Part shown: in pieces, positions 1-64,000 of the stretch | How positions within the stretch are numbered: position 1 is the first letter of the stretch | Layout of the letters: each line of letters starts with the position of its first letter | DNA from: Candidatus Eiseniibacteriota bacterium | GTDB taxonomy: Bacteria > Eisenbacteria > RBG-16-71-46 > JABDJR01 | Direction: 5' to 3' | Assembly: GCA_963783375.1 (NCBI GenBank) | Contig: CAWANH010000029.1 | Span: 1,440,001 to 1,504,000, forward strand | Length of the DNA stretch: 64,000 bases | Position numbers and translations under genes: made by a program | The notes under the pieces: generated by a model | Database searches by the model: none | What the model saw: the letters and a program-made list of their open reading frames with translations, nothing else | What the model was told of the DNA's origin: nothing

Positions 1-605
1 CCCGTCACCACGCACAGGTGCCACATGGTGTGGCTGAACGGCAGGCGGCGGCTGTGGTAGAAGTAGGTGCCGCCGATGTAGGCCGCCCCGCCGGCCAGGA
101 GCCACACGAACGCCCCCAGCGGGAGCGAATGGAGGAGCGGCCGGATCGCGACCACCCCCAGACAACCCATCGCCACGTAGATCACCGTGGAGAGAAGCGG
201 GAAGCGTCCGGTGAAGAACGCCTTGTACACGATCCCCGCGGCGGCGATCCCCCACACCAGGCCGAACAGGGTCCATCCCCACCCGCCGCGCAGGGCGACC
301 AGGGCGATCGGCGTGTAGGTGCCGGCGATGAGCAGGTAGATCGCGGCGTGGTCGAGCACCTCGAAGACGTGTTTCAGCCGGGGCCGGCGGAAACCGTGGT
401 ACAGCATGCTGGTGGTGTAGAGGGTGATGAGGCTCAGGCCGTACACCGAGGCGGCGACAATTCCCCGGGCGTCCCCGTGGATCGCGGTGTGGACGATCAG
501 GATCGGCACCCCCACCAGGCAGGCCGCCAGGCCCAGGCCGTGGGTGATGCTGTTGGCGATCTCTTCCCGAGCCCCCGGAACGGGAGTTTGGGTCCGTGGC
601 TTCAT
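1..605 (-). CDS. Hemolysin III family (PAQR) membrane protein, 3' end runs off the window
   Basis: Manual minus-strand translation from ATG 605: MKPRTQTPVPGAREEIANSITHGLG...SMLYHG...LDHAAIYLLIAGTYTP...HTMWHL, the characteristic HlyIII motifs; missing from the ORF track because it is truncated. Confidence 0.9.
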   Translation of the reverse strand, partial: MKPRTQTPVPGAREEIANSITHGLGLAACLVGVPILIVHTAIHGDARGIVAASVYGLSLITLYTTSMLYHGFRRPRLKHVFEVLDHAAIYLLIAGTYTPIALVALRGGWGWTLFGLVWGIAAAGIVYKAFFTGRFPLLSTVIYVAMGCLGVVAIRPLLHSLPLGAFVWLLAGGAAYIGGTYFYHSRRLPFSHTMWHLCVVT

Positions 606-748
606 CTCGATTCAGGATAGCACGCGCGATGGGGCGGTCGACCCGGACCGTGCCGGGATTCGGTGGAACGCGGACGTCGGCGCGCGGCGCCGGCCGGCCC
701 GGGTTTTCCGGGCGCGCCGGCGGGACCCACAGACGTTGCGGCTTGGGG

Positions 749-1705
749 TCAGAGACCGACCGCCGCCGGTTCGGGCGTCCCCGGGACCTTGGTGCGCGCC
801 GGCCGAGGCCCCGGCGTGAGCGACGCCGGCCCCAGGCAGCTCAGTACCCGGGAGGGCGTCCCCAGGTCGGTCCACCCACAGGCCGGGACGGGAAGGAGGC
901 GCAGGGCCGCCTCCGACCCCTGGAGAAGATCTCCCGAGAAATCGCGGGCGGGCAGGCGATCGTAGAGCGCCGAGACCTCGGACCAGCGGCGAACCCCGGA
1001 ACTCCGGTTCGCGAACGCGCCGGTCAACCCCCGCACCAACCCGGGAAGCCGCCGCTCGTAGAGACGGAGGAGGGTGCGGCCCCGGGTCACGAAGATGAAG
1101 CTGTTCCACACCCCGCCCCGGCGGCGGAGCCGGCTCGCGACTACCTCTTCCGGTTTCTCCACGAAAGACGCGACCTCGAAGAGCCCTTCCCCCGCGATCG
1201 GACCCGGGGAGATCCAGCCGTATTCGGTGTCGCCGGTGTCGGGGGCGATCCCCAGGAGCACCACCTTTTCCGGATGCCGGTCGATCTCCGCGAACGCCCG
1301 GTGGGCCGACTCGGCCAGCACGTCCTCCTCGTCCACGTAGTGGTCGGAGGGAAGGACCAGGAGCCGGGCCTCGGGGTCCCGGCGAAGGACTTCGAGGAGC
1401 GGGAGCAGGATCCCCACCGCCGTTCCCCGGTTTCGCGGCTGCACGACAAGATTCTCGGCGGCCAGGGCGCCGAGTTCGTGCCGCCACCACCGACGATGAT
1501 GAGCGGCCACCACCGCCAGCGTACGCTCGCGGGGAACCACGCGTTCGGCCCGGTGGAGGGCGGTCTGAAGGAGCGAGGCCTTGCCGTGAACGTGGCAGTA
1601 TTGCTTGGGCACCGCCACGCCGTCGGCCCCGGTGGTGAGGGAGCGAAGCCGGGTCCCTTCTCCCGCGGCAAGGACGAGGGCCCAATCATGTCGATCGGAA
1701 CTCAT
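749..1705 (-). CDS. Mannose-1-phosphate guanylyltransferase-like nucleotidyltransferase
   Basis: VLAAGEGTRL, PKQY, QPRNRGTA, LPSDH, EYGWI, FVEKP, WNSFIF, GWTDLG motifs; start placed at MSSDRH (1705). Confidence 0.85.
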   Translation of the reverse strand: MSSDRHDWALVLAAGEGTRLRSLTTGADGVAVPKQYCHVHGKASLLQTALHRAERVVPRERTLAVVAAHHRRWWRHELGALAAENLVVQPRNRGTAVGILLPLLEVLRRDPEARLLVLPSDHYVDEEDVLAESAHRAFAEIDRHPEKVVLLGIAPDTGDTEYGWISPGPIAGEGLFEVASFVEKPEEVVASRLRRRGGVWNSFIFVTRGRTLLRLYERRLPGLVRGLTGAFANRSSGVRRWSEVSALYDRLPARDFSGDLLQGSEAALRLLPVPACGWTDLGTPSRVLSCLGPASLTPGPRPARTKVPGTPEPAAVGL

Positions 1706-1895
1706 TGAAACGCACCATCCCCTGATTGAATTGCCGGTCCCCTGGAATCGAACTTCCCCCCGGTTGTCGGCGGAAACGGGCACGGGGATAGAAAAAAAGA
1801 GGGAGAGGCTAAATAGGCCGGATGAAATCGGACCACCGATTGAAGGGATCATTCAGACCCGGCGGAAAAGCGATTCAATCCGTCGGGAACCGGGA

Positions 1896-2759
1896 TCACT
1901 CGATGGCCACGACCTCGCGGATCTCGGGGATCGCGTCCTTGAGGAGGGTCTCCACGCCCATCTTGAGGGTGGCCCGGGAGGACGGGCAGCCGGTGCAGCT
2001 CCCCAGCATGTAGAGCTGGACCACCCCGTCGTCGTAGCCGGCGAAGGCGATGTCCCCGCCGTCCCGCTGGACCGCCGGACGCACCACGTCTTCCAGGATC
2101 TCCACGATCCGGCGCTCCACGTCGCCCAGCTCGGCGGGGTCGCGCGGGGAGGGCTCCATCGCGGTCCCGCCGTGGGCGAAATAGGCCTGGAGGCGCTTTC
2201 CAATTTCGGCCTGAAGGTCGGGCCAGTCCGCGCCCGGCATCCGGGTCACCGTACAGAAGCGCTGGATGAAGAAGAGCCCCTTCACCTCGGGGATCTCCAG
2301 GAGGAACCGCACCAGGGTGGGATCGGTGTCGCGGACCGGACGTGCGTGGGTGGCGCTTCCCTCGGTCATGAGGTTCCGGTTCAAGCTGAACTTCCGGGAT
2401 TCGGGGTTCGGGGTCTCGGCCACCTGGACCGAGACATTGGTGAAGGTGACGAACTTCCCCGCCCGGACGTCGATGGTGTAGCCGCGGAGCCGCTCGTAGT
2501 CCTCGTCGGTGACCTGGAAGGGGACGGGGAACTCGGGGCGAAGGGGCCGGTCGGAGGTCTTGGGCTCGAAGCCCACTCCCACGCTGAAGCCGATCTGGGT
2601 GGGCTGGGTGAGTATGAAGAAGGCCAGGCCCTCTCCCCCCTCGTAGCCGGCCAGACGGGTCCGGACCTCTTCGGCCGCCGCCTCGGTGAGGGTCAGGGGG
2701 GGCTCGTGGGAAGGGTCGTAACGATCCCGCTCCGAATTGACGATATTGCGAATGCCCAT
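1896..2759 (-). CDS. nfuA: Nfu-type Fe-S cluster carrier (degenerate A-type domain + Nfu_N + NifU C-terminal domain)
   Basis: LTLTEAAAEE (HesB-like start), ETPNPESRKF (Nfu_N), VRPAVQRDGGD...GSCTGCPSS.ATLKMGVE (NifU CxxC). Confidence 0.8.
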   Translation of the reverse strand: MGIRNIVNSERDRYDPSHEPPLTLTEAAAEEVRTRLAGYEGGEGLAFFILTQPTQIGFSVGVGFEPKTSDRPLRPEFPVPFQVTDEDYERLRGYTIDVRAGKFVTFTNVSVQVAETPNPESRKFSLNRNLMTEGSATHARPVRDTDPTLVRFLLEIPEVKGLFFIQRFCTVTRMPGADWPDLQAEIGKRLQAYFAHGGTAMEPSPRDPAELGDVERRIVEILEDVVRPAVQRDGGDIAFAGYDDGVVQLYMLGSCTGCPSSRATLKMGVETLLKDAIPEIREVVAIE

Positions 2760-3026
2760 GAGGACCCTCGAGGTTGGACCGGCCGGGAGAGATCCCACCG
2801 GATCCCGGGAAACCGATCGAATTGGTCGGAATCAAGTGTACCGGATCGGGACCCGCCCGTGGCAAGCCTGTCGGGACGGCCGCCGGAGCCCGGTCGAGGC
2901 AGGCGCCCAGGCGCCCGCCGGGCGAATCCCCGGGACCTCTGCTAAGGTGCTTGCAGGACTCGGGGAGGAGGTTCCGACCGTCCACGGGGTTAACGGGCCG
3001 GGACCGGCGATACGTGGGAGGCGGCT

Positions 3027-5471
3027 ATGTGGCTCATCGTCCTGATCGTGATGGCGGCGACGGGGTCCTTCTTTCTCTACCGAGGCCGGGCGTTTCCCGC
3101 CTGGGCGGTTCCGGTGGGAATCTGGCTCGTGGTCTGGCGGGTGAGCGGCCACCTCCCCTTCCTCTTCTGGCTGACGGCGATGGTGTTCGTGGCCGCGGCG
3201 GTCCTCTTCGGCATCCCCAGCTTGCGTCAGCGCCTCGTGACCCCGCCCCTGATGCGTTTCATGGCCGGCTACCTTCCCCGGATCAGCGACACCGAAAAGC
3301 TCGCCCTGGAGGCGGGCACGGTGTGGTGGGACGGCGATCTCTTCTCGGGACGCCCTAGCTGGTCCAAGCTCCTCGACTTCGAGCCGCGCGCCCTCAACCG
3401 GGAGGAGCGGGCCTTTCTCGACGGGCCGGTGGTTGAACTCTGCCGGATGATCGACGACTGGGAGGCCCATCGGAGAGGCGACCTCCCTCCCGCGGTCTGG
3501 GACTTCATGAAGTCCCACGGCTTCTTCGGCATGATCGTTCCCAAGGAATTCGGCGGGCTCGGATTTTCGGCCGCGGCCCACAGCGCGGTGATCACCCGGA
3601 TCGCGAGCCGGAGCGTGGCCGGGGCGGTGACGGTCATGGTTCCCAACTCCCTCGGCCCGGCTGAACTCCTGCTTCACTACGGCACCGACGCCCAGAAACG
3701 CCGATTTCTCCCCCGGCTGGCCCGAGGGGAGGAGATCCCCTGCTTCGCCCTCACCGAACCGGAAGCGGGGAGCGACGCCGCCTCGGGGAAGAGCCGCGGC
3801 ACGATTTGCCGCGGGGTTTTCGACGGCGAGGACGTGTTGGGAATGCGCCTGGATTGGGAGAAGCGCTACGCCACCCTCTCCCCGGTGGCCACGATGATCG
3901 GCCTCGCCTTCACCCTCCACGACCCCGAGCATCTCCTCGGCGAGAAGGAAGACCTGGGGATCACCTGCGCCCTCATTCCCAGCCACCTCCCCGGGGTGGA
4001 GATCGGCCGACGGCACGATCCCCTCGGGGTGCCGTTCCTGAACGGCCCCACCACCGGCGTCGGCGTCTTCGTACCCCTGGAGTTCATCATCGGCGGCCCC
4101 CGGATGGCCGGGCAGGGCTGGCGGATGCTCATGGAGAGCCTGGCCGCCGGCCGCTCCATCTCCCTTCCCGCCCTCGCCGCCGGCGCAGCCGAGGTCACGG
4201 CGCGGGTGACCGGGGCCTACGCGTCGGTGCGCGAGCAGTTCGGGGTTCCCATCTCCGCTTTCGAGGGGATCGAGGAGCGACTGGCCCGGATCGGCGGGCT
4301 GGCCTACCTGATGAACGCGACCCGGGGGCTTACCGCGGCCGCGGTGGACGCCGGAGAGAAACCCTCGGTGCTCTCCGCGCTGGTGAAGGCCTACATGACC
4401 GAGTTCATGCGAATTTCCGTGAACGACGGCATGGACGTTCTGGGAGGAGCGGGGATCAGCCGTGGTCCCAGGAACATGCTGGCCGCGTCCTACATGGCGC
4501 TTCCCATCGGCATCACGGTGGAGGGGGCCAACATCCTCTCCCGCTCCCTGATCATCTTCGGGCAGGGCGCGATCCGCTGTCATCCCTACGTCCTTGAGGA
4601 GATCCACGCGGTGGAGACCCGGGACCTCGGCCGGTTCGACCGCGCCTTCTTCGGCCACATGGGGTTCGTCCTGTCCAACTGCTTCCGGGCCTGGGTGCTG
4701 GGCCTCACCGGCGGCCGGCCGGCCCGCCCCGGTCGCGGGGGCCCGATGGAAACCTACGTCGGCGAGCTATCCCGCATGAGCGCCGCATTCACCTTCATGG
4801 CCGACATGACCATGGCGCTCCTGGGCGGAACCCTGAAACGGAAGGAGATGCTCTCCGCCCGAATGGCCGATGCCCTGGCCTGGATGTACTTCGGCTCCGC
4901 GATCCTCAAGCGGTTCGAGGACGAGGGACGGCCGGGGGTCGATCTCCCCTTCGCGCGGTGGGGGCTCGAAAAGGCGCTTTTCGAGATCCAGTCCGCTCTC
5001 TCCGACTTCCTGCGCAACTTCCCCTCGCCGTGGGCGCGCCGCGCGATGCGGATGTCGGTCTTTCCCCTCGGGGCCCGCCGGCGCCCCCCCGACGACCGGA
5101 TCCTCGTCGAGGTGGCCGCCTCCCTGGTGTTCGGGGCGGAGGGCCGCCTGCGCCTCACCCCCGACATGTACATCCCGCCCCCCGAGGAGCCGGGACTGGG
5201 ATTCCTGGAAGCGGCTCTGGCCAAGGCGGTTCGGGCGAGGCCGGTGGAACGAAAGCTCCACGAGCAGGTCCGGCGCGGGAAGCTCGTCCGAGCCGACCGC
5301 CTGGAGCTGGTGAAGGCCGGCCTGGCCGCCGGGGTCATCACCGAGGACGAAGCGCGCCTGGTGCTCGAAGCGGAAGTCGCGCGGAACGAGGTGATCCAGG
5401 TGGACGATTTCGGCCCCGAACACTTCGACACCGCCCCGCCGGAGGGACGGAAAGCCCCGGCGGAGGCCTGA
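3027..5471 (+). CDS. fadE: Acyl-CoA dehydrogenase, FadE type
   Basis: 814 aa; N-terminal TM helices, LPRISDTEKLALEAGTVWWDGDLFSG, CFALTEPEAGSDA, ITVEGANIL. Confidence 0.93.
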   Translation: MWLIVLIVMAATGSFFLYRGRAFPAWAVPVGIWLVVWRVSGHLPFLFWLTAMVFVAAAVLFGIPSLRQRLVTPPLMRFMAGYLPRISDTEKLALEAGTVWWDGDLFSGRPSWSKLLDFEPRALNREERAFLDGPVVELCRMIDDWEAHRRGDLPPAVWDFMKSHGFFGMIVPKEFGGLGFSAAAHSAVITRIASRSVAGAVTVMVPNSLGPAELLLHYGTDAQKRRFLPRLARGEEIPCFALTEPEAGSDAASGKSRGTICRGVFDGEDVLGMRLDWEKRYATLSPVATMIGLAFTLHDPEHLLGEKEDLGITCALIPSHLPGVEIGRRHDPLGVPFLNGPTTGVGVFVPLEFIIGGPRMAGQGWRMLMESLAAGRSISLPALAAGAAEVTARVTGAYASVREQFGVPISAFEGIEERLARIGGLAYLMNATRGLTAAAVDAGEKPSVLSALVKAYMTEFMRISVNDGMDVLGGAGISRGPRNMLAASYMALPIGITVEGANILSRSLIIFGQGAIRCHPYVLEEIHAVETRDLGRFDRAFFGHMGFVLSNCFRAWVLGLTGGRPARPGRGGPMETYVGELSRMSAAFTFMADMTMALLGGTLKRKEMLSARMADALAWMYFGSAILKRFEDEGRPGVDLPFARWGLEKALFEIQSALSDFLRNFPSPWARRAMRMSVFPLGARRRPPDDRILVEVAASLVFGAEGRLRLTPDMYIPPPEEPGLGFLEAALAKAVRARPVERKLHEQVRRGKLVRADRLELVKAGLAAGVITEDEARLVLEAEVARNEVIQVDDFGPEHFDTAPPEGRKAPAEA

Positions 5472-5540
5472 CGCCGTAAATCGGGCGATCCCCGACGGTC
5501 GGGGCTTTCGCCGCCGCCCTTCCGCCGGTACGCTTGTGTC

Positions 5541-6743
5541 ATGACCATCACCACCCTGCCCGATTTGGCCGCCCTCGCCCGCCGTCTCCACGATCACGGG
5601 GCCTTCGCCCTGGACATGGAGTTCGAACGGGAGCGGAGCTACTGGCCCAAGCTCCAGCTCATCCAGGTGGCGATCCCCGGCGAGGCGGCCGCGGTGGATC
5701 CCCTGACGGTTCCGGATCTCTCGCCGCTCCTCGACCTCATCGCCGATCCCTCGGTGGAGAAGGTCACCCACGCCGGCCGCCAGGACGCCGAGATCTTCTA
5801 CCTGAAGTCCGGGAAGGCGCCGCGAAACCTGTACGACACCCAGATCGCCGCCGCGCTCCTCGGCCTGGGCGAGCAGATCGGCTACGCCGCTCTCGTCCAC
5901 CGGATGCTCGGGGTGAAGCTCGAGAAGAAGGAGCGCATCACCGATTGGGGGCGGCGCCCGCTCAGCCCCGCACAGCTGGAGTACGCCCTCGACGACGTGC
6001 GCTATCTCCTCCCCATCCGCGACAAGCTGAACGAGGATCTGGAGCAACTGGGCCGTCTCGAGTGGCTCCGTCAGGAGCTCACGTTCTACGAGGATCCGGG
6101 GCTCTACGAACCGGACCCCGACCGGCTCTACATGAAGGTCTCGCGATGGCGGAGCCTCAACCGGCGGGGGCTCGGGGTTCTCCGTGAGCTGGTGGCGTGG
6201 CGCGAGTCCGAGGCGGGAACGCGGGACGTGCCGCGCCAGCGGGTGGTGCCGGACGACGTGATGGTGGACCTGTCGCTCCGAAAACCCCAGCGCGTGGCCG
6301 ACCTCCGCCCGCTCCGGCGACTTCACCCGCGGGAGATCGAGCGGAGTGGCGAGGCGATCGTGGCCGCCGTTCGCCGCGGGATGGACCTCGGCGACGCCGA
6401 TCTCCCCAACCCGCCCCTGGTCCCGCGGGAGGATCCGGAGGCGACGCACGCCGTAGACCTCCTGGGAGTGCTTCTGAAACTCCGGGCCCGGGAAGTCCGG
6501 ATCGCCCCGTCGTACCTGGGCACGAGCAAGGACCTGGCTATCCTCGTGAGCTGGCTTTCCGGCCCCCGGACCGGCAAGGCCCCGGCGCTTCTCCACGGCT
6601 GGCGCCGGGACGCGGTGGGCGAGGATCTGGCCGCGCTCTACGACGGGAAGATGATTCTCCGGATGGACCCCGAGAGCCGCGCGGTGGTGATCGAACCCAC
6701 CCGGGACGCGACCGGAGATCAGGGACCGGCGCAATCGAGCTGA
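5541..6743 (+). CDS. rnd: Ribonuclease D
   Basis: ALDMEFERERSYWPKLQLIQ, HAGRQD, DTQIAA, TDWGRRPLS, YALDDV, followed by an HRDC region. Confidence 0.92.
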   Translation: MTITTLPDLAALARRLHDHGAFALDMEFERERSYWPKLQLIQVAIPGEAAAVDPLTVPDLSPLLDLIADPSVEKVTHAGRQDAEIFYLKSGKAPRNLYDTQIAAALLGLGEQIGYAALVHRMLGVKLEKKERITDWGRRPLSPAQLEYALDDVRYLLPIRDKLNEDLEQLGRLEWLRQELTFYEDPGLYEPDPDRLYMKVSRWRSLNRRGLGVLRELVAWRESEAGTRDVPRQRVVPDDVMVDLSLRKPQRVADLRPLRRLHPREIERSGEAIVAAVRRGMDLGDADLPNPPLVPREDPEATHAVDLLGVLLKLRAREVRIAPSYLGTSKDLAILVSWLSGPRTGKAPALLHGWRRDAVGEDLAALYDGKMILRMDPESRAVVIEPTRDATGDQGPAQSS

Positions 6744-6744
6744 T

Positions 6745-7752
6745 TCAGGGCCTGACGAGTTCCAGGCTCTCGAACGCCGCGGCCAGCGTCTCGATTTCCC
6801 CGGGGCCGAGTTCCAGCCGGGCGGCCGCCGCGTTTTCGTCGACCTGGGCCACGTCCCGCGCTCCCACGATGGCCGCGGTCACCCCCGGCCGGTGGAAGGT
6901 CCAGGCGGCGGCGACCTGGGCCGCCGTCGCCTCGTGTCGCTCCGCGATCGGCGCCACCGTATCCCGGATGACCGCGTTCACCCGGCGCCGGTTCTCGGGA
7001 CTCAGGGTCCAGCGCTTCGCCCGCTCGTCCCCCTTCGGGAAGGTACGATCCGCGGTCATCTTCCCGGTGAGCAGGCCCTGGTCGAGGGGCGAGTACACGA
7101 TGATCCCGATGTCGTGCTCCCGGGCGTAGGGGAGCACCTCCCGCTCGATGGCCCGGTCACGAAGGTTGTAGCGAGGCTGATCGCTGGCCAGAGGAAGGTC
7201 GCCGAGGGCGAAGCGAACCTCCTCCATCTGCTCCGGGCTGAAGTTGGAGACCCCCACCGCCCGGATCTTTCCCTCCCGGTGGAGCTTCACCATCTCCCCC
7301 ATGGTCTCGGCGATCGGGGTGGTCGGGTCGGGCCAGTGGCACTGGTACAGGTCGATGACGTCGGTGCGGAGACGCTTCAGGCTCCGCTCGCACTCCAGGC
7401 GCACGGAATCCGGACGGAGGTTCCGGTAGAGCGCGTGTTTGTCCCCGTTCGGCATCACCATGTTGAAGTCGAATTCACCCCGATCGTCGTCCCAGCGGAG
7501 ACCGCACTTGGTCATGATGATCGCGCGCTCGCGGCGGTCGGCCAAGGCCGCCCCCACCACCTCCTCGGAGTGCCCCATGCCGTAGGCGGGAGCGGTGTCG
7601 ATGGCGGTCATTCCCACGTCCAGAGCCCGGTGAATCGCCGCCAGCGACTTTTCATCATCGGCCCCGCCCCAGTACCACCCCCCCATGGCCCAGGCCCCTA
7701 GAACGACCACCGGGGTCTCGATACCGCTCGCGCCGAGTTTTCGGGTTCTCAT
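6745..7752 (-). CDS. Aldo/keto reductase
   Basis: LGAWAMGG, IDTAPAYGMGHSE, IDLYQCHWPD, VGVSNF, YSPLDQGLLTGK. Confidence 0.92.
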   Translation of the reverse strand: MRTRKLGASGIETPVVVLGAWAMGGWYWGGADDEKSLAAIHRALDVGMTAIDTAPAYGMGHSEEVVGAALADRRERAIIMTKCGLRWDDDRGEFDFNMVMPNGDKHALYRNLRPDSVRLECERSLKRLRTDVIDLYQCHWPDPTTPIAETMGEMVKLHREGKIRAVGVSNFSPEQMEEVRFALGDLPLASDQPRYNLRDRAIEREVLPYAREHDIGIIVYSPLDQGLLTGKMTADRTFPKGDERAKRWTLSPENRRRVNAVIRDTVAPIAERHEATAAQVAAAWTFHRPGVTAAIVGARDVAQVDENAAAARLELGPGEIETLAAAFESLELVRP

Positions 7753-7988
7753 GGTGCGCTCCTTCCGACGGTGTCGGGGTAGGCCGGTACGCGAACAATG
7801 CACGACAAGGGGCCGGGCGGGACCATTCGAACGGCTCCGCCCGTTTCCATGTTGCCCGATGCCCGCGTCCGGCGCAAGCGCCTCGCTGCCTCTCGCGCCC
7901 CGTCGCCGTCCCGCGCGTGGACCGCCGACGGCATTTCGGTATACTCAACTCCTGACGCTCACGCTCCATCAAGGACGGCAATCACGAC

Positions 7989-8963
7989 ATGACGAAATCG
8001 CTCCAGACCCTGTTGCGGGAAATCGTGGACTACGCTGGGCTCTTCCCTCCCGCCGGCCTCGCCTTGGAGCCGGCGGCGAAGAACTACGCAGGCTACCGGA
8101 CCGACGCGCGGAGCTGGATGCTGGGCCGGTTCATCTGTCCCGCGGCGCGTCTGGAGGAATTGGGGCCGCTGATCGGGCCGCGCACCCGGGAGGATCCCGC
8201 CCCCTGGAGGCTTTCCGTCCTCGGATCGCCTCCGGAGGACGCCGGGGACTTCCTGCCGAGCCTCCGGAAAGACCTGGCGCATGTCGCGGCGTTCACCCAT
8301 CGGTCTCCGGGGTATGCCATCCCCGAGGTCTTCGAGGTGCGCCTCCCCCCCTCGGTGGTGAGCGAGGGCCGGCCGGAGACCGTGCGCCGGGTGCTGGAGG
8401 GCGCGGCGGAAGCCTTGTCCGCGGCCCCGGTGCCTCCCCGCGCCGTCTATTACGAGGCGGGGTTCCCCGCCGCCTGGGAACGGGCCCTCGACGTGGTGGC
8501 CGGGGAGATCGGAGCGCTGAACCGGGGAGGCGCGCCGATCGCCGCCGGCCTCAAGATCCGTACGGGGGGGGTCGTCGCCTCGGCCTTTCCCCCCCCGGAG
8601 CAGGTGGCCCGGTTCCTCGTCGCCGCCCGCGAGGCCGGCGTACGCGTGAAGGCCACCGCCGGGCTCCACCATCCCCTCCGGCGTTTCTCCCCCGACGTGG
8701 ACGCCGTCATGCACGGCTTCCTGAACGTGTTCGTGGGGGCGGTCCTGGCCCGGACCGCCGGCCTGGACGCGACCGCCCTCGAGGCGATCCTGGCCGACGA
8801 GGACCCGGTCTCGTTCCGATTCGACGAGGAAGGCCTGGGTTGGCGGGAACACGGCGCCTCACTCGCCCGGATCGCCGCGGCGCGACGGGAGTTCGCGGTG
8901 TCCTTCGGGAGCTGCAGCTTCACCGAGCCGGTAGAGGATCTGGAGGATTTGGGGCTTCTCTGA
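7989..8963 (+). CDS. Conserved hypothetical protein upstream of fumarylacetoacetase
   Basis: IVDYAGLFPPA, LKIRTGG, KATAGLHHPLR, HGFLNV, FGSCSFTEP; codon usage typical of real genes here. Confidence 0.75.
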   Translation: MTKSLQTLLREIVDYAGLFPPAGLALEPAAKNYAGYRTDARSWMLGRFICPAARLEELGPLIGPRTREDPAPWRLSVLGSPPEDAGDFLPSLRKDLAHVAAFTHRSPGYAIPEVFEVRLPPSVVSEGRPETVRRVLEGAAEALSAAPVPPRAVYYEAGFPAAWERALDVVAGEIGALNRGGAPIAAGLKIRTGGVVASAFPPPEQVARFLVAAREAGVRVKATAGLHHPLRRFSPDVDAVMHGFLNVFVGAVLARTAGLDATALEAILADEDPVSFRFDEEGLGWREHGASLARIAAARREFAVSFGSCSFTEPVEDLEDLGLL

Positions 8964-9093
8964 CCCCGGTCGCCCCGCCGGGCGAGCAGGAGATGCTCCC
9001 GGAGCGACAAACCGCCGCCGTCCCGACCGCGGGATGGGAATCACGGACGACACCACCGACACCAGCCGCGGCCCCGATCGCGGAGAAGGAATC

Positions 9094-10371
9094 ATGGACG
9101 ATACCCTCGACACGAACCGCCGCTCCTGGGTCCCGGTCCCCGAAGGCTCGGACTTCCCCATCCAGAACCTCCCCTACGGGGTGTTCCGCCCCCGCAGCGG
9201 GGATCCGCGGGTGGGGGTGGCCATCGGAGAGCACGTGCTGGACCTCGCCATGCTCCAGGAAACCGGGCACCTGGCCGGAACGGACGTCCCGGACGGGGTC
9301 TTCGCCCGGGACGCTCTGAACGACTTCATGACCCTGGGGAGACCGGCCTGGACCGCCGTGCGCCGGCGGATCACCGGACTCCTGGACGCCAGGAGCGGCG
9401 AGCTTCGGGACGACGCCTCGCTCCGGGAGCGGGCGCTCCATTCCCTTGCCGAAGTCGACATGCTCCTCCCCGCCCGGATCGGGGACTACACCGACTTCTA
9501 TAGCTCCATCGAGCACGCCACCAACATGGGCCGGATGTTCCGCGATCCGGAGAAGGCCCTCCTTCCCAACTGGCGCCACATCCCGGTGGGCTACAACGGA
9601 CGGGCCGGGTCGGTGGTGGTGTCGGGCACCGGGGTCCGCCGCCCCCGGGGGCAGACCATGCCCGAAGGAGCCGAGAGCCCGGTCTTCGGCCCGTCCAAGG
9701 TGCTGGATTTCGAGCTGGAGATGGGATTCTTCACCGGGCCGGGGACTCCGCTGGGGGAACCCGTCCCCATCGAGCGGGCCCGCGAGCAGATCTTCGGCAT
9801 GGTGCTGGTCAACGACTGGAGCGCCCGGGACATCCAGCGGTGGGAATACGTGCCCCTGGGGCCGTTCCTCTCCAAGTCCTTCGGGACCAGCGTCTCTCCC
9901 TGGGTGGTGACCCTGGACGCGCTCGAACCCTTCCGAGGGCCGGGGCCGAAGCAGGAGCCCGCGGTCCTCCCCTATCTCCGGCCGGCGGAGGACGGGGCGT
10001 ACGACATCCGCCTCGAGACCTGGCTCGTGCCCGCGGGAGGGAGCGAGGCGGTCCGCCTCACCGCCACCGGCTTCCGCGGCATGTACTGGAGCATCTTCCA
10101 GCAGCTCGCCCACCAGACCGTGAACGGCACCAACATCCGACCGGGGGACCTCTACGCCTCGGGGACGGTCTCCGGCTCCGACCCCGGTTCCTACGGGAGC
10201 CTGCTCGAGCTGACCTGGCGGGGAACGAGACCCATTTCCCTCCCCGGCGGCAAGGAGCGGAAGTTCCTCGCCGACGGCGACACGGTGGTGATGAAGGGGT
10301 GGTGCGAACGGGAGGGGGTTCGGATCGGGTTCGGCGAGGTGCGCGGCGAGATCCTTCCGGCGCGCGGCTGA
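9094..10371 (+). CDS. fahA: Fumarylacetoacetase
   Basis: SDFPIQNLPYGVF, GDYTDFYSSIEHATN, LDFELEM, NDWSARDIQRWEYVPLGPF, GDLYASGTVSG. Confidence 0.95.
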   Translation: MDDTLDTNRRSWVPVPEGSDFPIQNLPYGVFRPRSGDPRVGVAIGEHVLDLAMLQETGHLAGTDVPDGVFARDALNDFMTLGRPAWTAVRRRITGLLDARSGELRDDASLRERALHSLAEVDMLLPARIGDYTDFYSSIEHATNMGRMFRDPEKALLPNWRHIPVGYNGRAGSVVVSGTGVRRPRGQTMPEGAESPVFGPSKVLDFELEMGFFTGPGTPLGEPVPIERAREQIFGMVLVNDWSARDIQRWEYVPLGPFLSKSFGTSVSPWVVTLDALEPFRGPGPKQEPAVLPYLRPAEDGAYDIRLETWLVPAGGSEAVRLTATGFRGMYWSIFQQLAHQTVNGTNIRPGDLYASGTVSGSDPGSYGSLLELTWRGTRPISLPGGKERKFLADGDTVVMKGWCEREGVRIGFGEVRGEILPARG

Positions 10372-10639
10372 CCGGCCTCAGCGCCCCTGCGGCGGGGGGG
10401 GAATGAATGGCGGTGGACGCGCCGCGGGATGGAGCCGCCCTTCCAAATCCGGAACGGCGGCCCGGGTTGGAGGAGGTGGGGGAACACCCCCCCGCAACCC
10501 CGATCGGCGCGAGCCTGGACGCATCCACCGCACGTGGATCATGCTACACTTGGCATTGAAATTCGTCCACTTATTTCAATGCGGTCCGAGCCCATTCGCG
10601 GCGGCGCGGCCCGGCATTTCGCGGAGCAGAGGAACCCGG

Positions 10640-11239
10640 ATGGCCCGGAAACGCGGTCCCCATATCGAGATCGTGCAGCGTCTGGATCAGATCCAGACCC
10701 TTGCCTCGGGGGTACGCCAGGAGATCATGGACGCGCTCCAGGCCTCCGGCCCCCTCACCGTGCGCCAGCTCGCCCGCCTGCTCGACCGTCCGGCCGATTC
10801 CCTCTATTACCACCTCAGGAGGCTCATCGCCGTGGACCTCGTGAGGGAGGAAAAGTCACGAGGCTCGAAGGACGGGGGCGAGGCTCGCTTCGAACTCCCC
10901 TTCAGTCTCTGGCAATTACGCTATGATGTAAGAGATCCGGAATCAATGAGCGCGATGGCCCGGGTCGTCTCGACCCTCCTCCGGGTCACGGATCGCGATT
11001 ACCGCCGCGCCCTGGCCTTCGAGGAGATCGTGCCCCACGGTCCCAATCGGAACGTGTGGGGGGGCCGGAGCATCGGCTGGGTGACCGAGGACGACCTGGT
11101 GGCCATCAACGGCAAGATCATGGAGATCCTGGAGATCCTCAAGCAGAACAGGCAACCCAAGGACGGCCGGCTGATCGGCTTCACCCACGCCATCACGCTT
11201 CTCCACCCCGGCCCGGACGGCGGCCGCGAAACCGACTAG
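10640..11239 (+). CDS. ArsR-like winged-helix transcriptional regulator
   Basis: LASGVRQEIMDAL...TVRQLARLLDRPADSLYYHLRRL; start at MARKRG after GAGGA. Confidence 0.75.
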   Translation: MARKRGPHIEIVQRLDQIQTLASGVRQEIMDALQASGPLTVRQLARLLDRPADSLYYHLRRLIAVDLVREEKSRGSKDGGEARFELPFSLWQLRYDVRDPESMSAMARVVSTLLRVTDRDYRRALAFEEIVPHGPNRNVWGGRSIGWVTEDDLVAINGKIMEILEILKQNRQPKDGRLIGFTHAITLLHPGPDGGRETD

Positions 11240-11283
11240 CCTCAGCCGCGCTCTGGACCCAAGCGGTCGCCCGGACCCGCCTC

Positions 11284-12420
11284 CTACTTCATCACCGACA
11301 GCAGGAAGCCCGCCACCACCGCGGTTCCGATCACCCCGGCCACATTGGGTCCCATGGCGTGCATGAGCAGGTGGTTCTGGGGATCCTCCTCGAGGCCCAC
11401 CTTCTGAACCACCCGCGAAGACATGGGGACCGCGGAAACTCCCGCCGCGCCGATGAGGGGATTGATGCGGCCTCGGGAGAGCAGGCAGAAGAGACGGCCG
11501 AGGAGTACGCCCCCCGCGGTCGCCACCGCGAAGGCGACCGCCCCCATGACCAGGATCTCGATCGAGCTCCAGCGAAGGAAGCTGTCCGCGGTCATGGTCA
11601 CCCCCACCGAGGAGCCGAGAAGGATGGTGACGATGTTGATGAGCTCGTTCTGGGCGGTCGCGGCCAGGCGGGAGGTCACCCCACTTTCCCGGAGCAGGTT
11701 CCCGAACATGAGCATGCCGAGGAGGGGAGCCGCGGGAGGCACGATGAGGGTGCCCACCACCAGAACCGCGATCGGGAAGATGATCTTCTCCCGGCGGGAG
11801 ACGATGCGCATGGTCCCCATGTTGATCCGCCGTTCGCGACGGGGAACCAGGAGCCGCATGATCGGGGGCTGGATCACCGGCACCAGCGCCATGTAGGAAT
11901 AGCTGGCCACCGCGATGGGGCCCAGGAGCTGGGGCGCGAGCTTGGTGGCCAGGAAGATCGAGGTCGGGCCGTCGGCCCCGCCGATGATTCCGATCGACGC
12001 CGCCTCGCCCGGGGTGAACCCGAGGGCCATGGCGCCGAGAAGTGCGGTGAAAACCCCGATCTGGGCGGCGGCTCCCAGGAGGAAGGTGGTGGGCCGGGCC
12101 AGCAGAGGGCCGAAGTCGGTCATCGCACCCACCCCGAGGAAGATCAGCGGCGGGAAGATCTCGAGGTGAATGCCCTGTCCGAGGTAGTGATAGAGGCCGC
12201 CGATGGAGTCGGAGGTCGGCGGGGCCAGGATGCCGCCCAGGGGGAGGTTGGTCAGGATGGCCCCGAAACCGATGGGGACCAGGAGCAGGGGTTCGAAGTC
12301 CTTGGCCACCGCCAGGTAGATCAGGAGAGCCCCCACCGCGATCATCAGCACCGCTCCCGGGGTGAGCCCCTGGAAGCCGGTTTCCAACGCGAATCGGGAG
12401 AGTATCTGGAATAGGTCCAC
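11284..12420 (-). CDS. mmdB: Na+-translocating decarboxylase beta subunit
   Basis: FEPLLLVPIGFGAILTN, IGIIGGADGPTSI, IGAAGVSAVPMSSRV, HAMGPNVAGVIG. Confidence 0.93.
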   Translation of the reverse strand: MDLFQILSRFALETGFQGLTPGAVLMIAVGALLIYLAVAKDFEPLLLVPIGFGAILTNLPLGGILAPPTSDSIGGLYHYLGQGIHLEIFPPLIFLGVGAMTDFGPLLARPTTFLLGAAAQIGVFTALLGAMALGFTPGEAASIGIIGGADGPTSIFLATKLAPQLLGPIAVASYSYMALVPVIQPPIMRLLVPRRERRINMGTMRIVSRREKIIFPIAVLVVGTLIVPPAAPLLGMLMFGNLLRESGVTSRLAATAQNELINIVTILLGSSVGVTMTADSFLRWSSIEILVMGAVAFAVATAGGVLLGRLFCLLSRGRINPLIGAAGVSAVPMSSRVVQKVGLEEDPQNHLLMHAMGPNVAGVIGTAVVAGFLLSVMK

Positions 12421-12443
12421 CGCCCCGCTCTTCCCTCCGATGG

Positions 12444-12839
12444 CTAATCGAAAGTGACCAGCACCTGACCCTGCTGGACCGTGGCTCCCACCTCGATCCG
12501 CACCGAACGGACTCTCCCTCCGGAGGGGGAGGCGATGTCGCTGTTCATCTTCATCGCCTCCAGCACCAGAAGGACGTCGTTGGCCTTCACCGTGTCCCCG
12601 GGTTTGACGTTCACTTTCTTGACCGTCCCCGCCATCGGACTCACCACCGTCTTCCGATCCACCCGCTCCCCCGGTCCGGGGGCCGGGGGGGGAGTCCGGG
12701 GGAGGACGCTCTGGGCGGAGCTGACCAGTTCCCGCCGTTCCAGGCGATTGGCCGGAGACGGGTTGGCCTCGTCATCCTCCAGAAGCTCCACCTCCACCTC
12801 GTAGCCCACTCCATTCACCGTCACCCTGAACCGCTTCAT
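12444..12839 (-). CDS. mmdC: Biotin carboxyl carrier subunit
   Basis: MKRFRVTVNGVGYEVEVE, Pro-rich linker, LEAMKM biotinylation motif. Confidence 0.9.
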   Translation of the reverse strand: MKRFRVTVNGVGYEVEVELLEDDEANPSPANRLERRELVSSAQSVLPRTPPPAPGPGERVDRKTVVSPMAGTVKKVNVKPGDTVKANDVLLVLEAMKMNSDIASPSGGRVRSVRIEVGATVQQGQVLVTFD

Positions 12840-13177
12840 GGTTCCCTCCGCACCACCGCGTGTGACGCCATGACCTGGAGCCTCCCCATTCGGCTCCAGG
12901 ATCCCTCCCGGCCCCGCAGGTACCGCACGGTGCGGACCCGGGCCGGGGAGCCCGCGGCGACTTCCACCGCCGCGGCGATCACCGCCACGGTCTCCGGGGA
13001 GATTCCGTCGGGCTCGTCCCCCGCGCGGCGGTCGGCCTCGGCCTGGAATCGTCGCTGGGTGAGGGTCCGCCGCCATCGCTCGGCCCGCCCGATGGCCCCC
13101 ATGACCAGGGCGAGGAGGCTCAGGGAGGCGAAGGTCACCACCAACCCGAGCAGCGCGATGAGAAGTCCCTGTCTCAA
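12836..13177 (-). CDS. OadG/MmdD-like membrane anchor subunit
   Basis: N-terminal TM helix, ETVAVIAAAV, WSRMGR; position within the decarboxylase operon. Confidence 0.8.
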   Translation of the reverse strand: MRQGLLIALLGLVVTFASLSLLALVMGAIGRAERWRRTLTQRRFQAEADRRAGDEPDGISPETVAVIAAAVEVAAGSPARVRTVRYLRGREGSWSRMGRLQVMASHAVVRREP

Positions 13178-13194
13178 TCATTCCCCCTCAGGGT

Positions 13195-14745
13195 TCAGAG
13201 CGGCATGGTCCCGTGCTTCTTCGGCGGCCGGAGTTCCCGCTTGTTGCGGAGCGTCTCCAGAGCGAAGGACACGTACTCCCGAGTATCCCGTGGCTCGATC
13301 ACGTTGTCTATGTGCATCCGGGCCGCGGCAAGGTAGGGCGACGCAAAGCGCTCCCGGTATTCCTCGATCCGGTCCGCCTTCAGAGCGGCGGGGTCCGCGG
13401 AGGCCGCGATCTCCCGTCCGTAGATGATCTGCACCGCGCCTTCGGCTCCCATCACCCCGATCTCCGCGGTCGGCCAGGCGAAGACGCGGTCCGCCCCCAT
13501 GCTCTTCGCGCACATGGCCAGGAACGACCCGCCGTAGGCCTTCCGGGTCACCAGGGTGATCTTGGGGACGGTGGCCGCGGCATAGGCGAAGAGCATCTTG
13601 GCCCCGTGCCGGATGATGCCGCCGTACTCCTGCTTCACGCCGGGCATGAAACCGGGCACGTCCACGAAATTCAGAAGCGGAATGTTGAAGGCGTTGCAGA
13701 AGCGGATGAACCGGGCCGCCTTGACGCTGGCGTTGATGTCGAGGGCCCCGCTCATGATCATGGGTTGGTTGGCCACCACCCCCACCGTCCTTCCCTGAAT
13801 CCGGGCGAAACCCACCACGATGTTGGGGGCGAAGTGTTCGTGCACTTCCAGGAAGTCCCCGTCATCCACCACGCGTAGAATGATCGAGCGCACGTCGTAG
13901 GGCTGGCGCGGGTCATCGGGGATGAGGGAGTCCAGGGCGGGATCGCTCTCGTACACCAGCGTCCCTTCCGGCGGACCGGGGGGATCGAGGGTGTTGTTTC
14001 CGGGAAGGAAGGAGAGGAGCCGGCGCACCAGCCGGACCGCGTCCTCCTCGTCCTCGGCCAGGAAGTGGGCCACCCCGCTGAGCGAGGTCTGCACTTCGGC
14101 CCCTCCCAGGTCCTCGGCGGTCACCTCCTCGCCCGTCACCTCCTTGATCACATCGGGGCCGGTGATGAAGAGTCGGGAGATCCCCTTGACCATGATGATG
14201 AAGTCGGTGATGGCCGGAGAGTATGCCGCTCCCCCGGCGCAGGGTCCCACGATCACCGAGATCTGGGGGACCACGCCCGAGAGCAGGGTATTCCGGTAGA
14301 AGATCCCCCCGTAGCCGGCGAGGGCATCCACCCCCTCCTGGATCCGCGCCCCTCCCGAATCGTTGAACAGCACCACCGGCGCCCCACAGAGAAGCGCCTG
14401 GTCCAGGACACGGCAGATCTTCTCGGCGTGGATCTCGCCGGCGGTGCCGCCGGCCACGGTGAAGTCCTGGCTGGATACGAAGATCAGCTGGCCGTCCACC
14501 GCACCCGCGCCGCCGACCACCCCGTCGGCGGGCATTTCCCTGCCGGCCATGCCGAGATCGACCGCCCGATGGCGGGCGAAGGCGTAGAGTTCCTGGAAGG
14601 TGTCGCGATCGAGGAGAGCCCGGATCCGCTCCCGGGCGGTCCATTTCCCCGCCTGACGTTGCTTGGCCACGCGGTCGGGGCCGCCCATGGCCTCGACCCG
14701 GGCACGCTCATGACCGAGTCTTTCGATCTTCTCCCGTGTCTTCAT
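13195..14745 (-). CDS. mmdA: Carboxyltransferase (methylmalonyl-CoA decarboxylase alpha / PccB family)
   Basis: GKWTARERI, QDFTVAGG, DSGGARIQEG, GPCAGGAAYSPA, DVPGFMPG, RKAYGG, KKHGTMPL. Confidence 0.9.
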   Translation of the reverse strand: MKTREKIERLGHERARVEAMGGPDRVAKQRQAGKWTARERIRALLDRDTFQELYAFARHRAVDLGMAGREMPADGVVGGAGAVDGQLIFVSSQDFTVAGGTAGEIHAEKICRVLDQALLCGAPVVLFNDSGGARIQEGVDALAGYGGIFYRNTLLSGVVPQISVIVGPCAGGAAYSPAITDFIIMVKGISRLFITGPDVIKEVTGEEVTAEDLGGAEVQTSLSGVAHFLAEDEEDAVRLVRRLLSFLPGNNTLDPPGPPEGTLVYESDPALDSLIPDDPRQPYDVRSIILRVVDDGDFLEVHEHFAPNIVVGFARIQGRTVGVVANQPMIMSGALDINASVKAARFIRFCNAFNIPLLNFVDVPGFMPGVKQEYGGIIRHGAKMLFAYAAATVPKITLVTRKAYGGSFLAMCAKSMGADRVFAWPTAEIGVMGAEGAVQIIYGREIAASADPAALKADRIEEYRERFASPYLAAARMHIDNVIEPRDTREYVSFALETLRNKRELRPPKKHGTMPL

Positions 14746-14977
14746 CCGTCGCCCTCCTCGGGGCCGGGATAAATCCGCGCCCCAGTTCCAGCCCACCATC
14801 TTAGGCCGGGGATGGTAGCGGGGGGAACACCCAGGAATCCTGACCATTTTTGTATTCTATGATTTCCGGTGAGGCCGCGGGATTCTTATTGCGATTGATT
14901 TCGTCCGCTTGTTGTCGACCCATCGCTTCGGTATAGTGCCGGTTGCGAGTTTGCGAACTCTTTCTCTCCGGAGAACC

Positions 14978-15454
14978 ATGGAAGATCGATCCGTCTCGCT
15001 CCCCCCATCGGGTCGCCGCCGTTTCCTGGGATGGCTCCTGGGCACGTCCGGCGCGGCGTTGCTCTTCTCCGCGCTCTATCCCGTCCTCCGGTTCATCAGT
15101 CCTCCCCGCGTTCCCGAAGCGAGCACCAACCAGGTGGAGGCGGGTCCGGTCAACGACCCCGAGCTCATCCAGAAGGGGTACAAGATCATCCACTTCGGGA
15201 ACGACCCGGTCATCCTCATACGCGCCGCCGAGAATCACTTCGTGGCCCTCTCGGCCACCTGCACGCACCTGGATTGCATCGTGGAGTTTCAGAAGAACCG
15301 GGACCGGATCTACTGCAATTGCCACGGCGGGGTCTACGATCTCTCGGGACGCAACGTGGCCGGCCCTCCCCCCCGACCTCTCACTCCGTTCAAGGTCGAT
15401 GTCGTGGCCGCCCAGAGCGGCCAGCCCGCGACCATCATCGTTTCCCGGGCATAA
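14978..15454 (+). CDS. qcrA: Rieske 2Fe-2S subunit of a Rieske/cytochrome b complex
   Basis: Tat signal SGRRRFLG + TM helix; CTHLDC and CNCHGG boxes; GPPPRPL. Confidence 0.92.
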   Translation: MEDRSVSLPPSGRRRFLGWLLGTSGAALLFSALYPVLRFISPPRVPEASTNQVEAGPVNDPELIQKGYKIIHFGNDPVILIRAAENHFVALSATCTHLDCIVEFQKNRDRIYCNCHGGVYDLSGRNVAGPPPRPLTPFKVDVVAAQSGQPATIIVSRA

Positions 15455-15457
15455 AAC

Positions 15458-16615
15458 ATGGCGCGCGAATCCCTCTTCCGATGGCTTGACCGCCGCCTCC
15501 ACGTCTCCTTCCTCGTCGACGCGGGCTCCCACAAGACCGTCCCCCTCCATCGCTACACCGTCTTCTACTACCTGGGTGGCATGACGCTGTTCTTCTTCAT
15601 CGTCCAGGCGGTGACCGGCGTGCTCCTCATGCTCTACTATCGCCCTTCGGCCGGGGAGGCGTTCGAGTCGGTCGAGTTCATCATGACCACCGTTCCCTTC
15701 GGCTGGCTCCTGCGGTCCATCCATTCCTGGTCGGCCAATCTTCTCGTCTTCTTCGCCTTCCTGCACATGGCCACCGTCTTCATCATGAAGGGCTACCGCC
15801 CGCCGCGGGAACTCACCTGGATCACCGGTTGCGTGGTCTTCTTCCTGGTCATGGCCTTCGGGTTCTCCGGCTATCTCCTTCCCTGGAACCAACTTGCATT
15901 CTTCGCGACCAAGGTGGGCACCGACATCGCGGGATCGGTTCCGGTGGTCGGGGAGTGGCTGCTGCGGTTCCTCCGCGGCGGCGATCGCGTGACCGGAGGA
16001 ACCCTCTCGCGGTTCTACGGCTGGCACGTGGCCATCCTGCCGTCGATCACCCTGCTCCTCCTGGGGCTCCATCTTCTCCTCGTCCAGATCCACGGCATGA
16101 GCGAGCCCGAGGCGGTCCGGCGGCGCGAGGTGAAGTCTCCCGGCATGAAGTTCTTTCCCCATTTCGCCCTCCGCGATCTCTTCGGGTGGACGGTGGCCCT
16201 GGGCGTGCTGGCCGCCCTGGCCGCGTTGTTCCCGTGGGAGCTCGGCGAGAAGGCCAACCCCTTCGCCCCGGCCTACCCGAACATCCGGCCCGAGTGGTAC
16301 TTCATGTTCATGTTCCAGACCCTGAAGCTCGTCCCGGGGGGCGAGATCGCGGGGATCGAGTACGAGGCGTTTCCCATTCTCCTGTTCGGGCTGGGGGGGG
16401 TGGTCCTGCTCCTTCTCCCCCTCTTCGACACCGGCGCCAAGCGGGTACGAACCCTCTTCACGAACGCTCTCGGCGGAGCGGCCCTGGCCTACGCGGTGGG
16501 GATGACGGTGTGGGGCTATCGATCCGCGGTGCCTCTGCTCCTGGTGGCCGCGGTCGCGGCGCTCCTCGTTTTGACGGCGTGGCTCACGCGCGGCACGCGG
16601 AGGTCACCATCGTGA
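15458..16615 (+). CDS. qcrB: Cytochrome b (b6-like N-terminal part fused to a subunit IV-like part)
   Basis: FYYLGG, RSIHSWSAN, LHM, FSGYLLPW, RFYGWH, LHL, IRPEWYF. Confidence 0.93.
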   Translation: MARESLFRWLDRRLHVSFLVDAGSHKTVPLHRYTVFYYLGGMTLFFFIVQAVTGVLLMLYYRPSAGEAFESVEFIMTTVPFGWLLRSIHSWSANLLVFFAFLHMATVFIMKGYRPPRELTWITGCVVFFLVMAFGFSGYLLPWNQLAFFATKVGTDIAGSVPVVGEWLLRFLRGGDRVTGGTLSRFYGWHVAILPSITLLLLGLHLLLVQIHGMSEPEAVRRREVKSPGMKFFPHFALRDLFGWTVALGVLAALAALFPWELGEKANPFAPAYPNIRPEWYFMFMFQTLKLVPGGEIAGIEYEAFPILLFGLGGVVLLLLPLFDTGAKRVRTLFTNALGGAALAYAVGMTVWGYRSAVPLLLVAAVAALLVLTAWLTRGTRRSPS

Positions 16616-18348
16616 TCGGGCTCTTGAACCTCATGCTCCCGCTTCTTCTCGCCGCGGATCCGGCGGCGATCGCGCCTTCGCAATCGCCACAGGCTCCGCA
16701 GACCCCGCAGACCTCCTGCACCACGTGCCACATGAGCCCCGACCTGTTCGACGCCGAGAGCCTGAAGGAGTGGGAGGGGATCGACCGGGACGTGCACCAT
16801 CAGGCCGGGCTCTCCTGCCAGGACTGCCACGGCGGCAACCCGGATCCCGCGTTGAGCGAGGATGCCGAAGCGGCCATGGACCCGAACTTCACCGCCAACC
16901 CCTTCCGGGGGGCCCCGCTCCGGACGGCGATCCCCGCGTTTTGCGGCCGGTGCCATTCCGATCCCGTCTACATGAAGCGTTTCCGTCCCGACCCGCGGAT
17001 CGACCAGGAGCAGGAGTACTGGACGAGCCGCCACGGCAAGGCCTTGCGCACCGGGGATATCAACGTGGCCACCTGCATCGACTGCCACGGCACCCACCGG
17101 ATCCTCCCCCCGGACAACCCCGAGGCCCCGGTGTACCCGACCCACGTGGCCGAAACCTGCGGCCGGTGCCACTCGGATCCCGAGCACATGAAGGGGTATC
17201 GGCTGGACGACGGGCGGCCCCTCCCGGTGGACCAGTACGCCCGTTGGTCACGGAGCGTTCACGCCAACGCCCTCCTGGTGAAGGGGGATCTCACCGCCCC
17301 CACCTGCAACGACTGCCACGGCAACCACGGCGCGACTCCTCCGGGGGTCAAGGAGGTAGCGTTGGTCTGCGGCCAGTGCCACGGCCGCGAAGCGAACCTC
17401 TTCCGGGCGAGCCCCAAGCAGGTGGGATTCCAGAACCACAACGATTTCCTGGCCGAGGCCGGGGACGAGGGTTGCGCCTCGTGTCACGACGCCGACCAAC
17501 CGCCGGGCACGATGACGGGGATTCAGCGCTTCTACGGGTGCGTGGTTTGCCACGAGAACCACGGCGTCGTCCGCCCGACCATCGCCCTCCTGAGCCCGCT
17601 CCCCGACACTCCCTGCGCGCTCTGCCACGAGGGTCCCGAGCCGGCGGGCACTACGGGGGAGCCGGAGAAGGTCAAGCAGCACTTCCGCGAGGTGCGGGAT
17701 GCCCTGCTGGCCAAGACGGTGGGGATGGCCCCCGAAGACCGGTTCGATTGGCTGGTCGACCAGGCGCTGGTCCTCGATACCCACACGCTCCCCGGCGGGG
17801 AAGGCGAGGCTCCCGCCCTCCGGCCCGAGTTTGCGCGCCTCTTCGAGCGGTTCCGTATCGGCAAGACCCACTACACCTTCGTGGATCCGGAAACCGGGAC
17901 CGAGGTCAAAGCCCGCGTTCGCCGGTGCGGCGATTGCCATGCCGCGCCCCCGGATTCGGAGCCTCCGGAAGGCGGCTTCGCCGTCTCCCAGGAGTATCTG
18001 GACGACATGCATGCGCTTACCTTGCAGATCGCCCGGGCCGAGCGGAGCTTCCTCGCCGCCCAGCGCGGCGGCGTCGAGGTCCGGGAGGCGCTTACCTCGC
18101 TCGATAGCGCGGTGGACAGCCAAATCCAGCTCGAGGTGCTCGTCCACGGATTCTCCACCAGCCAGGATGGAGCCTTCGTCGCCAAGCAGAAGGAGGGCAT
18201 GGCCCACGCCCAGGCGGCCGCGGTCACCGCTCAGCGCGCGCTCGAGGAGCTGACGAACCGCCGTCGCGGTCTCAGCATCTCCCTCATCTTCATCCTCATC
18301 TTCCTCACCGCCCTCGGCCTCAAGATCCGAGATCTCTCCCGACCCTGA
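16612..18348 (+). CDS. 11-heme c-type cytochrome with C-terminal membrane anchor
   Basis: GTG overlaps the cytochrome b stop; signal peptide; 11 CxxCH counted; C-terminal TM GLSISLIFILIFLTALGL. Confidence 0.9.
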   Translation: MIGLLNLMLPLLLAADPAAIAPSQSPQAPQTPQTSCTTCHMSPDLFDAESLKEWEGIDRDVHHQAGLSCQDCHGGNPDPALSEDAEAAMDPNFTANPFRGAPLRTAIPAFCGRCHSDPVYMKRFRPDPRIDQEQEYWTSRHGKALRTGDINVATCIDCHGTHRILPPDNPEAPVYPTHVAETCGRCHSDPEHMKGYRLDDGRPLPVDQYARWSRSVHANALLVKGDLTAPTCNDCHGNHGATPPGVKEVALVCGQCHGREANLFRASPKQVGFQNHNDFLAEAGDEGCASCHDADQPPGTMTGIQRFYGCVVCHENHGVVRPTIALLSPLPDTPCALCHEGPEPAGTTGEPEKVKQHFREVRDALLAKTVGMAPEDRFDWLVDQALVLDTHTLPGGEGEAPALRPEFARLFERFRIGKTHYTFVDPETGTEVKARVRRCGDCHAAPPDSEPPEGGFAVSQEYLDDMHALTLQIARAERSFLAAQRGGVEVREALTSLDSAVDSQIQLEVLVHGFSTSQDGAFVAKQKEGMAHAQAAAVTAQRALEELTNRRRGLSISLIFILIFLTALGLKIRDLSRP

Positions 18349-19096
18349 TCCAACCGGCGGGCGGGAGGATCGTCGGAGACGGACGGCGGCCATCATGGGC
18401 ACCGACCGTCCGCCAGGGACCCACCCCTGCGCTTTCCTATCCCCGCTTCGACCTGCGGGGGGGTGGACTTCCATCTCCAGGTCCCCGCCCATACCGGGCG
18501 CGACGCGGTCCGGCGGGACACGGGACGGGATTCCCGGGAAGGGACACGAGCCCGGCCCGTTCCTGAAGTCGTGTCGTGAGGGGAGCCGATGACCGTCGGA
18601 CCGGGCACCGGAGCGTCCGACGACGCAGGCGTACCCGGTGCGGTACGTCGAGGAGGCGGACCGCGAGGACGCCCGAGCCGCCGATCAGATGCCCGCCGGA
18701 CCAGCCGGTTGGTGAATGGGCCGGACCGGAAGTGAACCCCGGGAGATTCCTGCGCCTACCCGGGCACCGCCGGTGGATCCGGATTGCCGGCTTCACCTTG
18801 AGACACCCCACTGTGCCGACAACGATGGACTCAGGTGGAAGCTTCAGACCCATGTGGACACGGGTCGGCGAGGCGCGCCCCTTCAAGTCTCGCCGCCGGA
18901 GACGGCAGTCTCTCGATGGAATAAACGGGCGGGCGCCCATCCGGACGCCCGCCCGACTTCCAGAGACCTATCGTCGCAATGGAACCCTACCGGCTCGGCT
19001 CGGTCCGGTCGACCGTGGACCGAGCCTCCCTCCCTCCGGCGACCGCCGGGCCCCGTTCAGGAACGGCCGCCCGGGCCCCGAGGGGAGGTTGGGAGC

Positions 19097-20074
19097 CTAG
19101 TGCACCGCGGCGGCGCTTGCCCCCATCCTCGAGAGACCCTCCTCGAGCAACGCCTTCGCGTAGTCGGGGTTGTGAACGCCCATGCTCTTGTCCTCGTGCA
19201 TGACGTAGAGCCAGTTGTAGAGCGCAATCCCCTGATCCTCGGGGGCCTCCGAGACGGTCGGATGCCCGTCCTCCGAGTTCTCGTTGATGAGGCCGGCGTT
19301 CACCAGCAACGCTCCGAGCTGGCTCCCCAGGTCCTCGATCTCGGTCTGCACGCCCTTGTAGTCGAAGCTCGTGGCCTCGGGGTGACAGCGCTGGCAGGTG
19401 GCCAGGGCGGGCTCGAAGTGGTGGTCATTGGTATCACCCATGTGACAATCGACGCAGGTGTTCGTCACCGCTCCGTAGTGCGGGCTCACGGTCCCCGTTA
19501 CACCGGCGCCGGCGACGCCGAGCAGCATGGCGCTCTGCGGACCGTGGTGCGGGCCCCAGTGGGAGCTGATACCGGTGATCACGCCGTTTTCCGCCACCGG
19601 GAAATCGCGACGCGGCTGGTGACAGTTGGCGCACAGGTTCCCCTCCCCGCCGTCGAAGGTCGCACCTTCGATGGAGGCGAGGTGAACCGGTTGCGCGGTT
19701 CTCAGCGAGAAGTCCGCCATCGAGTAGGTCTCGTGGATCATGTGACAGGCGCGGCAGTCCTGGCGCGTCGGGTCCGGCTGGCCCATCTCCACCTCGGTCG
19801 GGTTCTCCCCCGCCGCCACCATCTCCTGGAAGCCGTTCCCGGAGTGGCACCCGGCGCAACTTGCGCTGCTCGACCGCACGTAGGCCGTTCCGGTGCCGTG
19901 CACGGACTCCGCCCACTCGGTTTGCTTCCCGGTGATGATGCTGCTGGCGTTGTGGCAATCCGCGCAGGACAGCGGCTTGGTCGACTCGACGCGGGTGATG
20001 GTGCGATCACACGACTGGGCGCCGATCAGCACCGCGACTGCCCCGAGTGCTAGGATGGTTTTTGCGACGGACAT
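19097..20074 (-). CDS. Hexaheme c-type cytochrome lipoprotein (c552/OmcB-like helical C-terminus)
   Basis: Lipobox-like GAQSC; 6 CxxCH; WGPHHGPQ and GVHNPDYAKALL. Confidence 0.85.
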   Translation of the reverse strand: MSVAKTILALGAVAVLIGAQSCDRTITRVESTKPLSCADCHNASSIITGKQTEWAESVHGTGTAYVRSSSASCAGCHSGNGFQEMVAAGENPTEVEMGQPDPTRQDCRACHMIHETYSMADFSLRTAQPVHLASIEGATFDGGEGNLCANCHQPRRDFPVAENGVITGISSHWGPHHGPQSAMLLGVAGAGVTGTVSPHYGAVTNTCVDCHMGDTNDHHFEPALATCQRCHPEATSFDYKGVQTEIEDLGSQLGALLVNAGLINENSEDGHPTVSEAPEDQGIALYNWLYVMHEDKSMGVHNPDYAKALLEEGLSRMGASAAAVH

Positions 20075-20107
20075 CTAGGCCTCCTTCTTTTCCTTTTCTG
20101 CTTGCGC

Positions 20108-21676
20108 TTACTTCCCGTGCAGGTCGTAAGCGACGTTGAACCAGACCACATTGGCGGTGTAGTAGCGATCCAGGAGAATGTAATCGTCGTAGTTGTACAC
20201 GTTGTACTTGGCCTCGAGGTGAATGTCGTCCTTGACGGCGTATGCCCCCTCGAAGAAGAGAATCGACTTCTCGATATCCAGGTCGCCGCCCACGTTCAGG
20301 AAGGTGAGACCGCTGGAAAGACGCAGATCCTTGATCCTCTCCAGGTCCACCCGGCCGGTGACGCTGTTGTTCCAGGCCCGGAACCTCCCGGTGCGATCCT
20401 GGAACTCGTCGTTGGAATACTCGTAAGTCCCCGACAACCCGCCCCATCCGGCATAGGCGTACCGGGCGTATGCGGAGGCGACCTGTCCCGTGGCGCTGAC
20501 GTCGATATCGGGATAGTCCCGGTCACGAATACGGAATCCCGAACCGATCGAAAGACCCTTGACCGGGTTCACCTCCAGGTCGCCACGGAAATGGGCGGTC
20601 TCGATGTCCTTGAGAAGGGTCAGCTCCTCCTGGTCCTTCTTCAGCCTGCCCGCGTACCGGAACCTGGCGGTGAGGAGCTTGTTGTACCGGAAGGTCGTCG
20701 CCGCCCGCCAGCTGCTGTAGTACGTGAGGGAGACCTCGTCGTCGTTGGTCTCGTATCCGTAGCCGAGGGAGACGTCGCCGTACCGGTAGAAAACGGTGGC
20801 GTCGATGTCGTTGGTGAAGCGATCCGTCTTGAGATCGGTGGTCTGGTCGTCGATCCGCTGGGCTTCGAATCGGTACTCGAGGCGCAGGGGATCGACCGGA
20901 TCGATCAGGCCGGTGTACTGGAAATTGGCCAGGGTGTAGTCCAGGTCCCCGGTGGAGAGGTTGCTGACCCCGTAGGCCGCCCGCAAGAGGTGTGTCCACC
21001 TGTCGTAGAACATGCAGGGAGTCGCGATCCGGGCCGAGACGACCTGGCCGGTGCGGTCGGCGTCCGAGTTCCGCTGGTCGCTGAAGTCGGAGACGCGATA
21101 GTCGACGGCCAGAACCCTTCGGTTCTTCCGGGCCTCCGCCGACACACGGCCGGAGAGGAGGCCGCTGTCGTACCGGAGCCCCAGGGCGTCGGCGGTTCCG
21201 GGTGGATAGGATAGACGGTTCCCGGTCTGGGTGATGTAGCCCAGGGATCCCTCGAGTTTGATCCAGCGCTCCGGAGTGAATCGCGCGTTCAGGTTCCAGT
21301 TCCGCCGGTCGGACGTCGTGTTGCGGCCGGGGTCGAACACCTGGCGGTTTTGGGTGAGCGAAGCCGACAGCTTGAATCTGCCCGGTCGCCGGTAGAGCAA
21401 CTTCCCTTGACGACTGTCGAAGTTGATCTCCTTGAGGTCGATCATCAGGTAGTTGTCGGGATTCGGCGTTCCGGTCAGGCGGAGCTGGGTGATGGAGAAC
21501 CCGTCGTGGATGTTGTAGGTCTCCTGGACCGCGGACCGGTCCCCCACCTCATCGAGGATGACCCCGCCCAGTTTCACGGTCCCGGTCCACGCCCCCGCCC
21601 GAAGCGGAGCCGCCCCCAGGACGAAGATGAGCATGGCCATGAGTGTCGCTCGGGTCTTCATTCGCATTCGCACCAT
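20108..21676 (-). CDS. Outer-membrane beta-barrel porin, MtrB/PioB-like
   Basis: Signal peptide; alternating aromatic/hydrophobic beta-strands; terminal strand VWFNVAYDL; lies directly after a decaheme cytochrome. Confidence 0.75.
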   Translation of the reverse strand: MVRMRMKTRATLMAMLIFVLGAAPLRAGAWTGTVKLGGVILDEVGDRSAVQETYNIHDGFSITQLRLTGTPNPDNYLMIDLKEINFDSRQGKLLYRRPGRFKLSASLTQNRQVFDPGRNTTSDRRNWNLNARFTPERWIKLEGSLGYITQTGNRLSYPPGTADALGLRYDSGLLSGRVSAEARKNRRVLAVDYRVSDFSDQRNSDADRTGQVVSARIATPCMFYDRWTHLLRAAYGVSNLSTGDLDYTLANFQYTGLIDPVDPLRLEYRFEAQRIDDQTTDLKTDRFTNDIDATVFYRYGDVSLGYGYETNDDEVSLTYYSSWRAATTFRYNKLLTARFRYAGRLKKDQEELTLLKDIETAHFRGDLEVNPVKGLSIGSGFRIRDRDYPDIDVSATGQVASAYARYAYAGWGGLSGTYEYSNDEFQDRTGRFRAWNNSVTGRVDLERIKDLRLSSGLTFLNVGGDLDIEKSILFFEGAYAVKDDIHLEAKYNVYNYDDYILLDRYYTANVVWFNVAYDLHGK

Positions 21677-21680
21677 CCTA

Positions 21681-22640
21681 CTACTGGTGACAGCCTGATT
21701 TGAGACAGCCTTGGTCCCTGAGCGACTCGCTCAGGAAGTTCCGGCTGGTGTAGGAACCGTGAATGTCCACGTGGCAGTCGTTGCACGGAATGTCGGCCCA
21801 TCTGGTTCCGTGATGGGAGTTCATCTGGTGTAGCGGGACGGTGTGGCACTGCTTGCACAGCTGGAAGTTCGGAGCCTCGTAGGGCTGCTTGAGCATCCGC
21901 GGCAGGTAGGACCCGTGGGGGTCGTGACAGTTCATGCAGCCCCCCTCCTCCGTGGAGTAATCCACCGTCGCCTGGTGCTCGTAGGGGAACGGTCCCTGGA
22001 ACTCGCCGTGGCAGCTCGTGCACATCTCGCTGCCGTTCCTGGACATGTCCCGGGAGCCGGCGTCCAGGGTCTTGTGACAATCGGCGCAGTTCATGACTCC
22101 GTCATCGACCGGATGCCGGAAGGGCTTGGCGAACTGATTTCCCACCGCGGTGTGGCACCCCAGGCACAGATCGGGCTGCGCTTTCCTGAGGAGCGGAGGC
22201 TGGGTGGAAGCGTGGACGCTGTGACAGCCGCTGCAGTTCACGTCGCTCCGGGCGTGGACGTTCTTTTCCATCATGTTTTGCTGGTGGCTGTTCAGGTGGC
22301 AGGTGGAGCAGATCTTGCCTTCGACCGCCGCGCTCAGGGCGGCGGGAACCGGCATCGGATACTGCTCCGGGTCCTCCTCGTAGTGACGAGAGTCCCCGCG
22401 GTGGCAATCGGTGCAGGCTACCCGGACATCGGCTCCCTGATCGGATTCCCGGGCCACCCGATGGGGGGTCAGTGCGAGTGAATCGGCCATTCCCTCATGG
22501 CACGTCAGGCATGTTTCGGTTTCACGGGGGTAGTCCCCGGCGGAGGGATCCGGCTGCGATCCGGCGAGAAGAACGATGACAAAAGGAACAAGGAATAACA
22601 CCGGCACGTAGCGACGCAGTTCCTTGGCTTGCTCTTTCAA
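21681..22640 (-). CDS. DmsE/MtrA-family decaheme cytochrome c
   Basis: 10 CxxCH plus terminal CLKSGCH; QFAKPFRHPV, GPFPYEH, CMNCHDPHGS, CNDCHVDIHGS match the MtrA/DmsE pattern; TTG start after GGAGG. Confidence 0.88.
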   Translation of the reverse strand: MKEQAKELRRYVPVLFLVPFVIVLLAGSQPDPSAGDYPRETETCLTCHEGMADSLALTPHRVARESDQGADVRVACTDCHRGDSRHYEEDPEQYPMPVPAALSAAVEGKICSTCHLNSHQQNMMEKNVHARSDVNCSGCHSVHASTQPPLLRKAQPDLCLGCHTAVGNQFAKPFRHPVDDGVMNCADCHKTLDAGSRDMSRNGSEMCTSCHGEFQGPFPYEHQATVDYSTEEGGCMNCHDPHGSYLPRMLKQPYEAPNFQLCKQCHTVPLHQMNSHHGTRWADIPCNDCHVDIHGSYTSRNFLSESLRDQGCLKSGCHQ

Positions 22641-22687
22641 TGGGCCCCCTCCGAAGAAAGACCGCCTATGTAGCTCTTTCAGGGCGA

Positions 22688-22717
22688 AACGTACCAACAC
22701 CTTAACGGAGCCGTCAA
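22688..22717 (-). promoter_or_regulatory. Putative sigma70 promoter for the decaheme-porin-lipoprotein operon
   Basis: TTGACG-N18-TACGTT with TGn extension, in an AT-rich intergenic region. Confidence 0.45.
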
Positions 22718-22809
22718 AGTGCTTTTTCCGATTTGACTTATTCTTTTATCGTGTTCCGGAGGGAGATCTCCCCATTCAAACCTGGAATATGAGGTATCAA
22801 GAGAAAACA

Positions 22810-22826
22810 GATAATTCTTGTCATAA
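22810..22826. promoter_or_regulatory. Candidate regulator site (Fur-box-like), copy 1
   Basis: GATAATTCTTGTCATAA; near-identical to 33106-33122. Confidence 0.35.
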
Positions 22827-22862
22827 AATCTTTCCTCCGGAACCCGCCCGGGCGCGTTCCCC

Positions 22863-22898
22863 CGGGGGAAGGCCGCCCTGGAAAGCGGCCTCCCCCCG
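22863..22898 (-). terminator. GC-rich hairpin after the 42-heme cytochrome gene
   Basis: GGGGGAAGGCCGC...GCGGCCTCCCCC imperfect inverted repeat; no clear U-tract. Confidence 0.45.
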
Positions 22899-22911
22899 AG
22901 CCGTCGTACGC

Positions 22912-25900
22912 CTACGGCCCCGAGGGGGAACGCACCTGCATGTTCTCCCCCAGGTGGCACTGCATGCACAGGTCCCGGGTCTTGTCGTGGGTCAGGAGCG
23001 CCTCGAAGGGACTCGAGTGCGGGTCATGACAGGACGTGCAGGTGATGGCCAACCCGGTCCGGGGGTCCTTGGTCGGACCCTGGTAGGGGTGGAAGTGGCT
23101 CTTGGTCACATCGTCATGGCACTGGAGGCAGAGCTTTTCCTGAGGCTCGTTCAGGATGCCCCGGGTCGCGCTCCCGTGAGGGTCGTGGCAGGTGTCGCAG
23201 CCGCCCACGTCCGGGTGCTTGTACTCTCCGGCGAACATGGCCCGGTCATGGCAGGTGAAGCAGGTCGAGGCCTCGTCCTCACGCCTGAGAAGCGACGCCG
23301 TCCGCCCGGCATGGGGGGAGTGGCAGTTGAGGCAGGCCAGCTTCTCGGTCACCGCGGGGTGGACCACCGGCTTCTCGGCGTCCTTGGCATGGCCGCCGTG
23401 ACAGGTGACGCAGAGCGCCGCTCCCTCCGCCTTCAGCCCGTTCTGCCCGGCGTGGCACGCCATGCAGTCCTTCTGGGCGTAGGGGGCGTGGTTGAAGGCC
23501 AGGACGAGGCCCGGCTCGGTCGAGCCGTGGGGATCGTGGCAGCTCGTGCAGTCCCCCTTCCCCGCCTCGAACCCACGGTGCCTGGCTTTGAAGGCGGAGG
23601 CGGTCTCGTCGTGGCACTGCCCGCACAGGGCCTTGGCCGGCTCGGCCAGGAGCCCCTTCACCGTCCCCACGTGGGGGTCGTGACAGGTCTGGCAATCCCC
23701 TTCCTTGGCCGGGGGATGGGCGTTGGCCAGCCGGCTCCGCTCGGCGACCGCCGGGTGGCAGTCGGCGCAGAGGCCCGGAGCCGCCTCCTTGAGGAGTCCG
23801 GGCATGACCCCCTCGTGCCCGCCGTGGCAGACCCGGCAGTTCCCATCCCGGACCGGGCTGTGGACCAGGTCGGGGTCGGCCTTCTTGATCCGCCCGCCCG
23901 GGTCGTCATGGCACCGGGCGCAGAGTCCGGGCCCCGAGTCCACGAGCAGGGTCGAGTCGGCGGCGGCATGGGGATTGTGGCAGCTCGCGCACTCCCCCGC
24001 CTCCACCGGGGCGTGAAGTCCCTTGGGGGGCGCCGGGGCCTCGATCGCCCCGTGGCAGGACCCGCAGAGCTCGACCTGGGAGTCCACCAGCTCCACCTTC
24101 CCCCCCGGGGACTGGGGCTTGTGGCAGGTGGAGCAGGACCCCGGGCCGAAGGGCTCGTGGCGGACCGCTCGCAGGAGCCCCTTTTCCCGGCTCCGATGCG
24201 GATCGTGGCAGGATAGGCAGCTTCCCCCCTCCGGGGCGAAGTTGTCGTGGAGCTTCCTGAAATCCCGGTCCCCCACGTCGTGGCAGGAGCTGCAGGGGTT
24301 CTTCAGCGCCACCAGCCCGTCGGCGCCCTTGGTCTGGTGGGGATCGTGGCAGACCTCGCAGTTCCCCTCCTTCACCGGGGGATGGACGGTCCCGCTGTCC
24401 AGGGAGTCCTTCATCGCGGTGTGGCAGGTGAAGCAGATCTCGCCCTTGGCCGCCCTCAGGAAGGGCGGTCCGTCGGCGGTCCCGTGGGGATTGTGGCAGT
24501 CGGCGCACTTTCCCTCCGCCGCCGGCTCGTGGAGGGTCGCGGGGGGAAGATCGGCGGTCACCTCGCTGTGGCAGCCCCCGCAGAGCTCGGCGGCCGGGCT
24601 CACCAGGAGTCCGCGATTGGTCCCGCCGTGCGGCCGGTGACAGTCGGTGCACTCACCCTCGGCGAAGGGCGGGTGGGGGCTCGCCACCCTGAGCTCGTCG
24701 ACCTGCCTCGCGTGGCAGGGCAGACAGACCAGGGGCTGCTTCTGGACCAGGATGGCCGGGTTGTCGCTCCCGTGAGCCTGGTGGCAGTCGGCGCACCCGT
24801 TCCCGGCGAAGGGGAAGTGCACCACCGGGAGCTTCCGCTCCCCGGCGGTGTCCTCATGGCAGGAAAGACAGGTCACGTCCTCGGCCTGGGTCAGGAGATG
24901 CGGCTGGGTGCTGACGTGCGCGGTGTGGCAGGCGCGGCAATCGTCCTGGAGCGGGGCGTGGGGCACCTTGACCGAATCGGCGGCGGCGATCACGTCCTGG
25001 TGGCAGGACGCGCAGAGGTCCGGCGAGGCCTTTCGCAGCATGGCCTTCCCGCCGCCCCCGTGGGGGGCGTGACAGGCGTCACAGGCCAGGGCCTCGAACG
25101 GGGCGTGCCGCGACACCAGGTCCTTCTGGTCGCGCGGGTCCTCATGGCAGACGAAGCAGAGATCCTCGGCGTTTCCCTTGAGCAGGAACCTACGGTCCGC
25201 GCTGTGGGGATCGTGGCAGAACAGGCAGTCGCCTTCCGCCGCGGGAGGATGGCCGCCCGGCCCCGCGGCGGTTTCCCCCACGTCGGAGTGGCAGGTCACG
25301 CAGAGATCTTCCTTCGACGCGGTGAGCTCCCCGGGCTTGTCCGGCAGGCCGGCGTGGCAGGCCTGGCAGTCCGCCTCGGCGTAGGGAGCGTGCACGTATC
25401 CCCGGTTCTGGTCCGTGCTGGTTGAACCGTGGGGATCGTGGCACGATGAACAGGACGCGCCCGCTACCTCCGGTCGAGCATGGAGTTCCGGCAGCTCCGA
25501 TACGGGACCGTGGCAGCGGGCGCAAAGCTCTTTCTCGGGCGCGACCAGAAGGTTCGCGTTGGCCGAGTTGTGGGGAAGGTGGCACTCGGAGCACTTCCCC
25601 TCCTCGAAGGGTTTGTGTTTCCGGGTGGAGGCGATGGCCGCCTTGAGCTTGGGATGGCAGGAGGCGCAGGTCTCGGCTTCGGGACCGCGGAGCAGCCCCT
25701 TCTGGTCCGAGGCATGGGGATCATGGCAGCCGTCACAGGTGACCCCTTCCACCGCCAGATGATCCGAGCCCGAATCCGGGGCCACCTTCACGTCCTGGTG
25801 GCAATCCGTGCAGAGCTGGGGGAAGTCCTTCTGAAGGATCAGCGACTGGGCGAAGCCGTGCCGCTTGTGACAGGACTCGCAGTCCTCCTGCGCCGTCGGG

Positions 25901-26076
25901 ATGTGAACGACCTTCTTCCCCTTGAACTCGTCCCGGGCCTTCTGGTGGCAGTCGTAGCAGGGGCGTCGCTGGAGCGCCTCGCTTCGGCCGGCGAATTCCG
26001 GCAGGAAGAGCCCGGCCGCCACGGCCAGGACCACGAACCCGAGGCCGACGACGGCGGTGCGAACGCGGGGAACCAT
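22912..26076 (-). CDS. Giant 42-heme c-type cytochrome (paired-CxxCH repeat type)
   Basis: 42 CxxCH counted in ~1054 aa; N-terminal hydrophobic signal or anchor; repeat HxP..CxxCHxPH..LL..LCxxCH; start at MVPRVR after GAGGAG. Confidence 0.93.
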   Translation of the reverse strand: MVPRVRTAVVGLGFVVLAVAAGLFLPEFAGRSEALQRRPCYDCHQKARDEFKGKKVVHIPTAQEDCESCHKRHGFAQSLILQKDFPQLCTDCHQDVKVAPDSGSDHLAVEGVTCDGCHDPHASDQKGLLRGPEAETCASCHPKLKAAIASTRKHKPFEEGKCSECHLPHNSANANLLVAPEKELCARCHGPVSELPELHARPEVAGASCSSCHDPHGSTSTDQNRGYVHAPYAEADCQACHAGLPDKPGELTASKEDLCVTCHSDVGETAAGPGGHPPAAEGDCLFCHDPHSADRRFLLKGNAEDLCFVCHEDPRDQKDLVSRHAPFEALACDACHAPHGGGGKAMLRKASPDLCASCHQDVIAAADSVKVPHAPLQDDCRACHTAHVSTQPHLLTQAEDVTCLSCHEDTAGERKLPVVHFPFAGNGCADCHQAHGSDNPAILVQKQPLVCLPCHARQVDELRVASPHPPFAEGECTDCHRPHGGTNRGLLVSPAAELCGGCHSEVTADLPPATLHEPAAEGKCADCHNPHGTADGPPFLRAAKGEICFTCHTAMKDSLDSGTVHPPVKEGNCEVCHDPHQTKGADGLVALKNPCSSCHDVGDRDFRKLHDNFAPEGGSCLSCHDPHRSREKGLLRAVRHEPFGPGSCSTCHKPQSPGGKVELVDSQVELCGSCHGAIEAPAPPKGLHAPVEAGECASCHNPHAAADSTLLVDSGPGLCARCHDDPGGRIKKADPDLVHSPVRDGNCRVCHGGHEGVMPGLLKEAAPGLCADCHPAVAERSRLANAHPPAKEGDCQTCHDPHVGTVKGLLAEPAKALCGQCHDETASAFKARHRGFEAGKGDCTSCHDPHGSTEPGLVLAFNHAPYAQKDCMACHAGQNGLKAEGAALCVTCHGGHAKDAEKPVVHPAVTEKLACLNCHSPHAGRTASLLRREDEASTCFTCHDRAMFAGEYKHPDVGGCDTCHDPHGSATRGILNEPQEKLCLQCHDDVTKSHFHPYQGPTKDPRTGLAITCTSCHDPHSSPFEALLTHDKTRDLCMQCHLGENMQVRSPSGP

Positions 26077-26077
26077 G

Positions 26078-26629
26078 TTACTTCTCCTCGGCGCTGGGAG
26101 GTTCGTAGCCATGAACTTCCTTGAGCTGGAACGTGAAGAACGATTTCGGCGAGAAGTGAGGCGGGAAGTTCAGGAACGCCCACGAGCTGTCGACCGCCGC
26201 CCCCTCCTTGAACACCAGCACGTGGACGGCCGGGTTCTTCATTTCCATGGAGAAGTTCACCGGCTTGCCGCCGGCGATCTTGAAGTCGGGCATGAAGCCG
26301 CTCACCCGGGCGGTGTAGGGAGTGTCCCCCAGGTACATCGTCTCGCCGAGCTTCACGGTGTGGGACTCGCTCCAGCTCGGGTACATCCGGTTTCCCACCT
26401 CGAGGCCGAAGCTCAAGGTGGTGTCGGCCGCGATGGCCGCGGTGTCGGCTCCGGTTTCGGGCCCCGTGGTCCTGGGAAGCGAGCGAAGGATGGCGGCGGC
26501 GCCCGAGTCCGGCGACGCCTCCTCGGGGTGGACGGCCGCCGAATCCGCCGGCGCGTCCTGGGATCGGGCCCCGTCCGCCCAGGCCCAGACCAGGAGTCCC
26601 AACCCCACCGCGATCAAGATCCGTCTCAT
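26078..26629 (-). CDS. Exported protein, DUF2155/ResB-periplasmic-like
   Basis: Signal peptide MRRILIAVGLGLLVWAWA; GFMPDFKI..SMEMKNPAVHV..W.F..FP resembles Geobacter DUF2155 proteins as recalled. Confidence 0.6.
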   Translation of the reverse strand: MRRILIAVGLGLLVWAWADGARSQDAPADSAAVHPEEASPDSGAAAILRSLPRTTGPETGADTAAIAADTTLSFGLEVGNRMYPSWSESHTVKLGETMYLGDTPYTARVSGFMPDFKIAGGKPVNFSMEMKNPAVHVLVFKEGAAVDSSWAFLNFPPHFSPKSFFTFQLKEVHGYEPPSAEEK

Positions 26630-27282
26630 CCGATCCCTCCCTTTCCCGGCGCCACACCCACGTCCGTCCGGTCCGACTCTCCCGTGTCCTTCGGGGGCGG
26701 CGAGCTCGACGCTCCGGCGCCGCCCCGGACCGGAGGCAGGGTGGAGAGAATCCCCTCCACGGTTTCCGAAGCCAATCGCTCCAGGCTGGACACCCGCCCG
26801 ATACCGAACACGCTTTCCTTGTCCCCGCCGTCCCGGCTGTACACCGCACTCCAGAGCACCTTCCCCCCGGGCACCTCCAGGAGCCGGAGAGACACCGAAA
26901 CCTGGGGCACCTGGCTTCCGTCCGCATCCCGATAGCCGTAGGCGAGGACCGACCCCACCAGGAGCGCGTTGGCCCCCATCTCCACCCCCAGTGAATCCAC
27001 CAGGTCCGGGGGCAGGCGGTCGGTCATGATCCACGGCTGCTTGGAGAGCGCAGCCTCCATACGTCCCACATCCACCACCGCGATCCCGCGGTGCTCGGCC
27101 AGGGCCACCGCGAGCATCGGGGCAAGCCGGTCGGGAGCGTCCCGGGTCGGCGTGTAGTTGGCCAGGGGAAGGATCCCCACCCGCCAGCTTCCGCTCAAGG
27201 GCTCCGCAACGTACGCCCGAGGCCCCGGCGCGCAGCCGGCCAGGACCAGGATGATGGCCGCGAGAACCGTCTTCCGGGTCAT
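26626..27282 (-). CDS. Lipoprotein, CsgG/PelC/GNA1162-like fold
   Basis: Lipobox LAGC; VGILPLANYT, LLVGSVLAYG, VSVSLRLLEVPGGKVLWS. Confidence 0.75.
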   Translation of the reverse strand: MTRKTVLAAIILVLAGCAPGPRAYVAEPLSGSWRVGILPLANYTPTRDAPDRLAPMLAVALAEHRGIAVVDVGRMEAALSKQPWIMTDRLPPDLVDSLGVEMGANALLVGSVLAYGYRDADGSQVPQVSVSLRLLEVPGGKVLWSAVYSRDGGDKESVFGIGRVSSLERLASETVEGILSTLPPVRGGAGASSSPPPKDTGESDRTDVGVAPGKGGIG

Positions 27283-27869
27283 CAGCGCCTCGCTCGCGGA
27301 AGTGAGGACAGAAGTCCCCGGCAGACGTCGGCGGTGAGGGTTTCCATCAGCCGCACCCCTCCCCAGCCGAGGATGGGGAAACCGGCCCCGCCCTTCCGGG
27401 TCTCGCTCGCGCTCCAGACCAGGCGGCCGGTGGCCGCGTCCACCAGGCGCACCTCGATGGAAAACAGTGGATAGGAATCGCGCCCGGAGCTCACCATCTC
27501 GTACTGCCGCACCGTGCCCATGAAGATCCCCTGCACGCCCGCCTTTTCTCCCAGTTGGGCCAGTTGTTCGGTCGACCAGGGAGTCTCGGCGGGGATCCCC
27601 CCGCGGATCTGGGTCATGTCCGCGGCGAACTGTCCGGGTTCCACCACCTCGGCGAACCCCCGTTCCAGGAGCTCGGTGAAGAACACGTTGGTGACCCGGT
27701 ATCCCGCGGCCCGATCCTGGGCGAGGCTGGTGAAGGGGATGATGCCCACCCTCTCGTAGAAAGGCAGGTCGGCCTCGGGGTTCAGGAACCGGGTCGGACC
27801 CCCGCAACCGGAGACGGCGATGAGCGTCGTCGCCACCAGGAGCGCTCGGAGCCTCGAAACGTTGTTCAT
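27282..27869 (-). CDS. Lipoprotein, CsgG/PelC/GNA1162-like fold (paralog)
   Basis: Lipobox VSGC; VGIIPFTSL, IFMGTVRQYE, IEVRLVDAATGRLVWSAS. Confidence 0.78.
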   Translation of the reverse strand: MNNVSRLRALLVATTLIAVSGCGGPTRFLNPEADLPFYERVGIIPFTSLAQDRAAGYRVTNVFFTELLERGFAEVVEPGQFAADMTQIRGGIPAETPWSTEQLAQLGEKAGVQGIFMGTVRQYEMVSSGRDSYPLFSIEVRLVDAATGRLVWSASETRKGGAGFPILGWGGVRLMETLTADVCRGLLSSLPRARR

Positions 27870-27887
27870 GAAGTTCTCGCTTCCCGT

Positions 27888-29464
27888 CTAGAAATTCCGG
27901 TCCACCGAGAGACCGTAGGTGTCCAACGTGGCCCGCCCCCGGACCGCGACCTGTCGCCAGGAAAGCTGAACCCGGGTGCGACGGGCAGGCCAGAAAGTGA
28001 AGTCGGTTCCCTTGATGATCTCGGAGGAGCGCGAGGTGAGGACCAGGGCCTCCCGCCGGGACCAGTCGAGGGAGAGGGAGGTGCGCTGGCCGAGCCGCAG
28101 GTTCCCGGTCAGGCTCCCGTAGCGTTCTTCGCGGTCGATCCGGCCCCGTCCGTTCTGGCGCCGGTAGGTCGCCACCAGGTCCGCCCCCGTGGCCGGCTGG
28201 TACCCGACCTGGTACTCCCACTGGCGATCGGTCTGGGCCCTCCCGTCGATTTCGGGGAGGGTGTCCCTCCGCCAGGTGACCTCGAACCGGGTATCCCGGC
28301 TGGGAAGGGTGCGGAGCTGGATCAGGCGATGCCACTGGGTTCCGGTGGAGACCGAGCCCCCCGCGCGCGACGCCCGGAGCTCGGCGCGGGCGTTGATTCC
28401 CTTGCGGAGGAGGCCGTCCACCAGGGTGAAGACGGTGTTCTGGGGGATCGAGCCGTCTTCGGAGCGGATGTTGAAGGAGCGGAGGTAGCCGGACTGGAAG
28501 GTCATCCCCCGAACGATCTCCCGCCGGAAAATGGCCTGGAGACGAGCGTAGTCCGCTTCGATGTCTCCGTCCACGGCCTGGCGCCGTCGATACTCCCGGA
28601 GCCCTTCGAGGCTCAGCCCCTTCACCGGCTGGTAGGCCAGGCGCCCGCTCAGGTAGCGTTCGTTGATGGTCTGATCGGCGGTCAGGGCATTGTCCTGACT
28701 CCGCCCCCAGTACACCAGCGCCGAGGTACCGACGGTGAACCGCCGGGAAGGCGCCCAGCTCGAGTTCAGGTTCATTCGCTGGGTGTAGAAGGTCCGGTCC
28801 CGGTCCCGGGAACCGAAGGTGGAGTAAAGGGCGTCGTAGGTGGCCTGGGCGTTGGCCCGGCCGAGATTGACCCCGGTCCGGAGCCCCCCCGCCACTCCTC
28901 GGTCCGGGTGTCGGGGTTCAGCCCTCCCATGGGGCGGGCGTCCAGTCTCCGCCAGGAAAGGTTGCTTCCGAAAACCCCGCCGGCGGCGTAGGAAACCTCG
29001 GCCCGGCGATCGTCGGTGGTGGAGCGGCCCTGAAGGGTCTCCCGATCCTGGCGTTCGTACTTCAGCGCCATCCTCGGGGCGCCGCGCGGGCTCACGTCGA
29101 GACCGAAAAGCAGGTTCCGGTCCCGGGACGTGCTAACGCCCACCGACGTCTGCTGCCAGGGGGTGAACTGGGTGGTGAGACGCCAGGCAGGCTTTCTGAG
29201 GTCGGCGAAGAAACGGGAGCTCAGGAGGTCCGAGTTCTCTTGTCCCGGGTTCGCCCGGTAGGAGAGGGACATGCGGAGCCTGAGGTCGGCGCTTCCGGGG
29301 AGCACGGCGCGCGTGCTCAGGTCGTAGTAGTGGCGCATGACGTCCGCGTCCGCTATTCCCGAGGTGTGGTGGTACGAACCCACGTAGCGACCCTCGTAGG
29401 CCCCGGCCCCCGCCGGAACGGCCAGAGTCGCCCCGGCCAGGATGAGCGCCGCCCACCGGTGCAT
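27888..29464 (-). CDS. Outer-membrane beta-barrel protein, split by a frameshift at a G7 tract (28884-28890)
   Basis: Signal peptide MHRWAALILAGATLAVPAGAGA; beta-strand pattern in both halves; C-terminal YGLSVDRNF; adding one G joins ...EEWRGG to LRTGVNLG. Confidence 0.75.
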
Positions 29465-30642
29465 CAGGGTCCTCCCCGTCCCCACGGGCTCGGGCTTCCC
29501 GGTGCGCCGTTACCGGGCTCGCCCGGATTGTGAACGTTGTGGGAGGTGGGACCGGAGTAGTCGCGGCCGTGGCAGTCGTAGCAACTCTGGAAGCCGGTGG
29601 AGCGATGGGGGCCCCGGTCGGAGAGGGTGTTCATGACGATTCCCTCCACCGTCTGCGCCCCGGGAATCCCGTCCGAGGCGATGTGGCAGCCGAGGCAGAA
29701 CCGGCGGCACTGGGTCGCGTCGTTCACGGTGTCGGTGAGCCCGCTCCAGTCAACCCGCTCGTCGCTGATCAGGTATCCGTTCGGCTGCACCCGGTTGTGC
29801 CCCTCGGAACCGTGGGGATTGTGGCAGTCGTAGCAGGGGAGCATGTCCCCGACCTGGATGTGCGCGGGCCAGGAGAGGGCGACCCGGGATTCCTTCCGGA
29901 TCTGGTGGCCGGCGTGCTCGCCGTTCAACCCCGCGTCGTAGTAGTCCGCGATGTTCCGGTTCGCGGGGTCCATGCCTCCCGGCGCGTCCTGGTCGTGGCA
30001 GGAGAAGCAAAGCGCGTATTCCTCGGGAGATCCCACCGCGGCGTGGCCGCCGATCCCCCCGTAGGGCTTCAGCAGGAGGTCGCGACGATTCGGGGTGCCG
30101 TGAGGATCGTGGCAGTTCTCGCAACGCCCCTCTCCCGAGGCGTCTCGCCGGGGCATGTCGGGGTCCTGGGCGTGAGGCGAAAAGAAGTGACCCCCGGGCG
30201 TGATTCCCGGATCGGTGTAGGCGGTCTCCCCCGGCCAGCGGCCGCGATAGTTCACGCCGACCAGGCGCTCCCCGCCGGTGTTGGCCTCGAAGTAACCGGC
30301 GTCGGGTTCGGACTCGGGCATGCGGTCGGATTCGCCGAGGGGGTAATTGCCGGGACGGCGGCGGTGGCACGGTTCTGCCCCCTGGTCCCAGAAGGCGAGC
30401 TGGTTGGTGTTCTCGGTGAAGAGGAGGAGCGGATAGGGGGAGGGCTCCCACGCGTCGCCGTGGGGAGGATGGCACTGCTGGCACTGCCCCCGGGCCTGAT
30501 CGGCGTCACGGAGCACCCCGGTCTGCGGGTCCCCATGGGGATCGAAGGGCGTGTCCGCGGATATGTTCCAAGCAGCCAGAAGCAGGGCCGCCGTGAGAAC
30601 CATGCCGGAAACGGGTCTCACACCAAGCTCCCCCGGCCGCAA
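29464..30642 (-). CDS. Exported hexaheme c-type cytochrome with widely spaced hemes
   Basis: Signal peptide; 6 CxxCH plus a lone PCH; start uncertain (30642 or 30603). Confidence 0.85.
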   Translation of the reverse strand: MRPGELGVRPVSGMVLTAALLLAAWNISADTPFDPHGDPQTGVLRDADQARGQCQQCHPPHGDAWEPSPYPLLLFTENTNQLAFWDQGAEPCHRRRPGNYPLGESDRMPESEPDAGYFEANTGGERLVGVNYRGRWPGETAYTDPGITPGGHFFSPHAQDPDMPRRDASGEGRCENCHDPHGTPNRRDLLLKPYGGIGGHAAVGSPEEYALCFSCHDQDAPGGMDPANRNIADYYDAGLNGEHAGHQIRKESRVALSWPAHIQVGDMLPCYDCHNPHGSEGHNRVQPNGYLISDERVDWSGLTDTVNDATQCRRFCLGCHIASDGIPGAQTVEGIVMNTLSDRGPHRSTGFQSCYDCHGRDYSGPTSHNVHNPGEPGNGAPGSPSPWGRGGP

Positions 30643-30670
30643 TGTCGAAACGGGAAGGCAATGATGGACC

Positions 30671-30714
30671 GGATTCGGGCACCGGCAGTGGCCGGATTGT
30701 CGGTGCCCGAATCC
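30671..30714. terminator. Strong stem-loop directly downstream of the omcS-like gene
   Basis: GGATTCGGGCACCG / CGGTGCCCGAATCC perfect 14-bp inverted repeat. Confidence 0.65.
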
Positions 30715-30774
30715 CGTCGAAACGGGGAGGCCGGGCGCGCTAGCGCTTCGGCCGCCCTAATCCACCACCAGGCT

Positions 30775-31845
30775 TTACTGGGCCTGGGTGTGGCACTGAC
30801 CGCAGAGGGCGCGGGCCGAAGTCCCGTCGTCGCCCTGCTCGGTCACCGTGCCGGTGCCGATCATGTAGATCAGGCCGAACGCGTTCTGGTTGCCGTGGCC
30901 CTTGTGGCACGACATGCAGGACTGCGTGAGGCCGGTGTCGGTCCCGTCGTATGCGCCGGCCTTCTGGCCGGTGGGCGACATGACCTGGACCTGGTTGGTC
31001 TTCCCGGTCAGGAAGGCCAGACCGGAGTGACCGCCGCCCAGGGCGCCGATGTCGACACCCGCCGCCGGGTGACGCACGAAGTCCGCGGGAGGAGCTCCCG
31101 TGCCGCCGATCTCCGCCCCGCCGATGTCACCGTGGAAGTTGGTGTGGCAGGCCTTGCAGAAGGAGGCATAGGCGGACGCGGTCGTCACCGGCTCGTTGAA
31201 GGTGATCGCCCCGACCCCGTAGTGGTTGGCGCTGGTGCCGCTGGAGGCATTCTCGTACACCCACTTGGTGAGATCGTTGGCACCCTCGACGTCGCCGCGG
31301 GAGTAGGTCAGGAGGGTCGAGATCCCGCTCAGCGGAGGACCATAACCGCCCAGGTTCCGATAGGTATTGACGTGAGCCGAGTTGCCGCCGTGGGGCGAAT
31401 GGCAGTCGGTGCACTTCAGACCATCGGGATCGCTGAACGTGCCGCCCGGAGCCACGGCCAGCGAGTTCAGGGTGTGCCCGGTGGTCGGCGGATAGAGACC
31501 GTTGCCGCCCAACTCGTTCAGGGCACCCGCCTGACGGACATAGCCGTTGGTGTGGGTTTCGAACACGTCCGGCGCGAGCGCCTGCCCATCGTGGCAGGCC
31601 AGGCACAGGTTGTTGATATCGTCACGGAGCAGGAACTCGAACGGGCCGCCCGGTCCGAGCGGCGTGTAGAAGCCCGATCCGTTGGGGTTGTATCCATGGC
31701 TCTGGCTGTAGTGCATGACGTGGCAGTCGGAGCAGATCAAGGCCGAGCCGGTGTGATAATCACCGGCGAATCCGACGGACACGAGCACGGTCAGAGCGAG
31801 GAGAATCCCCGGACCAAGGAGGAGTTTCTTCCTCATAGCCACCAT
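30775..31845 (-). CDS. omcS: OmcS-like hexaheme cytochrome (candidate nanowire subunit)
   Basis: After the signal peptide: YH..CSDCHVMH, CLACH, GH..APGGT..LKCTDCHSPHG, YRNLGG, FCKACHTNFH, RHPA, CMSCHKGH, RALCGQCH; same order as recalled G. sulfurreducens OmcS. Confidence 0.8.
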   Translation of the reverse strand: MVAMRKKLLLGPGILLALTVLVSVGFAGDYHTGSALICSDCHVMHYSQSHGYNPNGSGFYTPLGPGGPFEFLLRDDINNLCLACHDGQALAPDVFETHTNGYVRQAGALNELGGNGLYPPTTGHTLNSLAVAPGGTFSDPDGLKCTDCHSPHGGNSAHVNTYRNLGGYGPPLSGISTLLTYSRGDVEGANDLTKWVYENASSGTSANHYGVGAITFNEPVTTASAYASFCKACHTNFHGDIGGAEIGGTGAPPADFVRHPAAGVDIGALGGGHSGLAFLTGKTNQVQVMSPTGQKAGAYDGTDTGLTQSCMSCHKGHGNQNAFGLIYMIGTGTVTEQGDDGTSARALCGQCHTQAQ

Positions 31846-32912
31846 TACCTCCCTTGCACGGTTGCGAGACCGATTCCGGAGACTCCGGAACCGCTTTGCT
31901 CCACATGATCGCGGGCCCCCGTCACGGGAGGCACGGCCACCTGGAGCACCTGGCAGCGGGCGCCCGCCCGCTCCAAGACTGCGAGCCGGTCCGCGGCCAG
32001 AAAGGCGCACGCGACCGGATAGTTGAACTGGCCGGGGCCGTGGCCGAAGCCACCGATGCGGCCCAGGTAACCGCCCCGGCGATCGAAGACGCTGATCGAG
32101 TGACGGATGGTGTCCACCACCCAGAGGTTCCCGTTGGGGCCCCAGGTCGCTCCCACGGCCATCGAGAAGGTGCCCTCACCCTCGCCGTGCTCGCCGAACG
32201 CGAAAAGCGGGGTGCCGTCGGTGGCGTTGACCAGGACCGACTTCTCACCCATGGGGTCCACCACCGCCATCATGGTCTCTTCTGCGTTCACCGCCAGAGC
32301 CACCGGCGAGGTGAACGGGCCCTTCTCCACCGGTCCGAAGCCCAGGCTTACCAGCGGCTCACCCACCGGATTCAGCACCACCAGGCCGGGGCGGTTGCCG
32401 GAACAGAGCACGTAAATGCGCCCGCTGCGTCCGATCACCACGTCCTGGAGATGGACCTTGGTGGTGAGCTCGGCGGGAAAGATGGGACGGAACGAGGTGA
32501 TGTGCGATCCCTGGGAGGTCATGACCTCGATGTAGTCGCTGAGCTGGTCGGCCACGAACATGCGGCCGTGATCGTCCAGCGCCACCGAGGCCGGCTCCGC
32601 GCTCGACCCCGCCGATCTGCGGATCTCGTAGTCCAGGGTACCCCGGGAGCGCCAGTTGGAGTCGAAGATGACCAGGCGGTGGTTCCCGGTGTCGGCGATC
32701 ACCACCACCCCCCGGGTGCTGTCGGCCACCATGCCCCGAGGGCGGCGGAAGGCGTCGAGCGGGGCGGGACCGGTGACGATGTCGAGGACGTTGAGGATGG
32801 AGGGGGCGGGATCTTCGGGGATGGGCTCCGCGGGGTAGGCCGGAACCGCGGCCACGGCCGAAGCCGAGGCGGCAAGAACCAGGCACAGTACCGCTCCGCG
32901 GAACGCAGACAT
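31845..32912 (-). CDS. NHL-repeat beta-propeller protein, exported
   Basis: FRRPRGMVAD..VIADTGNHRLVIFD; FGEHGEGEGTF; IGGFGHGPGQFNYP; signal peptide. Confidence 0.88.
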   Translation of the reverse strand: MSAFRGAVLCLVLAASASAVAAVPAYPAEPIPEDPAPSILNVLDIVTGPAPLDAFRRPRGMVADSTRGVVVIADTGNHRLVIFDSNWRSRGTLDYEIRRSAGSSAEPASVALDDHGRMFVADQLSDYIEVMTSQGSHITSFRPIFPAELTTKVHLQDVVIGRSGRIYVLCSGNRPGLVVLNPVGEPLVSLGFGPVEKGPFTSPVALAVNAEETMMAVVDPMGEKSVLVNATDGTPLFAFGEHGEGEGTFSMAVGATWGPNGNLWVVDTIRHSISVFDRRGGYLGRIGGFGHGPGQFNYPVACAFLAADRLAVLERAGARCQVLQVAVPPVTGARDHVEQSGSGVSGIGLATVQGR

Positions 32913-33105
32913 TTGGGCTCCCCCAGAAGCATCCCTGCCGGTGTCATGAACCGACGGGGGAGAACGTGATCCAGCCGATGCGACGAATCATAGCGTTACG
33001 GCGGTCTCCACAAATCCTTCATAAAAGTGATAGCCCAAATCGACCACTCTACCGGGGCATCCGACCCACCTCCCGCCCTTGCCCCGACTGCATTTCCGAT
33101 AACAT

Positions 33106-33122
33106 GATAAAGTTTGTCGTAA
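33106..33122. promoter_or_regulatory. Candidate regulator site (Fur-box-like), copy 2
   Basis: GATAAAGTTTGTCGTAA upstream of the NHL-omcS operon. Confidence 0.35.
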
Positions 33123-33321
33123 TATAGCGCGAAGGGAACGGGGCAACCGGCGCGCAACAAAGCGTTTCGATTTCCGGCCAGGAATTCAACAATCTCGGCG
33201 CGAGCCCGTCCCCGCGAAGCAGGTCCGTTGAGCACACCGTCACCGGCCGGAACTCCACCGCCGGGAACCTACCGAACCCTCCCGGGCGCGGGATCCCGCC
33301 CCCGCAGCCCCGGACTCCCCC

Positions 33322-33360
33322 AAATAAAACCGGCCCTCCGGAACGGGTCCGGAGGGCCGG
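33322..33360 (-). terminator. Rho-independent terminator after the tetraheme cytochrome gene
   Basis: CCGGCCCTCCGGA-N5-TCCGGAGGGCCGG 13-bp stem followed by TTTTATTT on the minus strand. Confidence 0.8.
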
Positions 33361-33407
33361 CGAACGAACTTTCCCCGCGGTGTCGCGGGTGGGGGGGGAA
33401 CTTTCCC

Positions 33408-34001
33408 CTACTTCCCCTCGGCCTTGGGAATCGGGTGCACGATCTTCTTCAGGTACTCGTCGTACTTGAACTCCTTGTGGAAGGGGTTCCCCTCGGCCAC
33501 GTGACACTTGAGACAGGTCTTCTCGTCGACGACGTTGAGCCCGACGGACTCGGGCTTGATCGTGCCGGCGTAGAGCTCTTTCATGACCTTCAGGCCCTTG
33601 TACCCGCTCCCGGGACCGTGACAGCTCTCACAGGAGATCCCCTCCTCGAGGGTGATCTTCTGGTTCTCCAGGTCCCCCATCACCGGGAAAGCGGTGACGT
33701 GGCACTTCAAACAGGCGTCGGCCTTCTGGGGATCGTCGATTCCCAGCTTCTTCGCGGCCGCCTTGGATTCGTCGCTGGCCAGGGCCTCGTAGGCCTTGGC
33801 GTGCGCGGTTCCCGCCCACACCTTGTGCTGGTCACCGGTCGCCGCCTTGCTGTGGCACATCTTGCAGGTCTTGACGCCTACGTAGGTGTACTCGGCCTTC
33901 TTGGCCTCGTCCTTCTTCGCATCCTGGGCCGCAGCCACCAGCCACGTTCCGGCCAACGCCAGACCCACGGAAAGGACGATCAGGGTTCTCTTGCCTCTCA
34001 T
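33408..34001 (-). CDS. Periplasmic tetraheme cytochrome, c554 family
   Basis: Signal peptide; YVGVKTCKMCH, HAKAYEAL, CLKCH, ISCESCHGPGSGY, CLKCH. Confidence 0.88.
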   Translation of the reverse strand: MRGKRTLIVLSVGLALAGTWLVAAAQDAKKDEAKKAEYTYVGVKTCKMCHSKAATGDQHKVWAGTAHAKAYEALASDESKAAAKKLGIDDPQKADACLKCHVTAFPVMGDLENQKITLEEGISCESCHGPGSGYKGLKVMKELYAGTIKPESVGLNVVDEKTCLKCHVAEGNPFHKEFKYDEYLKKIVHPIPKAEGK

Positions 34002-34088
34002 AGTTTACCTCCCTGTCCGACCGGGCACCCGGCTCGGACGCTCACCTTCACCAGAACTCGTCGCGCAACCATACAGGACGACTCCAAC

Positions 34089-35600
34089 CTAGTAAATGGA
34101 ATCGTCACCGGAATGACAGTCGTAACAGTGCATCTCCTTCCAGGCCCCATCGATATCCACCGGGTGCTTGAACTCCAACCCCTGGGTGGTCACCGTGTCC
34201 CCCAGATCCTCGGCCAGACCCTGGGCGATGATCGTGTGGCAGAGGTTGCAGTTCGAGCTGATCTGCTCTCCGTCGGCGTTCCGGAGTTCCGAGCCGTGGC
34301 ACCGGAAACAACCGGGAAACAAAAAGTGACCGCGATTATCCGGATACCTGTCCCAACGCACTTTCATGGCCGGGAACATGTTCTGGTTGTAGATACCCTG
34401 GACCGCGGGAATTGCTTCCACGGGGAGGTCGACCCCCTTGCCGGCGTAGAAGTCCTTCAACGAGGCGGCGATGGAGTCCATGGCCCCCGCCTCGGTCTCG
34501 TAGTTCCGCGACAGGACGGCCACCGCCTCCTGCTTGATCCACGGGATGCCCGGGCTCAGAACCCCCGCCGCCATGGCGGTGTTCACCGCCTGCATGGGAG
34601 AGAGGTAGTTGTGGGAGGGGCGGTTGTGGCAATCGATGCAGTCGAGCTGCCGTACCAGCCCCTTGGCGCTCCGCGTGGTCATGACCGAGTCGGGGAGCGG
34701 CTCCCCGGTCCGCGAGAACACGACCTCTTTCCCATCCTTCATCCAGGTCACCTGGTCGAAGGCCTGCCGGGAGGAATCGGTCGAGACGTAGGTCATGTGG
34801 TTTTCCTTGTCGATGTGCCAGTGGATGCCCGATGCGTGGCCCTGGCTCGACGCCGAGGTTCCCCCCACCTTGAACAGCATCTCGATCTTCCAGTGGGTGT
34901 TCTCCTTGTCCCCGAGGTAGTGGTCGTGGGTCACCTCGTTGGCCGGATAGAACTTGGCCGGCCAGTGGCACTGCTCACAGGTCTCCTGGGCGGGCCGGAG
35001 ATTCTGGACCGGGGTCTCGATGGGGGTGGGATAGGTGTGCAGGATGGTCTTGAAAACCTGCCGGGCCCCGGAGAGCTTGCTCCGGACGTACCATCCGGCC
35101 CCGGGCCCGATGTGGCAGCTGACGCACTCCACCCGGGCGTGGGCCGACCTGAGGTACGCGGTGTGCTCCGGCTGCATGACGGTGTGGCAGGTCGTCCCGC
35201 AGAACTCCACCGACTCGGTGTACTGGTACCCCTGGTAGAGCCCGATGGTGGTGACGAGGAGGAAGACGCAGGTGCCGGCCACGAAGGTGATCAGGGCGTT
35301 TCGATGATGGGGGTTCCCGAGGTCCACCACCACCGGCCGCAACTGCCCCCGCTCCCGGCGCTTCTTCTCCCGCCACATCCCAAGGGGGATGAGGAGGAGA
35401 CCCAGGACCAGCACCCCCGGGAACACCATGTAGATGAAGATCCCGATGTAGGGGTTGGTCCCCCCCGAAAAGACGTTGAGGAGGTAGAGAATGACCACCG
35501 CGGCAAGGCCGAAGAGCGCGGCGGCCGCCCCGAGCAGGGTGATGACGTTGTAGGCCAACCCCGGATAAAGTTGCTTCTTCTTTTCGTTCTTCGCGTTCAC
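34089..35600 (-). CDS. imcH: ImcH-like inner-membrane heptaheme NapC/NirT-family quinol oxidase
   Basis: 3 N-terminal TM helices; YTESVEFCGTTCHTVM.PE, HARVECVSCHIGPGA, LRPAQETCEQCHWP, GIHWH, CIDCHNRPSH; 6 CxxCH + 1 CxxxCH. Confidence 0.82.
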   Translation of the reverse strand: MNAKNEKKKQLYPGLAYNVITLLGAAAALFGLAAVVILYLLNVFSGGTNPYIGIFIYMVFPGVLVLGLLLIPLGMWREKKRRERGQLRPVVVDLGNPHHRNALITFVAGTCVFLLVTTIGLYQGYQYTESVEFCGTTCHTVMQPEHTAYLRSAHARVECVSCHIGPGAGWYVRSKLSGARQVFKTILHTYPTPIETPVQNLRPAQETCEQCHWPAKFYPANEVTHDHYLGDKENTHWKIEMLFKVGGTSASSQGHASGIHWHIDKENHMTYVSTDSSRQAFDQVTWMKDGKEVVFSRTGEPLPDSVMTTRSAKGLVRQLDCIDCHNRPSHNYLSPMQAVNTAMAAGVLSPGIPWIKQEAVAVLSRNYETEAGAMDSIAASLKDFYAGKGVDLPVEAIPAVQGIYNQNMFPAMKVRWDRYPDNRGHFLFPGCFRCHGSELRNADGEQISSNCNLCHTIIAQGLAEDLGDTVTTQGLEFKHPVDIDGAWKEMHCYDCHSGDDSIY

Positions 35601-35909
35601 GCTATCCCCGTTTTCAAGATCGTTTCGGCTCGTTGAAACAGATCGTTTCGGTTTTGCTTTCGTTCCGCGTATCCTGCCACGACCCCTTGGCGACGCGACA
35701 TCTTAATGAGCAAATCCAGAATTTGTACAGCGGACCTTCCCGGTCGGGGATGAGCGCCGATCGGGGCCTCGGACGGAGGGTCCGGTCGAGGGCTGCGACC
35801 GCCGTTCCGGGGCCACGATCCCGCCCGAAGACGATTGGACAATCTCCCCCCCGAACGGAGATCATCAAGGACTGCACGGGAACGGAAGCCCCGTCAAGGA
35901 GGAGGATCA

Positions 35910-36908
35910 ATGGAGTACGTGAAGCTCGGCGACACCGGGCTCGAGGTCTCGCGAATCTGCCTGGGATGCATGTCCTACGGGGACTCCGGCTGGCGGTCCT
36001 GGGTGCTGGACGAGGATGAGACTGCGTCTCACTTCCGGACCGCAGTGGAGGCCGGGATCAACTTCTTCGACACCGCGGACATGTACTCCCGGGGACGGAG
36101 CGAGGAGGTGACGGGGCGCTACCTGCGCGAGCTGACCCGGCGCGACGAGACGGTGGTGGCGACCAAGGTCTTCTTCCCCGTGCACCGCGGTCCCAACGGC
36201 GGGGGGCTGAGCCGGAAGCACATTCTCGACGCCTGCGACGCCTCGCTCCGGCGCCTGGGGCTGGATCACATCGATCTCTACCAGATCCACCGCTTCGATC
36301 ACGGGACACCGATCGAGGAGACGGTGGACGCGCTGGACTCCCTGGTGCGGGCGGGCAAGGTGCGGTACCTGGGGGCCAGCAGCATGGCCGCCTGGCAGTT
36401 CGCCAGGTTCCTGTTCGCCGCCGACCGGAGCGGCGCCCACCGGTTCGTCTCCATGCAGAACCACTACAACCTGGTCTACCGGGAGGAAGAACGGGAGATG
36501 ATCCCCCTCTGCCGGGATCAAGGGGTGGGGATCGTGCCCTGGAGCCCGCTGGCCCGGGGACTCCTGGCCGGGAACCGGTCCCGCGAGGGGGCGGAGCCGA
36601 CCGAGCGCGCCCGGACCGACGGCTACGCCAAGGATCTCTACGGTCCCGACGACTTCGACGTGGTGGACGCGACGGTGGAGGTGGCCAGGGCGAGGGGGGT
36701 GAAACCGGCCCAGATCGCGCTGGCCTGGCTCCTCCAGGCGCCGGGGGTGACCGCCCCCATCGTGGGGGCCACCCAGGTCCACTACATCACCGAGGCGGTG
36801 GAGGCATTGGCCATCCGGCTGGATCCCGAGGAGGTGGAGCGGCTCGAGGCCCCCTACCGGCCGCACCCGGTCCTGGGGCACCGGCCGCCGCGAGGGGTGG
36901 GGCGCTGA
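35910..36908 (+). CDS. Aldo/keto reductase (YajO-like)
   Basis: VSRICLGCMSYG, FFDTADMYS, DLYQIHRFD, YLGASSM, PWSPLARG. Confidence 0.93.
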   Translation: MEYVKLGDTGLEVSRICLGCMSYGDSGWRSWVLDEDETASHFRTAVEAGINFFDTADMYSRGRSEEVTGRYLRELTRRDETVVATKVFFPVHRGPNGGGLSRKHILDACDASLRRLGLDHIDLYQIHRFDHGTPIEETVDALDSLVRAGKVRYLGASSMAAWQFARFLFAADRSGAHRFVSMQNHYNLVYREEEREMIPLCRDQGVGIVPWSPLARGLLAGNRSREGAEPTERARTDGYAKDLYGPDDFDVVDATVEVARARGVKPAQIALAWLLQAPGVTAPIVGATQVHYITEAVEALAIRLDPEEVERLEAPYRPHPVLGHRPPRGVGR

Positions 36909-36958
36909 CGGAGACGGGTCGTTGGGGGCGGACGGCGCCCTGTCAGGCGTCCACCGCC

Positions 36959-37969
36959 TCAGGTGCGCGGGAAGGGTTCGACCGGCTCCGCTTCGAAGAG
37001 TTCAGGTCGTTTCTCGGCCAGCCCGGAGAGATAGTGCTCGGCGTCGAGCGAGGCCGCGCACCCCGCTCCCGCCGCGGTGACCGCCTGGCGGTAGCGCTTG
37101 TCGTGAACGTCTCCGGCGGCGAACACTCCCGGGACGCTCGTTTCCTGGTGGCGCTTGAGCACGATGTATCCGTCGTCGTCGGTCACCACCTGGTCTCCGA
37201 GAAACGCGGTGTTGGGAACGTGGCCGATGGCGTAGAAAAGCCCCCCGACCTCCAGCGTCCGCCGCGAGCCGTCCTCGGTGGAGACGAGGGAGATCCGCTC
37301 CAGCTGCTTCTCCCCCTGGAGCTCCTCCAGCTCGTGGCTCCAGATCACCTCGATCTTGGGGTTGGCCAGCACCCGTTCCTGCATGAGCTTGCACGCCCGG
37401 AACTCGTTCCGGCGATGGATGATGTAGACCTTCGAGGCGTACTTGGTGAGAAAGCTGGCCTCCTCCATCGCGGTGTCCCCCCCGCCGATCACCGCCAGGG
37501 GCTTGTTCCGGAACATGGGAAGCGCGCCGTCGCACACCGCACAGGCGCTCACCCCGTTCTGCCAGAACTGCTTGCTCCCCTTGGGATCGAGCTTCTTGGC
37601 CCGAGCGCCGGTGGCCACGACGATCGACAGCGCGGCGATCTCCTTCCCCTCGGAAGTATGGAGGCGGAAGGGTACCTGGTCGAGATCGGCCCGCACCACG
37701 TCCACCTGCTCGGTCCGGGCCCCGAAATGCACGGCCTGGGCCCGAAAGTGGTCCATCAGGTCGGCCCCGCCGATCCCCTCGGGAAAGCCCGGGAAGTTCT
37801 CGATGTCGGTCGTGGTCATGAGCTGGCCGCCGGGGATCTCCCCGCGTTCGTTGGCGATCGACCCCTCCAGGACCAGGGGAGCCAACTCGGCCCGGGCGGC
37901 GTAGATGGCCGCGGTGAAGGCCGCAGGTCCCGATCCGATGATGACCATGGTTTCCGGTTTGTCTGCCAC
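36959..37969 (-). CDS. trxB: Thioredoxin reductase
   Basis: [54 protein letters not shown]. Confidence 0.95.
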
Positions 37970-38163
37970 GCCCTAGCCTCCGGTGATTGATTCCAGGCCC
38001 CCCGCCCCCTTCGAGCGGATCGCGGGGAAAACCGATGTGTTGCCGGCTCCCTCAAACAGGACGCAATCGCCCCGCCGGGGTCACCAGGAACCCCCATTCA
38101 TAGTACACATGGGTATTCCGGGGGTCAGGGGAAAACGGGGCGTCCGGGGAGGATGGCCCGGTT

Positions 38164-38658
38164 CTATCCGGCGACTTCGGCTCCGACCCGCTCCTTGATG
38201 AGGAGGACGGGGACATCGAGGGCCCGCGCCACCTTCTCGGTCTTGCTCCGGAGCAGGGTCTTCCCCTCGTGGATGGGGAGCAGGACCAGGGTGGCCTTGC
38301 AGTCCCGGGCCGCCTTGGCGATCCCCTCCACCACGTCCTCCCCCATCAGGGTCTCGTAGTGCAGGCAGGGGGTGCCCAGGCAGATGCTCTCTCCGAACAT
38401 CCGAAGCTGGTTCCGGGTCTCGTCCTTCACGTCCCCTTCGGACCAGGGAGCGCCGAGCCCGCGGATGAAGTCGTCGTTCTCCCCGAACTTGCTGAGGCGG
38501 AAGACGTGCAGCTCGGAGCCGTACTTCCGGCGCATCTCACAGGCGGCGATGATTGCCTGCCGGGAGGCGGGGGTGAAATCGATGGGCACCAGAATGACCT
38601 TGAAGAGCCCGGTTGGATCGAATTCTGCAGGATTTCCGGGACAGTCGTTGATTTCCAT
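38164..38658 (-). CDS. Universal stress protein
   Basis: FKVILVPIDFTPAS...EGIAKAARD...TEKVARALDVPVLLI. Confidence 0.82.
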   Translation of the reverse strand: MEINDCPGNPAEFDPTGLFKVILVPIDFTPASRQAIIAACEMRRKYGSELHVFRLSKFGENDDFIRGLGAPWSEGDVKDETRNQLRMFGESICLGTPCLHYETLMGEDVVEGIAKAARDCKATLVLLPIHEGKTLLRSKTEKVARALDVPVLLIKERVGAEVAG

Positions 38659-38961
38659 GGCCGTGAGCCTCCTCCGGGCCTCGCCGGCGTCCTTGCCGGG
38701 GGCTTTCTTGCGAGTCTACCCGATCTATCACTCAGGAGATCATCTTTATTCCCTAACTGGCTATTCCTCCTCGCCGGAGATCGAGGCCCGTTCTCCCCGC
38801 GCCGGCCGGCGCCGACCCGTTACCGGCAAGTGATACGACAATTCAAGATTCGGCCCTCGACGGACCGGGGGAGACTCCGTAGAATCCCCGTCGTTTGGCT
38901 TCCGCCGGAAACGGCCCGGCGGGGCCCGGATACGGGACAATTTCAATAAGCGAGGATCAGG

Positions 38962-40119
38962 ATGGCGACGCTCTTTATCCCAAGGGAGACCGTTCCCGGT
39001 GAGACGCGTGTGGCCACGAATCCGGACACGGTGAAGCGGCTGGTCAAGGAGGGGCACACCGTGACCGTCGAGGCGGGTGCGGGGGAGGGAGCCTCCATTC
39101 CCGACCAGGCCCTGACCGAGGCCGGGGCCACGGTAAGTTCGGATGTGGCAGCCCTGTACGGCGGTGCGGACGTGGTATTGAAGCTCCACCCCCCCCGCAT
39201 GAACGACACGTCCGGGAAGCACGAGGCGGAGATGGTGCGGGAAGGCGCCATCCTGGTGTCCTTCCTGTGGCCCCTGGAAAACCTGGACGCGGTGAAGATC
39301 CTGGCCCGGCGCAAGGTCACCGCGTTCGCAATGGACCAGATGCCGCGGATCACCCGGGCCCAGAGCATGGACGCCCTGTCCTCCCAGGCCAACCTCGCCG
39401 GGTACAAGGCGGTGATCATGGCCGCGGAGAAGCTCCCCAAGATCTTCCCGCTCATGATGACCCCCTCCGGGACCATCGCCCCGTCCAAGGTGGTGATCAT
39501 GGGGGCGGGGGTGGCCGGCCTGCAGGCCATCGCCACCGCCAAGCGGCTCGGAGCGGTGGTCGAGGTCTCGGACGTCCGCCCCGCGGTCAAGGAGCAGGTG
39601 CTGAGCCTCGGGGGCCGGTTCATCGAGGTCCCCACCGACGAGGCCATGGAGACCGAGGGCGGCTACGCCAAGGAGGCCTCCGAGGAGTTCCTCCGGAAGC
39701 AGCGCGAGGTCGTCCGCAAGCACGTGGTGGAGGCCGACGTGGTGATCACCACCGCGCTCGTCCCCGGAAAGCCCGCCCCGAAGCTCATCTCCCCGGACAT
39801 GGTCAAGGAGATGCGCACGGGATCGGTCATCGTGGACCTGGCCGCCGAGCGCGGCGGAAACTGCGAGCTCACCGAACCCGGGAAGACGGTGGTGAAGGAA
39901 GGGGTCACCATCATGGGGACCCTCAATATTCCCGGGACCGTGCCCTTCCACGCCAGCGACATGTACGCCAAGAACCTGCACTACGTGATGCAGCATCTCT
40001 ATCCGAAGGGCGAACTCAACCTCGACCTCGAGGACGAGATCAACGCCGCCTGCATGGTCACCCACGGCGGCGAGGTCAGGCTGCCCGCGGTCGCGGAGCG
40101 GCTGAAAGGAGGGGAGTAA
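38962..40119 (+). CDS. pntA: NAD(P) transhydrogenase alpha-1 subunit
   Basis: ETRVAT.P, RITRAQSMDALSSQANLAGYKAV, GAGVAGLQAIATA, GGYAKE, DLAAERGGNC. Confidence 0.95.
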   Translation: MATLFIPRETVPGETRVATNPDTVKRLVKEGHTVTVEAGAGEGASIPDQALTEAGATVSSDVAALYGGADVVLKLHPPRMNDTSGKHEAEMVREGAILVSFLWPLENLDAVKILARRKVTAFAMDQMPRITRAQSMDALSSQANLAGYKAVIMAAEKLPKIFPLMMTPSGTIAPSKVVIMGAGVAGLQAIATAKRLGAVVEVSDVRPAVKEQVLSLGGRFIEVPTDEAMETEGGYAKEASEEFLRKQREVVRKHVVEADVVITTALVPGKPAPKLISPDMVKEMRTGSVIVDLAAERGGNCELTEPGKTVVKEGVTIMGTLNIPGTVPFHASDMYAKNLHYVMQHLYPKGELNLDLEDEINAACMVTHGGEVRLPAVAERLKGGE

Positions 40120-40121
40120 CG

Positions 40122-40478
40122 ATGTTGCCCCTGGACGTTCTCGCCGGTAACGGCGTCCTCATGATCGGCGTGATGACGGAAACCTACAAGCTTCCGTACC
40201 ACCCGCTCCTGGTGGCGCTCTACGTGGCGATCCTCGCCACCTACGTGGGTTTCTACGTGATCTCGAAGGTGCCGCCGACCCTGCACACCCCCCTCATGTC
40301 GGGATCCAACGCGATCTCCGGCATCACGATCGTGGGGGCCCTGTTCCAGGCCAGCCAGCAGAACTTCGAGGTCGGCACGCTGCTCGGGATGTTGGCGGTG
40401 TTCTTCGCGATCACCAACGTGGTGGGCGGTTACGCAGTGACCGACCGGATGCTTCAGATGTTCCAGCGGAAGAACTAG
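40122..40478 (+). CDS. NAD(P) transhydrogenase alpha-2 subunit
   Basis: VPPTLHTPLMSGSNAISGI, NVVGGYAVTDRML. Confidence 0.92.
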   Translation: MLPLDVLAGNGVLMIGVMTETYKLPYHPLLVALYVAILATYVGFYVISKVPPTLHTPLMSGSNAISGITIVGALFQASQQNFEVGTLLGMLAVFFAITNVVGGYAVTDRMLQMFQRKN

Positions 40479-40490
40479 GAGAGGCCGGCC

Positions 40491-41933
40491 ATGAGAGATC
40501 TTATCCAAGTCACATACATGATCGCCGCCGTCCTCTTCATCATTGGACTGCAGCGATTGTCCCGGGTCCGATCCGCCAGGGGCGGAAACCGGACCTCGCT
40601 GGTGGGCATGGCGATCGCCATCCTGGCCACCGCCGCCGATCTTCTGACCGGGGGGCAGTTTCACATCCTCTACATCATCATCCCCATCATCATGGGTTCG
40701 GCGCTGGGGCTCTTCTGGGCCTACACCGTGCCCATGACCTCGATGCCTCAGATGGTGGGGGTGTTCAACGGGTTCGGGGGGTTGGCTTCGATGTTCGTGG
40801 CCTACTCCTACTTCTACGAGCACTCGATCAAGCTCGGGGGCGGCGTGCTGTCCAAGATCGGAGCGCCCTTCGGGGGGCCCGACGTGGCCATCACCGTCAT
40901 GCTCTCGGTGCTGGTGGGAGCGGTGACCTTCTCCGGCTCCATCATCGCCGCGGGCAAGCTCCAGGGCTGGGTGAACGAGCAGCCGGTGCTCTTTCCCGGC
41001 CGCCACATCGTCAACATCGTGTTCCTGGTGGCCGCGGTCGCCCTCGGGGTGTGGGCCGGGTTCATGGGCGGCACCGAGACCGCGATGATCGTGGGCGTGG
41101 TGGTGCTGGGCATCGCCGCCCTCTTCCTCGGGGTCGGGCTCACCATCCCCATCGGCGGAGCCGACATGCCGGTGGTGATCTGCCTCCTGAACGCCTACTC
41201 CGGGATCGCCGGCGCCCTCACCGGCTTCGTGATCAAGAACAACCTCCTGATCATCGCCGGGTCCCTGGTCGGCTCCTCGGGCATCATCCTCACCGACATC
41301 ATGTGCAAGGCGATGAACCGATCCCTGGCCAACGTCCTCTTCGGCGGCTTCGGGGCCACCGCGGCCACCGGCGACGCCGGCAAGGGCGGCTACACCAACG
41401 TCAAGTCGGTGGGGGCCGAGGAAGTGGCGATGCTCCTGGAGACCGCGAGCAGCGTGGTCTTCGTCCCCGGCTACGGTCTGGCCGTGGCCCAGGCCCAGCA
41501 CGCCGCCGCCGAACTGGGGAGCCTGCTCGAGAAGAACGGGATCAAGGTCTCCTACGCCATCCACCCGGTGGCCGGCCGCATGCCGGGACACATGAACGTG
41601 CTCCTGGCCGAGGCCAACGTTCCCTACGAGAAGCTCTTCGAAATGGACGCCATCAACGACGACTTCAAGAACACCGACGTGGCCATCGTTCTGGGGGCCA
41701 ACGACGTGGTGAACCCGGTGGCGCTCCACGACAAGACGAGCCCCATCTACGGCATGCCCATCCTCAAGGTTCACGAGGCCCAGACGGTGATCATCGTCAA
41801 GCGGAGCCTTGGGGCCGGATTCGCGGGCATCAAGAACGAGCTGTTCGAGTACCCGAACGCCATGATGTTCTTCAGCGACGCCAAGGCGGCGCTGCAGAAG
41901 ATGAAAGAGGAGTTCATCGCCCTCAAGAAGTAG
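40491..41933 (+). CDS. pntB: NAD(P) transhydrogenase beta subunit
   Basis: MTSMPQMV, IGGADMPVV, MCKAMNRS, PGYGLAVAQAQH, HPVAGRMPGHMNVLLAEA, GANDVVNP. Confidence 0.95.
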   Translation: MRDLIQVTYMIAAVLFIIGLQRLSRVRSARGGNRTSLVGMAIAILATAADLLTGGQFHILYIIIPIIMGSALGLFWAYTVPMTSMPQMVGVFNGFGGLASMFVAYSYFYEHSIKLGGGVLSKIGAPFGGPDVAITVMLSVLVGAVTFSGSIIAAGKLQGWVNEQPVLFPGRHIVNIVFLVAAVALGVWAGFMGGTETAMIVGVVVLGIAALFLGVGLTIPIGGADMPVVICLLNAYSGIAGALTGFVIKNNLLIIAGSLVGSSGIILTDIMCKAMNRSLANVLFGGFGATAATGDAGKGGYTNVKSVGAEEVAMLLETASSVVFVPGYGLAVAQAQHAAAELGSLLEKNGIKVSYAIHPVAGRMPGHMNVLLAEANVPYEKLFEMDAINDDFKNTDVAIVLGANDVVNPVALHDKTSPIYGMPILKVHEAQTVIIVKRSLGAGFAGIKNELFEYPNAMMFFSDAKAALQKMKEEFIALKK

Positions 41934-41960
41934 GGCGGGAACATCGGAGTTTCGGAGTTC

Positions 41961-41997
41961 GAACCCGGCCGGATCCTCCCGGCCGGGTTCTCTCATT
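41961..41997 (+). terminator. Terminator-like hairpin after pntB
   Basis: GAACCCGGCCGG-N6-CCGGCCGGGTTC followed by TCTCATT. Confidence 0.65.
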
Positions 41998-42035
41998 CTG
42001 GAGCGCCCGCCCGGGATCCGGGTTAAGATAGGCCC

Positions 42036-42401
42036 ATGCTCAAGAAGCGCCTCATGGTGGTCGGCGACCACGTCATGGTCCGGCCGGAAATCCCGGGGAA
42101 GACCCGTTCCGGCCTCTACCTCCCTCCCTCGGTCGCGGAAACCGAGACGGTGCTGGGGGGATGGGTGATCCAGGTGGGACCGGGTCTCGCCGTGCCCGAT
42201 CCCTTCGACGCCGATGAGGAGCCTTGGAAGCGCCGCGAACGCCGCGCCCGCTACATTCCTCCCCAGGCCCAGGATGGGGACTACGCGATCTTCCTGCGCA
42301 AGGCGTCGGTGGAGATCACCTTCGAGGAGCAGAAGTACCTGATCGTCCCCAATGCCGCGGTGCTGGCCCTGGTGCGCGAGGATCTGGCTCCGATCGAGTG
42401 A
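42036..42401 (+). CDS. groES: Stand-alone GroES-family co-chaperonin
   Basis: VVGDHVMVRPE..KTRSGLYLPP..VIQVGPG..EITFEEQKYLIV. Confidence 0.8.
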   Translation: MLKKRLMVVGDHVMVRPEIPGKTRSGLYLPPSVAETETVLGGWVIQVGPGLAVPDPFDADEEPWKRRERRARYIPPQAQDGDYAIFLRKASVEITFEEQKYLIVPNAAVLALVREDLAPIE

Positions 42402-42425
42402 TGGGTCCGCGCCCCCGCGGGCCGG

Positions 42426-43608
42426 TCAGCGAACCACCAGGATGCCCACCGTGCCGTTGAACTCGTCCCGGACCGCGGTCAGGCCGGGAGGCGCAGACCA
42501 GGCCGCCCCGTTCGCCCGGACGCACACCCGGTAGGTTCCGGGAGCCAGGGGGAACGCGGCCCCCCACCGGCCCTCGACGTCCCGGGAGAGGTTCACCGGA
42601 AGCCAGTCGGTGAAGTCCCCCATCAGCTCCACCCGGGAAGCCTCGGGGAGCCGGACCCGGATGAGAACCCAGCCCTCCTCCACCGTTCGCGCGGAGAACG
42701 CGCCGTCCCCGGGCGGCGAAGCCGCGCGGTCCTCGGGCGCCGGGGCCGGCGCGAATCCGAAGCTCAGCCCCAGGGCGGCCACGTTTCCGGCGGGGATGCC
42801 CTCTTCGGGGACCGAGGGTTCGCGCCCGGCGCGCAGCGCCACGCTCAGGTTCCGGGTGAGCCGGTAGCCGCCGGTCACCATCGCCCAGACCCGGGTGTCG
42901 AGGGCATAGTCGCCGAACCGGAGACCCACCCGGGCTTCGGAGGACCAGCGACCACGTTCCCATCCCAGATGGAGGCCGGCGTCGGTGTAGGCCGGTGCCC
43001 AGGCGCCGCTCATCGGTGACGCGCACCCGGTGCAGGGTGCTATCCGGGAAGAGAATCAGGCTATCGCGGGAGGATATGACGACCCGGTGGCCGAGGGCGG
43101 TCCGCTCGTCCAGGCCGATCTCGAACCGGCCGAGGCGCAGGACGCCACCCGCGGTGAGGAGGCGCGAGGTGGACCAGCGATCGCCGCTCCGGGCGCGAAG
43201 CGCGCCGCCTCCGACGAACCCGCTCACCGGACCGCGGGCGGCGCGAAGCCGGGCCACGGACTGGTAGCGCTCGCTCGCCGGGCGGCCGGGATATCTCCGG
43301 GTTCCTCCCTCGGCGTCGAGGTCCAGGGCCAGGCCCCCGAACAGGGAGCGGCGGTACCCCGCTTCGGCCCGGCCCTCCCCGTCCCATCCCCCGCTCCCGG
43401 AGGCGCGGAGAAGGCCCGACCCGCGAAGAAAGGCGGTCTCGTCGCCCACCACGACATCGGGGGTGAAGAGGATCGAGCGGTCGATGGCGAGCCCGGCGGG
43501 TTCGAGGCTCCTCGCCCCCACGCCGAGGTCCCCCCGGATCGCCCCTCCCGCTGAACCCGCGGCGAAGATCAGCCATCCGGCGGCGAGGAGCGCGACGGCG
43601 CGGCTCAC
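42426..43608 (-). CDS. Exported beta-barrel-like protein with C-terminal glycogen-binding (CBM48-like) domain, frameshifted near 42995
   Basis: Signal peptide and beta-strand pattern in the upstream frame; downstream frame ends in ASRVELMGDFTDW.P...PGTY...DEFNG. Confidence 0.65.
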
Positions 43609-44276
43609 GGCCCCGCTCCTTCACCGGGCTTCGGCGCCCGGGATCCGGAGACGGGGGCGGTCGGAGCCGCCGGAGCCAGGACACGAACCCGGGAGGCCAT
43701 CGCCGCCTCGGGCGGAGATCCCGAGAGAATGGCCGCTTCCACCCCCCGCCGGAGATCCAGGTAGACGTCGTCGCCGGTCCCGCTCCGGCCCCAGTCGAGG
43801 ATCACCGCCGATGCGTGCCTCCGGGAAACCCCGCGGCCGATGAGATCGGCGAGCACCACCAGCCGCACGGTCAGATCCCGGTCCGGGGCGTCGGTCCGGA
43901 TCCGCTCCACCGTCGCGGAGTCCACGCCGGCCTGGAGCGCGCCCGCTGCCGCCACCAGCTCGGCCGGGCTGCTCGCCTCCCCGATGAGTTCCCGCGAGAT
44001 GCGAAGGCGCCGAAGCAGCGCGTTCACCGCGGCCACGATCTTCGGACCGGGAGCCCCCTTGGTGGCTCCCTCCAGGGCCCGCTGCACCAGGGGCTCGACG
44101 GGAAGGGAATCGGCCCGGGCGCGGGCCACCAGATCCTCCACCCCCTTGGCCGAGGCCTCGTCGAGCCGGGCGGCGAGGCGCGGATCGGGCGACATGGGCC
44201 CGGCCCCGGCAAGGGGCGCCGCCGCGGTCACGAACAGGAGGCCCCAGAAGAACGGAAGCGAACGCGCGCGAATCAT
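43605..44276 (-). CDS. Exported helical hypothetical protein
   Basis: Signal peptide; LPVEPLVQRALEGATKGA; overlaps both neighbours in the operon. Confidence 0.65.
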   Translation of the reverse strand: MIRARSLPFFWGLLFVTAAAPLAGAGPMSPDPRLAARLDEASAKGVEDLVARARADSLPVEPLVQRALEGATKGAPGPKIVAAVNALLRRLRISRELIGEASSPAELVAAAGALQAGVDSATVERIRTDAPDRDLTVRLVVLADLIGRGVSRRHASAVILDWGRSGTGDDVYLDLRRGVEAAILSGSPPEAAMASRVRVLAPAAPTAPVSGSRAPKPGEGAGP

Positions 44277-44875
44277 GACGCACCCTCCACCAGTACCACC
44301 GAGCTTCCCCCGCCGAACTCGTCCGCCGGGGCGCGGGGGGCGTCCACGTCCCCCGCTCGGATCCGGCCGTCCACCAGGTAGGAGTACTGATAGAGACCGG
44401 GCTCGAGCGCCAGGGACGCGGTCCAGACCCCACCCGGCTCGGAGCGGACGAGGGGAGTGGCGCGCGGATCCCAGTCGTTGAAGTCCCCGACCACGAACAC
44501 GTTCGCCGCCTCGGGAGCCACGAGCACGAAGTTCACCGGGCGCAAGCCGGCCGCGGCGGAGACCGTCGGCGTCGCGCGCCCGTCCATCGGCGCCGAAGCC
44601 CCGCGGGGACCGACGGCCAGGTGGGAGCCCAGCGCCACCGCCACCGCCACCACCGCCGCCCCGACCAGGCCCGCCAGTGGGGATACCGGCACCGGGCGCG
44701 GCCGGTTGAGCCAACACCACGCCTTCCGGAACCACCCGGCGGACGGCGTCCCCTCGGCGCGCACCCGATCGAGCACCGCCCGGCGAGCGCGCGACTCCCC
44801 GGGCGCCGGGCGCTTGAGCTCCCGAACCGCCTCGTCCAACCAGCCTTCTCGTTCGTCGCCGGGATCAGTAAACAT
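44273..44875 (-). CDS. Putative anti-sigma factor with extracytoplasmic CBM48/isoamylase early-set domain
   Basis: Short cytoplasmic helix, TM helix, then APEAANVFVVGDFNDWD...PGLYQYSYLVDG...DEFGG; immediately follows the ECF sigma. Confidence 0.72.
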   Translation of the reverse strand: MFTDPGDEREGWLDEAVRELKRPAPGESRARRAVLDRVRAEGTPSAGWFRKAWCWLNRPRPVPVSPLAGLVGAAVVAVAVALGSHLAVGPRGASAPMDGRATPTVSAAAGLRPVNFVLVAPEAANVFVVGDFNDWDPRATPLVRSEPGGVWTASLALEPGLYQYSYLVDGRIRAGDVDAPRAPADEFGGGSSVVLVEGAS

Positions 44876-45394
44876 GGTCGAGCCGCCTCCGCATGGCATC
44901 ACGGGCACGCATCACCCGCATCTTGAGCGCGGAAACCCCGTCTCCCGTGGCTTCCGCCATTTCCTCGTAGCTCATGTCCTCCACGTACTTGAGGAGGAAC
45001 GCCTCCCGCTGATCGGGGGGGAGTTCCGCCAGGGCTTCGTGGATGCGGCGCCGCTCCAGGGGGTCTCCGGGTCCGCGGTCGGGGGCCGGGCGCTCGCCCA
45101 GCTCCGAGAGCGGAACGAGCGGCGCCCTGACGCGCTTCATGCGGACCGCGCGGGTGCGGCACCGGTTCACCAGGATCCGGAAGAGCCAGGCCCGGAACCG
45201 GTCCCGGTGGTCGTACCCCCCAGTCCCCGGTAGGCGCGGACGAACGCGTCCTGCACCGCCTCCTCGGCGTCCTCGGGGCTCCCCAGCATGCGCGCCGCGT
45301 AGCGGAGGCATCCGGCATGATAGCGCTCGACGAGAACCTCGAAGGACTCCACGTCCCCCTCGGTCACCCGGCGAACAGCGTCTCCATCGGACAT
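44865..45394 (-). CDS. ECF RNA polymerase sigma factor, frameshifted at G6 (45216-45221)
   Basis: GDVESFEVLVERY..DAEEAVQDAFVRAY in one frame; FRAWLFRILVNRC..LPPDQREAFLL..SYEEMA in the other. Confidence 0.85.
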
Positions 45395-45722
45395 CCACAA
45401 CTCCAAGAACCCCGGGAAGGCCGGATCGGTCACATCCCGCGGCGCCGACACCGGCAACCCGTTGAAGCTTCATCCTATCCTACCCCGTCCCCAGACCGCG
45501 GTTCCGCTCCTGGAGACCACGGGATCCCCCCCGACGGCCTCGCCCTTCGCTCCCCCCGGTGTGACGCTCCGGTCCGGGTCGGGGTTCTTGGAAGCGGACG
45601 GGTCGAGGTCGGGGGGCGGACGGTCCCCTCACCACCGCTCCGGGTCGCGGACGGCGACTCCGACCCCTGGCCCTTCCCCGGCGCCGGTTCCGGCGCGCGG
45701 CGGCATGCGAGAGGAGAAACCC

Positions 45723-46709
45723 ATGAACACCCCGAAAATCGTCTTCAAACCCCTGCTGGTCCTGGCCGCGGCGGCGGCGGTCCTGGCCCTGGGTCCCGCC
45801 GGCTGCGGCGACGATCCCACCGGGCCGGAGCCGGGCCCGCTCTCCACCGGCCTCGTACAGGGCGTGGTGCTCCAGGAAGGCGTCCCGGTTAGCGGTACCA
45901 CCGCCCTCGGCCTGGGGAACGACCGCGCCATGATCCGCTCCACCGTGACCGACGCCCAGGGGCGGTTTGCCTTCGCCGACGTGGCGACGGGAACCTATCG
46001 ACTCTGGGTTACTCCGCCGGATCGGTTCAGGGTCGCCCAACCGACACCGGGCGAATTCCGGGTGGAGGTACTCGCGAACCGGACGGCCACGGTGGACATC
46101 GAGCTGGCCGCCGAGGATTCGACCGGCGGGGATCCGATCGAGACCGGCACCCTGGCGGTTTCGGCCCGGGCGGGCGAGGATCCGGTGGCCGGCGCCTACC
46201 TGAGCCTCTCGCACGCCGGCACCGGTGAGTGGGCGGGCTCCGGAAGAACCGGCGCCGACGGCCGGGCGTGGTTCGATCTCGCCGCCGGCGCCTACGAGGT
46301 CGCGTTGCTTCCCCCGACCTGGTACGAAGTGGACGGGGAGGCGGTGGCCGCCGCCTCGGTGGCGGTGGACGAAACCACCGAGGTCGCCTTCTCCCTCACC
46401 CGGCGGGCGAGCCTCCCTCCCGGCCAGCTCATGGTTTATGTGGACGCGGACAGCCTGCCGGTCGCCGGGGTGCGGGTGTACGCCCTCGACGAAAACGGCG
46501 CCGAGCGCCTGGACAGCGGGGTGACCGACGACCGGGGCCGCGTCGCGTTCACCCTGGACTCCGGACTCTACTCGGCCGAGATCGAGGTGCCTGAAGGCTA
46601 CGATCTCTACTCCGGCCAGCCGAATCCGATGGGAGCCTTCACGGTCCAGGCGGGCGAGACGACCTGGGCGGGCTTCTACCTCCGACTGATCCCCTGGTTC
46701 GAGCCCTGA
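45723..46709 (+). CDS. Lipoprotein with three carboxypeptidase-regulatory/prealbumin-like domains
   Basis: Lipobox PAGC; three repeats of PVxG..TDxxG..F.L..G.Y. Confidence 0.7.
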   Translation: MNTPKIVFKPLLVLAAAAAVLALGPAGCGDDPTGPEPGPLSTGLVQGVVLQEGVPVSGTTALGLGNDRAMIRSTVTDAQGRFAFADVATGTYRLWVTPPDRFRVAQPTPGEFRVEVLANRTATVDIELAAEDSTGGDPIETGTLAVSARAGEDPVAGAYLSLSHAGTGEWAGSGRTGADGRAWFDLAAGAYEVALLPPTWYEVDGEAVAAASVAVDETTEVAFSLTRRASLPPGQLMVYVDADSLPVAGVRVYALDENGAERLDSGVTDDRGRVAFTLDSGLYSAEIEVPEGYDLYSGQPNPMGAFTVQAGETTWAGFYLRLIPWFEP

Positions 46710-46733
46710 GGCGGAAGGACCCTCGGAATAGCG

Positions 46734-46764
46734 GACGGGCCCCGGCTCGGCGCCGGGGCCCGTC
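46734..46764. terminator. Hairpin between convergent genes
   Basis: GACGGGCCCCGGC-N5-GCCGGGGCCCGTC 13-bp stem. Confidence 0.6.
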
Positions 46765-46800
46765 GATCCGTTCGCTTCTCCACCGGATCGGCGGGGACGC

Positions 46801-47763
46801 TCAGCGCGTCGCCGCCTCCGCGTCCCCGGCGGACTCCGGCTTGACCTCATAGGTGATGGTGCGGGTGACGTCGGCCAGCGGCAGCCCGTCCACCTCGACG
46901 TAGGCGCCGGCGGGAACATAGTTGAGCGGCGGGCCCTCCATCCCCTCGAGCTTGACGTCGCGACCCTTGGAAAAGGAGATCCGGTCGGCGTCGAGATGGC
47001 CGAAGAAGTAGTTCTCCTTCTCCGGATGCTTGTCCGCCTCGGAGATGTCCACCGGGTTCCAGGCCCCGGCCTTGTAGTACCAGGCCCAGCAGTGGTATCC
47101 CCCCGCCTGATCGACCTCGCCGTTGGGGGTGGTCGGGTAGCCCATCTCGAAGTAGGTGGGGATGCCCTGGGCGCGGGCCAGGGACATGAAGAGGGAGTGG
47201 AAGTCGGTGCAGTTCCCCTTCCCCACGTCGCAGGCCCGCTCGGAGTCCCCGCGCCCCCATCCCGGTACCGACTTGTCGTAGTCCATCTTGGCCAGCACGT
47301 AATCGTACATGGCCCGGGGGTCCGGCCCCACGCTGTCGGCGATGGCCCGGATCCGCGGGCTGATGGTCACCAGCGCTTCCGCCCGGGTGTAGAGCCTGTG
47401 CTCCGCGTCGGAGAGGGAGGCGGGCTCGGGGGTCTCGACCGGAAAGCGGCGCACCTTGGCCGCGAGGTCCACCGTGAATTCCCGGGGGGGATCGACCACG
47501 GTCACCAGGGCCACCTTGTTGTGGAAATCGGGGTCGCTCACGAACTTCCAGTCCCAGTCGCCCTTCACCTGGAGATCGGAGACCCTCTGTTCCTGGCGCT
47601 CCTGGGGCACGGCTATCCATACCATGGCGGTGCGGGCGCCGGCGGGAACGCCGTTCACGTGGATGGTCCAGCTCAGATCGTAGTCCTTGGCGTCGGGGTT
47701 GCCTTTCAGGGAGCAGCCGCCCACGAGCAGAAGGACCAGGGAGAGGCCCAGAATGCGTTTCAT
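46801..47763 (-). CDS. Transglutaminase-like lipoprotein
   Basis: Lipobox VGGC; GNCTDFHSLF, YHCWA, WNPVD (Cys-His-Asp triad). Confidence 0.88.
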   Translation of the reverse strand: MKRILGLSLVLLLVGGCSLKGNPDAKDYDLSWTIHVNGVPAGARTAMVWIAVPQERQEQRVSDLQVKGDWDWKFVSDPDFHNKVALVTVVDPPREFTVDLAAKVRRFPVETPEPASLSDAEHRLYTRAEALVTISPRIRAIADSVGPDPRAMYDYVLAKMDYDKSVPGWGRGDSERACDVGKGNCTDFHSLFMSLARAQGIPTYFEMGYPTTPNGEVDQAGGYHCWAWYYKAGAWNPVDISEADKHPEKENYFFGHLDADRISFSKGRDVKLEGMEGPPLNYVPAGAYVEVDGLPLADVTRTITYEVKPESAGDAEAATR

Positions 47764-48020
47764 CGAGTATCTCCGGATGCGGCGAACCGGGTCCGCCCGG
47801 GTTGCACGGGGAATGGGGCGTGATTCATTGTGAAGGATGAGGCCGCCCCGGGTCCAGGGTCCCCCCTGAGCTATCCCGGCCCGGACGGGGTAATTCCTTC
47901 CCGGCCGGGCGGCGGGCGCCCGAGAATTGTCGTGGTCGGCGGGGCGAGGGCGCTATACTCCTTCCCTTCGCCGGCGCGCGTGGGTCTTCGTGGGGGCGCT
48001 CCCCCCGGGAGGGTACGGCC

Positions 48021-50099
48021 ATTTCCAAGAAACCCTGGGGCATCAAGAATGCCCTCGAGCTCTACAACGTCGAGGGCTGGGGTACGGGCTACTTCGGGAT
48101 CAACGAGGACGGGCGGGTGGCCGTCCACCCGGACAAGGACCCCTCCCGGGGCCTCGATCTCTACGATCTCGCCCTGGACCTCCACCAGCAAGGGGTGGGA
48201 CTCCCCCTTCTCATCCGCTTCTCCGACATCCTGAAATCGCGGATCGAAACCCTGGCCGGCTCCTTCAGCGCGGCCATCCAGGAGACCGGCTACCAGAACG
48301 GATACACCGCGGTCTACCCGATCAAGGTCAACCAGCAGCGCCACCTCATCCAGGAGGTGGTGGAGTTCGGGCGGTCGATGGGGGTCGGCCTCGAGGCGGG
48401 CTCCAAGCCGGAACTCCAGGCGGTGCTTGCCCTCACCGAGGACACGTCGCACGTCATCGTGTGCAACGGATACAAGGACGAGGAGTACATGCGCCTGGCC
48501 CTCATGGGCCAGAAGCTCGGGCACCGGGTGTTCATCGTGCTGGAAATGGTCCAGGAGGTCGACGTCCTGCTCAAGGTGGCCCGGGAGATGGGCATCAAGC
48601 CCACCGCGGGGATCCGGATCAAGCTGGCCTCGGCGGGCTCGGGCCGGTGGGCGGGGAGCGCGGGCGAGAAGAGCAAGTTCGGGATGACCCCTCCCCAGCT
48701 GGTTCGCGTGCTGGACAAGCTCCGCGCCACGGACAACCTGGACATCCTGAAGCTCATCCACTTCCATCTGGGGTCGCAGATCCCGGACATCCGCACCATC
48801 AAGGCCGCCCTGACCGAGGTGGCGCGCTACTATGCCGAGCTTCGCGGGGTGGGGGTCGACATCACCCACGTGGACGTCGGGGGCGGGCTGGGAGTGGATT
48901 ACGACGGTTCGCGCTCGGGACGGGCCTCGAGCACCAACTACTCGCTCCAGGAATACGCGAACGACATCGTCTACACCCTGAACGAGGTGTGCGAGGAGAA
49001 CGACCTTCCCGCGCCGCACATCTTCACCGAATCCGGGCGGGCGCTCACCGCCCATCACGCCATGCTCCTCATCAACGTGATCGACGTGGAGAGCCAGCAG
49101 GTGGCCCCCGACGTGCCGGTGGACCCGGAAAACGACAACCAGGTGCTGGTCACCCTTCAGGAAAGCCTGAACGATGTCTCGGTGCGGAGCCTGCGCGAGG
49201 TCTACCACGACGCGATCTTCGCCAAGGAGCGGGCGCGCGACCTGTTCAATTCCGGGGTCCTGAACCTTCGCGACCTGGCCCGGGCCGAGCAGCTCTATCT
49301 CAAGATCCTGGACGCGGTGCTCCGGGTCGCCGACCCCCATGCCCACGAGGACATCGCGGCCGAGGTGCTGGAGACCCTGACCGACCGCTACTTCCTCAAC
49401 TTCTCGCTCTTCCAGTCGCTTCCGGACAGCTGGGCCATCGACCACCTCTTCCCCATCATGCCGGTGCACCGCCTGGACGAGGAGCCGACCCGGCGCGGCA
49501 CCCTCCAGGACATCACCTGCGACTCCGACGGGAAGATCGACACCTTCGTGGGCGGGAGGCGGATGAAGCGGACCCTGGAGCTTCACGCCCTGCGTCCGGG
49601 GGAGCCGTACATCCTGGGGGTGTTCCTGACCGGGGCCTACCAGGAGATCCTGGGAGACCTGCACAACCTCTTCGGCGACACCAACGCGGTCCACATCCGG
49701 CTCCGGAACGGCGGCTACGAGATCACCGACGTGGTTCACGGGAACACGGTGACCGAGGTGCTGGAGTACGTGCAGTTCCATCCCTCGGACCTGGTGGCCA
49801 CCTTCCGCCGCAAGGTGGCGCGCGCCGCCGGGCTCTCCCGCGAGGAAGCCAACACCTTCATCGCCGATTTCATGGAGGGTCTGGACGGCTACACCTACCT
49901 GGAGTCGCCGATCGAGCTGGAGGAAGAGGACGAGTCGGCGATCGAGCCCACCGCGCCGGAGAGCGCGGGCGCGAACTCAGGCATCGCGGGAGCAGCGGCC
50001 GGAGGCCGCGAAACCCGGACTTCCGAAGGCTCCTCCGGTGAAGACGCGTCGCGCCGCGGGAACGGAGCCAAGGACGAAGCGGAGAGCCCCAGGCACTGA
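48021..50099 (+). CDS. speA: Biosynthetic arginine decarboxylase (start codon uncertain, possibly ATT 48021)
   Basis: VYPIKVNQ, GLEAGSKPEL, CNGYKD, HFHLGSQI, DVGGGLGVDYDG, FQSLPDSWAI, ITCDSDG; conserved N-terminal ELYNVEGWG.GYF lies upstream of the first GTG (48117). Confidence 0.92.
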   Translation: MSKKPWGIKNALELYNVEGWGTGYFGINEDGRVAVHPDKDPSRGLDLYDLALDLHQQGVGLPLLIRFSDILKSRIETLAGSFSAAIQETGYQNGYTAVYPIKVNQQRHLIQEVVEFGRSMGVGLEAGSKPELQAVLALTEDTSHVIVCNGYKDEEYMRLALMGQKLGHRVFIVLEMVQEVDVLLKVAREMGIKPTAGIRIKLASAGSGRWAGSAGEKSKFGMTPPQLVRVLDKLRATDNLDILKLIHFHLGSQIPDIRTIKAALTEVARYYAELRGVGVDITHVDVGGGLGVDYDGSRSGRASSTNYSLQEYANDIVYTLNEVCEENDLPAPHIFTESGRALTAHHAMLLINVIDVESQQVAPDVPVDPENDNQVLVTLQESLNDVSVRSLREVYHDAIFAKERARDLFNSGVLNLRDLARAEQLYLKILDAVLRVADPHAHEDIAAEVLETLTDRYFLNFSLFQSLPDSWAIDHLFPIMPVHRLDEEPTRRGTLQDITCDSDGKIDTFVGGRRMKRTLELHALRPGEPYILGVFLTGAYQEILGDLHNLFGDTNAVHIRLRNGGYEITDVVHGNTVTEVLEYVQFHPSDLVATFRRKVARAAGLSREEANTFIADFMEGLDGYTYLESPIELEEEDESAIEPTAPESAGANSGIAGAAAGGRETRTSEGSSGEDASRRGNGAKDEAESPRH

Positions 50100-50131
50100 A
50101 CCCGCCCGGGGCGTCCGTCCGGGGGGATCCG

Positions 50132-51229
50132 TCAGATCGCGTCGCCCCGGTGGTCCACCCACGCCCGCTCCAGGGCCTCGAGGTCGAGGCCCACGCCGAG
50201 GGGGGCGAGGACCGCGAGCGTCGCCGCGGGATCGGTCCGTAGCTTCCGGGCGGCGGCCCCGAACCCGAGCTTCCACACCCGCGCCAGGTCCCGCGGGGTG
50301 AACCGGGCGCGGATGAGCGCGAGCGCTTCCGCGGGCTCGGGCCGGAAGTGCAGGGTCACGAGATCCGGGCGCGCGCGCCGGAGAGCGGCCTCGGCGGGGG
50401 CGCACTTCACCTCGGCGCTCACCCGGCTCATCTGGTCCATCACCCCCGAGGTCCCGGTCTCCCGCACCCGGCGCTCCCCCGGCCCCGGACGGTAGGCGAC
50501 CAGTGGGCTGACCGCGAGGATCGCCTTCACCTCGGGCCGGGCGGCCAGGTCGAGATGAATGGGATGGGCGATCTGGCCGTCGATGACGTCGCGCTCCCCG
50601 ATCCGTACCGGAATGAAGTAGCCGGGGATGGCGGTGGAGCCCCGGACCGCGGTCGAGACCGGGGGGCCCGGATCGTGACCCGGCCCGAAGACCAGACGCT
50701 CGCCGCCGTCGAGATCGGTGGCGGTCACCAGGAGCGGAACCGGGAGGGCGTCGAACCGGTCCTCGATCCCCTGCCGGCGCGCCGCCCGCCGCACCAGCCG
50801 CCCCACCCCGGCGTTGGAGAAGAACCCGGCGGGGAGCCGCTCCTGGAAATCGTGGACCAGATCTCCCCAGCGGGGAACGCCGTCCCCGGAGCGGCGCCGG
50901 AAGTCGGCGGGGAGCGCGCCCAGCGCCCTCCCCCACCCGCGTAGGTGCTCGCCCCAGGGAACCCCGGAAAGCCGGCGAAGCCGCGGGGCCAACGGGTGCC
51001 GCCGGTCGCCGAGGGCGGCCAGGGCCTCGGCGGGGTCGAGCCCCATGGCCAGGACCGCGCCGACCAGGGCCCCGCAGCTCGTCCCCACGATCACCCGGGA
51101 ACGGACCGGCGACCAGCCGGTGAGGGCCGCGTCGAGGGCGGCCACCGCCCCGAACTCGAAGAACGCCCCGGGAAAGCCGCCCCCGGCCAGGCAGAGGCCG
51201 ATCGGGGGACGCAGGGGAGCCTCGTCCAT
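50132..51229 (-). CDS. Patatin-like phospholipase
   Basis: LCLAGGG, GTSCG nucleophile motif, STAIPG, IDG. Confidence 0.85.
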   Translation of the reverse strand: MDEAPLRPPIGLCLAGGGFPGAFFEFGAVAALDAALTGWSPVRSRVIVGTSCGALVGAVLAMGLDPAEALAALGDRRHPLAPRLRRLSGVPWGEHLRGWGRALGALPADFRRRSGDGVPRWGDLVHDFQERLPAGFFSNAGVGRLVRRAARRQGIEDRFDALPVPLLVTATDLDGGERLVFGPGHDPGPPVSTAVRGSTAIPGYFIPVRIGERDVIDGQIAHPIHLDLAARPEVKAILAVSPLVAYRPGPGERRVRETGTSGVMDQMSRVSAEVKCAPAEAALRRARPDLVTLHFRPEPAEALALIRARFTPRDLARVWKLGFGAAARKLRTDPAATLAVLAPLGVGLDLEALERAWVDHRGDAI

Positions 51230-51237
51230 CCGCCCCC

Positions 51238-53100
51238 CTACTCTTCCCGCCCCACCGGGTAGAGCCGCCAGCGGGCGTCGGCGTAGGGGGTCCGGTCGTA
51301 GAACCAGCCGAGACGCGCCTCCGGATTCCCGGTGAACTGCGGGTCGGCGGCCAGGGTGTCCTTGAAGGCCCGGGCGAGGGGGGGATCCTCGGCGAGCATG
51401 CGCGAGGCCAGGGGCTCCAGCACGTAGCTCTCCGCGTACTCGGTCTTCTGGAGGATCTCCAGGAAGAACCCCCACTGGAAGAAGGAGTCTCCGGACTGCG
51501 GCTCCAGGAGCGCCGCGGCCAGGTCCCCCAGGGGCTGGTCGGCGGGCACCCGCACCGATCCCGCCGGGTAGCGTTCGGTGTGATGCTCGGCAACCGGAGT
51601 TCCGCTCACCCGTGCGTGGCCTTCGAGGGGCTCGGCGTCGAGCTTCGGATCCCCGATCCGGTACTCGGTGACCTCCACGTCCCGGGGGGCATCCAGCGTC
51701 TCCATACGGATCCCGTGGAGCCGGAGCCGCTCGATCACCTCCGCCCAGGCGGCCGGCACCCACCACGCCCTGGGCCGGGCGACCACGGTCACCGGGCGGG
51801 TGTAGCGAAGGACGGGAACCTCCAGGGTGTCCGGCTCCCCGGTCCAGACCGTGCGGAGCCCGCCGGAGACCGGCGACAGCTCGCGCTTCATCCGGATCCC
51901 CAGGAAGGTCCGGGTGGGCGGCGGACCCTCGGCGACCCGCCACCCCAGGGGGATCTCCTTCCGGTGGAAGGTGCGGTCGGCATCGGTCGCCCGCTCCAGC
52001 GTCCGCGCGTTCTCTCCGAGGACCCGGAGCGCGGTCTCCAGGAACACGTAGGTCCCCAGCACCCGGCGGTCGTAGGACTTGAGGGAGTGGGTTTCCACCA
52101 GCACGGTGGGGTTGTGGCGGATGTCGCCGTAGCCGTCGGAGAAGCGCGGGGTCGGGGTCCAGTCGATGACCCCCTTCGAGAGGTCCGCGTCGTCCGCGGC
52201 GAAGAAGAACGGTCCGGGAACGTGGCCCATGGCGGTGAGGTCGTGGGTCTCGGCCGGGGTGAGGACGGCGTCGAGCCAGGCCGCGGCATTGGGGGAGTAG
52301 GCGTGGGGGCCGGGGTAGCCCCAGGTCACGTCGTACTGGCAGTCGATGCCGTCGGTGACGTGCACGTCCACCGCGAGATCCGGGTCCCACGCGTTCAGCA
52401 TCGCCACCTCCGCGCGAACCTCGGGGGTATCGAGCTTGGCGTAGTCCCGGTTCAGGTTCAGGTTCCGGGCGTTGGTCCGCCAGCCCATCTGCCGGGGACC
52501 GCGCTGGTTGATGCGCCCGTAGGGGGAGAACCGTTCGTGTCCGTCCACGTTCAGGATGGGAACGAAGAGGAGGTTGGCGCCCGCCAGAAGCGCGGCCTGG
52601 TTCCCCCGCACGGTGAGGTCGCGAAGGAGCATCATCCCCGCGTCCTTCCCGTCGATCTCTCCGGCGTGGATCCCCGCCTGGACGTAAAGGGTGGGCTTTC
52701 CCGACTTAGCCAGCGCCTCCGCGGTGAACGCCCGGTCGGCGGAGGCCACCACCATCCAGATCGTTCGTCCCTCCGGGCTCGTTCCCAGCGCGACCATCTC
52801 CACCTCGGGGGAGGCGTCGGCCAGCTTCCCGAGCCAGGCCACGGTCTCGTCGTAACGCGGGGTGTCGGTGAGGCCGCTCTTCTCGAAGGGGGTGGCCCAG
52901 GGGTCGTCGCCGGGGACCGCCAGCCGCCGGCTCGCCCCGTCCCAGGGCGTCTCCGGAGGGAGGGTCTGCTCGAAGAGCGAGGTCCCGGGATAGAGGGTGG
53001 CGCCGGGGGCGGGGGCGTCCTGGCCTCGGGCGGGGAGGGCTAGCGCCGCGGTCAGGCCGGCCGCGGCGATCAGGAATCGCGAAAAACAGCGAAAGGACAT
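51238..53100 (-). CDS. Exported M14-family zinc carboxypeptidase
   Basis: GIHAGEIDG, NVDGHE, NLNRD, DVHVTDG; signal peptide. Confidence 0.88.
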   Translation of the reverse strand: MSFRCFSRFLIAAAGLTAALALPARGQDAPAPGATLYPGTSLFEQTLPPETPWDGASRRLAVPGDDPWATPFEKSGLTDTPRYDETVAWLGKLADASPEVEMVALGTSPEGRTIWMVVASADRAFTAEALAKSGKPTLYVQAGIHAGEIDGKDAGMMLLRDLTVRGNQAALLAGANLLFVPILNVDGHERFSPYGRINQRGPRQMGWRTNARNLNLNRDYAKLDTPEVRAEVAMLNAWDPDLAVDVHVTDGIDCQYDVTWGYPGPHAYSPNAAAWLDAVLTPAETHDLTAMGHVPGPFFFAADDADLSKGVIDWTPTPRFSDGYGDIRHNPTVLVETHSLKSYDRRVLGTYVFLETALRVLGENARTLERATDADRTFHRKEIPLGWRVAEGPPPTRTFLGIRMKRELSPVSGGLRTVWTGEPDTLEVPVLRYTRPVTVVARPRAWWVPAAWAEVIERLRLHGIRMETLDAPRDVEVTEYRIGDPKLDAEPLEGHARVSGTPVAEHHTERYPAGSVRVPADQPLGDLAAALLEPQSGDSFFQWGFFLEILQKTEYAESYVLEPLASRMLAEDPPLARAFKDTLAADPQFTGNPEARLGWFYDRTPYADARWRLYPVGREE

Positions 53101-53117
53101 GGAATTCCTCCGGGGGA

Positions 53118-53456
53118 TCACTCCTCTTCGGGGGGGGCGGTTCCGGGAAGCGGCGCCGACGGGAGGGAAATCCGGGGTTCCTCGGGGTGGCGGCGATAGA
53201 GGAGGATGGTGCGTCCGAGGACCTGCACCACTTCGGAGCCGGAGCGGTCGGCCAGGTCCACCCCCACTTCCTTCCGGTGGATGGGGCAGGTGTCGAGGAC
53301 CTTGAGCTTGATCAGCTCCGCGGAGCGATGGGCGGATTCCAGGGCGCCCAGCACCTCGTCCGAAACCCCGTCCTTGCCCACGAACACGGTCGGCTTGAGC
53401 GCGTTCCCGAGGGCGCGCAGGGCGCGCCGGTCGGCTCCGGTGAGTTGAATATCCAT
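53118..53456 (-). CDS. yhbY: YhbY/CRM-domain RNA-binding protein
   Basis: LRALGNALKPTVFVGKDG, ELIKLKV, VQVLGRTILLYR. Confidence 0.9.
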   Translation of the reverse strand: MDIQLTGADRRALRALGNALKPTVFVGKDGVSDEVLGALESAHRSAELIKLKVLDTCPIHRKEVGVDLADRSGSEVVQVLGRTILLYRRHPEEPRISLPSAPLPGTAPPEEE

Positions 53457-53726
53457 GGCGGGAAGGCTACCACACCCGATCCGTCCCGGCGCGGCGCGTC
53501 CGCCGCGCGCAGATCCGTGAGGGTCCGGAAGCGTGCCGGTCGGCGGCGGACCCGCCATCGCGGGGGCGGCTCCGCGGGGTTTCCCGGGGCGTGGACAATC
53601 CCCGGTGGCATCCGCCCCGTCCTTGTGATGGAATGAGGGACTCAACCGACCCGTGGAGCGTAACCTTCAGGAAACGGGCCGCCGGTCCCTCGATCGGGCC
53701 GGCGCCGGACCCGGGAGTTTCAGACC

Positions 53727-54383
53727 ATGGCCGAAAGTCCCCGTCGCGACCCCATGCCCATGACCTTCAAGCCTCATCCCTGGCACGGCATCCCCATCGG
53801 GCCCAAGGCCCCGGAGATCGTCACCGCCTACATCGAGATCGTGCCCACCGACACCGTGAAGTACGAGATCGACAAGGTGACCGGGTATCTCAAGGTGGAC
53901 CGCCCCCAGAAGTACTCCAACGTCTGTCCCAGCCTCTACGGCCTCATCCCCCGCACGCTCTGCGCGGAGCGGGTGGGCGAGTTCTGCTCGGAGCGGGCGG
54001 GCCGGAAGGACGTCCCCGGTGACGGCGACCCCATGGACGTCTGCGTCCTGTCGGAGCGCAACTTCACCCACGGGAACTTCCTCCTCCGCGCGGTTCCCAT
54101 CGGCGGGCTCCGCATGCTCGACAAGGGACAGGCCGACGACAAGATCATCGCGGTGCTGGACGGCGACGTGGGGTATGGGAGCTGGAAGGACATCGAGGAC
54201 TGTCCCAAGGGACTGATCGAGAGGCTCCGCCACTACTTCCTCACCTACAAGGAGCCCCCCGGAGCCCACCGGCCGGTCACCGAGATCCTCGACGTCTACG
54301 ACGCCGCCGAGGCCCGGCTGGTGATCGAGCGCAGCCGGGAGGACTACCGGAACCACTTCCCGGGGATGTTCGGCGCGGAATGA
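53727..54383 (+). CDS. ppa: Inorganic pyrophosphatase (family I)
   Basis: HPWHG, KYEIDK, YGLIPRT, DGDPMDV, DDKIIAV. Confidence 0.93.
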   Translation: MAESPRRDPMPMTFKPHPWHGIPIGPKAPEIVTAYIEIVPTDTVKYEIDKVTGYLKVDRPQKYSNVCPSLYGLIPRTLCAERVGEFCSERAGRKDVPGDGDPMDVCVLSERNFTHGNFLLRAVPIGGLRMLDKGQADDKIIAVLDGDVGYGSWKDIEDCPKGLIERLRHYFLTYKEPPGAHRPVTEILDVYDAAEARLVIERSREDYRNHFPGMFGAE

Positions 54384-56872
54384 GCGACGCGCCCTGGACG
54401 GTCCACAAGTTCGGGGGGACCTCGCTCGCCGACCCGGCCGGTTACCGGAACGCGGCGCAGCTCATGGCCGCGGACGGAAACGGGCGGGCGGCGGCGGTGG
54501 TGTCCGCCCCGGCCGGGGTCACCGACGCCCTGATCGACGCGGTGGAGCGGGCGGCCGGCCAGGATCCCGGCTACCCGGCCGGATTGCGGAGCCTCGAATC
54601 GCGGGTCCGGGGGATCGGCGAGCGCCTCCTGGGCGGTGCGCGCGCCCAGGAGGTCGCGGTCTCGCTCCAGAAGGACGTGGCCGACCTCCTGGACATCCTC
54701 CGCGGGGTGAGCCTCACCCGGGTCTACGCCGAGGAGACCCTGGAGCTGGTGGCGGGCTACGGGGAACTGTGGTCCGCGCGCATCCTCCACGCGCACCTCC
54801 TCTCCGAGGGGGCGGACGCGGACCGGCTCGACGCCCGCGAGGTGCTCGTGGTGGCGCCCGGCGAGACCGGCCCCTCGGTGGACTGGGAGGTGACCGTGGA
54901 CCGGTTCGAGGCCTGGCGGAAGCGTCACCGGTCCCCGCGGCTGGTCATCACCGGCTACGTCGCCTCGAACCCGGCCGGCATCCCCACCACCCTGAAGCGG
55001 AACGGAAGCGACTTCTCGGCCTCGATCTTCGGCGCCCTGCTCCATGCCGACGTCATCACCATCTGGACCGACGTGGACGGGGTGCTGAGCGCGGATCCCC
55101 GGCGGGTGCCCGACGCCCACGTCCTCCCCCGCCTCTCCTACAACGAGGCCATGGAGCTGGCCTACTTCGGGGCCAAGGTGCTCCATCCCCACACCATGGC
55201 TCCGGCCATCCGGGAAGGGATCCCCATCCGCATCCGGAACACCTTCCGCCCCGATCTCCCGGGTACCCTCATCCACCGTCGCGAGACCCCGGCGGGGGCG
55301 GTGGCGGTCCGGGCCGCGGTCAAGGGGTTCTCCTCGGTGGAGCCGGTGGCCCTGGTGAACGTGGAGGGAACCGGGATGATCGGGGTGCCGGGGGTGGCTC
55401 ACCGGCTGTTCGGGGCGCTCCGCGAGGCGGGGATCTCGGTGATCATGATCTCCCAGGCCAGCTCCGAACACTCGATCTGCTTTGCGGTGCCCGAAGACCA
55501 GGCCGACCGCGCCCGCCGCGCGGTGGAGGACGGGTTCTTCGCGGAGATCCACCACGGGCAGGTGCAGACGGTGGACGTGGTCCGCCCCTGCAGCATCGTG
55601 GCTGCGGTGGGCGACGACATGGTCCGCACCACCGGGGTGGCGGCGCGCTTCTTCGGGGCGCTGGGGAAGGCGGGGGTGAACGTCCGCGCGGTGGCCCAGG
55701 GCTCCTCGGAACGGAACATCTCCGTGGTCGTGGACGCCGAGGCCTCCACGCGGGCGATACGGGCCCTCCACGCCGGGTTCTATCTTTCCGACCAGACCCT
55801 GTCGGTGGGGCTGGTGGGGCCGGGATCGATCGGATCCGAGCTGCTGCGCCAGATCCAGGCCCAGCGGGAAGCCTTGAAGACCCGGTTCTCCATCGACCTC
55901 CGGATTCGCGGCATCATGAACTCCCGGGCCATGGTCCTGGACGAGACGGGACTCGACCCCGCCGAATGGGAGGCGGCGCTCGCCGGGCGCGGCGCCCTTC
56001 CGGATCCCGGCGCGTTCGTGGATCACGTTCACGGCGGGCACCTCCCCCACTCGGTCATCGTCGACTGCACGGCCAGCGAAACCATGGCCGCGCGCTACGC
56101 CGACTGGCTCTCGCGGGGGGTGCACGTGATCACGCCCAACAAGAAGGCGGGCTCGGCGGACTACGCTTCCTATCGGAAGCTCCGCGAGCTGGGCCGGAAG
56201 ATGAACACCCACTACCTCTACGAAGCGACGGTGGGGGCCGGCCTCCCCGTCATCACCACCCTCCGCGATCTGCTCCAGACCGGGGACCGGGTGATCTCGA
56301 TCGAAGGCGTGCTCTCGGGGACGGCGTCGTTCATCTTCAACGAGCTGGGAGCCGGCCGGTCCTTCTCGGAGCTGGTGCGGGAAGCGGCGCGGCGCGGCTA
56401 CACCGAGCCGGACCCGCGCGACGATCTCTCCGGGATGGACGTGGCCCGGAAGGCGGTGATCCTGGCCCGGGAGATGGGGACGGAGCTGGAGCTGGCCGCG
56501 GTGCCGGTGGAATCCCTGGTGCCGGAGGCGCTGGCCACCACGGATTCGGTGGGGGCGTTCCTCGACGGGTTGGCCGCGCGCGACGAGGAGATGGAAGGCC
56601 TGCGTTCGGCGGCCGAGGCCTCGGGCGAGGTGCTCCGGTACGTGGCGGCGATCGGGGAAGACGGCCGGGCATCGGTGGGTCTCCGCCGCTATCCCGCCGA
56701 CCATCCGTTCGCGCGCATCACGGGGACCGACAACATCATCGCCTTCCGGACCGAGCGCTACGACGCCCAGCCCCTCTTCGTTCAGGGACCGGGGGCGGGA
56801 CCGGAGGTCACCGCGGGGGGCGTGTTCGCCGATCTATTGAGGTTGGCCTCCTACCTGGGAGCGCCGTCATGA
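54380..56872 (+). CDS. thrA: Bifunctional aspartate kinase/homoserine dehydrogenase I
   Basis: HKFGGTS, RNGSDFSA, WTDVDGVLSADPR, two ACT domains, GPGSIG, TPNKK, YEATVGAGLP, TEPDPRDDLSG. Confidence 0.96.
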   Translation: MSDAPWTVHKFGGTSLADPAGYRNAAQLMAADGNGRAAAVVSAPAGVTDALIDAVERAAGQDPGYPAGLRSLESRVRGIGERLLGGARAQEVAVSLQKDVADLLDILRGVSLTRVYAEETLELVAGYGELWSARILHAHLLSEGADADRLDAREVLVVAPGETGPSVDWEVTVDRFEAWRKRHRSPRLVITGYVASNPAGIPTTLKRNGSDFSASIFGALLHADVITIWTDVDGVLSADPRRVPDAHVLPRLSYNEAMELAYFGAKVLHPHTMAPAIREGIPIRIRNTFRPDLPGTLIHRRETPAGAVAVRAAVKGFSSVEPVALVNVEGTGMIGVPGVAHRLFGALREAGISVIMISQASSEHSICFAVPEDQADRARRAVEDGFFAEIHHGQVQTVDVVRPCSIVAAVGDDMVRTTGVAARFFGALGKAGVNVRAVAQGSSERNISVVVDAEASTRAIRALHAGFYLSDQTLSVGLVGPGSIGSELLRQIQAQREALKTRFSIDLRIRGIMNSRAMVLDETGLDPAEWEAALAGRGALPDPGAFVDHVHGGHLPHSVIVDCTASETMAARYADWLSRGVHVITPNKKAGSADYASYRKLRELGRKMNTHYLYEATVGAGLPVITTLRDLLQTGDRVISIEGVLSGTASFIFNELGAGRSFSELVREAARRGYTEPDPRDDLSGMDVARKAVILAREMGTELELAAVPVESLVPEALATTDSVGAFLDGLAARDEEMEGLRSAAEASGEVLRYVAAIGEDGRASVGLRRYPADHPFARITGTDNIIAFRTERYDAQPLFVQGPGAGPEVTAGGVFADLLRLASYLGAPS

Positions 56873-57987
56873 GCCCGCGCCGGGAGGCCGGACGGGGCGC
56901 CGGGTCCTCGCGGGAGGCGCGCGCCGCGCGCCGGAAGGGGAAGGCGGAGGTCGCCACCGTGGCCACCGCGTTCGCCCCCGCCACCGTGGCCAACGTGGCG
57001 GTGGGCTTCGACGTCCTGGGCTTCGCCCTGGAAGGGATCGGAGACGCGGTCACGGTGACGCGAACCCCGTGGGCGGGCGCCGGCCCGGCGGTGCGGGTGG
57101 AGTCGGTGGAAGGCGACGCGATCGCGCCCGGCTCGGTGCCGCTCGATCCCGACCGGAACACCTCCGCGGTGGCGCTGGCCGCCATGGTGGATTCGCTGGG
57201 CCTTCGCCACGGGTTCTCGGTGGCCATCCGGAAGGGGATTCCCTTGAGCTCGGGGATGGGAGGCTCCGCGGCCTCGGCGGTGGGCGCGGTGGTGGCGGCC
57301 AACGCGCTTCTGGACACCGCGCTCTCCCGGGACCGGCTCCTGGCCTTCGCCCTGGCCGGAGAAGCAGCGGCAAGCGGCGCGCCCCACGCCGACAACGTGG
57401 TGCCGTGCCTCTACGGCGGGCTGACCGCGGTGGTGCCGGGGGCCGCCGCGCGGTCCGCCGGGCCGGCGGTGGGAAGCGTCTTGCCGTTCACGGGGGCGGC
57501 GCCGGGCGCCGGAGAGGAGAGCGCGCTCCGGGTGGTGCCGCTCCCCGTACCGCCCGGAGTATCCGCGGTGGTGGTGCGGCCGCACCTGGAGCTGGATACC
57601 CGCCGGGCCCGGGCCGCGCTCGCGAAGACGGTGCCCCTGGAGCGGTTCGTGGAGCAGTCGGCGTTACTGGCCGGGTTCGTGGCCGCGTGTTTCAGCGGGG
57701 ATCTGGGGCTGGTGGCGTGCACCCTTCGGGACGTGGTGGTGGAGCCACAGCGGGCGGCCCTGGTGCCGGGTTTTCCCGAGACGCGCGACGCGGCCCTGGC
57801 CGCGGGGGCGTTGGGGTGTTCGCTCTCCGGATCGGGGCCCTCGGTCTTCGCCTGGGTGGCTTCGGCGGCCGCCGCCGAGGCGGTGAAGAGCGCGGTGCGC
57901 TCCGCCTTCGCCGCCCGCGGCATCGAAAGCGATGCGTGGGTCTCGGCGGTGGGGGCGCCGGGGGCGCGGGTGGTGGAGAGCCGGTGA
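56869..57987 (+). CDS. thrB: Homoserine kinase
   Basis: APATVANVAVGFDVLG, KGIPLSSGMGGSAAS, HADNV, SGSGPS. Confidence 0.93.
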   Translation: MSPRREAGRGAGSSREARAARRKGKAEVATVATAFAPATVANVAVGFDVLGFALEGIGDAVTVTRTPWAGAGPAVRVESVEGDAIAPGSVPLDPDRNTSAVALAAMVDSLGLRHGFSVAIRKGIPLSSGMGGSAASAVGAVVAANALLDTALSRDRLLAFALAGEAAASGAPHADNVVPCLYGGLTAVVPGAAARSAGPAVGSVLPFTGAAPGAGEESALRVVPLPVPPGVSAVVVRPHLELDTRRARAALAKTVPLERFVEQSALLAGFVAACFSGDLGLVACTLRDVVVEPQRAALVPGFPETRDAALAAGALGCSLSGSGPSVFAWVASAAAAEAVKSAVRSAFAARGIESDAWVSAVGAPGARVVESR

Positions 57988-57998
57988 CGGGGGGCGCC

Positions 57999-59363
57999 AT
58001 GAAAACGCCCATTCGGTTCATCAGCACGCGGGGCGGCTCGCCTCCGGTCGGCTTCACCGAGGCCATGATCCAGGGGCTCGCTCCCGACGGCGGGCTCTAC
58101 GTCCCCGAGCGGTTCCCCGCGTTCGATCCGGAAGAGTTCGGCGACGCTTCCGCTCTCCCGGAGCTGGCGGCCCGGGTGCTCGCACCGTTCTTCGAGGGGG
58201 ATCCCCTGGCCGGGTCGCTGGAGGCGATCTCCCGCGAGGCCTTCGATTTTCCGGTGCCGCTGGTGTTTCCCGCGGACCTCGGGGGTTCGACGCCGGAGGA
58301 ACCGTCCGCCGAGGGGCGGTTCTGGGGGACGGCGCTCCACGGCCCGCTCCGCGACACCGCGATCCTGGAGCTTTTCCACGGTCCCACCGCTGCGTTCAAG
58401 GATGTGGGGGCCCGATTCATGGCCGCGTGCCTTTCCCGGGTGGAGGATGTCCATTCCACGGGTCCGAGGACGGTTCTGGTCGCTACCTCGGGGGACACCG
58501 GCGGGGCGGTGGCCGCAGCATTCCACGGCCGGCCCGGGATCGAGGTGGGGATCCTCTATCCGAAGGGCGGGGTCTCGGGGCGGCAGGAAAAGCAGCTCAC
58601 CGCCTGGGGCGGAAACGTCCGCGCCTTCGCGGTGACCGGAACCTTCGACGATTGCCAGCGCGTGCTGAAGGAGGCGTTCGCCAACCCGGGGTGGCGGCGG
58701 GTCCGCCGCCTCACCACCGCCAACAGCATCAACCTCGCCCGTCTGCTCCCCCAGGCCGTCTACCACGCCTTCGCGTCGCTGGAGTACCGGCGCGCGCGGG
58801 GGGCGGCGCCCGGGCTCATCGTCCCCAGCGGCAACGTCGGAAACGTCACCGCCGCTTTCTGGGCCCGGGAGATGGGGTTTCCGGTGGGGCGGCTGGTCCT
58901 GGCCGCCAACGCCAACCGCACGCTGCCGGACTATTTCCGTTCCGGCCGGTGGGAACCCCGGAGTTCGGTGGCCACCCTGGCCAACGCCATGGACGTGGGA
59001 GCCCCGAGCAACATGGAGCGGGTGTTCCGGCTCTTCCCGGACGCCGCCCGCCTGCGCGGGGTGGCGGACGCGGTTTCGGTGGACGATCCGACCATCCGGC
59101 GCACGATCGCCGAGGGACCCTCCCGGTGGGGCCGGATCTGGGACCCGCACACCGCCACCGCGGTCTTTGCGCGGGAGCAGTTGGCTTCGGGAGATTGGGT
59201 GATCGTATCCACCGCCCACCCGGCCAAGTTCGAGACCGTCGTGGAGCCGTTGGCCGGGCGCCCGGTGCCGGTCCCGCCGGATCTGGCCGCGATCCTCGCC
59301 CGGCCGTCGCGATGCACGGAGGTGGAGCCGGACCTGTCTGCGTTTGTTCGGGCCTGGGGGTGA
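57999..59363 (+). CDS. thrC: Threonine synthase
   Basis: GLAPDGGLYVP, ELFHGPTAAFKD, ATSGDTG, ANSIN, VPSGN, TAHPAKF. Confidence 0.95.
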   Translation: MKTPIRFISTRGGSPPVGFTEAMIQGLAPDGGLYVPERFPAFDPEEFGDASALPELAARVLAPFFEGDPLAGSLEAISREAFDFPVPLVFPADLGGSTPEEPSAEGRFWGTALHGPLRDTAILELFHGPTAAFKDVGARFMAACLSRVEDVHSTGPRTVLVATSGDTGGAVAAAFHGRPGIEVGILYPKGGVSGRQEKQLTAWGGNVRAFAVTGTFDDCQRVLKEAFANPGWRRVRRLTTANSINLARLLPQAVYHAFASLEYRRARGAAPGLIVPSGNVGNVTAAFWAREMGFPVGRLVLAANANRTLPDYFRSGRWEPRSSVATLANAMDVGAPSNMERVFRLFPDAARLRGVADAVSVDDPTIRRTIAEGPSRWGRIWDPHTATAVFAREQLASGDWVIVSTAHPAKFETVVEPLAGRPVPVPPDLAAILARPSRCTEVEPDLSAFVRAWG

Positions 59364-59459
59364 GCCCCGGTCGGGCCGCGGCAGGGACGACGAGCGCGAC
59401 CGTTCACCCGTGGAAACCCGGGACGGCAACCCGGCCGGCGGAGCGGACCGCGGCGCTGC

Positions 59460-60383
59460 TCACTCCTCCCCCGGCAGGTCCGCCAGCAGACGGTCCAGCT
59501 TCTCCCGCGGCCGGGAGAGCGCCCGGGCGTGGCGCATCATCCCCTTCCAGGGATCCTCGCGCTGGCCGAGCCGCCGCAGGACGTTCCCCAAGGTGTACCG
59601 CCGAGCGGTCAGACTGGAATCCCCCAGCTCGTCCCAGTCCAGGGGGGCGGCCACCGCGGCCTCGGGGAGGGCACGCACCGCATAGGGGGCGACCGCGGTC
59701 TGCGCGTACACATTCCGCGCGGTGTCCAGGAACAGCCGCCCCCTGCGCTTCTCCCTCCGCACTTGGGTAGTGAGGCGATCGGGGTGGCGCGAGGCCAGCA
59801 CCCGGGCCGCGTCCTGGGCGAAGCCACGCACCGCGTCGAAGTCCGCGCTCCGGTCGAGGGGGGCCAGGACGTGGAGCCCGCGGGAGCCTGTTGTCTTCAC
59901 GAACACGGCCAGCCCCAGGTCCTCGAGCAGCGCCCGCACGTCCCGCGCCGCGTCCTTCACCGCGGCGAACCCGTCTCCCGGAGGGTCCAGGTCGAAGATG
60001 AGCTGGTCGGGATGACGAAGCTTGTCCTTCCGGCTCAACCAGACATGCGGCGTGATGCATCCCTGGTTCGCGACGTATACCAGCGCCGCCGCCTTCTCCA
60101 CCAGCACGTGGTGAACGGTCCCACCTTCCTTTGTCACCGTCACCCGCTCGATCCAGTCGGGAAAGTAGTCCGGGGCCTCCTTGTGATAGAAGCTCTCGCC
60201 GTCGATTCCGTCGGGAAACCGGTGCATGGTGACCGGGCGGCCGGCCAGGTACGGCAACATGACCTCCGCAACGTTCGCGTAGTACGCGAGCAGATCTCCC
60301 TTGGTGATCCCTTCACCGGGGAAGTAGACCTTGTCCTCGTGAGAGGTCTCCACCTCCAGGGATCCGAAGGTTCGTTTGCTCAT
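59460..60383 (-). CDS. ligD: LigD polymerase (primase-polymerase) domain, stand-alone
   Basis: TKGDLLAYY, RFPDGI, FDLDP, KTTGSRGLH, VAPYAVRA. Confidence 0.9.
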   Translation of the reverse strand: MSKRTFGSLEVETSHEDKVYFPGEGITKGDLLAYYANVAEVMLPYLAGRPVTMHRFPDGIDGESFYHKEAPDYFPDWIERVTVTKEGGTVHHVLVEKAAALVYVANQGCITPHVWLSRKDKLRHPDQLIFDLDPPGDGFAAVKDAARDVRALLEDLGLAVFVKTTGSRGLHVLAPLDRSADFDAVRGFAQDAARVLASRHPDRLTTQVRREKRRGRLFLDTARNVYAQTAVAPYAVRALPEAAVAAPLDWDELGDSSLTARRYTLGNVLRRLGQREDPWKGMMRHARALSRPREKLDRLLADLPGEE

Positions 60384-60474
60384 GGTCGTCCTCGGCTCCG
60401 GTTCGGCCGGCCCAAGCGCCGCCGCCGGATCCGGTGGCCCCGGAGCCGCGCCGCGATCCGGCCGGGCCGGGGTT

Positions 60475-61481
60475 TCACTCCGCGGCCTTCTCCCGCACCA
60501 CGTCGCCGGGCTGCTTGTCCCGGCGCAGCCCCAGAAAGCGCGGGTGCCGGAGCTTCCCCTCCTCCGTCCATTCGGTGAACCCCACCTCCCCCACCAGTTC
60601 CGGGGTCACCCAGTGGACCCCCTTCCGGGGGAGGTCCTCCGCGTCGAACGGCGGGGTCTTCCGTTCCAGCCGTTCCAGGCGGGCATGAAGCCGCTCCAGG
60701 GTCTCCTCGTCGTAGCCGGTTCCGACCTTGCCCGCGAAGCGGAGCCTCCCGTCCTCGTGGTAGCCGATCAGGAGCGCCCCGAAACCGATCCGCGAGCCCT
60801 GGGGCTCGGTGTAGCCGCCGATCACGAACTCCTGCCGGTTCACGCACTTGAACTTGAGCCAGTCCTTGGAGCGTCCCGCGCGATAGGGGCCCGAGGCCCG
60901 CTTGACGATGAGGCCCTCCCAGCCATTTTCGCAGGCCTCCTCGTAATAGGCTTCCCCACCGTTTCGCCGGTGGGCGGTGTAGCGGATCCGGTTGTCGAAG
61001 TCCAGCGCCCGCTCGAGGAGGCTCTTCCGGTCGGTGAGGGCGAGCCCGGTGAGATCGTGGCCGTCGAGGTAGAGGAGGTCGAAGAGGTAGTAGTAGACGG
61101 CGATCCGGCTCGCCTCCGCCTCCTTCCGGTCCTTGATCTGCATCCGGCCCTGGAGTCGCTCGAAGCTCGTACGGGCGCCGTCGAAGGCCACCACCTCGCC
61201 GTCGGCCACGAACCGCGCCGGGCGCGCGTCACCGAAGGCCATTTCCAGCTCCGGGTAGGTGTTGTTGAGCGCCTTCCGGCCCCGGGAAAGGAGCCGCACG
61301 GAGCCCCTCTCCGGAATACGAGGCACCGCTCGCCGTCGAGCTTCCGTTCATAGAGCCATCCGGGGTCCGAGAACCGGTCGTGGGTCAGGGTGGCCAGCGT
61401 CGGCGGGATCCAGGACGGAAACGACGTCTTCTCCAACTCCTCGCGCGCGCCAACCGAGAGAGAATCCAGTAGTCCGCTCAT
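60475..61481 (-). CDS. LigD-type ATP-dependent DNA ligase domain, frameshifted at 61304-61307
   Basis: WLYERKLDGER (adenylation motif) in one frame; DGEVV, FDLL, EGLIVK, WLKFK, GKVGTG, LRHPRF in the other. Confidence 0.88.
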
Positions 61482-61502
61482 CGTGGCCGCCGGCTTCGCG
61501 GC

Positions 61503-62099
61503 TCATTCCCCTTCCTCCTCCGCCACGTCCTCGATGGTGCGTTTGGTGATCACCGATTCGGGCTCACTGCTGACCGGGTTCGGCGCGCGTCGGCCCCCTC
61601 GTCGTCCATCTTCACCAGGAGCCAGCGCGACTCCTTCCCCTGCCCGGTGCGGATGAGGGCGTAGCCCCTTCGAGCTTCTTACCGTGGAGCCGCACCGCGA
61701 GGTGGCCATCCCGGTAGGCTGTCTCCATCGGCACCTCGTTCCGTCCTCGTCCTCCTTCAGGTTGTCGTAGGAGCCGGCGTCCCAGACGAGGACCGCACCG
61801 CCGCCGTACTGGTCCTCGGGGATCACTCCCTCGAAGTCGGCGTAGTCCAGGGGATGGTCCTCGGTGGGCACGGCCAACCGCTTCACCCGGGGATCGGTGG
61901 AGGGGCCCTTGGGGACCGCCCAGGACTTGAGCACGCCGCCGATCTCCACGCGGAAGTCGTAGTGCCGGCTCGAGGCGTCGTGCTTCTGGATGACGAAGAT
62001 CGGGCGCTTGCCGGGTCTCTTCTTCCCGCCGCGAGGCTCTCCGGTCTTCCGGAAATCCCGCTTGTCCCGGTAGGTGTTGAAGGAACTCGATTTGCTCAT
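61503..62099 (-). CDS. LigD 3'-phosphoesterase domain, stand-alone, with three compensating 1-nt deletions
   Basis: [46 protein letters not shown]; the expected LHGKKLEG and GYALIRT..WLLVKM segments lie in the other two frames (shifts near 61741, 61665, 61581). Confidence 0.88.
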
Positions 62100-62549
62100 G
62101 ACGACCGCTCCACGGAGAAGACCCCAGCCGATTGCATCCAATCGCGGGCTCCGCCCGCACTCCCAGAGTAGCGCTCCCGGCCGGAACGACAAACGGCGGG
62201 CAATTTGGACACTTCGTGGCTTCTCCTTGTCCCCTTCCTCCGTTGTGGAAATTGCGGGGGAATGCTGGTCCTCGGAATGCCAGGACTGCGTACGAGGAGT
62301 CGGCAGATCTGATACGACGCGCTGGGGCTGATGCGCAGGCAGGTTTCCAGGGGACATCAGGCTGCCATTGAGGACTGACGTCGACAATCCTCTCGGCGAG
62401 TGGATCAGGTGAGCGAAGCCTGTCTCATGAGTTGTTACATACTGGAAATTTACTCGTGGGAAGTCGGTCCCGGTCCGGAGTCGGCCGCAACCACGAGAAA
62501 GGGCGGCCACCCTGCGGTGACCGCCCCGATACCGGAACCGAGTCCAGTG

Positions 62550-63133
62550 CTAACGATATTGCGTCTTGATGCTTCCCCAGGTCGTCTTCTCGACGGGAAC
62601 CGGACTGAACGCCCGAACCAACCAGGTCCCGAACAGCGATGCTGCCGCGTCGTCTCCGGCGTTACCGCCAAGGCCCGCGAACCCGGAAGGGTTCTCGGGT
62701 ATGATCTGGAAGGAGTAGAGATCGTGAAACCCCGCGGACTGGGAGGATGCAAACCTGCCATAGTTGTCGTCGCTGCCGGCTCCGCAGTCCGAGGTGCACC
62801 CGAGGAGGGACATCAGGATCTGCACCGGGGCGTAGTTGCTGGTCAGGTTTCCGGGAGTCATTCCCCCGTTCGTCGCCAGCGCATCCAGCTCCTGCCCGGT
62901 CGCCACCCGGAAGCCCTCGAACTGACCGCCGGTTCCCAGTTCACTGACCACGAAATCGAAGGTGAGCCCGGCGGTCTCGGTGATATCGAGCCACTCGAGT
63001 CCGGAGCCCGAATCCTGGGTCAGAAGGCTGTCGCCCACGGCTTGCCAGTCGGCGGACTAATCGCGGCCGTGGCGGGACTGACCGGCAGGCTGGCGAGGGT
63101 GAGGAGAAGCAGGGCTAGGTAGAAACGTCTCAT
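62550..63133 (-). CDS. Secreted protein with C-terminal PVEKTTWGSIKTQYR motif, frameshifted near 63057
   Basis: Signal peptide MRRFYLALLLLTLASLPVSPATA; ADWQAVGDSLLTQDSGSGLEWLD domain; terminal motif. Confidence 0.65.
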
Positions 63134-63406
63134 GGTGTTGGGGAATCCTTTTGGGTGCAGGTTGAGTCTCCGGGCGAGGTGATTGGGCTGGTGTCGCTGG
63201 CGCCCGGACCAAGCGACAGAATTTGTACTTTATCACACCTTGGTCGAGTCTATTAAAGCCAAATCGGGACGGCCGGACACTCCAAGAAGGGGGCCGCACC
63301 CGGGTTCTGTTGATCCCGAAAGCCCGTCCGGGCTCCCATGCCCCTCCGGTCGACCGCTTTCCGGCTCATCGGACCCGGGGCAGAGGCGCCCCCAGGCGCG
63401 GCGATG

Positions 63407-64000
63407 TCAGCGATGCTCGCGGTAGAGCCTCTTCAGCTCTCCCCGGGTGATCCGCTTTACCGGTGTGGTCTGGGCATCGTAACCCTCGCTGAACTCGATG
63501 GAGAAACATTCCCGGTAGCTGCCCGACGAACCCGGGATCGGATCGTCGACGATCTCGATGACGGGGTCGATCATCCCCGTCGTGCTCCCCGTTCTGGCCT
63601 CCCCACTGGCCATCAGGCCCGCAGAGGCGGCGGTGGACATGCTGACGAGGGTGATCGCATCCAACGGAATCTCCGTGGTCTCATCGATCGTGAACGCGTC
63701 GGAGGCCGGGTTTTTCCGTGCTGGAATTGTCGTCCACGTCCACTCTGTCGATAATGAGCACCCCCGCACCGATGACATGGAAACGGAACACGGAGTTGGC
63801 CACGGGAGAGGTGGCGCCCCGGGCCGAAGCCGAACCCGTCGCCGCTACACGGACGGGAACACCGGTCACGCCGGCGGGCGGGGACGCAGTCTCGACGATC
63901 CTGAACTGGAAATCTATAGCGACGGCGGCGGCTGGCTGGACGGAAGGACCGATCTCGGTAATGTCCCAGGCAAGCAGCAGAGTTCCCTCGGGGGGGCCCG
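63407..64000 (-). CDS. C-terminal part of a probable secreted protein ending TPVKRITRGELKRLYR; 5' end outside the window, frameshift at 63711-63715
   Basis: Two overlapping frames join at an A5 run; the terminal motif resembles that of the neighbouring gene. Confidence 0.5.

Follow-up and report, generated by a model that had tools for sequence, protein, structure and literature searches.

The systems closest to the locus analysed here are the Shewanella Mtr complex, Rieske/cytochrome b complexes with a multihaem c subunit, and the cytochrome ImcH and the osc (omcS-companion) cluster of Geobacter sulfurreducens. The MtrB barrel of the Mtr complex 6R2Q has 26 strands, and ImcH was confined to Fe(III) reducers in the available part of a 2018 survey (PMC6295460). 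The osc cluster comprises GSU2505–GSU2493 (Shen et al. 2025, doi 10.1016/j.chembiol.2024.12.013, as described in PMC13194489, 10.1101/2025.11.06.686851 and 10.1101/2025.10.22.684050), and the title of Shen et al. terms the osc machinery widespread. Secretion, anchoring and electron feeding of cytochrome nanowires are called open in the available text of two reports (PMC12307469, 10.1101/2025.10.22.684050).

The window, a 64,000-nucleotide stretch of DNA, comes from an uncultured member of Ca. Eisenbacteria: the genome falls into the same family as a Ca. Eisenbacteria genome, whose RpoB is 86% identical over 873 aa and forms its sister (SH-aLRT 100, in a quick tree only). A previous reading made from the sequence only had supposed a non-Geobacter host, which is borne out by the family placement and the RpoB tree, both lying outside Geobacterales/Desulfuromonadales. 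The eight multihaem cytochrome genes with about 92 haem motifs that it had claimed are also present, with 11, 6, 10, 42, 6, 6, 4 and 6 CxxCH per ORF in coordinate order and one additional CX3CH in the last, ImcH-like protein (91 CxxCH plus one CX3CH, 92 in total). Since a six-frame scan yielded 92 CxxCH in 14978–35600 versus none in bases 1–14977 and one in 35601–64000, the density of haem motifs is far above chance.

The 21-kb site is a mosaic of three modules and not one operon (Table 1). Module 1 consists of imcH-c554 plus mtrA-mtrB and the gene of a hexahaem protein; module 2, a 10-kb compact relative of the osc cluster, lies between the two halves of module 1; and module 3 is a Rieske-cytochrome b-11-haem unit on the plus strand, convergent with the other 13 genes, all of which are on the minus strand. 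A hairpin scan returned 9 sites versus 11.8 in shuffles; therefore, only the position and the 13–14 bp stems of the two terminator-like hairpins are informative.

Table 1. Features of the 21-kb cytochrome locus (window coordinates)
Feature	Coordinates	Strand	Evidence
Rieske [2Fe-2S] protein, twin-arginine motif	14978..15454	+	PF00355 45.7 bits, above cut-off; RRRFL, CTHLDC, CNCH
Cytochrome b, Rieske/cyt b type	15458..16615	+	PF00033 171.9 bits, above cut-off; His89/103/190/205; PEWY at 278; 7 hydrophobic segments
11-haem cytochrome c in cytochrome c1 place (start uncertain)	16612..18348	+	11 CxxCH; signal peptide; C-terminal membrane anchor
Terminator-like hairpin, end of minus-strand unit	18926..18955	-	13-bp stem + T-run; 94% conserved downstream of orthologue in G073
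6-haem cytochrome 3' of MtrB-like gene	19097..20074	-	6 CxxCH; weak PF02335 match at C-terminus
MtrB-fold 26-strand outer-membrane barrel (barrel 1)	20108..21676	-	AlphaFold2 pLDDT 88; Foldseek top match 6r2q_B
MtrA/DmsE-like decahaem cytochrome (start uncertain)	21681..22700	-	10 CxxCH; phmmer to 6r2q_A E 9.5e-25
42-haem cytochrome	22912..26076	-	42 CxxCH, one per ~18-30 residues
Conserved exported 183-aa protein in OscH place, DUF2155-like (lead only)	26078..26629	-	Atlas neighbours with DUF2155 at 0.83-0.84
Lipoprotein, homologous to OscG-position C-terminal domain	26626..27282	-	HH probability 99.7%, E 1.5e-25; CsgG/LpoB-type Pfam matches in homologues
Lipoprotein, homologous to OscF-position proteins	27282..27869	-	Family HMM 131-144 bits, whole genes of 5 canonical-OmcS loci; GNA1162/LpoB matches in homologues
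Second outer-membrane barrel (barrel 2, OscE position), one gene	27888..29464	-	Intact 554-aa orthologue in locus L001; frame broken at 28884-28890
Second hexahaem cytochrome, distant OmcS paralogue (start uncertain)	29464..30603	-	6 CxxCH; HH 99.2% to OmcS-like family
OmcS-fold hexahaem cytochrome, candidate filament subunit	30775..31836	-	Profile match to 6ef8 E 5.8e-21; Foldseek E 6e-6
NHL-repeat beta-propeller, cassette's first gene	31845..32912	-	PF01436; canonical loci have a homologue immediately 5' of OmcS
Terminator-like hairpin between c554 and osc-like cassette	33329..33361	-	14-bp stem + T-run
Tetrahaem c554-family exported cytochrome	33408..34001	-	PF13435 65.3 bits
ImcH heptahaem cytochrome, predicted quinol-oxidising	34089..35600	-	3 TM segments; CX3CH + 6 CxxCH; E/K/Q/Y site; PDB match NrfH

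ImcH, the Rieske unit and the MtrAB-like genes

The ImcH-like protein exceeds the PF03264 cut-off (Pfam), and its TM segments were located by hydropathy scan, not TMHMM. Residues E, K, Q and Y lie at offsets -10, +36, +42 and +51 from His139, the first haem His, which are the offsets of E127/K173/Q179/Y188, the proposed quinol site of G. sulfurreducens ImcH; length, three TM helices and the CX3CH plus six CxxCH motifs are likewise common to both proteins (10.1101/2023.05.03.539133, PMC6295460). The window protein thus carries every sequence feature found in the available literature for this family and, by these features, is a true ImcH. Unlike its G. sulfurreducens counterpart, it is paired with a c554-family tetrahaem cytochrome, a probable periplasmic carrier, whose gene adjoins imcH in five other genomes (G072, G073, G075, G076 and G066). 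The genome also contains mqnC, a gene of futalosine menaquinone synthesis, and three cytochrome c assembly genes.

The convergent unit has the Rieske boxes, twin-arginine motif, four b-haem His and PEWY common to Rieske/cytochrome b complexes with a multihaem cytochrome c (e.g. ExtP-type, NF040969). Unlike ExtP-type complexes, it includes a C-terminally anchored 11-haem subunit (hydrophobic segments 2–20 and 554–572) without match among PDB sequences, and its cytochrome b scores 213 bits against NF040969, below the ExtP cut-off of 290. Because haem-copper oxidase genes occur at three sites of the genome, the Rieske unit may serve another respiration.

As in Shewanella MtrAB (PDB 6R2Q; PMC7198977), the decahaem MtrA homologue adjoins a barrel with 26 strands and the MtrB fold. 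The MtrA-like protein reached 181.8 bits against TIGR03508, slightly below the 192.2 cut-off, and the model of barrel 1 matched 6r2q_B with a Foldseek E of 4.4e-15 and a TM of 0.77. Unlike 6R2Q MtrB, barrel 1 falls ~130 residues short of the solved chain and shares 11% identity with it; PF11854 was found in 24/86 aligned barrel 1 homologues and is absent from the window protein itself, and the family profile found no match among PDB sequences. A further difference from Shewanella Mtr concerns MtrC: instead of a decahaem MtrC/OmcA, which was not found in the operon, the neighbour is a hexahaem protein, probably a lipoprotein on our reading of the Cys after its signal peptide as a lipobox. An identity as MtrC was rejected for this protein given its six CxxCH and the lack of matches in TIGR03507 and PDB searches. 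Its gene follows the barrel gene in six other genomes, and the linkage of mtrAB to imcH is a pairing absent from the available part of the 2018 survey (PMC6295460).

MtrAB without MtrC is reported from iron oxidisers also, and Mtr pathways are reported to be reversible. Electrons flow inward in the MtoAB/PioAB systems, and by analogy the window genes could pass electrons from Fe(II), minerals or partner cells to quinone reduction or, considering the haem-copper oxidases, to oxygen respiration. We consider such inward flow quite improbable: OmcS, known from outward electron transfer, speaks against it, as does the restriction of ImcH to Fe(III) reducers in the survey cited above.

A compact relative of the osc cluster

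The module 2 cassette comprises eight genes in strict order, and shares with metagenome loci that have a canonical OmcS N-terminus the order NHL-OmcS-...-barrel-lipoprotein-lipoprotein-...-large paired-CxxCH cytochrome(s). Whole genes that precede canonical OmcS scored 79–128 bits with the NHL family HMM, and homologues of both lipoproteins were found at the OscF and OscG positions of five canonical loci (HMM 131–183 bits), the OscG-type protein being shorter in the window (218 vs 375–411 aa).

Unlike the osc cluster, the cassette lacks the YncE-type propeller (OscD) and the SurA/PPIase (OscH), and the host genome gave no match to ResB. The OscH-position PPIase, reported to fold OmcS, was found in 0/38 loci with a whole 41/42-haem gene, within the DNA covered around each, and the best match of the host genome (50.5 bits) lies elsewhere; it is present in loci L111 and L116. 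The OscD-position propeller is absent from the same 38 loci and present in canonical loci. The added DUF2155-like 183-aa protein, encoded in 37/38 of these loci, has no Pfam or NCBIfam match and was ruled out as an OscH-position PPIase (HH probability 0.1%).

Also unlike osc, the large cytochrome is a single chain. In five other loci, 25/26-haem proteins align best to residues ~2–657 of the 42-haem protein and their 16-haem neighbours to residues ~645–1041; by these alignments, the protein is a fusion of OscI-type (26-haem) and OscJ-type (16-haem) cytochromes. The genes oscI/oscJ correspond to GSU2495/GSU2494, with 26 haems reported for GSU2495 and presumably 16 for GSU2494.

The candidate filament subunit shares only ~24% identity with OmcS of the canonical type and falls, with a long branch, outside the canonical clade. 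A single-sequence phmmer search from it did not find OmcS; comparison with the OmcS structure gave a VIA Z of 13.7, with rmsd 3.7 over 260 aligned residues and 22% identity. The protein retains 12 haem His, six of them proximal and six candidate distal ligands, each of which occurs in 16/16 canonical-type sequences and in 57–58/58 aligned sequences. In OmcS, one haem is reported to be ligated from the next subunit, by a residue that we take to be His16.

In the window, the gene of barrel 2 is interrupted because one base is missing from the G-run 28884–28890. The closest relative, G074, has an open frame, and a contig of one DNA run (X1) spans 28707–29502 with 0 substitutions and 1 gap; because both carry the extra base, the frameshift is an assembly error. 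Against OscE-position barrels, barrel 2 reached HH 96.9% over 211 columns, a value to be read beside the 95.5% that the MtrB-like family also attained against barrel 2; MtrB-like family versus OscE-type gave HH 2.5%. The intact orthologue resembles outer-membrane-protein Atlas clusters (0.94–0.98), which is a lead only since recognition (1948) falls below the 2300 mark.

Unlike osc, a distinct OmcS paralogue of 5–12 haems is encoded upstream of this shorter barrel (~550 vs 705–774 aa), directly so in 46/48 loci. Complex prediction for barrel 2 and the second hexahaem cytochrome, based on the proteins of a relative (L001) and our own alignments, scored 0.69 (runs 0.50, 0.70, 0.69), compared to 0.00 for the best of three controls, none of which paired the OmcS-fold subunit with the barrel; the mark used is reached by 116/157 solved and 2/215 mismatched pairs. 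At least 30% of contacts recur between runs, partner pLDDT is at least 66, and the 105 barrel residues in contact (8 to 517) are spaced by two residues in 53/104 cases, like lumen-facing strands. By this prediction, the second OmcS-like cytochrome would occupy the barrel 2 lumen, a placement that is new here; the score may reflect likeness to solved porin-cytochrome complexes.

The cassette could instead be a fixed conduit for outward transfer that forms no filament, with the 42-haem protein as periplasmic wire, the hexahaem protein in barrel 2 and the OmcS-fold protein as a monomeric or small-oligomer terminal reductase at the surface. Porin-cytochrome loci likewise place the cytochrome gene immediately before that of its barrel, the filled pore of the model suits a conduit and ill suits a secretion channel, OscH and OscD are missing, and among the four G. 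sulfurreducens homologues only OmcS is reported as a wire-former. We nevertheless regard this conduit as fairly unlikely, since the OmcS-fold protein retains, as in OmcS, all six candidate distal His, among them the one three residues past the first CxxCH, and since the remaining osc gene order is conserved.

Distribution and history of the modules

The OmcS-like query matched 62/206 Eisenbacteria genomes, 12 of which also have ImcH at E<=1e-50, with the two adjacent in 3. As 47 of the OmcS-like matches fall in two families where ImcH occurs in 2/130 genomes, and OmcS-like protein, ImcH and the MtrB family of the window co-occur in only 2/206 genomes (plus G074 across an assembly gap), the modules are not tightly linked. 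The cassette lies beside a quinol oxidase in 13 loci in all (ImcH 6/72, cytochrome b 8/72). In RNA libraries, contigs 95–99% identical over parts of the omcS-like gene were recovered from 6/6 runs, which had been found with the omcS-bearing stretch; they represent relatives, not the window strain, and may derive from DNA.

Related genomes differ at the site. In G072, of the same genus, imcH-c554-mtrA-mtrB-lipoprotein are contiguous; in G073, c554 is adjoined by 124 bp left over from the 42-haem gene (88% identity); and G075, of another genus, has the entire minus-strand array. The likeliest history is an early insertion of the cassette, within this family, into an ancestral imcH-c554-mtrAB operon, followed by its loss in some members. 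The Rieske unit is present at the site in the window genome and G074 only, and is missing in 4/5 close relatives examined.

These differences could also mean that the site is a hot spot for unrelated cytochrome operons forming no single circuit, with the Rieske unit in particular serving ordinary or N/S-oxyanion respiration. Differing multihaem genes (8–16 haems) occupy the same chromosomal site in G071, G072 and G073, the Rieske unit is convergent and missing from the site in 4/5 relatives, close homologues of its cytochrome b occur across the phylum (78/206 genomes at E<=1e-40) and the genome holds 36 ORFs with at least three CxxCH. This reading appears unlikely to us, as c554, imcH, mtrB, mtrA, Rieske, cytochrome b and 11-haem genes are grouped in another order and without cassette in G066, of another family, and four loci (L146–L149) have close Rieske/cytochrome b genes behind the cassette and co-directional with it.

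We regard the genes, their families, their order and the separate histories of the modules as established, and all parts belong to known kinds. The sequence-only reading was right about the host and the protein assignments: two barrels, a Rieske/cytochrome b pair and ImcH are present in 21 kb, and the ImcH, MtrA, MtrB-fold and OmcS-fold assignments pass their tests, in line with its mixture of Shewanella-type (MtrAB) and Geobacter-type (ImcH, OmcS) parts. Its single coherent and complete island did not stand, given at least three transcription units, a Rieske unit missing in 4/5 close relatives examined and an OmcS part that moves alone; the osc likeness, the 42-haem fusion and the absence of MtrC had been overlooked.

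Proposed electron path and its meaning

At about an even chance, in our estimate, the mosaic exports respiratory electrons from menaquinol to extracellular acceptors, with a compact osc-like route among its three cytochrome modules. In this proposal, ImcH would oxidise menaquinol and reduce the c554 tetrahaem, and the Rieske-cytochrome b-11-haem complex would be an optional second quinol oxidase that arrived later at the site. One route across the outer membrane would lead through MtrA within the 26-strand barrel to the hexahaem lipoprotein. The other route would rely on the 42-haem protein to bridge the periplasm, on the second OmcS-like cytochrome as the predicted filling of barrel 2 and, built on this base, on head-to-tail polymers of the OmcS-fold subunit. 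Because the hexahaem protein would fill the barrel and subunits stack on it, we propose barrel 2 as an anchor and electrical feed-through, not merely a secretion pore. Against the proposal stands that OmcS itself is reportedly not required for growing on anodes or for reducing Fe(III) oxide.

More tentatively, Eisenbacteria and neighbouring candidate phyla may build an OmcS-fold nanowire of a second class that does without OscH: a dedicated OmcS paralogue would plug the barrel, nucleate and anchor the filament and wire it to a single 42-haem chain reaching across the periplasm. We hold this to be possible rather than probable. If true, one locus would encode every step between menaquinol oxidation by ImcH and the wire, and the anchoring and charging of such filaments would have a concrete explanation. 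The compact cassette is a natural reduction with a specific testable prediction, namely the OmcS paralogue in the barrel, and it suggests that an uncultured phylum, with the subunit in 62/206 genomes, respires extracellularly.

Haem-rich region and host genome

Six-frame translation bore out the eight multihaem open reading frames (ORFs) that the sequence-only reading had placed in the region, in the same positions and with 11, 6, 10, 42, 6, 6, 4 and 6 CxxCH motifs, the last one carrying a CX3CH in addition. Counted over all frames, the region holds 92 CxxCH motifs, whereas the remaining 43 kb of the window hold 1. Pfam and NCBIfam assigned the Rieske, cytochrome b, NHL, c554 and NapC/NirT families, and gave no match for the two barrels, two lipoproteins and a 183-aa protein. 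The plus-strand Rieske, cytochrome b and 11-haem genes converge on the other 13 genes, all on the minus strand. Since T-run hairpins are located 3' of c554 and 3' of the last minus-strand gene, the region is probably organised in at least three transcription units; a search of the region found no sigma-70-type promoter.

In the left flank lie genes for a sodium-translocating decarboxylase, with a beta subunit that passes its cut-off, a biotin carrier and a methylmalonyl-CoA decarboxylase alpha-like protein. The right flank contains aldo-keto reductase, thioredoxin reductase, transhydrogenase pntAB, separate LigD polymerase and ligase domains, and the sole tRNA, a tRNA-Glu 8 kb from the region.

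The claim of a non-Geobacter host likewise stands: the window's own genome (G000; 4.73 Mb, 97% complete) belongs to the same family as the Ca. Eisenbacteria genome carrying locus L001, and the RpoB sequences of the two are sisters in a quick tree of 19 rows. G000 contains 36 ORFs with at least three CxxCH (392 motifs in total), mqnC, haem-copper oxidase matches at three sites, three cytochrome c assembly genes and four NrfD matches. Two of the latter lie on different contigs, score identically and have 13-haem neighbours; they represent either a duplication or a redundant assembly. Among public DNA runs, a soil metagenome gave the best match, and relatives matching the stretch came from salt marsh and sediment.

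Elsewhere in G000, a larger cytochrome cluster (L096) comprises four adjacent ORFs with 23, 51, 9 and 14 CxxCH (97 motifs); its whole proteins gave no over-cut-off NCBIfam match, except for a trihaem repeat domain score in the 51-haem protein. A lone 7-haem OmcS-family paralogue (L097), 18 kb from this cluster, groups with the 7-haem genes that L014 and L048 carry 5' of the cassette. Locus L099 carries a cytochrome of the octahaem tetrathionate-reductase family, which passes the TIGR04315 cut-off, and a fusion of an 11-haem protein with a cytochrome b domain; we take the fusion to be CbcL-like.

Coordinates of the features discussed (window positions unless a locus or contig is named)
Feature	Coordinates	Strand	Placement
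Decarboxylase genes	11284-14745		left flank
Rieske-cytochrome b-11-haem unit	14978-18348	plus	module 3
Barrel 1	20108-21676	minus	module 1
Cassette	22912-32912	minus	module 2
42-haem gene	22912-26076	minus	module 2
Barrel 2	27888-29464	minus	module 2
Second hexahaem (paralogue)	29464-30603	minus	module 2
OmcS-like subunit	30775-31836	minus	module 2
Right-flank genes	35910-41933; 43668-43749; 59460-61326		right flank
12-haem barrel-adjacent cytochromes	L020:5282-7390; L026:3522-5657; L044:17347-19581		
8-16-haem cytochromes	L087:8835-14616; L088:7963-10184; L095:10310-15815		G072, G073, G071
Four-ORF cytochrome cluster	L096:9318-17194 (G000:C28:1119317-1127193)		
7-haem OmcS-family paralogue	L097:16450-17595 (G000:C28:1145449-1146594)		
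Octahaem cytochrome	L099:5639-7195		
11-haem-cytochrome b fusion	L099:11320-13998		
NrfD matches of identical score	G000:C1:146158-147093; G000:C13:1777-2712		

ImcH, MtrAB-like and Rieske modules

The ImcH-like protein (503 aa) has three TM segments and a CX3CH followed by six CxxCH, which corresponds to the ImcH definition in PMC6295460. At the offsets corresponding to E127, K173, Q179 and Y188 of G. sulfurreducens ImcH (10.1101/2023.05.03.539133) it likewise has Glu, Lys, Gln and Tyr. The decahaem matches chain A of the Mtr complex. Barrel 1 shows 26 strands in the folded model with MtrB as best structural match, and its family profile found no PDB sequence. It is followed by a hexahaem lipoprotein without an MtrC match and without a PDB match by single sequence. 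The order imcH-c554-mtrA-mtrB-lipoprotein is contiguous in G072, a genome of the same genus (98% complete); the 2018 survey (PMC6295460) did not find mtrAB adjoining imcH.

The Rieske-cytochrome b-11-haem unit has canonical motifs and a C-anchored 11-haem subunit, for which no PDB match was obtained by single sequence. At this site the unit occurs in G000 and its closest relative G074 only, being missing there in the related genomes G071, G072, G073 and G075. Homologues are common in the phylum, occurring in 78 of 206 genomes. In four other genomes (L146-L149) they lie 3' of the cassette and are co-oriented with it, and in G066 the unit is clustered with imcH, c554 and mtrAB, the 20 kb read there containing none of the cassette genes.

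OmcS-like cassette and history of its site

OmcS was reached only by family profile and fold, the single-sequence PDB search with the OmcS-like protein having found nothing: a 61-sequence profile matches OmcS with an E of 5.8e-21, and the model superimposes on OmcS (260 residues, Z 13.7, rmsd 3.7 A). The subunit has all of its six proximal and six candidate distal His in common with 16/16 canonical-type sequences, to which it is about 24% identical, forming a separate clade.

In metagenome loci that carry an OmcS N-terminal motif, an NHL gene comes first, followed by OmcS, a YncE-type propeller, a probable barrel of 705-774 aa, two lipoproteins, a SurA/PPIase and a large cytochrome, in agreement with the osc operon as described in PMC13194489 and 10.1101/2025.11.06.686851. 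Osc letters are assigned here by position in 34 such loci, not from G. sulfurreducens Osc sequences; GSU2493-2500 gave no match in the supplement of PMC13194489. In the window, the NHL, lipoprotein and 42-haem genes have homologues in osc-type loci, and the 42-haem chain corresponds to 26-haem and 16-haem proteins end to end. The YncE-type propeller and the PPIase are both missing from the cassette; the place of the former is taken by a distant paralogue of OmcS (HH 99.2%) and that of the latter by a DUF2155-like protein. For the 183-aa protein, a ResB-like identity was rejected, as no ResB match (PF05140) was found in the G000 genome, and so was an OscH fragment (HH 0.1%).

Of 76 loci, 4 same-genome repeats were dropped, and a whole 41/42-haem gene was found in 38 of the resulting 72; 18 loci reach no large cytochrome. 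Of the loci scored as split, L152 has a frameshifted and L165 a truncated 42-haem gene, and L001 is frameshifted. The DUF2155-like gene accompanies 37 of these 38 whole genes and a PPIase or propeller none (PPIase in 4 loci, 0 fused). The fused-type loci, which as kin are not independent, bear titles including Eisenbacteria, Krumholzibacteriota, Latescibacterota and Zixiibacteriota; one Bacteroidota title is contradicted by RpoB. The genome so titled, G010 (loci L017 and L062), falls among Eisenbacteria in the RpoB tree, and record titles within this group may thus be unreliable. Among 206 Eisenbacteria genomes, 62 matched the OmcS-like subunit and 68 a cassette lipoprotein. Among the papers listed by literature searches, none reported OmcS or an osc cluster in Eisenbacteria; Shen et al. 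2025 may already list the variant. The cassette and the MtrAB-like pair would function like the osc and Mtr systems, yet stand outside both in the strict sense because OscD, OscH and MtrC are absent.

With regard to its history, G075, from another genus, has the entire minus-strand array, and a short contig of G076 runs from imcH through the 42-haem gene. The cassette is missing at this site in G072, and G073 retains a 124-bp remnant of the 42-haem gene next to c554. The simplest reading, by parsimony, is early insertion with later loss in some relatives. An apparent loss of the OmcS-like gene in G074 was rejected, since the gene falls into an assembly gap there, the contigs on either side covering 21190-29276 and 33682-41750. 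Recent horizontal gain is unsupported by composition: GC is 68.6% in the cassette, 68.7-69.4% in its flanks and 63% in the imcH-c554 and mtrAB parts. The full combination is uncommon, the OmcS-like subunit, ImcH and this MtrB family occurring together in 2 of the 206 genomes, plus G074.

Differing 8-16-haem cytochromes occupy the same chromosomal site in G072, G073 and G071, a pattern resembling a hot spot of cytochrome exchange. That the region as a whole is a hot spot of unrelated operons appears quite unlikely to us.

Predicted plug of barrel 2 and proposed routes of electron transfer

In the window, the barrel 2 frame is broken where a G-run falls one base short. The additional base is present in G074, about 94% identical here, and a DNA-run contig aligned to 28707-29502 with 0 substitutions and one gap; the split is therefore an assembly error, and two genes or a pseudogene were rejected on the same evidence.

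In 46/48 loci the gene immediately 5' of barrel 2 encodes a cytochrome from the family of this paralogue, carrying 5 to 12 haem motifs; a single-sequence PDB search with the window's second hexahaem found nothing. Complex prediction of the L001 barrel with the L001 paralogue, which is 66% identical to the window's, scored 0.69, compared to 0.00 for the best of three controls. This mark was reached by 116/157 solved versus 2/215 mismatched pairs, and the prediction supports putative binding of the paralogue to barrel 2; the score may stem from resemblance to solved porin-cytochrome complexes. The runs share at least 30% of contacts, with partner pLDDT of at least 66. Barrel contacts extend from residue 8 to 517, mostly spaced by two residues and with Arg commonest, and owing to this range and spacing the cytochrome is read as lying within the modelled lumen. 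Paralogue residues 68-338 contact the barrel; the N-terminal haem arm, absent from the confident contacts, retains an OmcS-type His placed three residues beyond its first CxxCH.

Most paralogues of this family carry a further CX8CH-type site beyond the first haem; the window protein and its closest relatives have lost the first Cys of that site. The 12-haem barrel-adjacent cytochromes, of about double length, suggest a longer plug or stalk.

In RNA libraries, contigs 95-99% identical partly cover the omcS-like gene in 6/6 runs and, among the contigs listed, c554 in 5/6; given that these runs were selected with a stretch containing omcS, that DNA carry-over is possible and that contigs cannot rank genes, they point weakly to expression in relatives. 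Coverage of the barrels, lipoproteins and 42-haem gene by such contigs, equally unable to rank genes, was partial or nil.

We favour, with about even confidence, a model of outward transfer in which ImcH would oxidise menaquinol and pass electrons on to c554, from which they would split to two outer-membrane routes, one MtrAB-like and the other ending in an OmcS-fold filament seated on the plugged barrel 2. A fixed conduit with no filament is a rather unlikely alternative, and inward electron flow seems to us highly improbable. None of the papers listed by literature searches reported a paralogue plugging the barrel. If the predicted plug of the outward model is right, barrel 2 would serve as both anchor and feed-through, refining the proposal that it is a secretion pore.

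Follow-up and report, generated by a model that had tools for sequence, protein, structure and literature searches.

Does a run of multiheme cytochrome, barrel and lipoprotein genes in an Eisenbacteria genome encode a version of the system for OmcS-type nanowires? The omcS gene of Geobacter sulfurreducens and its companion (osc) operon are said to have been described by Shen et al. in 2025. We analyzed a window, the whole stretch of 64,000 nucleotides from Candidatus Eiseniibacteriota bacterium, in which the initial annotation had proposed eight minus-strand genes in a given order. Coordinates and open reading frames agree with that order, from the propeller through hexaheme A, hexaheme B, the barrel, the lipoproteins and the small protein to the giant cytochrome:

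31845..32912, minus strand: NHL beta-propeller, signal peptide, 355 aa (Pfam NHL E 1.5e-15)
30775..31845, minus strand: hexaheme A, 356 aa, 6 CxxCH, colinear
30625..30774, minus strand: stem-loop between hexaheme A and hexaheme B (z -2.53; equal folding in 2 of 200 shuffles)
29464..30621, minus strand: hexaheme B, separate cytochrome family, ~385 aa, 6 CxxCH
27888..29464, minus strand: large outer-membrane beta-barrel, ~525 aa, OscE counterpart (profile match 98.7%)
27282..27869, minus strand: lipoprotein 1, 195 aa, OscF counterpart (99.9% to canonical lipoprotein)
26626..27282, minus strand: lipoprotein 2, 218 aa, lipoprotein 1 paralog (99.8% to canonical-family columns 214-384)
26078..26629, minus strand: small exported protein, 183 aa, free-standing ResB/CcsB periplasmic beta-domain in the OscH slot
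22912..26076, minus strand: 42-heme cytochrome, 1054 aa, signal peptide, 42 CxxCH
22770..22911, minus strand: 18-bp stem-loop directly 3' of the giant cytochrome gene (z -2.94; 1 of 200 shuffles)

Many overlapping junctions had also been claimed, and four of the seven do overlap (by 1, 1, 1 and 4 nt); of the other three, one leaves 18 nt between genes, one 1 nt, and one, 3' of the hexaheme A gene, 153 nt. The stem-loop at 30625..30774 may stabilize the upstream transcript, and that at 22770..22911 is a possible end of the operon unit, at which a terminator scan made no call.

Conservation was counted in 79 genome loci selected for hexaheme A, many of them clipped by contig ends. By tblastn in these loci (best 80 of 112 hexaheme A loci), the propeller was found in 76, the giant cytochrome in 61 and the small protein in 39; lipoproteins 1 and 2, which cross-match, were found in 65 and 63, and hexaheme B in 56, where 6 matches are weak (43-52 bits). 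The gene order is not due to chance, and the cluster is kept across Eisenbacteria, Krumholzibacteria, Zixibacteria, Ignavibacteria, Gemmatimonadota and others. The eight-gene block is accessory, since it was not found in two of three same-genus genomes (93% and 98% complete).

Homology to the osc operon

The G. sulfurreducens osc operon comprises GSU2505-GSU2493 (gene table from the supplement of PMC3495685). We retrieved canonical osc loci by OmcS motif and accept their identity because the OmcS of one of them (L089) matches 6EF8 at E 3e-158 and the lengths of its neighbours (994/471/725/192/397 aa) fit those of the Geobacter genes (1017/482/725/199/392 aa). The common order is propeller, OmcS-type hexaheme, barrel, two lipoproteins, helper and 26 plus 16 hemes, and every ordered part save the helper has profile-level homology here. 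Six of the eight genes (propeller, hexaheme A, barrel, both lipoproteins and giant cytochrome) match canonical loci; for these six the proposed homology and synteny with omcS-companion genes stand, and OscH and OscD have no counterpart in the operon. The propeller matches those upstream of canonical omcS at 99.9% over 278 columns, and on this profile it is assigned as the counterpart of the propeller at the GSU2505 position.

The differences concern mainly size and content. The osc barrel has 725 aa and the osc second lipoprotein 392 aa, compared with ~525 and 218 aa here, and the SurA-like PPIase, YVTN propeller, spermidine-synthase-like gene and second NHL gene of the osc operon are all absent from the operon described here. 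Conversely, the operon described here has a free ResB domain and a separate hexaheme family. The OscD YVTN propeller is absent before the barrel, where hexaheme B takes its slot, and its matches elsewhere in the genome, two ORFs with 1999 and 1016 aa, are unlinked. According to the partial text of PMC13194489 (citing Shen 2025), OscH is a proposed folding protein and OscD a proposed morphology protein. A natural eight-gene version suggests that OscD, OscH and the second NHL gene are dispensable.

The locus is, as described initially, a compact, divergent version in another lineage. The system type has already been described, and the cluster is an extension that brings no new principle. We consider it reasonably probable that the cluster is a conserved, streamlined osc subtype, building an OmcS-type filament that is exported or anchored by the barrel and a PelC-like ring and charged by the 42-heme wire. 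That a filament forms, is exported and is fed by the 42-heme protein is our inference.

Hexaheme A is an OmcS-family cytochrome

The first hexaheme had been called OmcS-like, and all three approaches agree: profile, Foldseek and an independent structural aligner each put OmcS first, well above others. OmcS (6EF8) is the sole significant match of the family profile (E 8.2e-6), and the profile match to canonical osc loci is 99.6%. With the structure model, Foldseek found OmcS at E 7.9e-5 and the VIA aligner at Z 12.5 (rmsd 3.7, 256 aligned), the only Z≥5 among 48,161 chains. The six OmcS non-motif histidines visible in the alignment all have His partners in hexaheme A, retained in 114-121 of 121 relatives. 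Among them is the His three residues past motif 1, which we take to be the OmcS inter-subunit ligand His16. A distal His that bridges subunits counts among the defining features of OmcS (PMC12307469, partial text).

By profile, fold and histidines, hexaheme A is an OmcS-family cytochrome, and it is likely a filament subunit that would polymerize head to tail via the His three residues past the first heme motif. Very unlikely, in our estimate, is that hexaheme A shares the OmcS fold and forms no long filaments, the operon making a surface-tethered or periplasmic multiheme store instead. Identity to OmcS is low (19-24%), the chain is ~70 residues shorter, and counterparts of OscD and OscH are absent from the operon, all of which would suit such a store; retention of the subunit-bridging His and of the whole barrel-lipoprotein module argues for a filament. 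A single-sequence search with hexaheme A gave no OmcS match at E<=1, and the TM-score to OmcS is 0.40 with a heme-free model of pLDDT 77.

A 42-heme chain in place of two cytochromes

A 42-heme cytochrome had been proposed, and we counted 42 CxxCH. The osc operon has separate 26-heme and 16-heme proteins (GSU2495 with 26 heme sites and GSU2494 with 16), whereas a single chain is found here. Split 26-mers align best to hemes 1-26 of the 42-heme protein and most 16-mers to hemes 26/27-42, with a junction spacing of 23 residues between the two parts. The alignment thus reads as OscI (26) and OscJ (16) joined in one chain, in register, a fusion that predicts end-to-end joining of OscI and OscJ. 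The ORF is whole in 30 of the 79 loci, and a lipobox pattern occurs in one of these 30 fused proteins; fused behind the 26-heme unit, the 16-heme unit would have no lipid anchor of its own.

The 42-heme protein is likely a periplasm-spanning wire. Decaheme MtrA is 8 nm long, and scaling from it would give the 42-heme chain ~30 nm. Geobacter OmcS receives its electrons directly from small trihemes (PMC10954620, partial text), so the 42-heme protein need not be the feeder. PMC5539420 (partial text) reports no expression of 26/16-heme homologs during metal respiration in four cultured species.

The small protein resembles a free ResB/CcsB domain

The small protein had been described as DUF2155-like, which survives as a lead only: no match to Pfam DUF2155 (PF09923) was seen among 24 or among 94 family members, one was seen, below cut-off, among 38 distant matches, and the Atlas lists DUF2155-bearing clusters at 0.83. 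A ResB/CcsB domain fits better. Nine of the best 150 matches exceed 300 aa, eight of which are ResB-family proteins, and the matches fall between the membrane helices, in the repeated periplasmic stretches of ResB/CcsB from cytochrome c maturation System II (PF05140; PMC13645880, partial text). Unlike ResB/CcsB, the small protein consists of one exported domain and has a lone N-terminal hydrophobic stretch in place of the multiple membrane helices and full length of ResB; its genome has Ccm genes, and a search there found no PF05140 match. Of 37,892 genome ORFs, it was the reciprocal best match (E 1.9e-12), and a reversed control was null; a multiheme gene directly follows its gene in 38 of 39 loci. 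A free periplasmic domain of the ResB/CcsB type is the best explanation for it.

The small protein shows no match to the OscH SurA-like PPIase (1.1%). An OscH profile finds OscH in 9 of the 79 loci, none with the small protein, and in the host genome only unlinked PPIase-type matches (best E 5e-15); none of 73 canonical-type loci, mostly short ones, gave a match to the ResB domain. The ResB-like domain would keep hold of long apocytochrome chains while the host Ccm system attaches heme, replacing the SurA-like chaperone. For the periplasmic domain of CcsB, the ResB-domain protein offers a testable function; what an accessory CcsB barrel domain does is left open in a structural paper (PMC13645880, partial text).

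Barrel, lipoproteins and hexaheme B

The window sequence splits the barrel into two ORFs (29485-28772 and 28895-27888) at a homopolymer of 7 bases, 28884-28890. All four runs examined (3 studies) have contigs with one extra base there, so the barrel is one gene of ~525 aa and the break an assembly error; the barrel has 525 aa in two relatives (L008 and L009). Against canonical barrels it aligns over 533 columns at 10% identity, compared with 8.5% for the other barrel of the window (a one-sequence control). It has ~28 segments of alternating hydrophobicity, with a C-terminal Phe in 20 of 46.

The lipoproteins have the PelC family as their best structural match, with both the sequence profile and an N-terminal lipidated Cys present. 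Cys22 of lipoprotein 1 is invariant (46 of 46), and its profile matches 5T11, 5T10, 5T0Z and PelC 9H80 at E 1e-9 to 3e-6. Lipoprotein 2 covers one half of the ~400-aa canonical second lipoprotein and has weak Pfam matches to GNA1162-like and CsgG, below cut-off. Together with the barrel match, these profiles uphold the proposed barrel and two paralogous lipoproteins. PelC assembles into a 12-mer ring that sits on an export barrel (PMC12141448, partial text), and OscE/F/G are proposed to act in secretion (PMC13194489, partial text, citing Shen 2025). The lipoproteins belong to a PelC-like, ring-forming family, with a ring predicted here. As in the PelBC export complex (9H80, 5T11, 5T0Z; PMC12141448, partial text), PelC-family lipoproteins stand beside an outer-membrane barrel; in contrast to PelBC, there are two lipoprotein paralogs, cytochrome neighbours instead of polysaccharide genes, and no PelB match in a profile search with the barrel.

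The operon does contain a second hexaheme, as proposed, but this one is not shown to be an OmcS paralog. Foldseek with the hexaheme B model (pLDDT 88.6) returned nothing at E<=0.001 (OmcS E 0.94), VIA gave OmcS Z 5.0 (rmsd 5.0, 200 aligned), and the PDB profile reached E 0.17. Canonical loci gave a partial profile match (93%, 113 columns). The best VIA match is MtrA (Z 6.9, rmsd 3.1, 161 aligned), with a Z within the tool's background range. Hexaheme B also has a seventh site, of the CX8CH type; Ala replaces its first Cys in this copy (C 76, A 40, P 5; n=121). An OmcS fold is not clear, and hexaheme B is a separate family rather than a demonstrated OmcS paralog. It might link wire, barrel and filament as an adapter or end-piece.

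Downstream of the operon lie further genes:

19097..22700, minus strand: MtrA/DmsE-like decaheme, second barrel-like protein, further hexaheme

The decaheme (10 CxxCH) scores 181.8 bits with TIGR03508 (cut-off 192.2) and matches MtrA chain 6R2Q_A at E 9.5e-25; these genes are a separate porin-cytochrome module. The MtrA likeness of hexaheme B bears on an unlikely alternative, in which the barrel is an electron conduit filled by hexaheme B or the 42-heme end, as in MtrAB/OetABI, and hexaheme A surfaces otherwise, for example through a secretin. With ~28 amphipathic segments the barrel would be as large as cytochrome-filled porins, two secretins are encoded in the genome, and a homologous cassette has been interpreted as a porin:cytochrome conduit (PMC10553843, partial text). 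Yet the MtrA score is at background, a PelC-type ring favours polymer export, an MtrA-like module already adjoins, and the fused 16-heme unit would lack a lipid anchor of its own. We favour a barrel that, with a ring of PelC-like lipoproteins, would export or anchor the filament; even for Geobacter the secretion and anchoring mechanism is termed speculative (PMC12307469, partial text).

Electron route and wider occurrence

Two cytochrome genes lie upstream of the operon:

34089..35600, minus strand: ImcH-like inner-membrane NapC/NirT cytochrome (NapC/NirT Pfam; likened to ImcH by description only)
33408..34001, minus strand: tetraheme c554-type cytochrome (c554 Pfam match)

This upstream region (33408..35600) has 6 CxxCH and a first CXXXCH motif, as in the description of ImcH, the type of quinol oxidase that outward transfer to acceptors of high potential requires (PMC4251993, partial text). 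Electrons would leave the quinol pool via the ImcH-like protein and c554 and then run along the 42-heme chain to the barrel base. Heme chains themselves show no direction in sequence. The machine could also work inward, drawing electrons from reduced minerals or from partners, a mode proposed for syntrophic sulfate reducers. Their multiheme operon, like OetABI, combines in one cassette 26-heme and 16-heme cytochromes with genes for a propeller, a barrel and OmcS-like proteins, and homologous operons are expressed in partners of methane-oxidizing archaea (PMC5539420; PMC10553843, both partial texts). The four-gene core of the sulfate reducers includes a PPIase that is absent here, and the two cytochromes are fused here. 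No dsrA was found in the 97% complete host genome, and an ImcH-like, outward-type quinol oxidase lies directly upstream; we regard inward transfer as the least probable reading.

With this cluster, uncultured Eisenbacteria, Krumholzibacteria, Zixibacteria and Ignavibacteria join the likely users of OmcS-type electron transfer, and the eight-gene set would be easier to transfer into a laboratory host. More tentatively, the locus could represent a second, ancient OmcS-nanowire architecture across FCB-allied phyla, with a seamless 42-heme bridge, a detached CcsB heme-loading chaperone for Ccm and a six-to-seven-heme docking cytochrome; if so, the one 42-heme chain would show that Geobacter OscI and OscJ are halves of one wire. 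The secretion, anchoring and charging of cytochrome nanowires were still termed unresolved in a 2025 review (PMC12307469, partial text). At the RNA level, where DNA carry-over is possible, contigs from four of four libraries map on hexaheme A, the two longest at ~97% identity.

Organization of the operon

The eight genes form one run on the minus strand, in the following order of transcription:

32912-31845, minus strand, NHL propeller
31845-30775, minus strand, hexaheme A (OmcS-like cytochrome)
30621-29464, minus strand, hexaheme B (second six-heme cytochrome)
29464-27888, minus strand, barrel, which reads as two ORFs in the window
27869-27282, minus strand, lipoprotein 1
27282-26626, minus strand, lipoprotein 2
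26629-26078, minus strand, small exported protein
26076-22912, minus strand, giant cytochrome with 42 CxxCH motifs

Neighbouring genes overlap at four of the seven junctions, two others have gaps of 18 nt and 1 nt, and the last, after hexaheme A, is a 153-nt gap containing a long stem. A promoter and terminator scan stayed at chance level (1 versus 1.2 expected; 7 versus 8.7 expected). At the homopolymer 28884-28890 in the barrel gene, contigs from 4/4 runs (three studies) have one extra base. The barrel break is therefore an assembly error, and the same extra base rules out a programmed frameshift or pseudogene.

The block is flanked by an ImcH-like/c554 pair (33408-35600) and by an MtrA-like decaheme/barrel/hexaheme module (19097-22700), all on the minus strand. 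Flanks and block together form an apparent quinol-to-surface chain of ~16.5 kb, and the order ImcH-like, c554, block, decaheme, barrel is kept in a compared locus, L002.

Hexaheme A belongs to the OmcS family

Single-sequence PDB searches with both hexahemes did not match OmcS, which was reached only by profiles and folds. A 121-sequence hexaheme A profile matched OmcS (6EF8) at E 8.2e-6; the second-best match had E 0.12. The hexaheme A model (pLDDT 77) matched OmcS in Foldseek (E 7.9e-5, TM 0.40) and by VIA (Z 12.5, rmsd 3.7, 256 residues), the latter being the sole match with Z >=5 among 48,161 chains. Further support is provided by the six OmcS non-motif histidines visible in the alignment, which have His partners in hexaheme A, each conserved in 114-121 of the 121 relatives. 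In hexaheme A, the His located three residues past motif 1 lies at what we take to be the position of the OmcS subunit-bridging ligand; a His bridging neighbouring OmcS subunits is described in PMC12307469. Hexaheme A thus belongs to the OmcS family, as the initial annotation had proposed in calling this an OmcS-type nanowire operon. That hexaheme A forms no filament seems improbable to us.

The host genome contains a second, distant OmcS-like gene with seven CxxCH motifs (G000:C28:1145407-1146591, locus L081). Since neither another barrel nor another lipoprotein set was found in this genome, the predicted L081 product may share the export machine of the block.

No support for hexaheme B as a plain OmcS paralog

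Hexaheme B was modelled confidently (pLDDT 88.6), and its best structural matches were MtrA (Z 6.9) and OmcS (Z 5.0), neither of them clear; by profile it matched the OmcS family only partially. The hexaheme A profile search of the genome did not list hexaheme B at E<=0.01, and an Atlas search with hexaheme B returned generic multiheme clusters only. The reading as a plain OmcS paralog is unsupported, though weak fold matches do not establish different folds. Eight non-motif histidines are conserved in hexaheme B. It also has a seventh, atypical CX8CH-type site (window about 30366-30396), whose CH is invariant in 121/121 sequences while its first Cys position holds C in 76 sequences, A in 40 (window copy included) and P in 5. 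In L026, L027, L030, L038, L039, L044, L045, L060 and L076, hexaheme B is the C-terminal half of a 12-heme protein, and in L051, L056-L058, L063-L065 and L074 its slot is occupied by a 9-heme protein.

Propeller, barrel and lipoproteins correspond to osc proteins

As a reference we used 73 metagenome loci fetched by OmcS motif, standing in for the helper proteins of the G. sulfurreducens omcS-companion (osc) cluster. In one such canonical locus (L089) OmcS matches 6EF8 at E 3e-158 and the neighbours are Geobacter-like in size and order; chaperone-slot proteins were SurA/PPIase in all three tested. PMC13194489 equates oscC with GSU2501, oscI with GSU2495 and oscJ with GSU2494 and proposes roles in secretion for OscE/F/G (barrel and two lipoproteins), folding for OscH and morphology for OscD. 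We assigned the remaining letters by gene order, and protein sizes and the heme counts of 26 (OscI) and 16 (OscJ) are given in the supplement of PMC3495685.

Profile-profile comparison with the canonical loci matched the propeller (99.9%), hexaheme A (99.6%), lipoprotein 1 (99.9%) and lipoprotein 2 (99.8%, to the C-terminal half of its counterpart). The barrel matched canonical barrels at 98.7% over 533 columns with 10% identity; the control, 8.5% against the window's other barrel, was a single sequence. The barrel family has about 28 amphipathic segments; its profile found nothing significant in the PDB, and Pfam OMP gave stray matches in 3/46.

The lipoprotein profile matches PelC-family structures (E 1e-9 to 3e-6), and PelC is described as assembling into a ring of 12 subunits on its export barrel (PMC12141448). 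Alternatively, the barrel could be a cytochrome-filled electron conduit of the OetABI/MtrAB kind; the 26+16-heme pair, propeller and PPIase, a core operon in PMC5539420, are also part of the OetABI cassette (PMC10553843), but beside the PelC-type match we consider a conduit unlikely and favour a channel for export or anchoring of the filament.

The giant cytochrome combines OscI and OscJ

Separate 26-heme proteins (seven from genome loci and that of canonical L083) align best to hemes 1-26 of the giant cytochrome, and eight of 11 16-heme rows align best to hemes 26/27-42. For the L061 and L083 rows this register was a close second, and the L033 row represents part of a frameshifted giant. Giant and separate cytochromes have a common heme-spacing signature (28 at interval 8, ending 28-30, 24), and the 26/16 junction in the giant has an ordinary spacing of 23 residues. 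Judged by heme register, the 42-heme protein unites OscI and OscJ in one chain. The ORF is whole in 30/79 loci, whereas six have a 26+16 pair and one a 25+16 pair; in the other loci that match, the gene is cut, shorter or broken. A lipobox pattern occurs in one of the 30 fused proteins.

Elsewhere in the host genome (G000:C28:1119068-1127190), a 23-heme ORF precedes a 51-heme ORF that has a strict 16/25/33-residue repeat; next come frame-shifted 9- and 15-heme pieces with the same repeat. These are perhaps one protein of at least 70 hemes, broken by assembly errors.

The small protein is a predicted ResB-type domain

We rejected the possibility that the small protein is a fragment of OscH or OscD, as profile comparison gave no match. 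Nothing matched in the PDB, so there is no sequence link to solved CcsBA structures. Its profile had 785 matches among 1.84 billion proteins; within the best 150, eight of the nine longer than 300 aa are ResB-family, and the profile matches each ResB protein one to three times, between membrane helices. In return, a ResB-set profile ranked the small ORF first (E 1.9e-12) among the 37,892 ORFs of the genome, with null reversed controls, a test that is partly circular because the small-protein profile itself supplied the ResB set. From these profile matches we assign the small protein as a ResB-type domain. Ccm genes are present in the host genome, where nothing matched ResB.

A multiheme gene directly follows the small gene in 38/39 loci. 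The small protein (39/79 loci) and OscH (9 others) never occur together among the best 80 of 112 stretches. In a quick lipoprotein 1 tree, whose labels took in loci with a cut giant gene, one branch (SH-aLRT 99) separates 56 OscH-less rows from 24 canonical or OscH-bearing rows, and we read the exclusion as a split between two lineages rather than as a set of independent events. In one related locus a full ResB-like gene lies ~5 kb upstream of the operon (L008:2807-4624), and one database protein, P0327, joins a C-terminal barrel part to the small domain, possibly through sequence error.

Proposed mechanism

From the observed anatomy, homologies, fusion and domain identity we infer an electron route and a set of roles. 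Quinol electrons would pass through the upstream ImcH-like protein and c554 to the 42-heme wire. Like ImcH as described in PMC4251993, the upstream protein has a NapC/NirT domain and seven heme motifs, the first CXXXCH; beside this match, electrons running inward through the same chain seem very unlikely. In most bacteria the periplasm measures <30 nm across (PMC10954620), a distance that the wire would bridge to charge a filament of hexaheme A, which the barrel-ring channel would either hold or let through. Hexaheme B may act as adapter, and the ResB domain may aid heme loading. Against the feeder role, small trihemes are described as charging OmcS directly in Geobacter (PMC10954620) and 26/16-heme homologs are reported as unexpressed in metal respiration (PMC5539420). 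Taken whole, we regard the outward mechanism as reasonably probable. It would work like the Geobacter osc system, with most genes in common; two features of that system, OscH and OscD, were not found here, which makes the block a variant osc subtype. None of the papers searched on Osc, Eisenbacteria EET or OmcS fusions describes this subtype, although Shen et al. 2025 may list FCB-lineage or fused variants.

Distribution, loss and transcription

Scanning genomes with the hexaheme A alignment gave 79 loci, drawn from the best 80 of 112 stretches and many of them cut short, in records titled Eisenbacteria, Krumholzibacteria, Zixibacteria, Ignavibacteria, Gemmatimonadota, Latescibacterota, Glassbacteria, Acidobacteriota, Planctomycetota and others. 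Among these often incomplete loci we found the propeller in 76/79, lipoproteins 1 and 2 in 65 and 63, respectively, and the giant cytochrome in 61; hexaheme B was present in 56 (six weak) and the small protein in 39.

Hexaheme B was found in 5/40 relatives. Of three genomes from the same genus, G007 carries a portion of the block that runs into the end of a contig, and G008 is without it, the c554 gene being followed directly by the MtrA-like gene (L190, G008:C3:501000-510000). In G006 (L191, G006:C7:1660000-1670000), a 41-residue piece of the giant cytochrome, 85% identical, adjoins c554. The remnant and the adjacent flanks suggest that the block was lost through deletion.

Salt-marsh runs contain close relatives (90-99% identity). 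RNA libraries have contigs on hexaheme A in 4/4, the two longest at ~97% identity, which hints weakly at transcription in relatives. Few RNA contigs fall on the barrel, lipoprotein and small genes, and contigs cannot rank expression. Elsewhere in the window, 11284-14847 on the minus strand carries carboxyl-transferase, biotin carrier and beta-subunit genes of the sodium-pumping methylmalonyl-CoA decarboxylase type.

Follow-up and report, generated by a model that had tools for sequence, protein, structure and literature searches.

A 26-heme and a 16-heme cytochrome are encoded together in a core operon known in SEEP-SRB1 and HotSeep-1, and the part of PMC5539420 that treats this operon presents the pair as a core marker of the sulfate reducers that partner ANME, predicts both proteins to be periplasmic and counts a SurA-like PPIase among the core genes; that part gives no known function for the pair and reports it as unexpressed in four cultured species respiring metals. 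The Geobacter sulfurreducens pair, GSU2495 and GSU2494, is known as OscI and OscJ of the omcS-companion (osc) cluster, its function unexplained; the osc names are those in Table 3 of PMC13194489, their source paper being Shen et al. 2025. For sulfate-reducing ANME partners, the portion of PMC10553843 on their cytochromes proposes that OetA is periplasmic, that OetI is a porin and that OetB is a lipoprotein facing the cell exterior. The decaheme MtrA covers 80 Å over its ten hemes (PMC7198977). The periplasm of G. sulfurreducens is >40 nm wide, against <30 nm for most microbes, and in the current model diffusing trihemes cross it to reach nanowires (both as given in the relevant section of PMC10954620).

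We analyzed 64,000 nucleotides of a Candidatus Eiseniibacteriota genome (the window; contig CAWANH010000029.1) and found on the minus strand a single ORF (22912..26076; stop at 22912) for a c-type cytochrome of 1054 aa (mature chain 1020 aa, ~134 kDa with hemes). Its start at 26076 is preceded by an AGGAG ribosome site, which an alternative upstream ATG at 26112 lacks. The ORF carries 42 CxxCH motifs, as the original prediction had counted, these hold all of its 84 cysteines (84/84), and shuffled sequences averaged 0.56 motifs and never exceeded 5 (n=2000); the mature chain has 24.3 residues per heme, in line with the one heme per ~25 aa first noted. The protein falls among the Paired_CXXCH_1 repeat cytochromes, with 21 matches to the Pfam model (PF09699; 658 bits vs. 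a cut-off of 20.6) and 618 bits vs. a cut-off of 25.2 for the TIGR01905 profile. By hydropathy its sole hydrophobic stretch is a likely cleaved Sec signal peptide (25975..26076, minus strand) that ends in ..SEA and has no lipobox; relatives mostly end in AxA before heme 1, and hydropathy together with the lipobox scan revealed no membrane anchor at either end. Judged from these features, Sec export and signal cleavage are likely.

This protein is almost certainly OscI (26 hemes) and OscJ (16 hemes) joined in one chain, an assignment made from sequence comparison. Hemes 1-26 (24121..25959, minus strand) are colinear with GSU2495 in BLASTP (33% over 665 columns, E 2e-111), and this match scores 349 bits in register vs. 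277 for the next register. Hemes 27-42 (22954..24066, minus strand), the equivalent of OscJ/GSU2494, align with an intact 16-heme relative (34% over 388 columns, E 9e-59) and carry the unique HP..DPR segment after heme 40, which matches segment 40 only. When linkers of fused and split forms were compared, the in-register mean score was the best (7.3 vs. 3.0 for the next register), but only 9 of 40 single linkers were best matched at the same position; unit-level orthology is therefore weak, and the case rests on the whole register together with gene order. What is new is the one-chain form, which was absent from the literature that we searched; Shen et al. 2025, outside that search, may mention one. 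The described OscI and OscJ are two genes, each with its own signal peptide, and split relatives carry a second signal peptide, whereas the protein described here has one ORF and one signal peptide; it joins the family through colinear, same-register homology to both the 26- and the 16-heme proteins.

The locus resembles that of G. sulfurreducens in heme register, junction positions, the C-terminal DPR segment and the total of 42, and in having as neighbors an NHL protein, an OmcS-family hexaheme, a barrel and two lipoproteins. It differs in its single chain, single signal peptide, ~33% identity and Candidatus Eisenbacteria host, and in lacking both the SurA-like OscH (a small protein is present instead) and the YVTN propeller (GSU2500). 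The SEEP-SRB1/HotSeep-1 core operon likewise places the same pair beside a foldase, lipoproteins and a barrel (locus L080); there, and in the OetABI/hmlAB systems as far as PMC10553843 details them, the pair is split and OscI is usually a lipoprotein, unlike here.

From the NHL gene to the 42-heme gene, its last member, the cluster forms a tight operon (gaps of -22 to 132 nt; all features on the minus strand). It comprises an NHL beta-propeller (31845..32912) related to the gene before omcS (GSU2505, E 5e-13), an OmcS-family hexaheme that is a putative filament subunit (30775..31836), a second hexaheme cytochrome (29464..30642), a likely outer-membrane beta-barrel related to GSU2499 (OscE by gene order; 27888..29485), and two lipoproteins related to GSU2498 (OscF by gene order; 27282..27869, phmmer E 1.7e-24) and to GSU2497 (OscG by gene order; 26626..27282, phmmer E 1.7e-8 on the containing frame, with weak GNA1162/CsgG matches). 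A single-sequence search of the PDB gave no match for the OmcS-family hexaheme, and only a profile of 21 hexaheme relatives found OmcS (PDB 6EF8, residues 1-407, E 3.1e-44). The counterparts of GSU2499-2497 thus lie upstream of the 42-heme gene in the same operon as the OmcS-family protein, the barrel match being weak (relatives' profile vs. GSU2499, E 7.8e-7); the barrel gene reads as two overlapping frames in the window and as one ORF in relatives. A SurA-like PPIase is absent from the window cluster, and one tblastn query (GSU2496) gave no match in the genome at 1e-3. Directly upstream of the 42-heme gene lies instead the small protein (26078..26629), which has a signal-like N-terminus and no Pfam family; it occurs in 31 of 40 fused and 0 of 43 split loci, never shares a locus with the foldase, and hit only unnamed Atlas clusters (all <0.9), with DUF2155 as a lead. 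No inner-membrane partner was conserved beside the 42-heme gene among the loci compared, and a promoter and terminator scan stayed at chance level. Downstream, at 20108-22700, the window encodes a separate decaheme accompanied by a likely barrel. We did not count this block of decaheme, barrel and hexaheme as a constant partner, as among 20 loci its barrel was found within the 13-20 kb retrieved only in L021 and L025.

Could so long a repeat protein be an artifact, as the original prediction had cautioned? An assembly chimera or repeat expansion can practically be dismissed. The barrel gene, 3 kb away, does point to one or more likely indels in the assembly, but the longest exact internal DNA repeat in the 42-heme gene is 17 nt, the gene aligns over its full 3165 nt, at 94% and without a gap, to a genome of the same genus (G020), and a comparison of heme numbers among homologues, which had been proposed at the outset, returned 42 motifs in 88 among the 120 matches listed. 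Self-BLASTP found only the trivial self match. Fused (n=40) and split (n=43) loci have the same total of 42 hemes, and exactly 42 motifs, split or fused, occur in 66 of the 76 untruncated loci having the lipoproteins. Trees were built with FastTree on 83 and 99 rows and with a quick IQ-TREE run (LG+G4) on 40 author-chosen rows; a single clade of fused loci was rejected (p-AU 1.9e-70), the fused/split state changed at least twice, and one nested fusion consists of two sequences (L064 and P0088, 71% identical) with their own linker of 16-17 aa. These trees have no root and their basal support is weak (54 and 76), so they set no direction for the deepest change. Across sampled genomes of the Eisenbacteria phylum, the 42-heme protein was present in 70 of 201 and the hexaheme in 64 of 201.

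Motif and histidine spacing and segment comparison located three junctions on the minus strand, junction 1 (hemes 7-9, 25303..25524), junction 2 (hemes 24-26, 24067..24294), directly after whose heme 26 the OscI/OscJ gene boundary falls, and junction 3 (hemes 33-35, 23413..23625), confirming both the positions and the mutual similarity first proposed for them. Each has a segment of 26-30 aa with two His after heme 8, 25 or 34, completed by a His-free segment after heme 9, 26 or 35, and segments 8, 25 and 34 are mutual best non-self matches. The predicted block duplications are real but ancient, the best off-register match lying 26 hemes apart, so that OscJ resembles the start of OscI. In an alignment of 96 of these 42-heme proteins, exactly 42 conserved non-motif His columns lie between hemes 1 and 42 (40 conserved at ≥0.9, the other two at 0.84 and 0.71); a C-terminal His present in 70% of relatives is absent from the window protein. 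With 42 extra His for 42 hemes, we infer bis-His ligation throughout, and the ligand count would close best with a unit LCxxCH..HxP..CxxCHxPH and one extra, unpaired heme at each junction. The modular build with internal His supply thus stands as predicted, but the unit probably runs in this register rather than the one originally drawn (HxP..CxxCHxPH..LL..LCxxCH).

The AlphaFold2 model of the protein has a mean pLDDT of 87 and, for the global shape, a low pTM of 0.56. Its regular stretch (predicted hemes 12-21) superposes on MtrA (6R2Q chain A; Z 13.2, rmsd 3.9 Å, 219 residues), which lends predicted-model support to the rod-like fold behind the original length scaling. A 13-heme junction model across the heme 26-27 boundary matches MtrA more briefly (Z 8.3, rmsd 4.2 Å); this superposition covers only 122 residues and stops short of hemes 20-24, an end point that in the model is compatible with a bend. 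Foldseek, VIA and wide VIA searches gave no match better than MtrA, which does not make the junction fold new. Similarity to MtrA/DmsE extends to sequence (E 9e-20) and the paired CxxCH repeat, but the 42-heme protein has four times the hemes, three junctions and a different operon; MtrA/DmsE membership (TIGR03508) was rejected, with 42 motifs instead of ten and the 445 bits (cut-off 192) coming from 9 repeated stretches, as was membership of the 16-heme HmcA family (NF045713; 72 bits vs. a cut-off of 400). Against OmcS the model scores Z 3.1, and 42 conserved His for 42 hemes would make a ligand from a neighboring subunit unnecessary, unlike in OmcS polymers. If straight, the chain would measure at most 36 nm (41 steps × 8.9 Å), to be set beside the >40 nm periplasm of G. 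sulfurreducens and the <30 nm of most microbes; the ~30 nm first estimated was therefore of the right order, on the same assumption of a straight chain.

The junctions might instead turn the chain back on itself, so that it forms a redox hub or capacitor, bent or ring-shaped, at the foot of the secretion barrel and does not reach from membrane to membrane. Three conserved register breaks, the low pTM, the end of the MtrA superposition at a junction and the missing anchor all fit such a shape, which we nevertheless consider decidedly unlikely: storage would need no exact number, yet 42 is kept in most loci across several phyla and through fusion and fission, and known compact multihemes match poorly, as the HmcA score illustrates.

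We favor, at roughly even confidence, a fixed-length electron wire between the two membranes. In this mechanism the protein would fold into a long, soluble rod of bis-His hemes through which electrons move between inner-membrane carriers and the foot of an OmcS-type filament at the outer membrane; the unpaired hemes of the junctions may put a bend in the rod or let electrons in, heme 1 would face a membrane, probably the outer one, and in split species heme 26 of OscI would dock head-to-tail on heme 1 of OscJ. A complex prediction for G. sulfurreducens OscI(18-26) and OscJ(1-10) weakly supports such contact, scoring 0.45 vs. 0.00 for the best of three controls, with ≥90% contact agreement between runs and a partner pLDDT of 86. 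Of 157 solved complexes, 116 also reached the mark that it passed, as did 2 of 215 mismatches; among these, just 18 of the solved complexes but both of the mismatches scored ≤0.60, so this pass is weak, and the two parts of a split gene can reach the mark through likeness to solved chains such as MtrA. Also counting in favor of the wire are the fixed total of 42, the OmcS-family neighbor and the lipobox found in many split loci; weighing against it are the low pTM, the short reach of the MtrA superposition, the missing membrane anchor, the lack of a conserved inner-membrane partner beside the gene, the absent expression of the pair in metal respiration and the frameshifted oscJ of G. sulfurreducens described below. 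It had further been proposed that the span needs no soluble shuttles; a short triheme frame of the PpcA type is indeed missing from the genome, but 7 kb from the 42-heme gene lies the gene of a c554-like tetraheme whose N-terminus is signal-like.

An unlikely alternative to the wire is a porin-cytochrome conduit, with the chain passing through the cluster's barrel, the OscI part outside and the OscJ part periplasmic, as for OetB/OetI/OetA. Table S5 of PMC10553843 places hmlB and hmlA on contig DFBQ01000012.1, our split 26+16 locus L080 (hml and oet names presumably being equivalent), and the MtrA-like predicted fold, the conserved barrel and a lipobox ahead of heme 1, called for 27 of the 44 split loci, agree with it. 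Fusion under a single non-lipoprotein N-terminal signal (no lipobox was called in 38 of 40 fused loci), however, keeps the halves from being sorted separately, unless a stretch of 26 hemes passes through the pore; G. sulfurreducens OscI also lacks a lipobox, and the barrel may be occupied, since PMC13194489, citing Shen 2025, gives OscE, F and G as the proposed secretion route of OmcS.

Could the protein belong to filament assembly, a redox scaffold or molecular ruler that poises OmcS subunits and steers them to the barrel while carrying no respiratory flux? Its fixed length, its place directly after the foldase or its replacement, and genes proposed for folding and secretion in the same cluster (from the passages of PMC13194489 and PMC12977616 on these genes) speak for this, but 42 hemes are costly and ANME-partner homologues are proposed as electron-uptake parts in the section of PMC5539420 cited above. 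Moreover, oscJ is frameshifted after heme 10 in G. sulfurreducens (G357), the species behind the OmcS wire structure (a strain difference is listed at position 868 in PMC13194489); as this species makes OmcS wires regardless, the full chain is probably not needed for wire making. We regard the scaffold as very unlikely.

Returning to the wire, its broader form is more tentative, and we would place it somewhat below even: OscI and OscJ would make a 42-heme cable of fixed length, ~30-36 nm, that reaches through the entire periplasm and wires in OmcS-type filaments directly, supplying the inner half that the nanowire circuit has lacked in Geobacter, ANME-partner sulfate reducers, and uncultured Eisenbacteria and their relatives, with exactly 42 hemes kept through repeated fusion and fission in many phyla. 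The 42-heme protein touches the open question of how electrons travel across a wide periplasm to or from cytochrome nanowires. The natural one-chain form indicates that OscI and OscJ act together head to tail, with their combined heme number fixed. It limits the published model, in which the outer membrane separates the two halves, and it offers one gene for expression and imaging. It also places OmcS-type clusters in about one third of the genomes sampled from an uncultured phylum.

The minus-strand ORF that ends at the stop codon at 22912 carries 42 CxxCH motifs, and all of its cysteines lie inside them (84/84); shuffled versions of the protein reached a maximum of 5 motifs over 2000 trials, which bears out the original prediction of a 42-heme single chain. 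The start at 26076 is preceded by an AGGAG site, and an upstream ATG at 26112 is not. The original prediction had allowed for an assembly chimera; this is not the case, as a genome of the same genus (G020) matches the gene at 94% over 3165 nt without a gap and homologues with 42 motifs exist, and the longest exact DNA repeat inside the gene (17 nt) further rules out an assembly artefact. Since the sole hydrophobic stretch is a signal-like N-terminal segment without a lipobox, we infer from the sequence a soluble, exported protein.

Pfam recognizes 21 Paired_CXXCH_1 stretches in the chain. When hemes are classed by the segment that follows them (A, one later His; B, CxxCHxxH; J, a long B with a second His; o, no His), their order reads ABABABAJo ABABABAB ABABABAJo ABABABAJo plus a seven-heme tail, and the J segments behind hemes 8, 25 and 34 are mutual best matches, as expected if the three junction modules are indeed similar. 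When the window protein is aligned together with 95 of 96 stored 42-heme homologues, 42 non-motif His columns are conserved from the first to the last heme; one such His per heme could allow every heme to be bis-His ligated by a single chain, in keeping with the claim that the chain supplies its own distal ligands. Most aligned 42-mers have an insertion of ~19 aa after heme 21 (segment median 43 aa vs. 24 in the window protein), possibly a docking loop. The junction module also occurs in paralogues with other counts (38 and 52 hemes) and up to six junctions (P0098, P0101, P0124, P0125, P0093, P0110, P0127), so its use as a building block is general and extends beyond the 42-heme family.

The protein corresponds to OscI and OscJ, encoded beside omcS in Geobacter sulfurreducens, joined in a single chain. 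The pattern of hemes 1–26 is present in 19 of 20 26-heme homologues (among the best 120 of 429), residues 670–1054 are matched by many 16-heme proteins, each with its own signal peptide, and among 75 loci from a scan of named genomes both arrangements, adjacent 26- and 16-heme genes and single 42-mers, are seen beside the same lipoproteins. The G. sulfurreducens locus (genome G357) was recognized by a match to residues 1–407 of OmcS (6EF8, E = 1e-281), and counting genes from omcS identified the 26-heme gene as GSU2495, for which an excerpt of PMC12977616 gives 26 hemes; oscI, oscJ and oscC are GSU2495, GSU2494 and GSU2501 (PMC13194489, Table 3), and the letters D–H are assigned here by gene order. 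Residues 10–664 align with OscI (33%; 349 bits vs. 277 in the next register) and residues 681–1053 with an intact OscJ relative (34%), a colinear, in-register match in which the window has one chain instead of two genes. Fused–split linker pairs score on average 7.3 in register and 3.0 on the next-best diagonal, single linkers being poor markers (best match in place for 9/40). This next-best diagonal lies 26 hemes off, so OscJ resembles the start of OscI, which points to an old duplication and agrees with the block duplications proposed earlier. The 26+16 pair, its operon and its repeat are already known; the fused 42-heme form was not found in the literature searched, in which Shen et al. 2025 on the osc cluster is represented by citing passages.

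We scored 7993 candidate homologues, of which 429 passed E = 1e-20, and comparing heme number as originally proposed gave 42 motifs in 88 and 26 in 20 of the best 120. The named 42-mers belong to Zixibacteria, Latescibacterota, Krumholzibacteria and relatives. Within the window's own phylum, a match at E = 1e-60 (partial ones counted) occurs in 70 of 201 genomes (49/121 high-quality genomes), and loci named Candidatus Eisenbacteria nest among these genomes in the tree; 20 loci examined comprise 13 intact 42-mers, four in several frames, two shorter frames (34 motifs; 26 motifs at a contig end) and one true 26+16 split. Osc-type clusters also lie on contigs labelled Saccharimonadales and Promethearchaeota (L082, L099), labels that are probably binning errors. 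Among 109 loci examined, 76 have the lipoproteins and are uncut by a contig end, and the motif total is exactly 42 in 66 of these; three have 41, in three the count extends into an adjacent cytochrome (46, 55, 55), and four have at most 39 from frameshifts, gaps or truncation. On an unrooted tree with a weak base, built from 83 loci picked because their counts are exact (40 fused, 43 split), two switches between the fused and split states are seen, and a test on 40 of the 83 loci, author-chosen, rejects one clade of all fused forms (p-AU = 1.9e-70). A nested fusion with its own short linker is seen in two sequences that are 71% identical (L064 and P0088), on a 99-row tree that is likewise unrooted and weak at its base and has three changes.

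Upstream genes match GSU2505 (NHL, E = 5e-13), GSU2498 (1.7e-24) and GSU2497 (1.7e-8), and distances between consecutive genes from the NHL gene through the 42-mer range from −22 to 132 nt. The hexaheme at 30775–31836 had no OmcS match as a single sequence in a PDB search, and a profile of 21 relatives matches OmcS over its full length (E = 3.1e-44). The SurA-like foldase OscH (GSU2496) is found in 43/43 split and 8/40 fused loci, and a small protein of no assigned family (26078–26629, minus strand) in 31/40 fused and 0/43 split loci; the two never co-occur in one of the 83 loci, a pattern that is not a statistical test because the loci are related. The small protein is a candidate replacement chaperone for OscH. 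The barrel gene (27888–29485, minus strand), whose profile matches GSU2499 (E = 7.8e-7), lies in two overlapping frames with a G run near 28885; as relatives have one ORF of ~530–570 aa, the break is probably an assembly indel. A barrel-threaded conduit, in which the chain would run through such a barrel, is one rival reading of the 42-mer's role (PMC10553843, including its S5 table).

Beginning 211 nt after the 42-mer, a decaheme (TIGR03508, 182 bits, under the cut-off of 192), a 522-aa likely barrel without a family match and a hexaheme whose N-terminus is lipoprotein-like (19097–22700, minus strand) form a separate porin-cytochrome-like module. A possible quinol-side partner lies immediately upstream of the cluster (33408–35600, minus strand), where a NapC/NirT-like membrane hexaheme accompanies a c554-like tetraheme; the pair is also adjacent in L021, a locus of the same family, and other loci give weak partial matches only. 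Consecutive genes for a Rieske protein, cytochrome b and an 11-heme cytochrome (14909–18348, plus strand) would make a bc-type quinol complex that faces the cluster. Outside the window, the same genome holds a giant cytochrome with near-identical tandem three-heme repeats (G000:C28:1119068–1127193, plus strand) behind a 23-heme ORF. Its three overlapping frames have 51, 9 and 15 CxxCH (~75 if one gene), the breaks probably being assembly indels, and the 42-mer is thus not the largest multiheme protein of this genome. Proteins with 129–131 motifs (P0146, P0200) also turned up in the homologue search.

We give even odds to the 42-mer being a periplasmic rod that would link the base of an OmcS-type filament with inner-membrane carriers. 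A lipobox precedes heme 1 in 27/44 split loci (regular-expression scan, with a small number of misses apparent by eye), which suggests that the heme-1 end sits at a membrane. The AlphaFold2 model of the mature chain is confident locally and unsure globally (pLDDT 87, pTM 0.56), and a folded hub is a rival to an extended rod here; model residues 272–507 (hemes 12–21) superpose on MtrA (Z 13.2, rmsd 3.9 Å, 219 residues). A model of hemes 20–32 (pLDDT 87, pTM 0.76) matches MtrA in its residues 116–269 only (Z 8.3, 122 residues), a range that starts at heme 25, crosses the OscI/OscJ boundary and leaves out hemes 20–24; this short match fits, as weak evidence, a chain continuous at the boundary with a possible bend just before. 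For G. sulfurreducens, a complex prediction of OscI hemes 18–26 with OscJ hemes 1–10 scored 0.45 (best of three controls 0.00; runs agreed to 90% or more; pLDDT of the partner 86) and lends weak support to contact between the two proteins; the benchmark mark is reached by 116/157 solved complexes and 2/215 mismatches (18 solved and both mismatches at ≤0.60), and halves of split genes can pass through likeness to solved chains. As MtrA spans 80 Å from heme 1 to heme 10 (PMC7198977), 42 hemes would reach at most 36 nm; published periplasm widths are >40 nm for G. sulfurreducens and <30 nm for most microbes (PMC10954620).

Against the rod counts that PpcA–E can charge OmcS directly (PMC10954620). 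According to PMC5539420, the 26+16 pair has no function known so far and is not expressed when metals are respired, which also counts against a rod. So does the frameshift after heme 10 in oscJ of G. sulfurreducens G357 (L116:4189–5529), where strains differ by a frameshift at position 868 (PMC13194489); if it is real, the type strain would be without full-length OscJ. An intact 16-mer is present in 13 of the other 14 Desulfuromonadia genomes examined, the remaining one carrying 15 motifs. An assembly scaffold is the further rival. In the window's genome, c554-like tetrahemes are present and none of 36 frames with at least three motifs is a short triheme. The total stays fixed through fusion and fission, which suggests that the length of the 42-heme chain matters.

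Follow-up and report, generated by a model that had tools for sequence, protein, structure and literature searches.

A compact and distant member of the OmcS cytochrome family in a predicted osc-type gene cluster of Candidatus Eiseniibacteriota

The hexaheme cytochrome OmcS from Geobacter sulfurreducens (GSU2504; PDB 6EF8/6NEF) forms a filament of 4 nm (PMC6771412). OmcS has ~7.5 kDa per heme (PMC7096707) and 12 histidine ligands, 11 of them provided within the chain and one, at heme 5, taken from the neighboring subunit (PMC6584659, PMC7096707, PMC12203936). Among four G. sulfurreducens paralogs only OmcS is known as a wire, OmcT (GSU2503), OmcJ (GSU0701) and OscC (GSU2501) not being known as such (PMC12977616), and the omcS-companion (osc) cluster GSU2500-GSU2493 is an operon linked to the folding and secretion of OmcS (PMC13194489, PMC12977616). 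Homologs of OmcS occur in diverse bacteria, including Anaeromyxobacter (PMC10954620), and for CwcA (Tfer_0075) from Thermincola ferriacetica, which is 18% identical to OmcS, a homology model from 2021 proposes a polymer through heme 5 (PMC7911101). Structures of cytochrome nanowires have come from few organisms only (PMC13712944).

In the window analyzed here (the whole stretch of 64,000 nucleotides from contig CAWANH010000029.1 of assembly GCA_963783375.1, a Candidatus Eiseniibacteriota bacterium), an open reading frame on the minus strand runs from an ATG at 31836 to a stop at 30775 and encodes a protein of 353 amino acids, termed P0001, which is the basis of the residue numbering used below; translation could also begin in frame at an ATG at 31845, which shares bases with the stop codon of the NHL gene upstream. 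Six CxxCH motifs are located at residues 35, 78, 142, 227, 307 and 345, and all motifs named in the original prediction are present in the translation, in the same order. The leader follows a basic-hydrophobic-small pattern, recognized by eye only, and two extra residues precede the YH pair. Cleavage at A24, likewise placed by eye, would leave a mature protein of ~329 aa against 407 aa for OmcS in 6EF8, in agreement with the ~330 versus ~407 aa originally proposed. The gene comprises the following features:

30775..31836, minus strand: compact OmcS-family hexaheme cytochrome P0001, 353 aa, assigned by homology and predicted fold
31765..31836, minus strand: residues 1-24, assigned by eye as a predicted Sec-type signal peptide, without a lipobox Cys and with a model helix at 7-20
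31711..31734, minus strand: heme motif 1, CSDCHVMH, in which H42 (31711-31713) aligns with OmcS His16 and is the likely inter-subunit ligand
31696..31698, minus strand: H47, a clade-specific His five residues past H42, found in 87/107 distant homologs and 0/21 OmcS-type proteins
30895..30918, minus strand: heme motif 5, CMSCHKGH, whose heme, like its OmcS counterpart, is predicted to have no distal ligand from its own chain (PMC6584659, PMC7096707)
30790..30918, minus strand: heme 5-heme 6 segment, the one that differs most in length: 38 aa here, against an OmcS-type median of 73
P0001 residues, N-terminal half: YH 27-28, CSDCHVMH 35-42, CLACH 78-82, GH 120-121, APGGT 129-133
P0001 residues, remainder: LKCTDCHSPHG 140-150, YRNLGG 159-164, CKACHTNFH 227-235, RHPA 255-258, CMSCHKGH 307-314, RALCGQCH 342-349

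When P0001 was searched as a single sequence against the PDB, no OmcS match was returned; Pfam and NCBIfam gave generic paired-CXXCH multiheme models only, TIGR03508 scored 22.5 bits against a cut-off of 192, and the nearby Atlas clusters were unnamed paired-CXXCH proteins, one of them from Ca. Eisenbacteria. A family profile built from P0001 and 120 homologs (121 rows) had OmcS (6EF8/6NEF) as its sole PDB match below E 0.001 (E 4.7e-6), and the alignment to OmcS suggested as a check thus yields significant similarity by the family profile, not by the single sequence. As a reference for OmcS-type proteins, 34 metagenomic loci were collected whose first motif is of the OmcS type, and 22 of them held a full six-motif gene; 21 of these were aligned, L094 being omitted as it had the same length, spacing and scores as L091, and one reference protein matches 6EF8 end to end (E 5e-193). 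The sequence identity of P0001 to the OmcS-type proteins is 23-29%, about 26%. Profile-profile comparison of its family with the 21 proteins gave a probability of 99.2% (E 1.2e-19), and P0001 itself scored 36.1 bits on the 21-protein profile, a value reached by none of 500 shuffles with CxxCH kept fixed (mean -5.3, max 13.5). In a scan of 36 multiheme ORFs of the same genome with the OmcS profile, P0001 and one paralog scored 33.8-34.8 bits and the others at most 5.3.

The AlphaFold2 monomer model of P0001, calculated with no hemes, has a mean pLDDT of 80 and a pTM of 0.79; it is weak at residues 20-37, with the lowest confidence around motif 1 (pLDDT <50 at 31-37). The only Foldseek match of the model was 6EF8 (E 7e-4, TM 0.47), and VIA-align against 48,161 chains likewise placed 6EF8 first (Z 13.3, rmsd 3.6, 255 residues spanning 27-352), followed by MtrA (Z 5.2) and OmcE (Z 3.8). 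An identity as an OmcE nanowire or MtrA-DmsE protein is contradicted by the six motifs, compared to four and ten, respectively, and by the weak fold matches. By sequence comparison and predicted fold, P0001 is a genuine but distant member of the OmcS family, and the homology first proposed from the motifs is borne out by the profile search, the profile-profile match, the shuffle control and the fold match. Since its identity to the OmcS-type proteins is low and its family lies on a long branch from all of them, orthology to the wire-forming gene, OmcS itself, stays at the level of a candidate; P0001 is equidistant from OmcS-like and second-paralog genes.

P0001 shares with OmcS all 12 His at ligand positions, the six CxxCH motifs and their register, the N-terminal aromatic-His pair, GH..APGG, RHPA/HPA, the C-terminal motif, the predicted fold and an NHL gene directly upstream. 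It differs from OmcS in being only ~26% identical, in its shorter segments and lower mass per heme and in the extra conserved His47, and its filament is a prediction only. OmcT, OscC and OmcJ belong to the same family, and a metagenomic second paralog has the same His register as P0001; they are, however, full-length and much nearer to OmcS than P0001 is, as judged with metagenomic paralogs. CwcA is comparable, by its published description, as a distant hexaheme OmcS homolog outside Geobacter but belongs to a Gram-positive cell-wall setting; its polymer is likewise a proposal.

The genes around P0001 lie on the same strand in the order NHL, P0001, P0002, barrel-like, two lipoprotein-like, small secreted protein, 42-motif cytochrome, decaheme cytochrome and second probable barrel:

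31845..32912, minus strand: NHL beta-propeller gene directly upstream of P0001, as in 70/79 related loci and 6/6 mapped OmcS-type loci
29464..30642, minus strand: P0002, a second secreted multiheme cytochrome with 6 CxxCH, a further degenerate site and partial homology to the OmcS repeat
27888..29485, minus strand: predicted outer-membrane barrel-like gene, split at ~28883 by a homopolymer assembly error
27282..27869, minus strand: lipoprotein-like gene A, with homologs flanking OmcS-type genes (E down to 1e-53)
26626..27282, minus strand: lipoprotein-like gene B, a paralog of A, with homologs flanking OmcS-type genes
26078..26629, minus strand: small secreted protein of no known family, with homologs in 38/79 related loci
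22912..26112, minus strand: periplasmic-type multiheme cytochrome with 42 CxxCH in paired-CXXCH repeats
20108..22700, minus strand: DmsE/MtrA-like decaheme cytochrome, just under the TIGR03508 cut-off, and a probable barrel

Pfam and NCBIfam assigned no family to the barrel, the lipoprotein-like genes or the small secreted protein. Among the 79 related loci, some of which are short contigs, the lipoprotein pair was found in 65 and P0002 in 57, and profiles of the neighbors applied to the 34 OmcS-type loci (metagenomic, many on short contigs) detected the NHL gene in 27, both lipoprotein-like genes strongly in five and the barrel in one. Judged from sequence, the P0001 locus is an osc-type cluster: it has the propeller, the OmcS-like gene(s), the barrel, the two paralogous lipoprotein-like genes and the large multiheme cytochrome, in the order seen in metagenomic OmcS-type loci. 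In contrast to the osc cluster, no second propeller-like gene follows the OmcS-like gene here, P0002 taking that place, and the large cytochrome has 42 motifs as compared to 26 in GSU2495 (PMC12977616). The genome has three matches to heme-attachment genes over the Pfam cut-off.

The barrel-like gene is a single ORF in 11/11 of the closest loci, and 4/4 DNA runs hold one more base in the homopolymer; a broken secretion barrel was rejected, as the split is an assembly error and the gene is intact in the reads. The probable barrel by the decaheme cytochrome was found in only 1/79 related loci, a count limited by the 10-kb flank that was in view, and the pair at 20108..22700 probably constitutes a separate module. 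Directly behind the cluster, the region 19097-22700 (minus strand) encodes the MtrA-like decaheme, an MtrB-sized barrel candidate without a family match and a hexaheme lipoprotein. Just upstream of the cluster, 33408-35600 (minus strand) holds tetraheme c554-like and NapC/NirT-type membrane multiheme genes, a possible quinol link.

The seven heme sites of P0002 follow the OmcS-type alternation; the N-terminal spare His is retained, and a conserved NVH closes the chain. Site 2 is degenerate: P0002 has only one Cys there, the family consensus has a widened Cys spacing, and one related locus (L003) has a full CxxCH. A predicted-fold search with P0002 gave no match and its profile matches were partial only, which leaves a role as a full OmcS-fold paralog unsupported, although a missing match does not equal a different fold. 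The protein could serve as a cap or adaptor.

The alignment of the 21 OmcS-type proteins contains exactly 12 invariant His, and in a joint alignment (21/21 rows) these fall on H28, 39, 42, 82, 121, 146, 149, 231, 256, 311, 314 and 349 of P0001. The counterpart of H42 is OmcS His16, reportedly the inter-subunit ligand (Wang et al. 2019). PMC6584659 and PMC7096707 specify heme 5 but give no residue number for this histidine. H42 is kept in 119/119 close rows having a residue at this position and in 103/107 distant six-motif homologs. A His at position +3 after motifs 1, 3 and 5 only was found in 111/111 close six-motif homologs, 21/21 OmcS-type proteins and 101/107 distant homologs; among the 36 multiheme ORFs of the genome, the +3 His of motif 1 is present only in P0001, its neighbor P0002 and one paralog. 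If each +3 His serves as ligand to the heme two positions earlier in the chain, the motif-1 His is left without a heme in its own chain and heme 5 without a ligand, a pairing scheme that would fit the published OmcS geometry. The original prediction had assigned the inter-subunit role to the His of the first motif; the conserved spare His agrees with this, but the candidate ligand is the later His, the one in xMH (H42, matching OmcS His16), and not the CxxCH His. Further conserved His occur in the close family, namely H47 (117/119), H205 (115/120), H235 (121/121) and H270 (117/119); in distant homologs the counts are 87/107 for H47, 100/107 for H235, 42/107 for H270 and 29/107 for H205, and in OmcS-type proteins 0/21 for H47 and 13/21 for H235.

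The motif span of P0001 is 315 aa, compared to 396-425 aa in the OmcS-type proteins. Its inter-motif distances are 43/64/85/80/38, versus OmcS-type medians of 39/94/102/93/73, the shortening residing mostly in the heme 2-3 (30 residues) and heme 5-6 (35 residues) segments, which may remodel the subunit interface. With a holo mass of ~37.5 kDa, P0001 has 6.2 kDa per heme, and a filament of it would measure ~3.6 nm versus 4 nm (~10% thinner) at equal rise per subunit. The 111 close homologs have a median motif span of 314 and the 107 distant ones a median of 322 (274-390), with 39 of the latter falling below P0001; the distant homologs were gathered with the profile of P0001 itself, which biases the sample to similar lengths. 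On the sequences at hand, the compact form is the norm of a large family and not peculiar to P0001. In an unrooted FastTree tree of 64 rows (every second representative, 8/21 OmcS-type), a long branch (1.82, support 100) sets the eight OmcS-type rows apart as one group, and P0001 lies inside a diverse compact group. Because the tree is unrooted, trimming cannot be distinguished from expansion in the Geobacter-type line. The proposal that loops had been trimmed therefore holds as to the shorter inter-heme segments and not as to the direction of change; as for a thinner wire, the size estimate is indeed smaller, but by only ~10% (~3.6 versus 4 nm at equal rise).

We consider it rather probable that P0001 polymerizes into a long OmcS-like filament, and some head-to-tail use of H42 by the protein is highly likely. 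In the proposed mechanism, P0001 would be exported by Sec and receive its hemes in the periplasm, and would then pass through the neighboring barrel, aided by the propeller and the lipoproteins. The subunits would stack head to tail, with H42 of one binding heme 5 of the next, and the 42-heme cytochrome would charge the wire. The resulting filament, ~10% thinner and less insulated than that of OmcS, would carry electrons to or from extracellular partners.

A possible, if somewhat unlikely, alternative is that P0001, instead of making a micrometer filament, stacks head to tail only into short oligomers or is built permanently into an envelope-spanning conduit, similar to OscC/GSU2501 or OmcT, and uses the spare His against a partner such as P0002. 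P0001 directly precedes the block of barrel, lipoprotein and large cytochrome genes, a position always held by GSU2501-type genes (PMC12977616), but it also lies directly behind the NHL gene, which is the place of the true OmcS-like genes. The second OmcS-type paralog of a Geobacter-type locus (L107:4058-5374) shares the His register of P0001, and OmcS-like and second-paralog genes receive similar scores from the family profile (e.g. 40.6 vs 37.7 bits in L107), so that the motif marks the family and not proven wire formation. At its second motif, the 42-heme neighbor likewise seems to carry a +3 His without a partner, meaning that a spare His need not imply polymerization. The co-conservation of P0002 (57/79 loci), which shares the motif-1 spare His, is also consistent with such a partner role. 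On the other hand, P0001 is the sole full OmcS-fold gene detected in most loci, which would make it the subunit if the cluster makes a wire.

Other ligation schemes are conceivable through the additional conserved His (H47, H235, H270). P0001 might also be a monomeric surface or periplasmic hexaheme protein in which heme 5 is completed by an extra His of the clade or is open as a substrate site. We regard this as improbable: the four extra His of the close family (H47, H205, H235, H270) and the lower protein mass per heme would suit it, but H205 and H270 drop to 29/107 and 42/107 in the distant homologs whereas H42 stays at 103/107. Moreover, the OmcS fold places motif 1 at one end and heme 5 at the other, heme order being sequence order (PMC6584659), and the near-invariance of H42 is therefore best explained by a role as a cross-subunit ligand. 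That the OmcS likeness is generic CxxCH similarity and P0001 a member of another multiheme family (MtrA/DmsE, OmcE, cytochrome c3) would agree with the OmcS-free single-sequence PDB search, the generic Pfam/NCBIfam matches and the Foldseek TM of 0.47, but is very hard to maintain and largely refuted by the shuffle control (0/500), the scores of the other multiheme ORFs of the genome (at most 5.3 vs 33.8-34.8 bits) and the fold Z of 13.3 as compared to 5.2 for MtrA and 3.8 for OmcE.

P0001 extends the known OmcS system rather than representing a new one. In the title terms of Shen et al. 2025, the OmcS assembly machinery is reportedly widespread and ancient. As distant OmcS relatives and the osc cluster have already been reported as widespread, the gain from P0001 is incremental until a filament is imaged. 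No paper on a compact OmcS clade was found in the open-licence literature. If the favored reading of a filament holds, P0001 would provide a minimal scaffold for an OmcS-type wire, and uncultured bacteria that are widespread in sediment and soil would join those with long-range electron transfer. The protein also allows a direct test of the spare His as a predictor of filament formation, a question that is still under discussion (PMC12977616). A broader joint reading, which we hold to be doubtful as a whole, is that the compact clade, rather than the Geobacter protein, represents the common and possibly ancestral OmcS wire. In many uncultured phyla (Eisenbacteria, Krumholzibacteria, Zixibacteria, Ignavibacteria, Planctomycetota, Acidobacteriota, Gemmatimonadota) it would make filaments that are thinner, have less insulation and leave more heme exposed at the side; His47 would act as a metal ligand or a second interface and P0002 as a base or cap adaptor, seven-heme paralogs would contribute a branch heme, and close relatives would be making such wires in salt-marsh sediments.

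Metatranscriptome contigs cover much of the P0001 gene in 4/4 runs (four studies, salt marsh and sediment) with relatives of 95-98% identity, one of them over 1098 bases; the runs were selected for holding this region and DNA carry-over is possible, and the contigs give a weak indication that relatives of P0001 are expressed. Most genes downstream of P0001 were not covered by the RNA-library contigs, which cannot rank genes. The tetraheme c554-like gene was likewise covered, in 3/4 runs. RNA-library contigs of two studies end at 31943 without loose ends whereas DNA contigs continue past this point, faintly hinting at a 5' end ~100 bases upstream of the P0001 gene. No sigma-70 site was found for P0001. 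The leader at 31825-31945 (minus strand) folds strongly (z -4.2) with the ribosome-binding site paired; as a conserved RNA element it was rejected, since most of 20 relatives (20 of 58 genes located in the 79 loci) do not fold well there. A riboswitch upstream of P0001, an idea taken from Geobacter, was also rejected, with no credible Rfam match in 19000-36500. The 3' side of the gene has the following feature, the stem-loops of which are possibly stabilizing or terminating:

30640..30780, minus strand: structured region directly after the P0001 stop (z -3.5 vs shuffles), with a similar tendency in relatives

Of 7152 candidates in the family search, 682 proteins reached E 0.001 or lower; at 50% identity there were 838 clusters, the weaker of which may include other multiheme proteins. 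Among species-representative genomes, a family match was present in 167 of 212 candidate stretches, and the 79 loci retained come from Eisenbacteria, Krumholzibacteria, Zixibacteria, Ignavibacteria, Planctomycetota, Acidobacteriota, Gemmatimonadota and others, the best-ranked titled related locus being from Ca. Eisenbacteria. Within the same class, 15/41 genomes (including the genome under study) had a match, and no full-length P0001 ortholog was found in the three same-genus genomes searched (93-98% complete), which suggests that the presence of P0001 is patchy but does not prove absence.

Several relatives carry additional motifs. The family members P0148 and P0201 have seven each, and the protein P0270 (1879 aa, 24 CxxCH) begins with a compact OmcS-like unit in its first 325 residues and contains five matching stretches in total, possibly representing a genetically fused wire. 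A paralog from the same genome as P0001 (G000:C28:1145407-1146594, plus strand; equal to L114:10408-11592) is 32% identical to P0001 and has seven CxxCH; the additional motif takes the place of the APGG loop immediately ahead of motif 3, possibly adding a branch heme, and the motif-1 spare His is kept. Within ~10 kb of this paralog, no homologs of the NHL, barrel or lipoprotein genes were found. The same contig encodes a cluster of very heme-rich ORFs (23, 51, 9 and 15 CxxCH) at G000:C28:1119068-1127193, without the +3 His register, and their overlapping frames suggest frameshifts.
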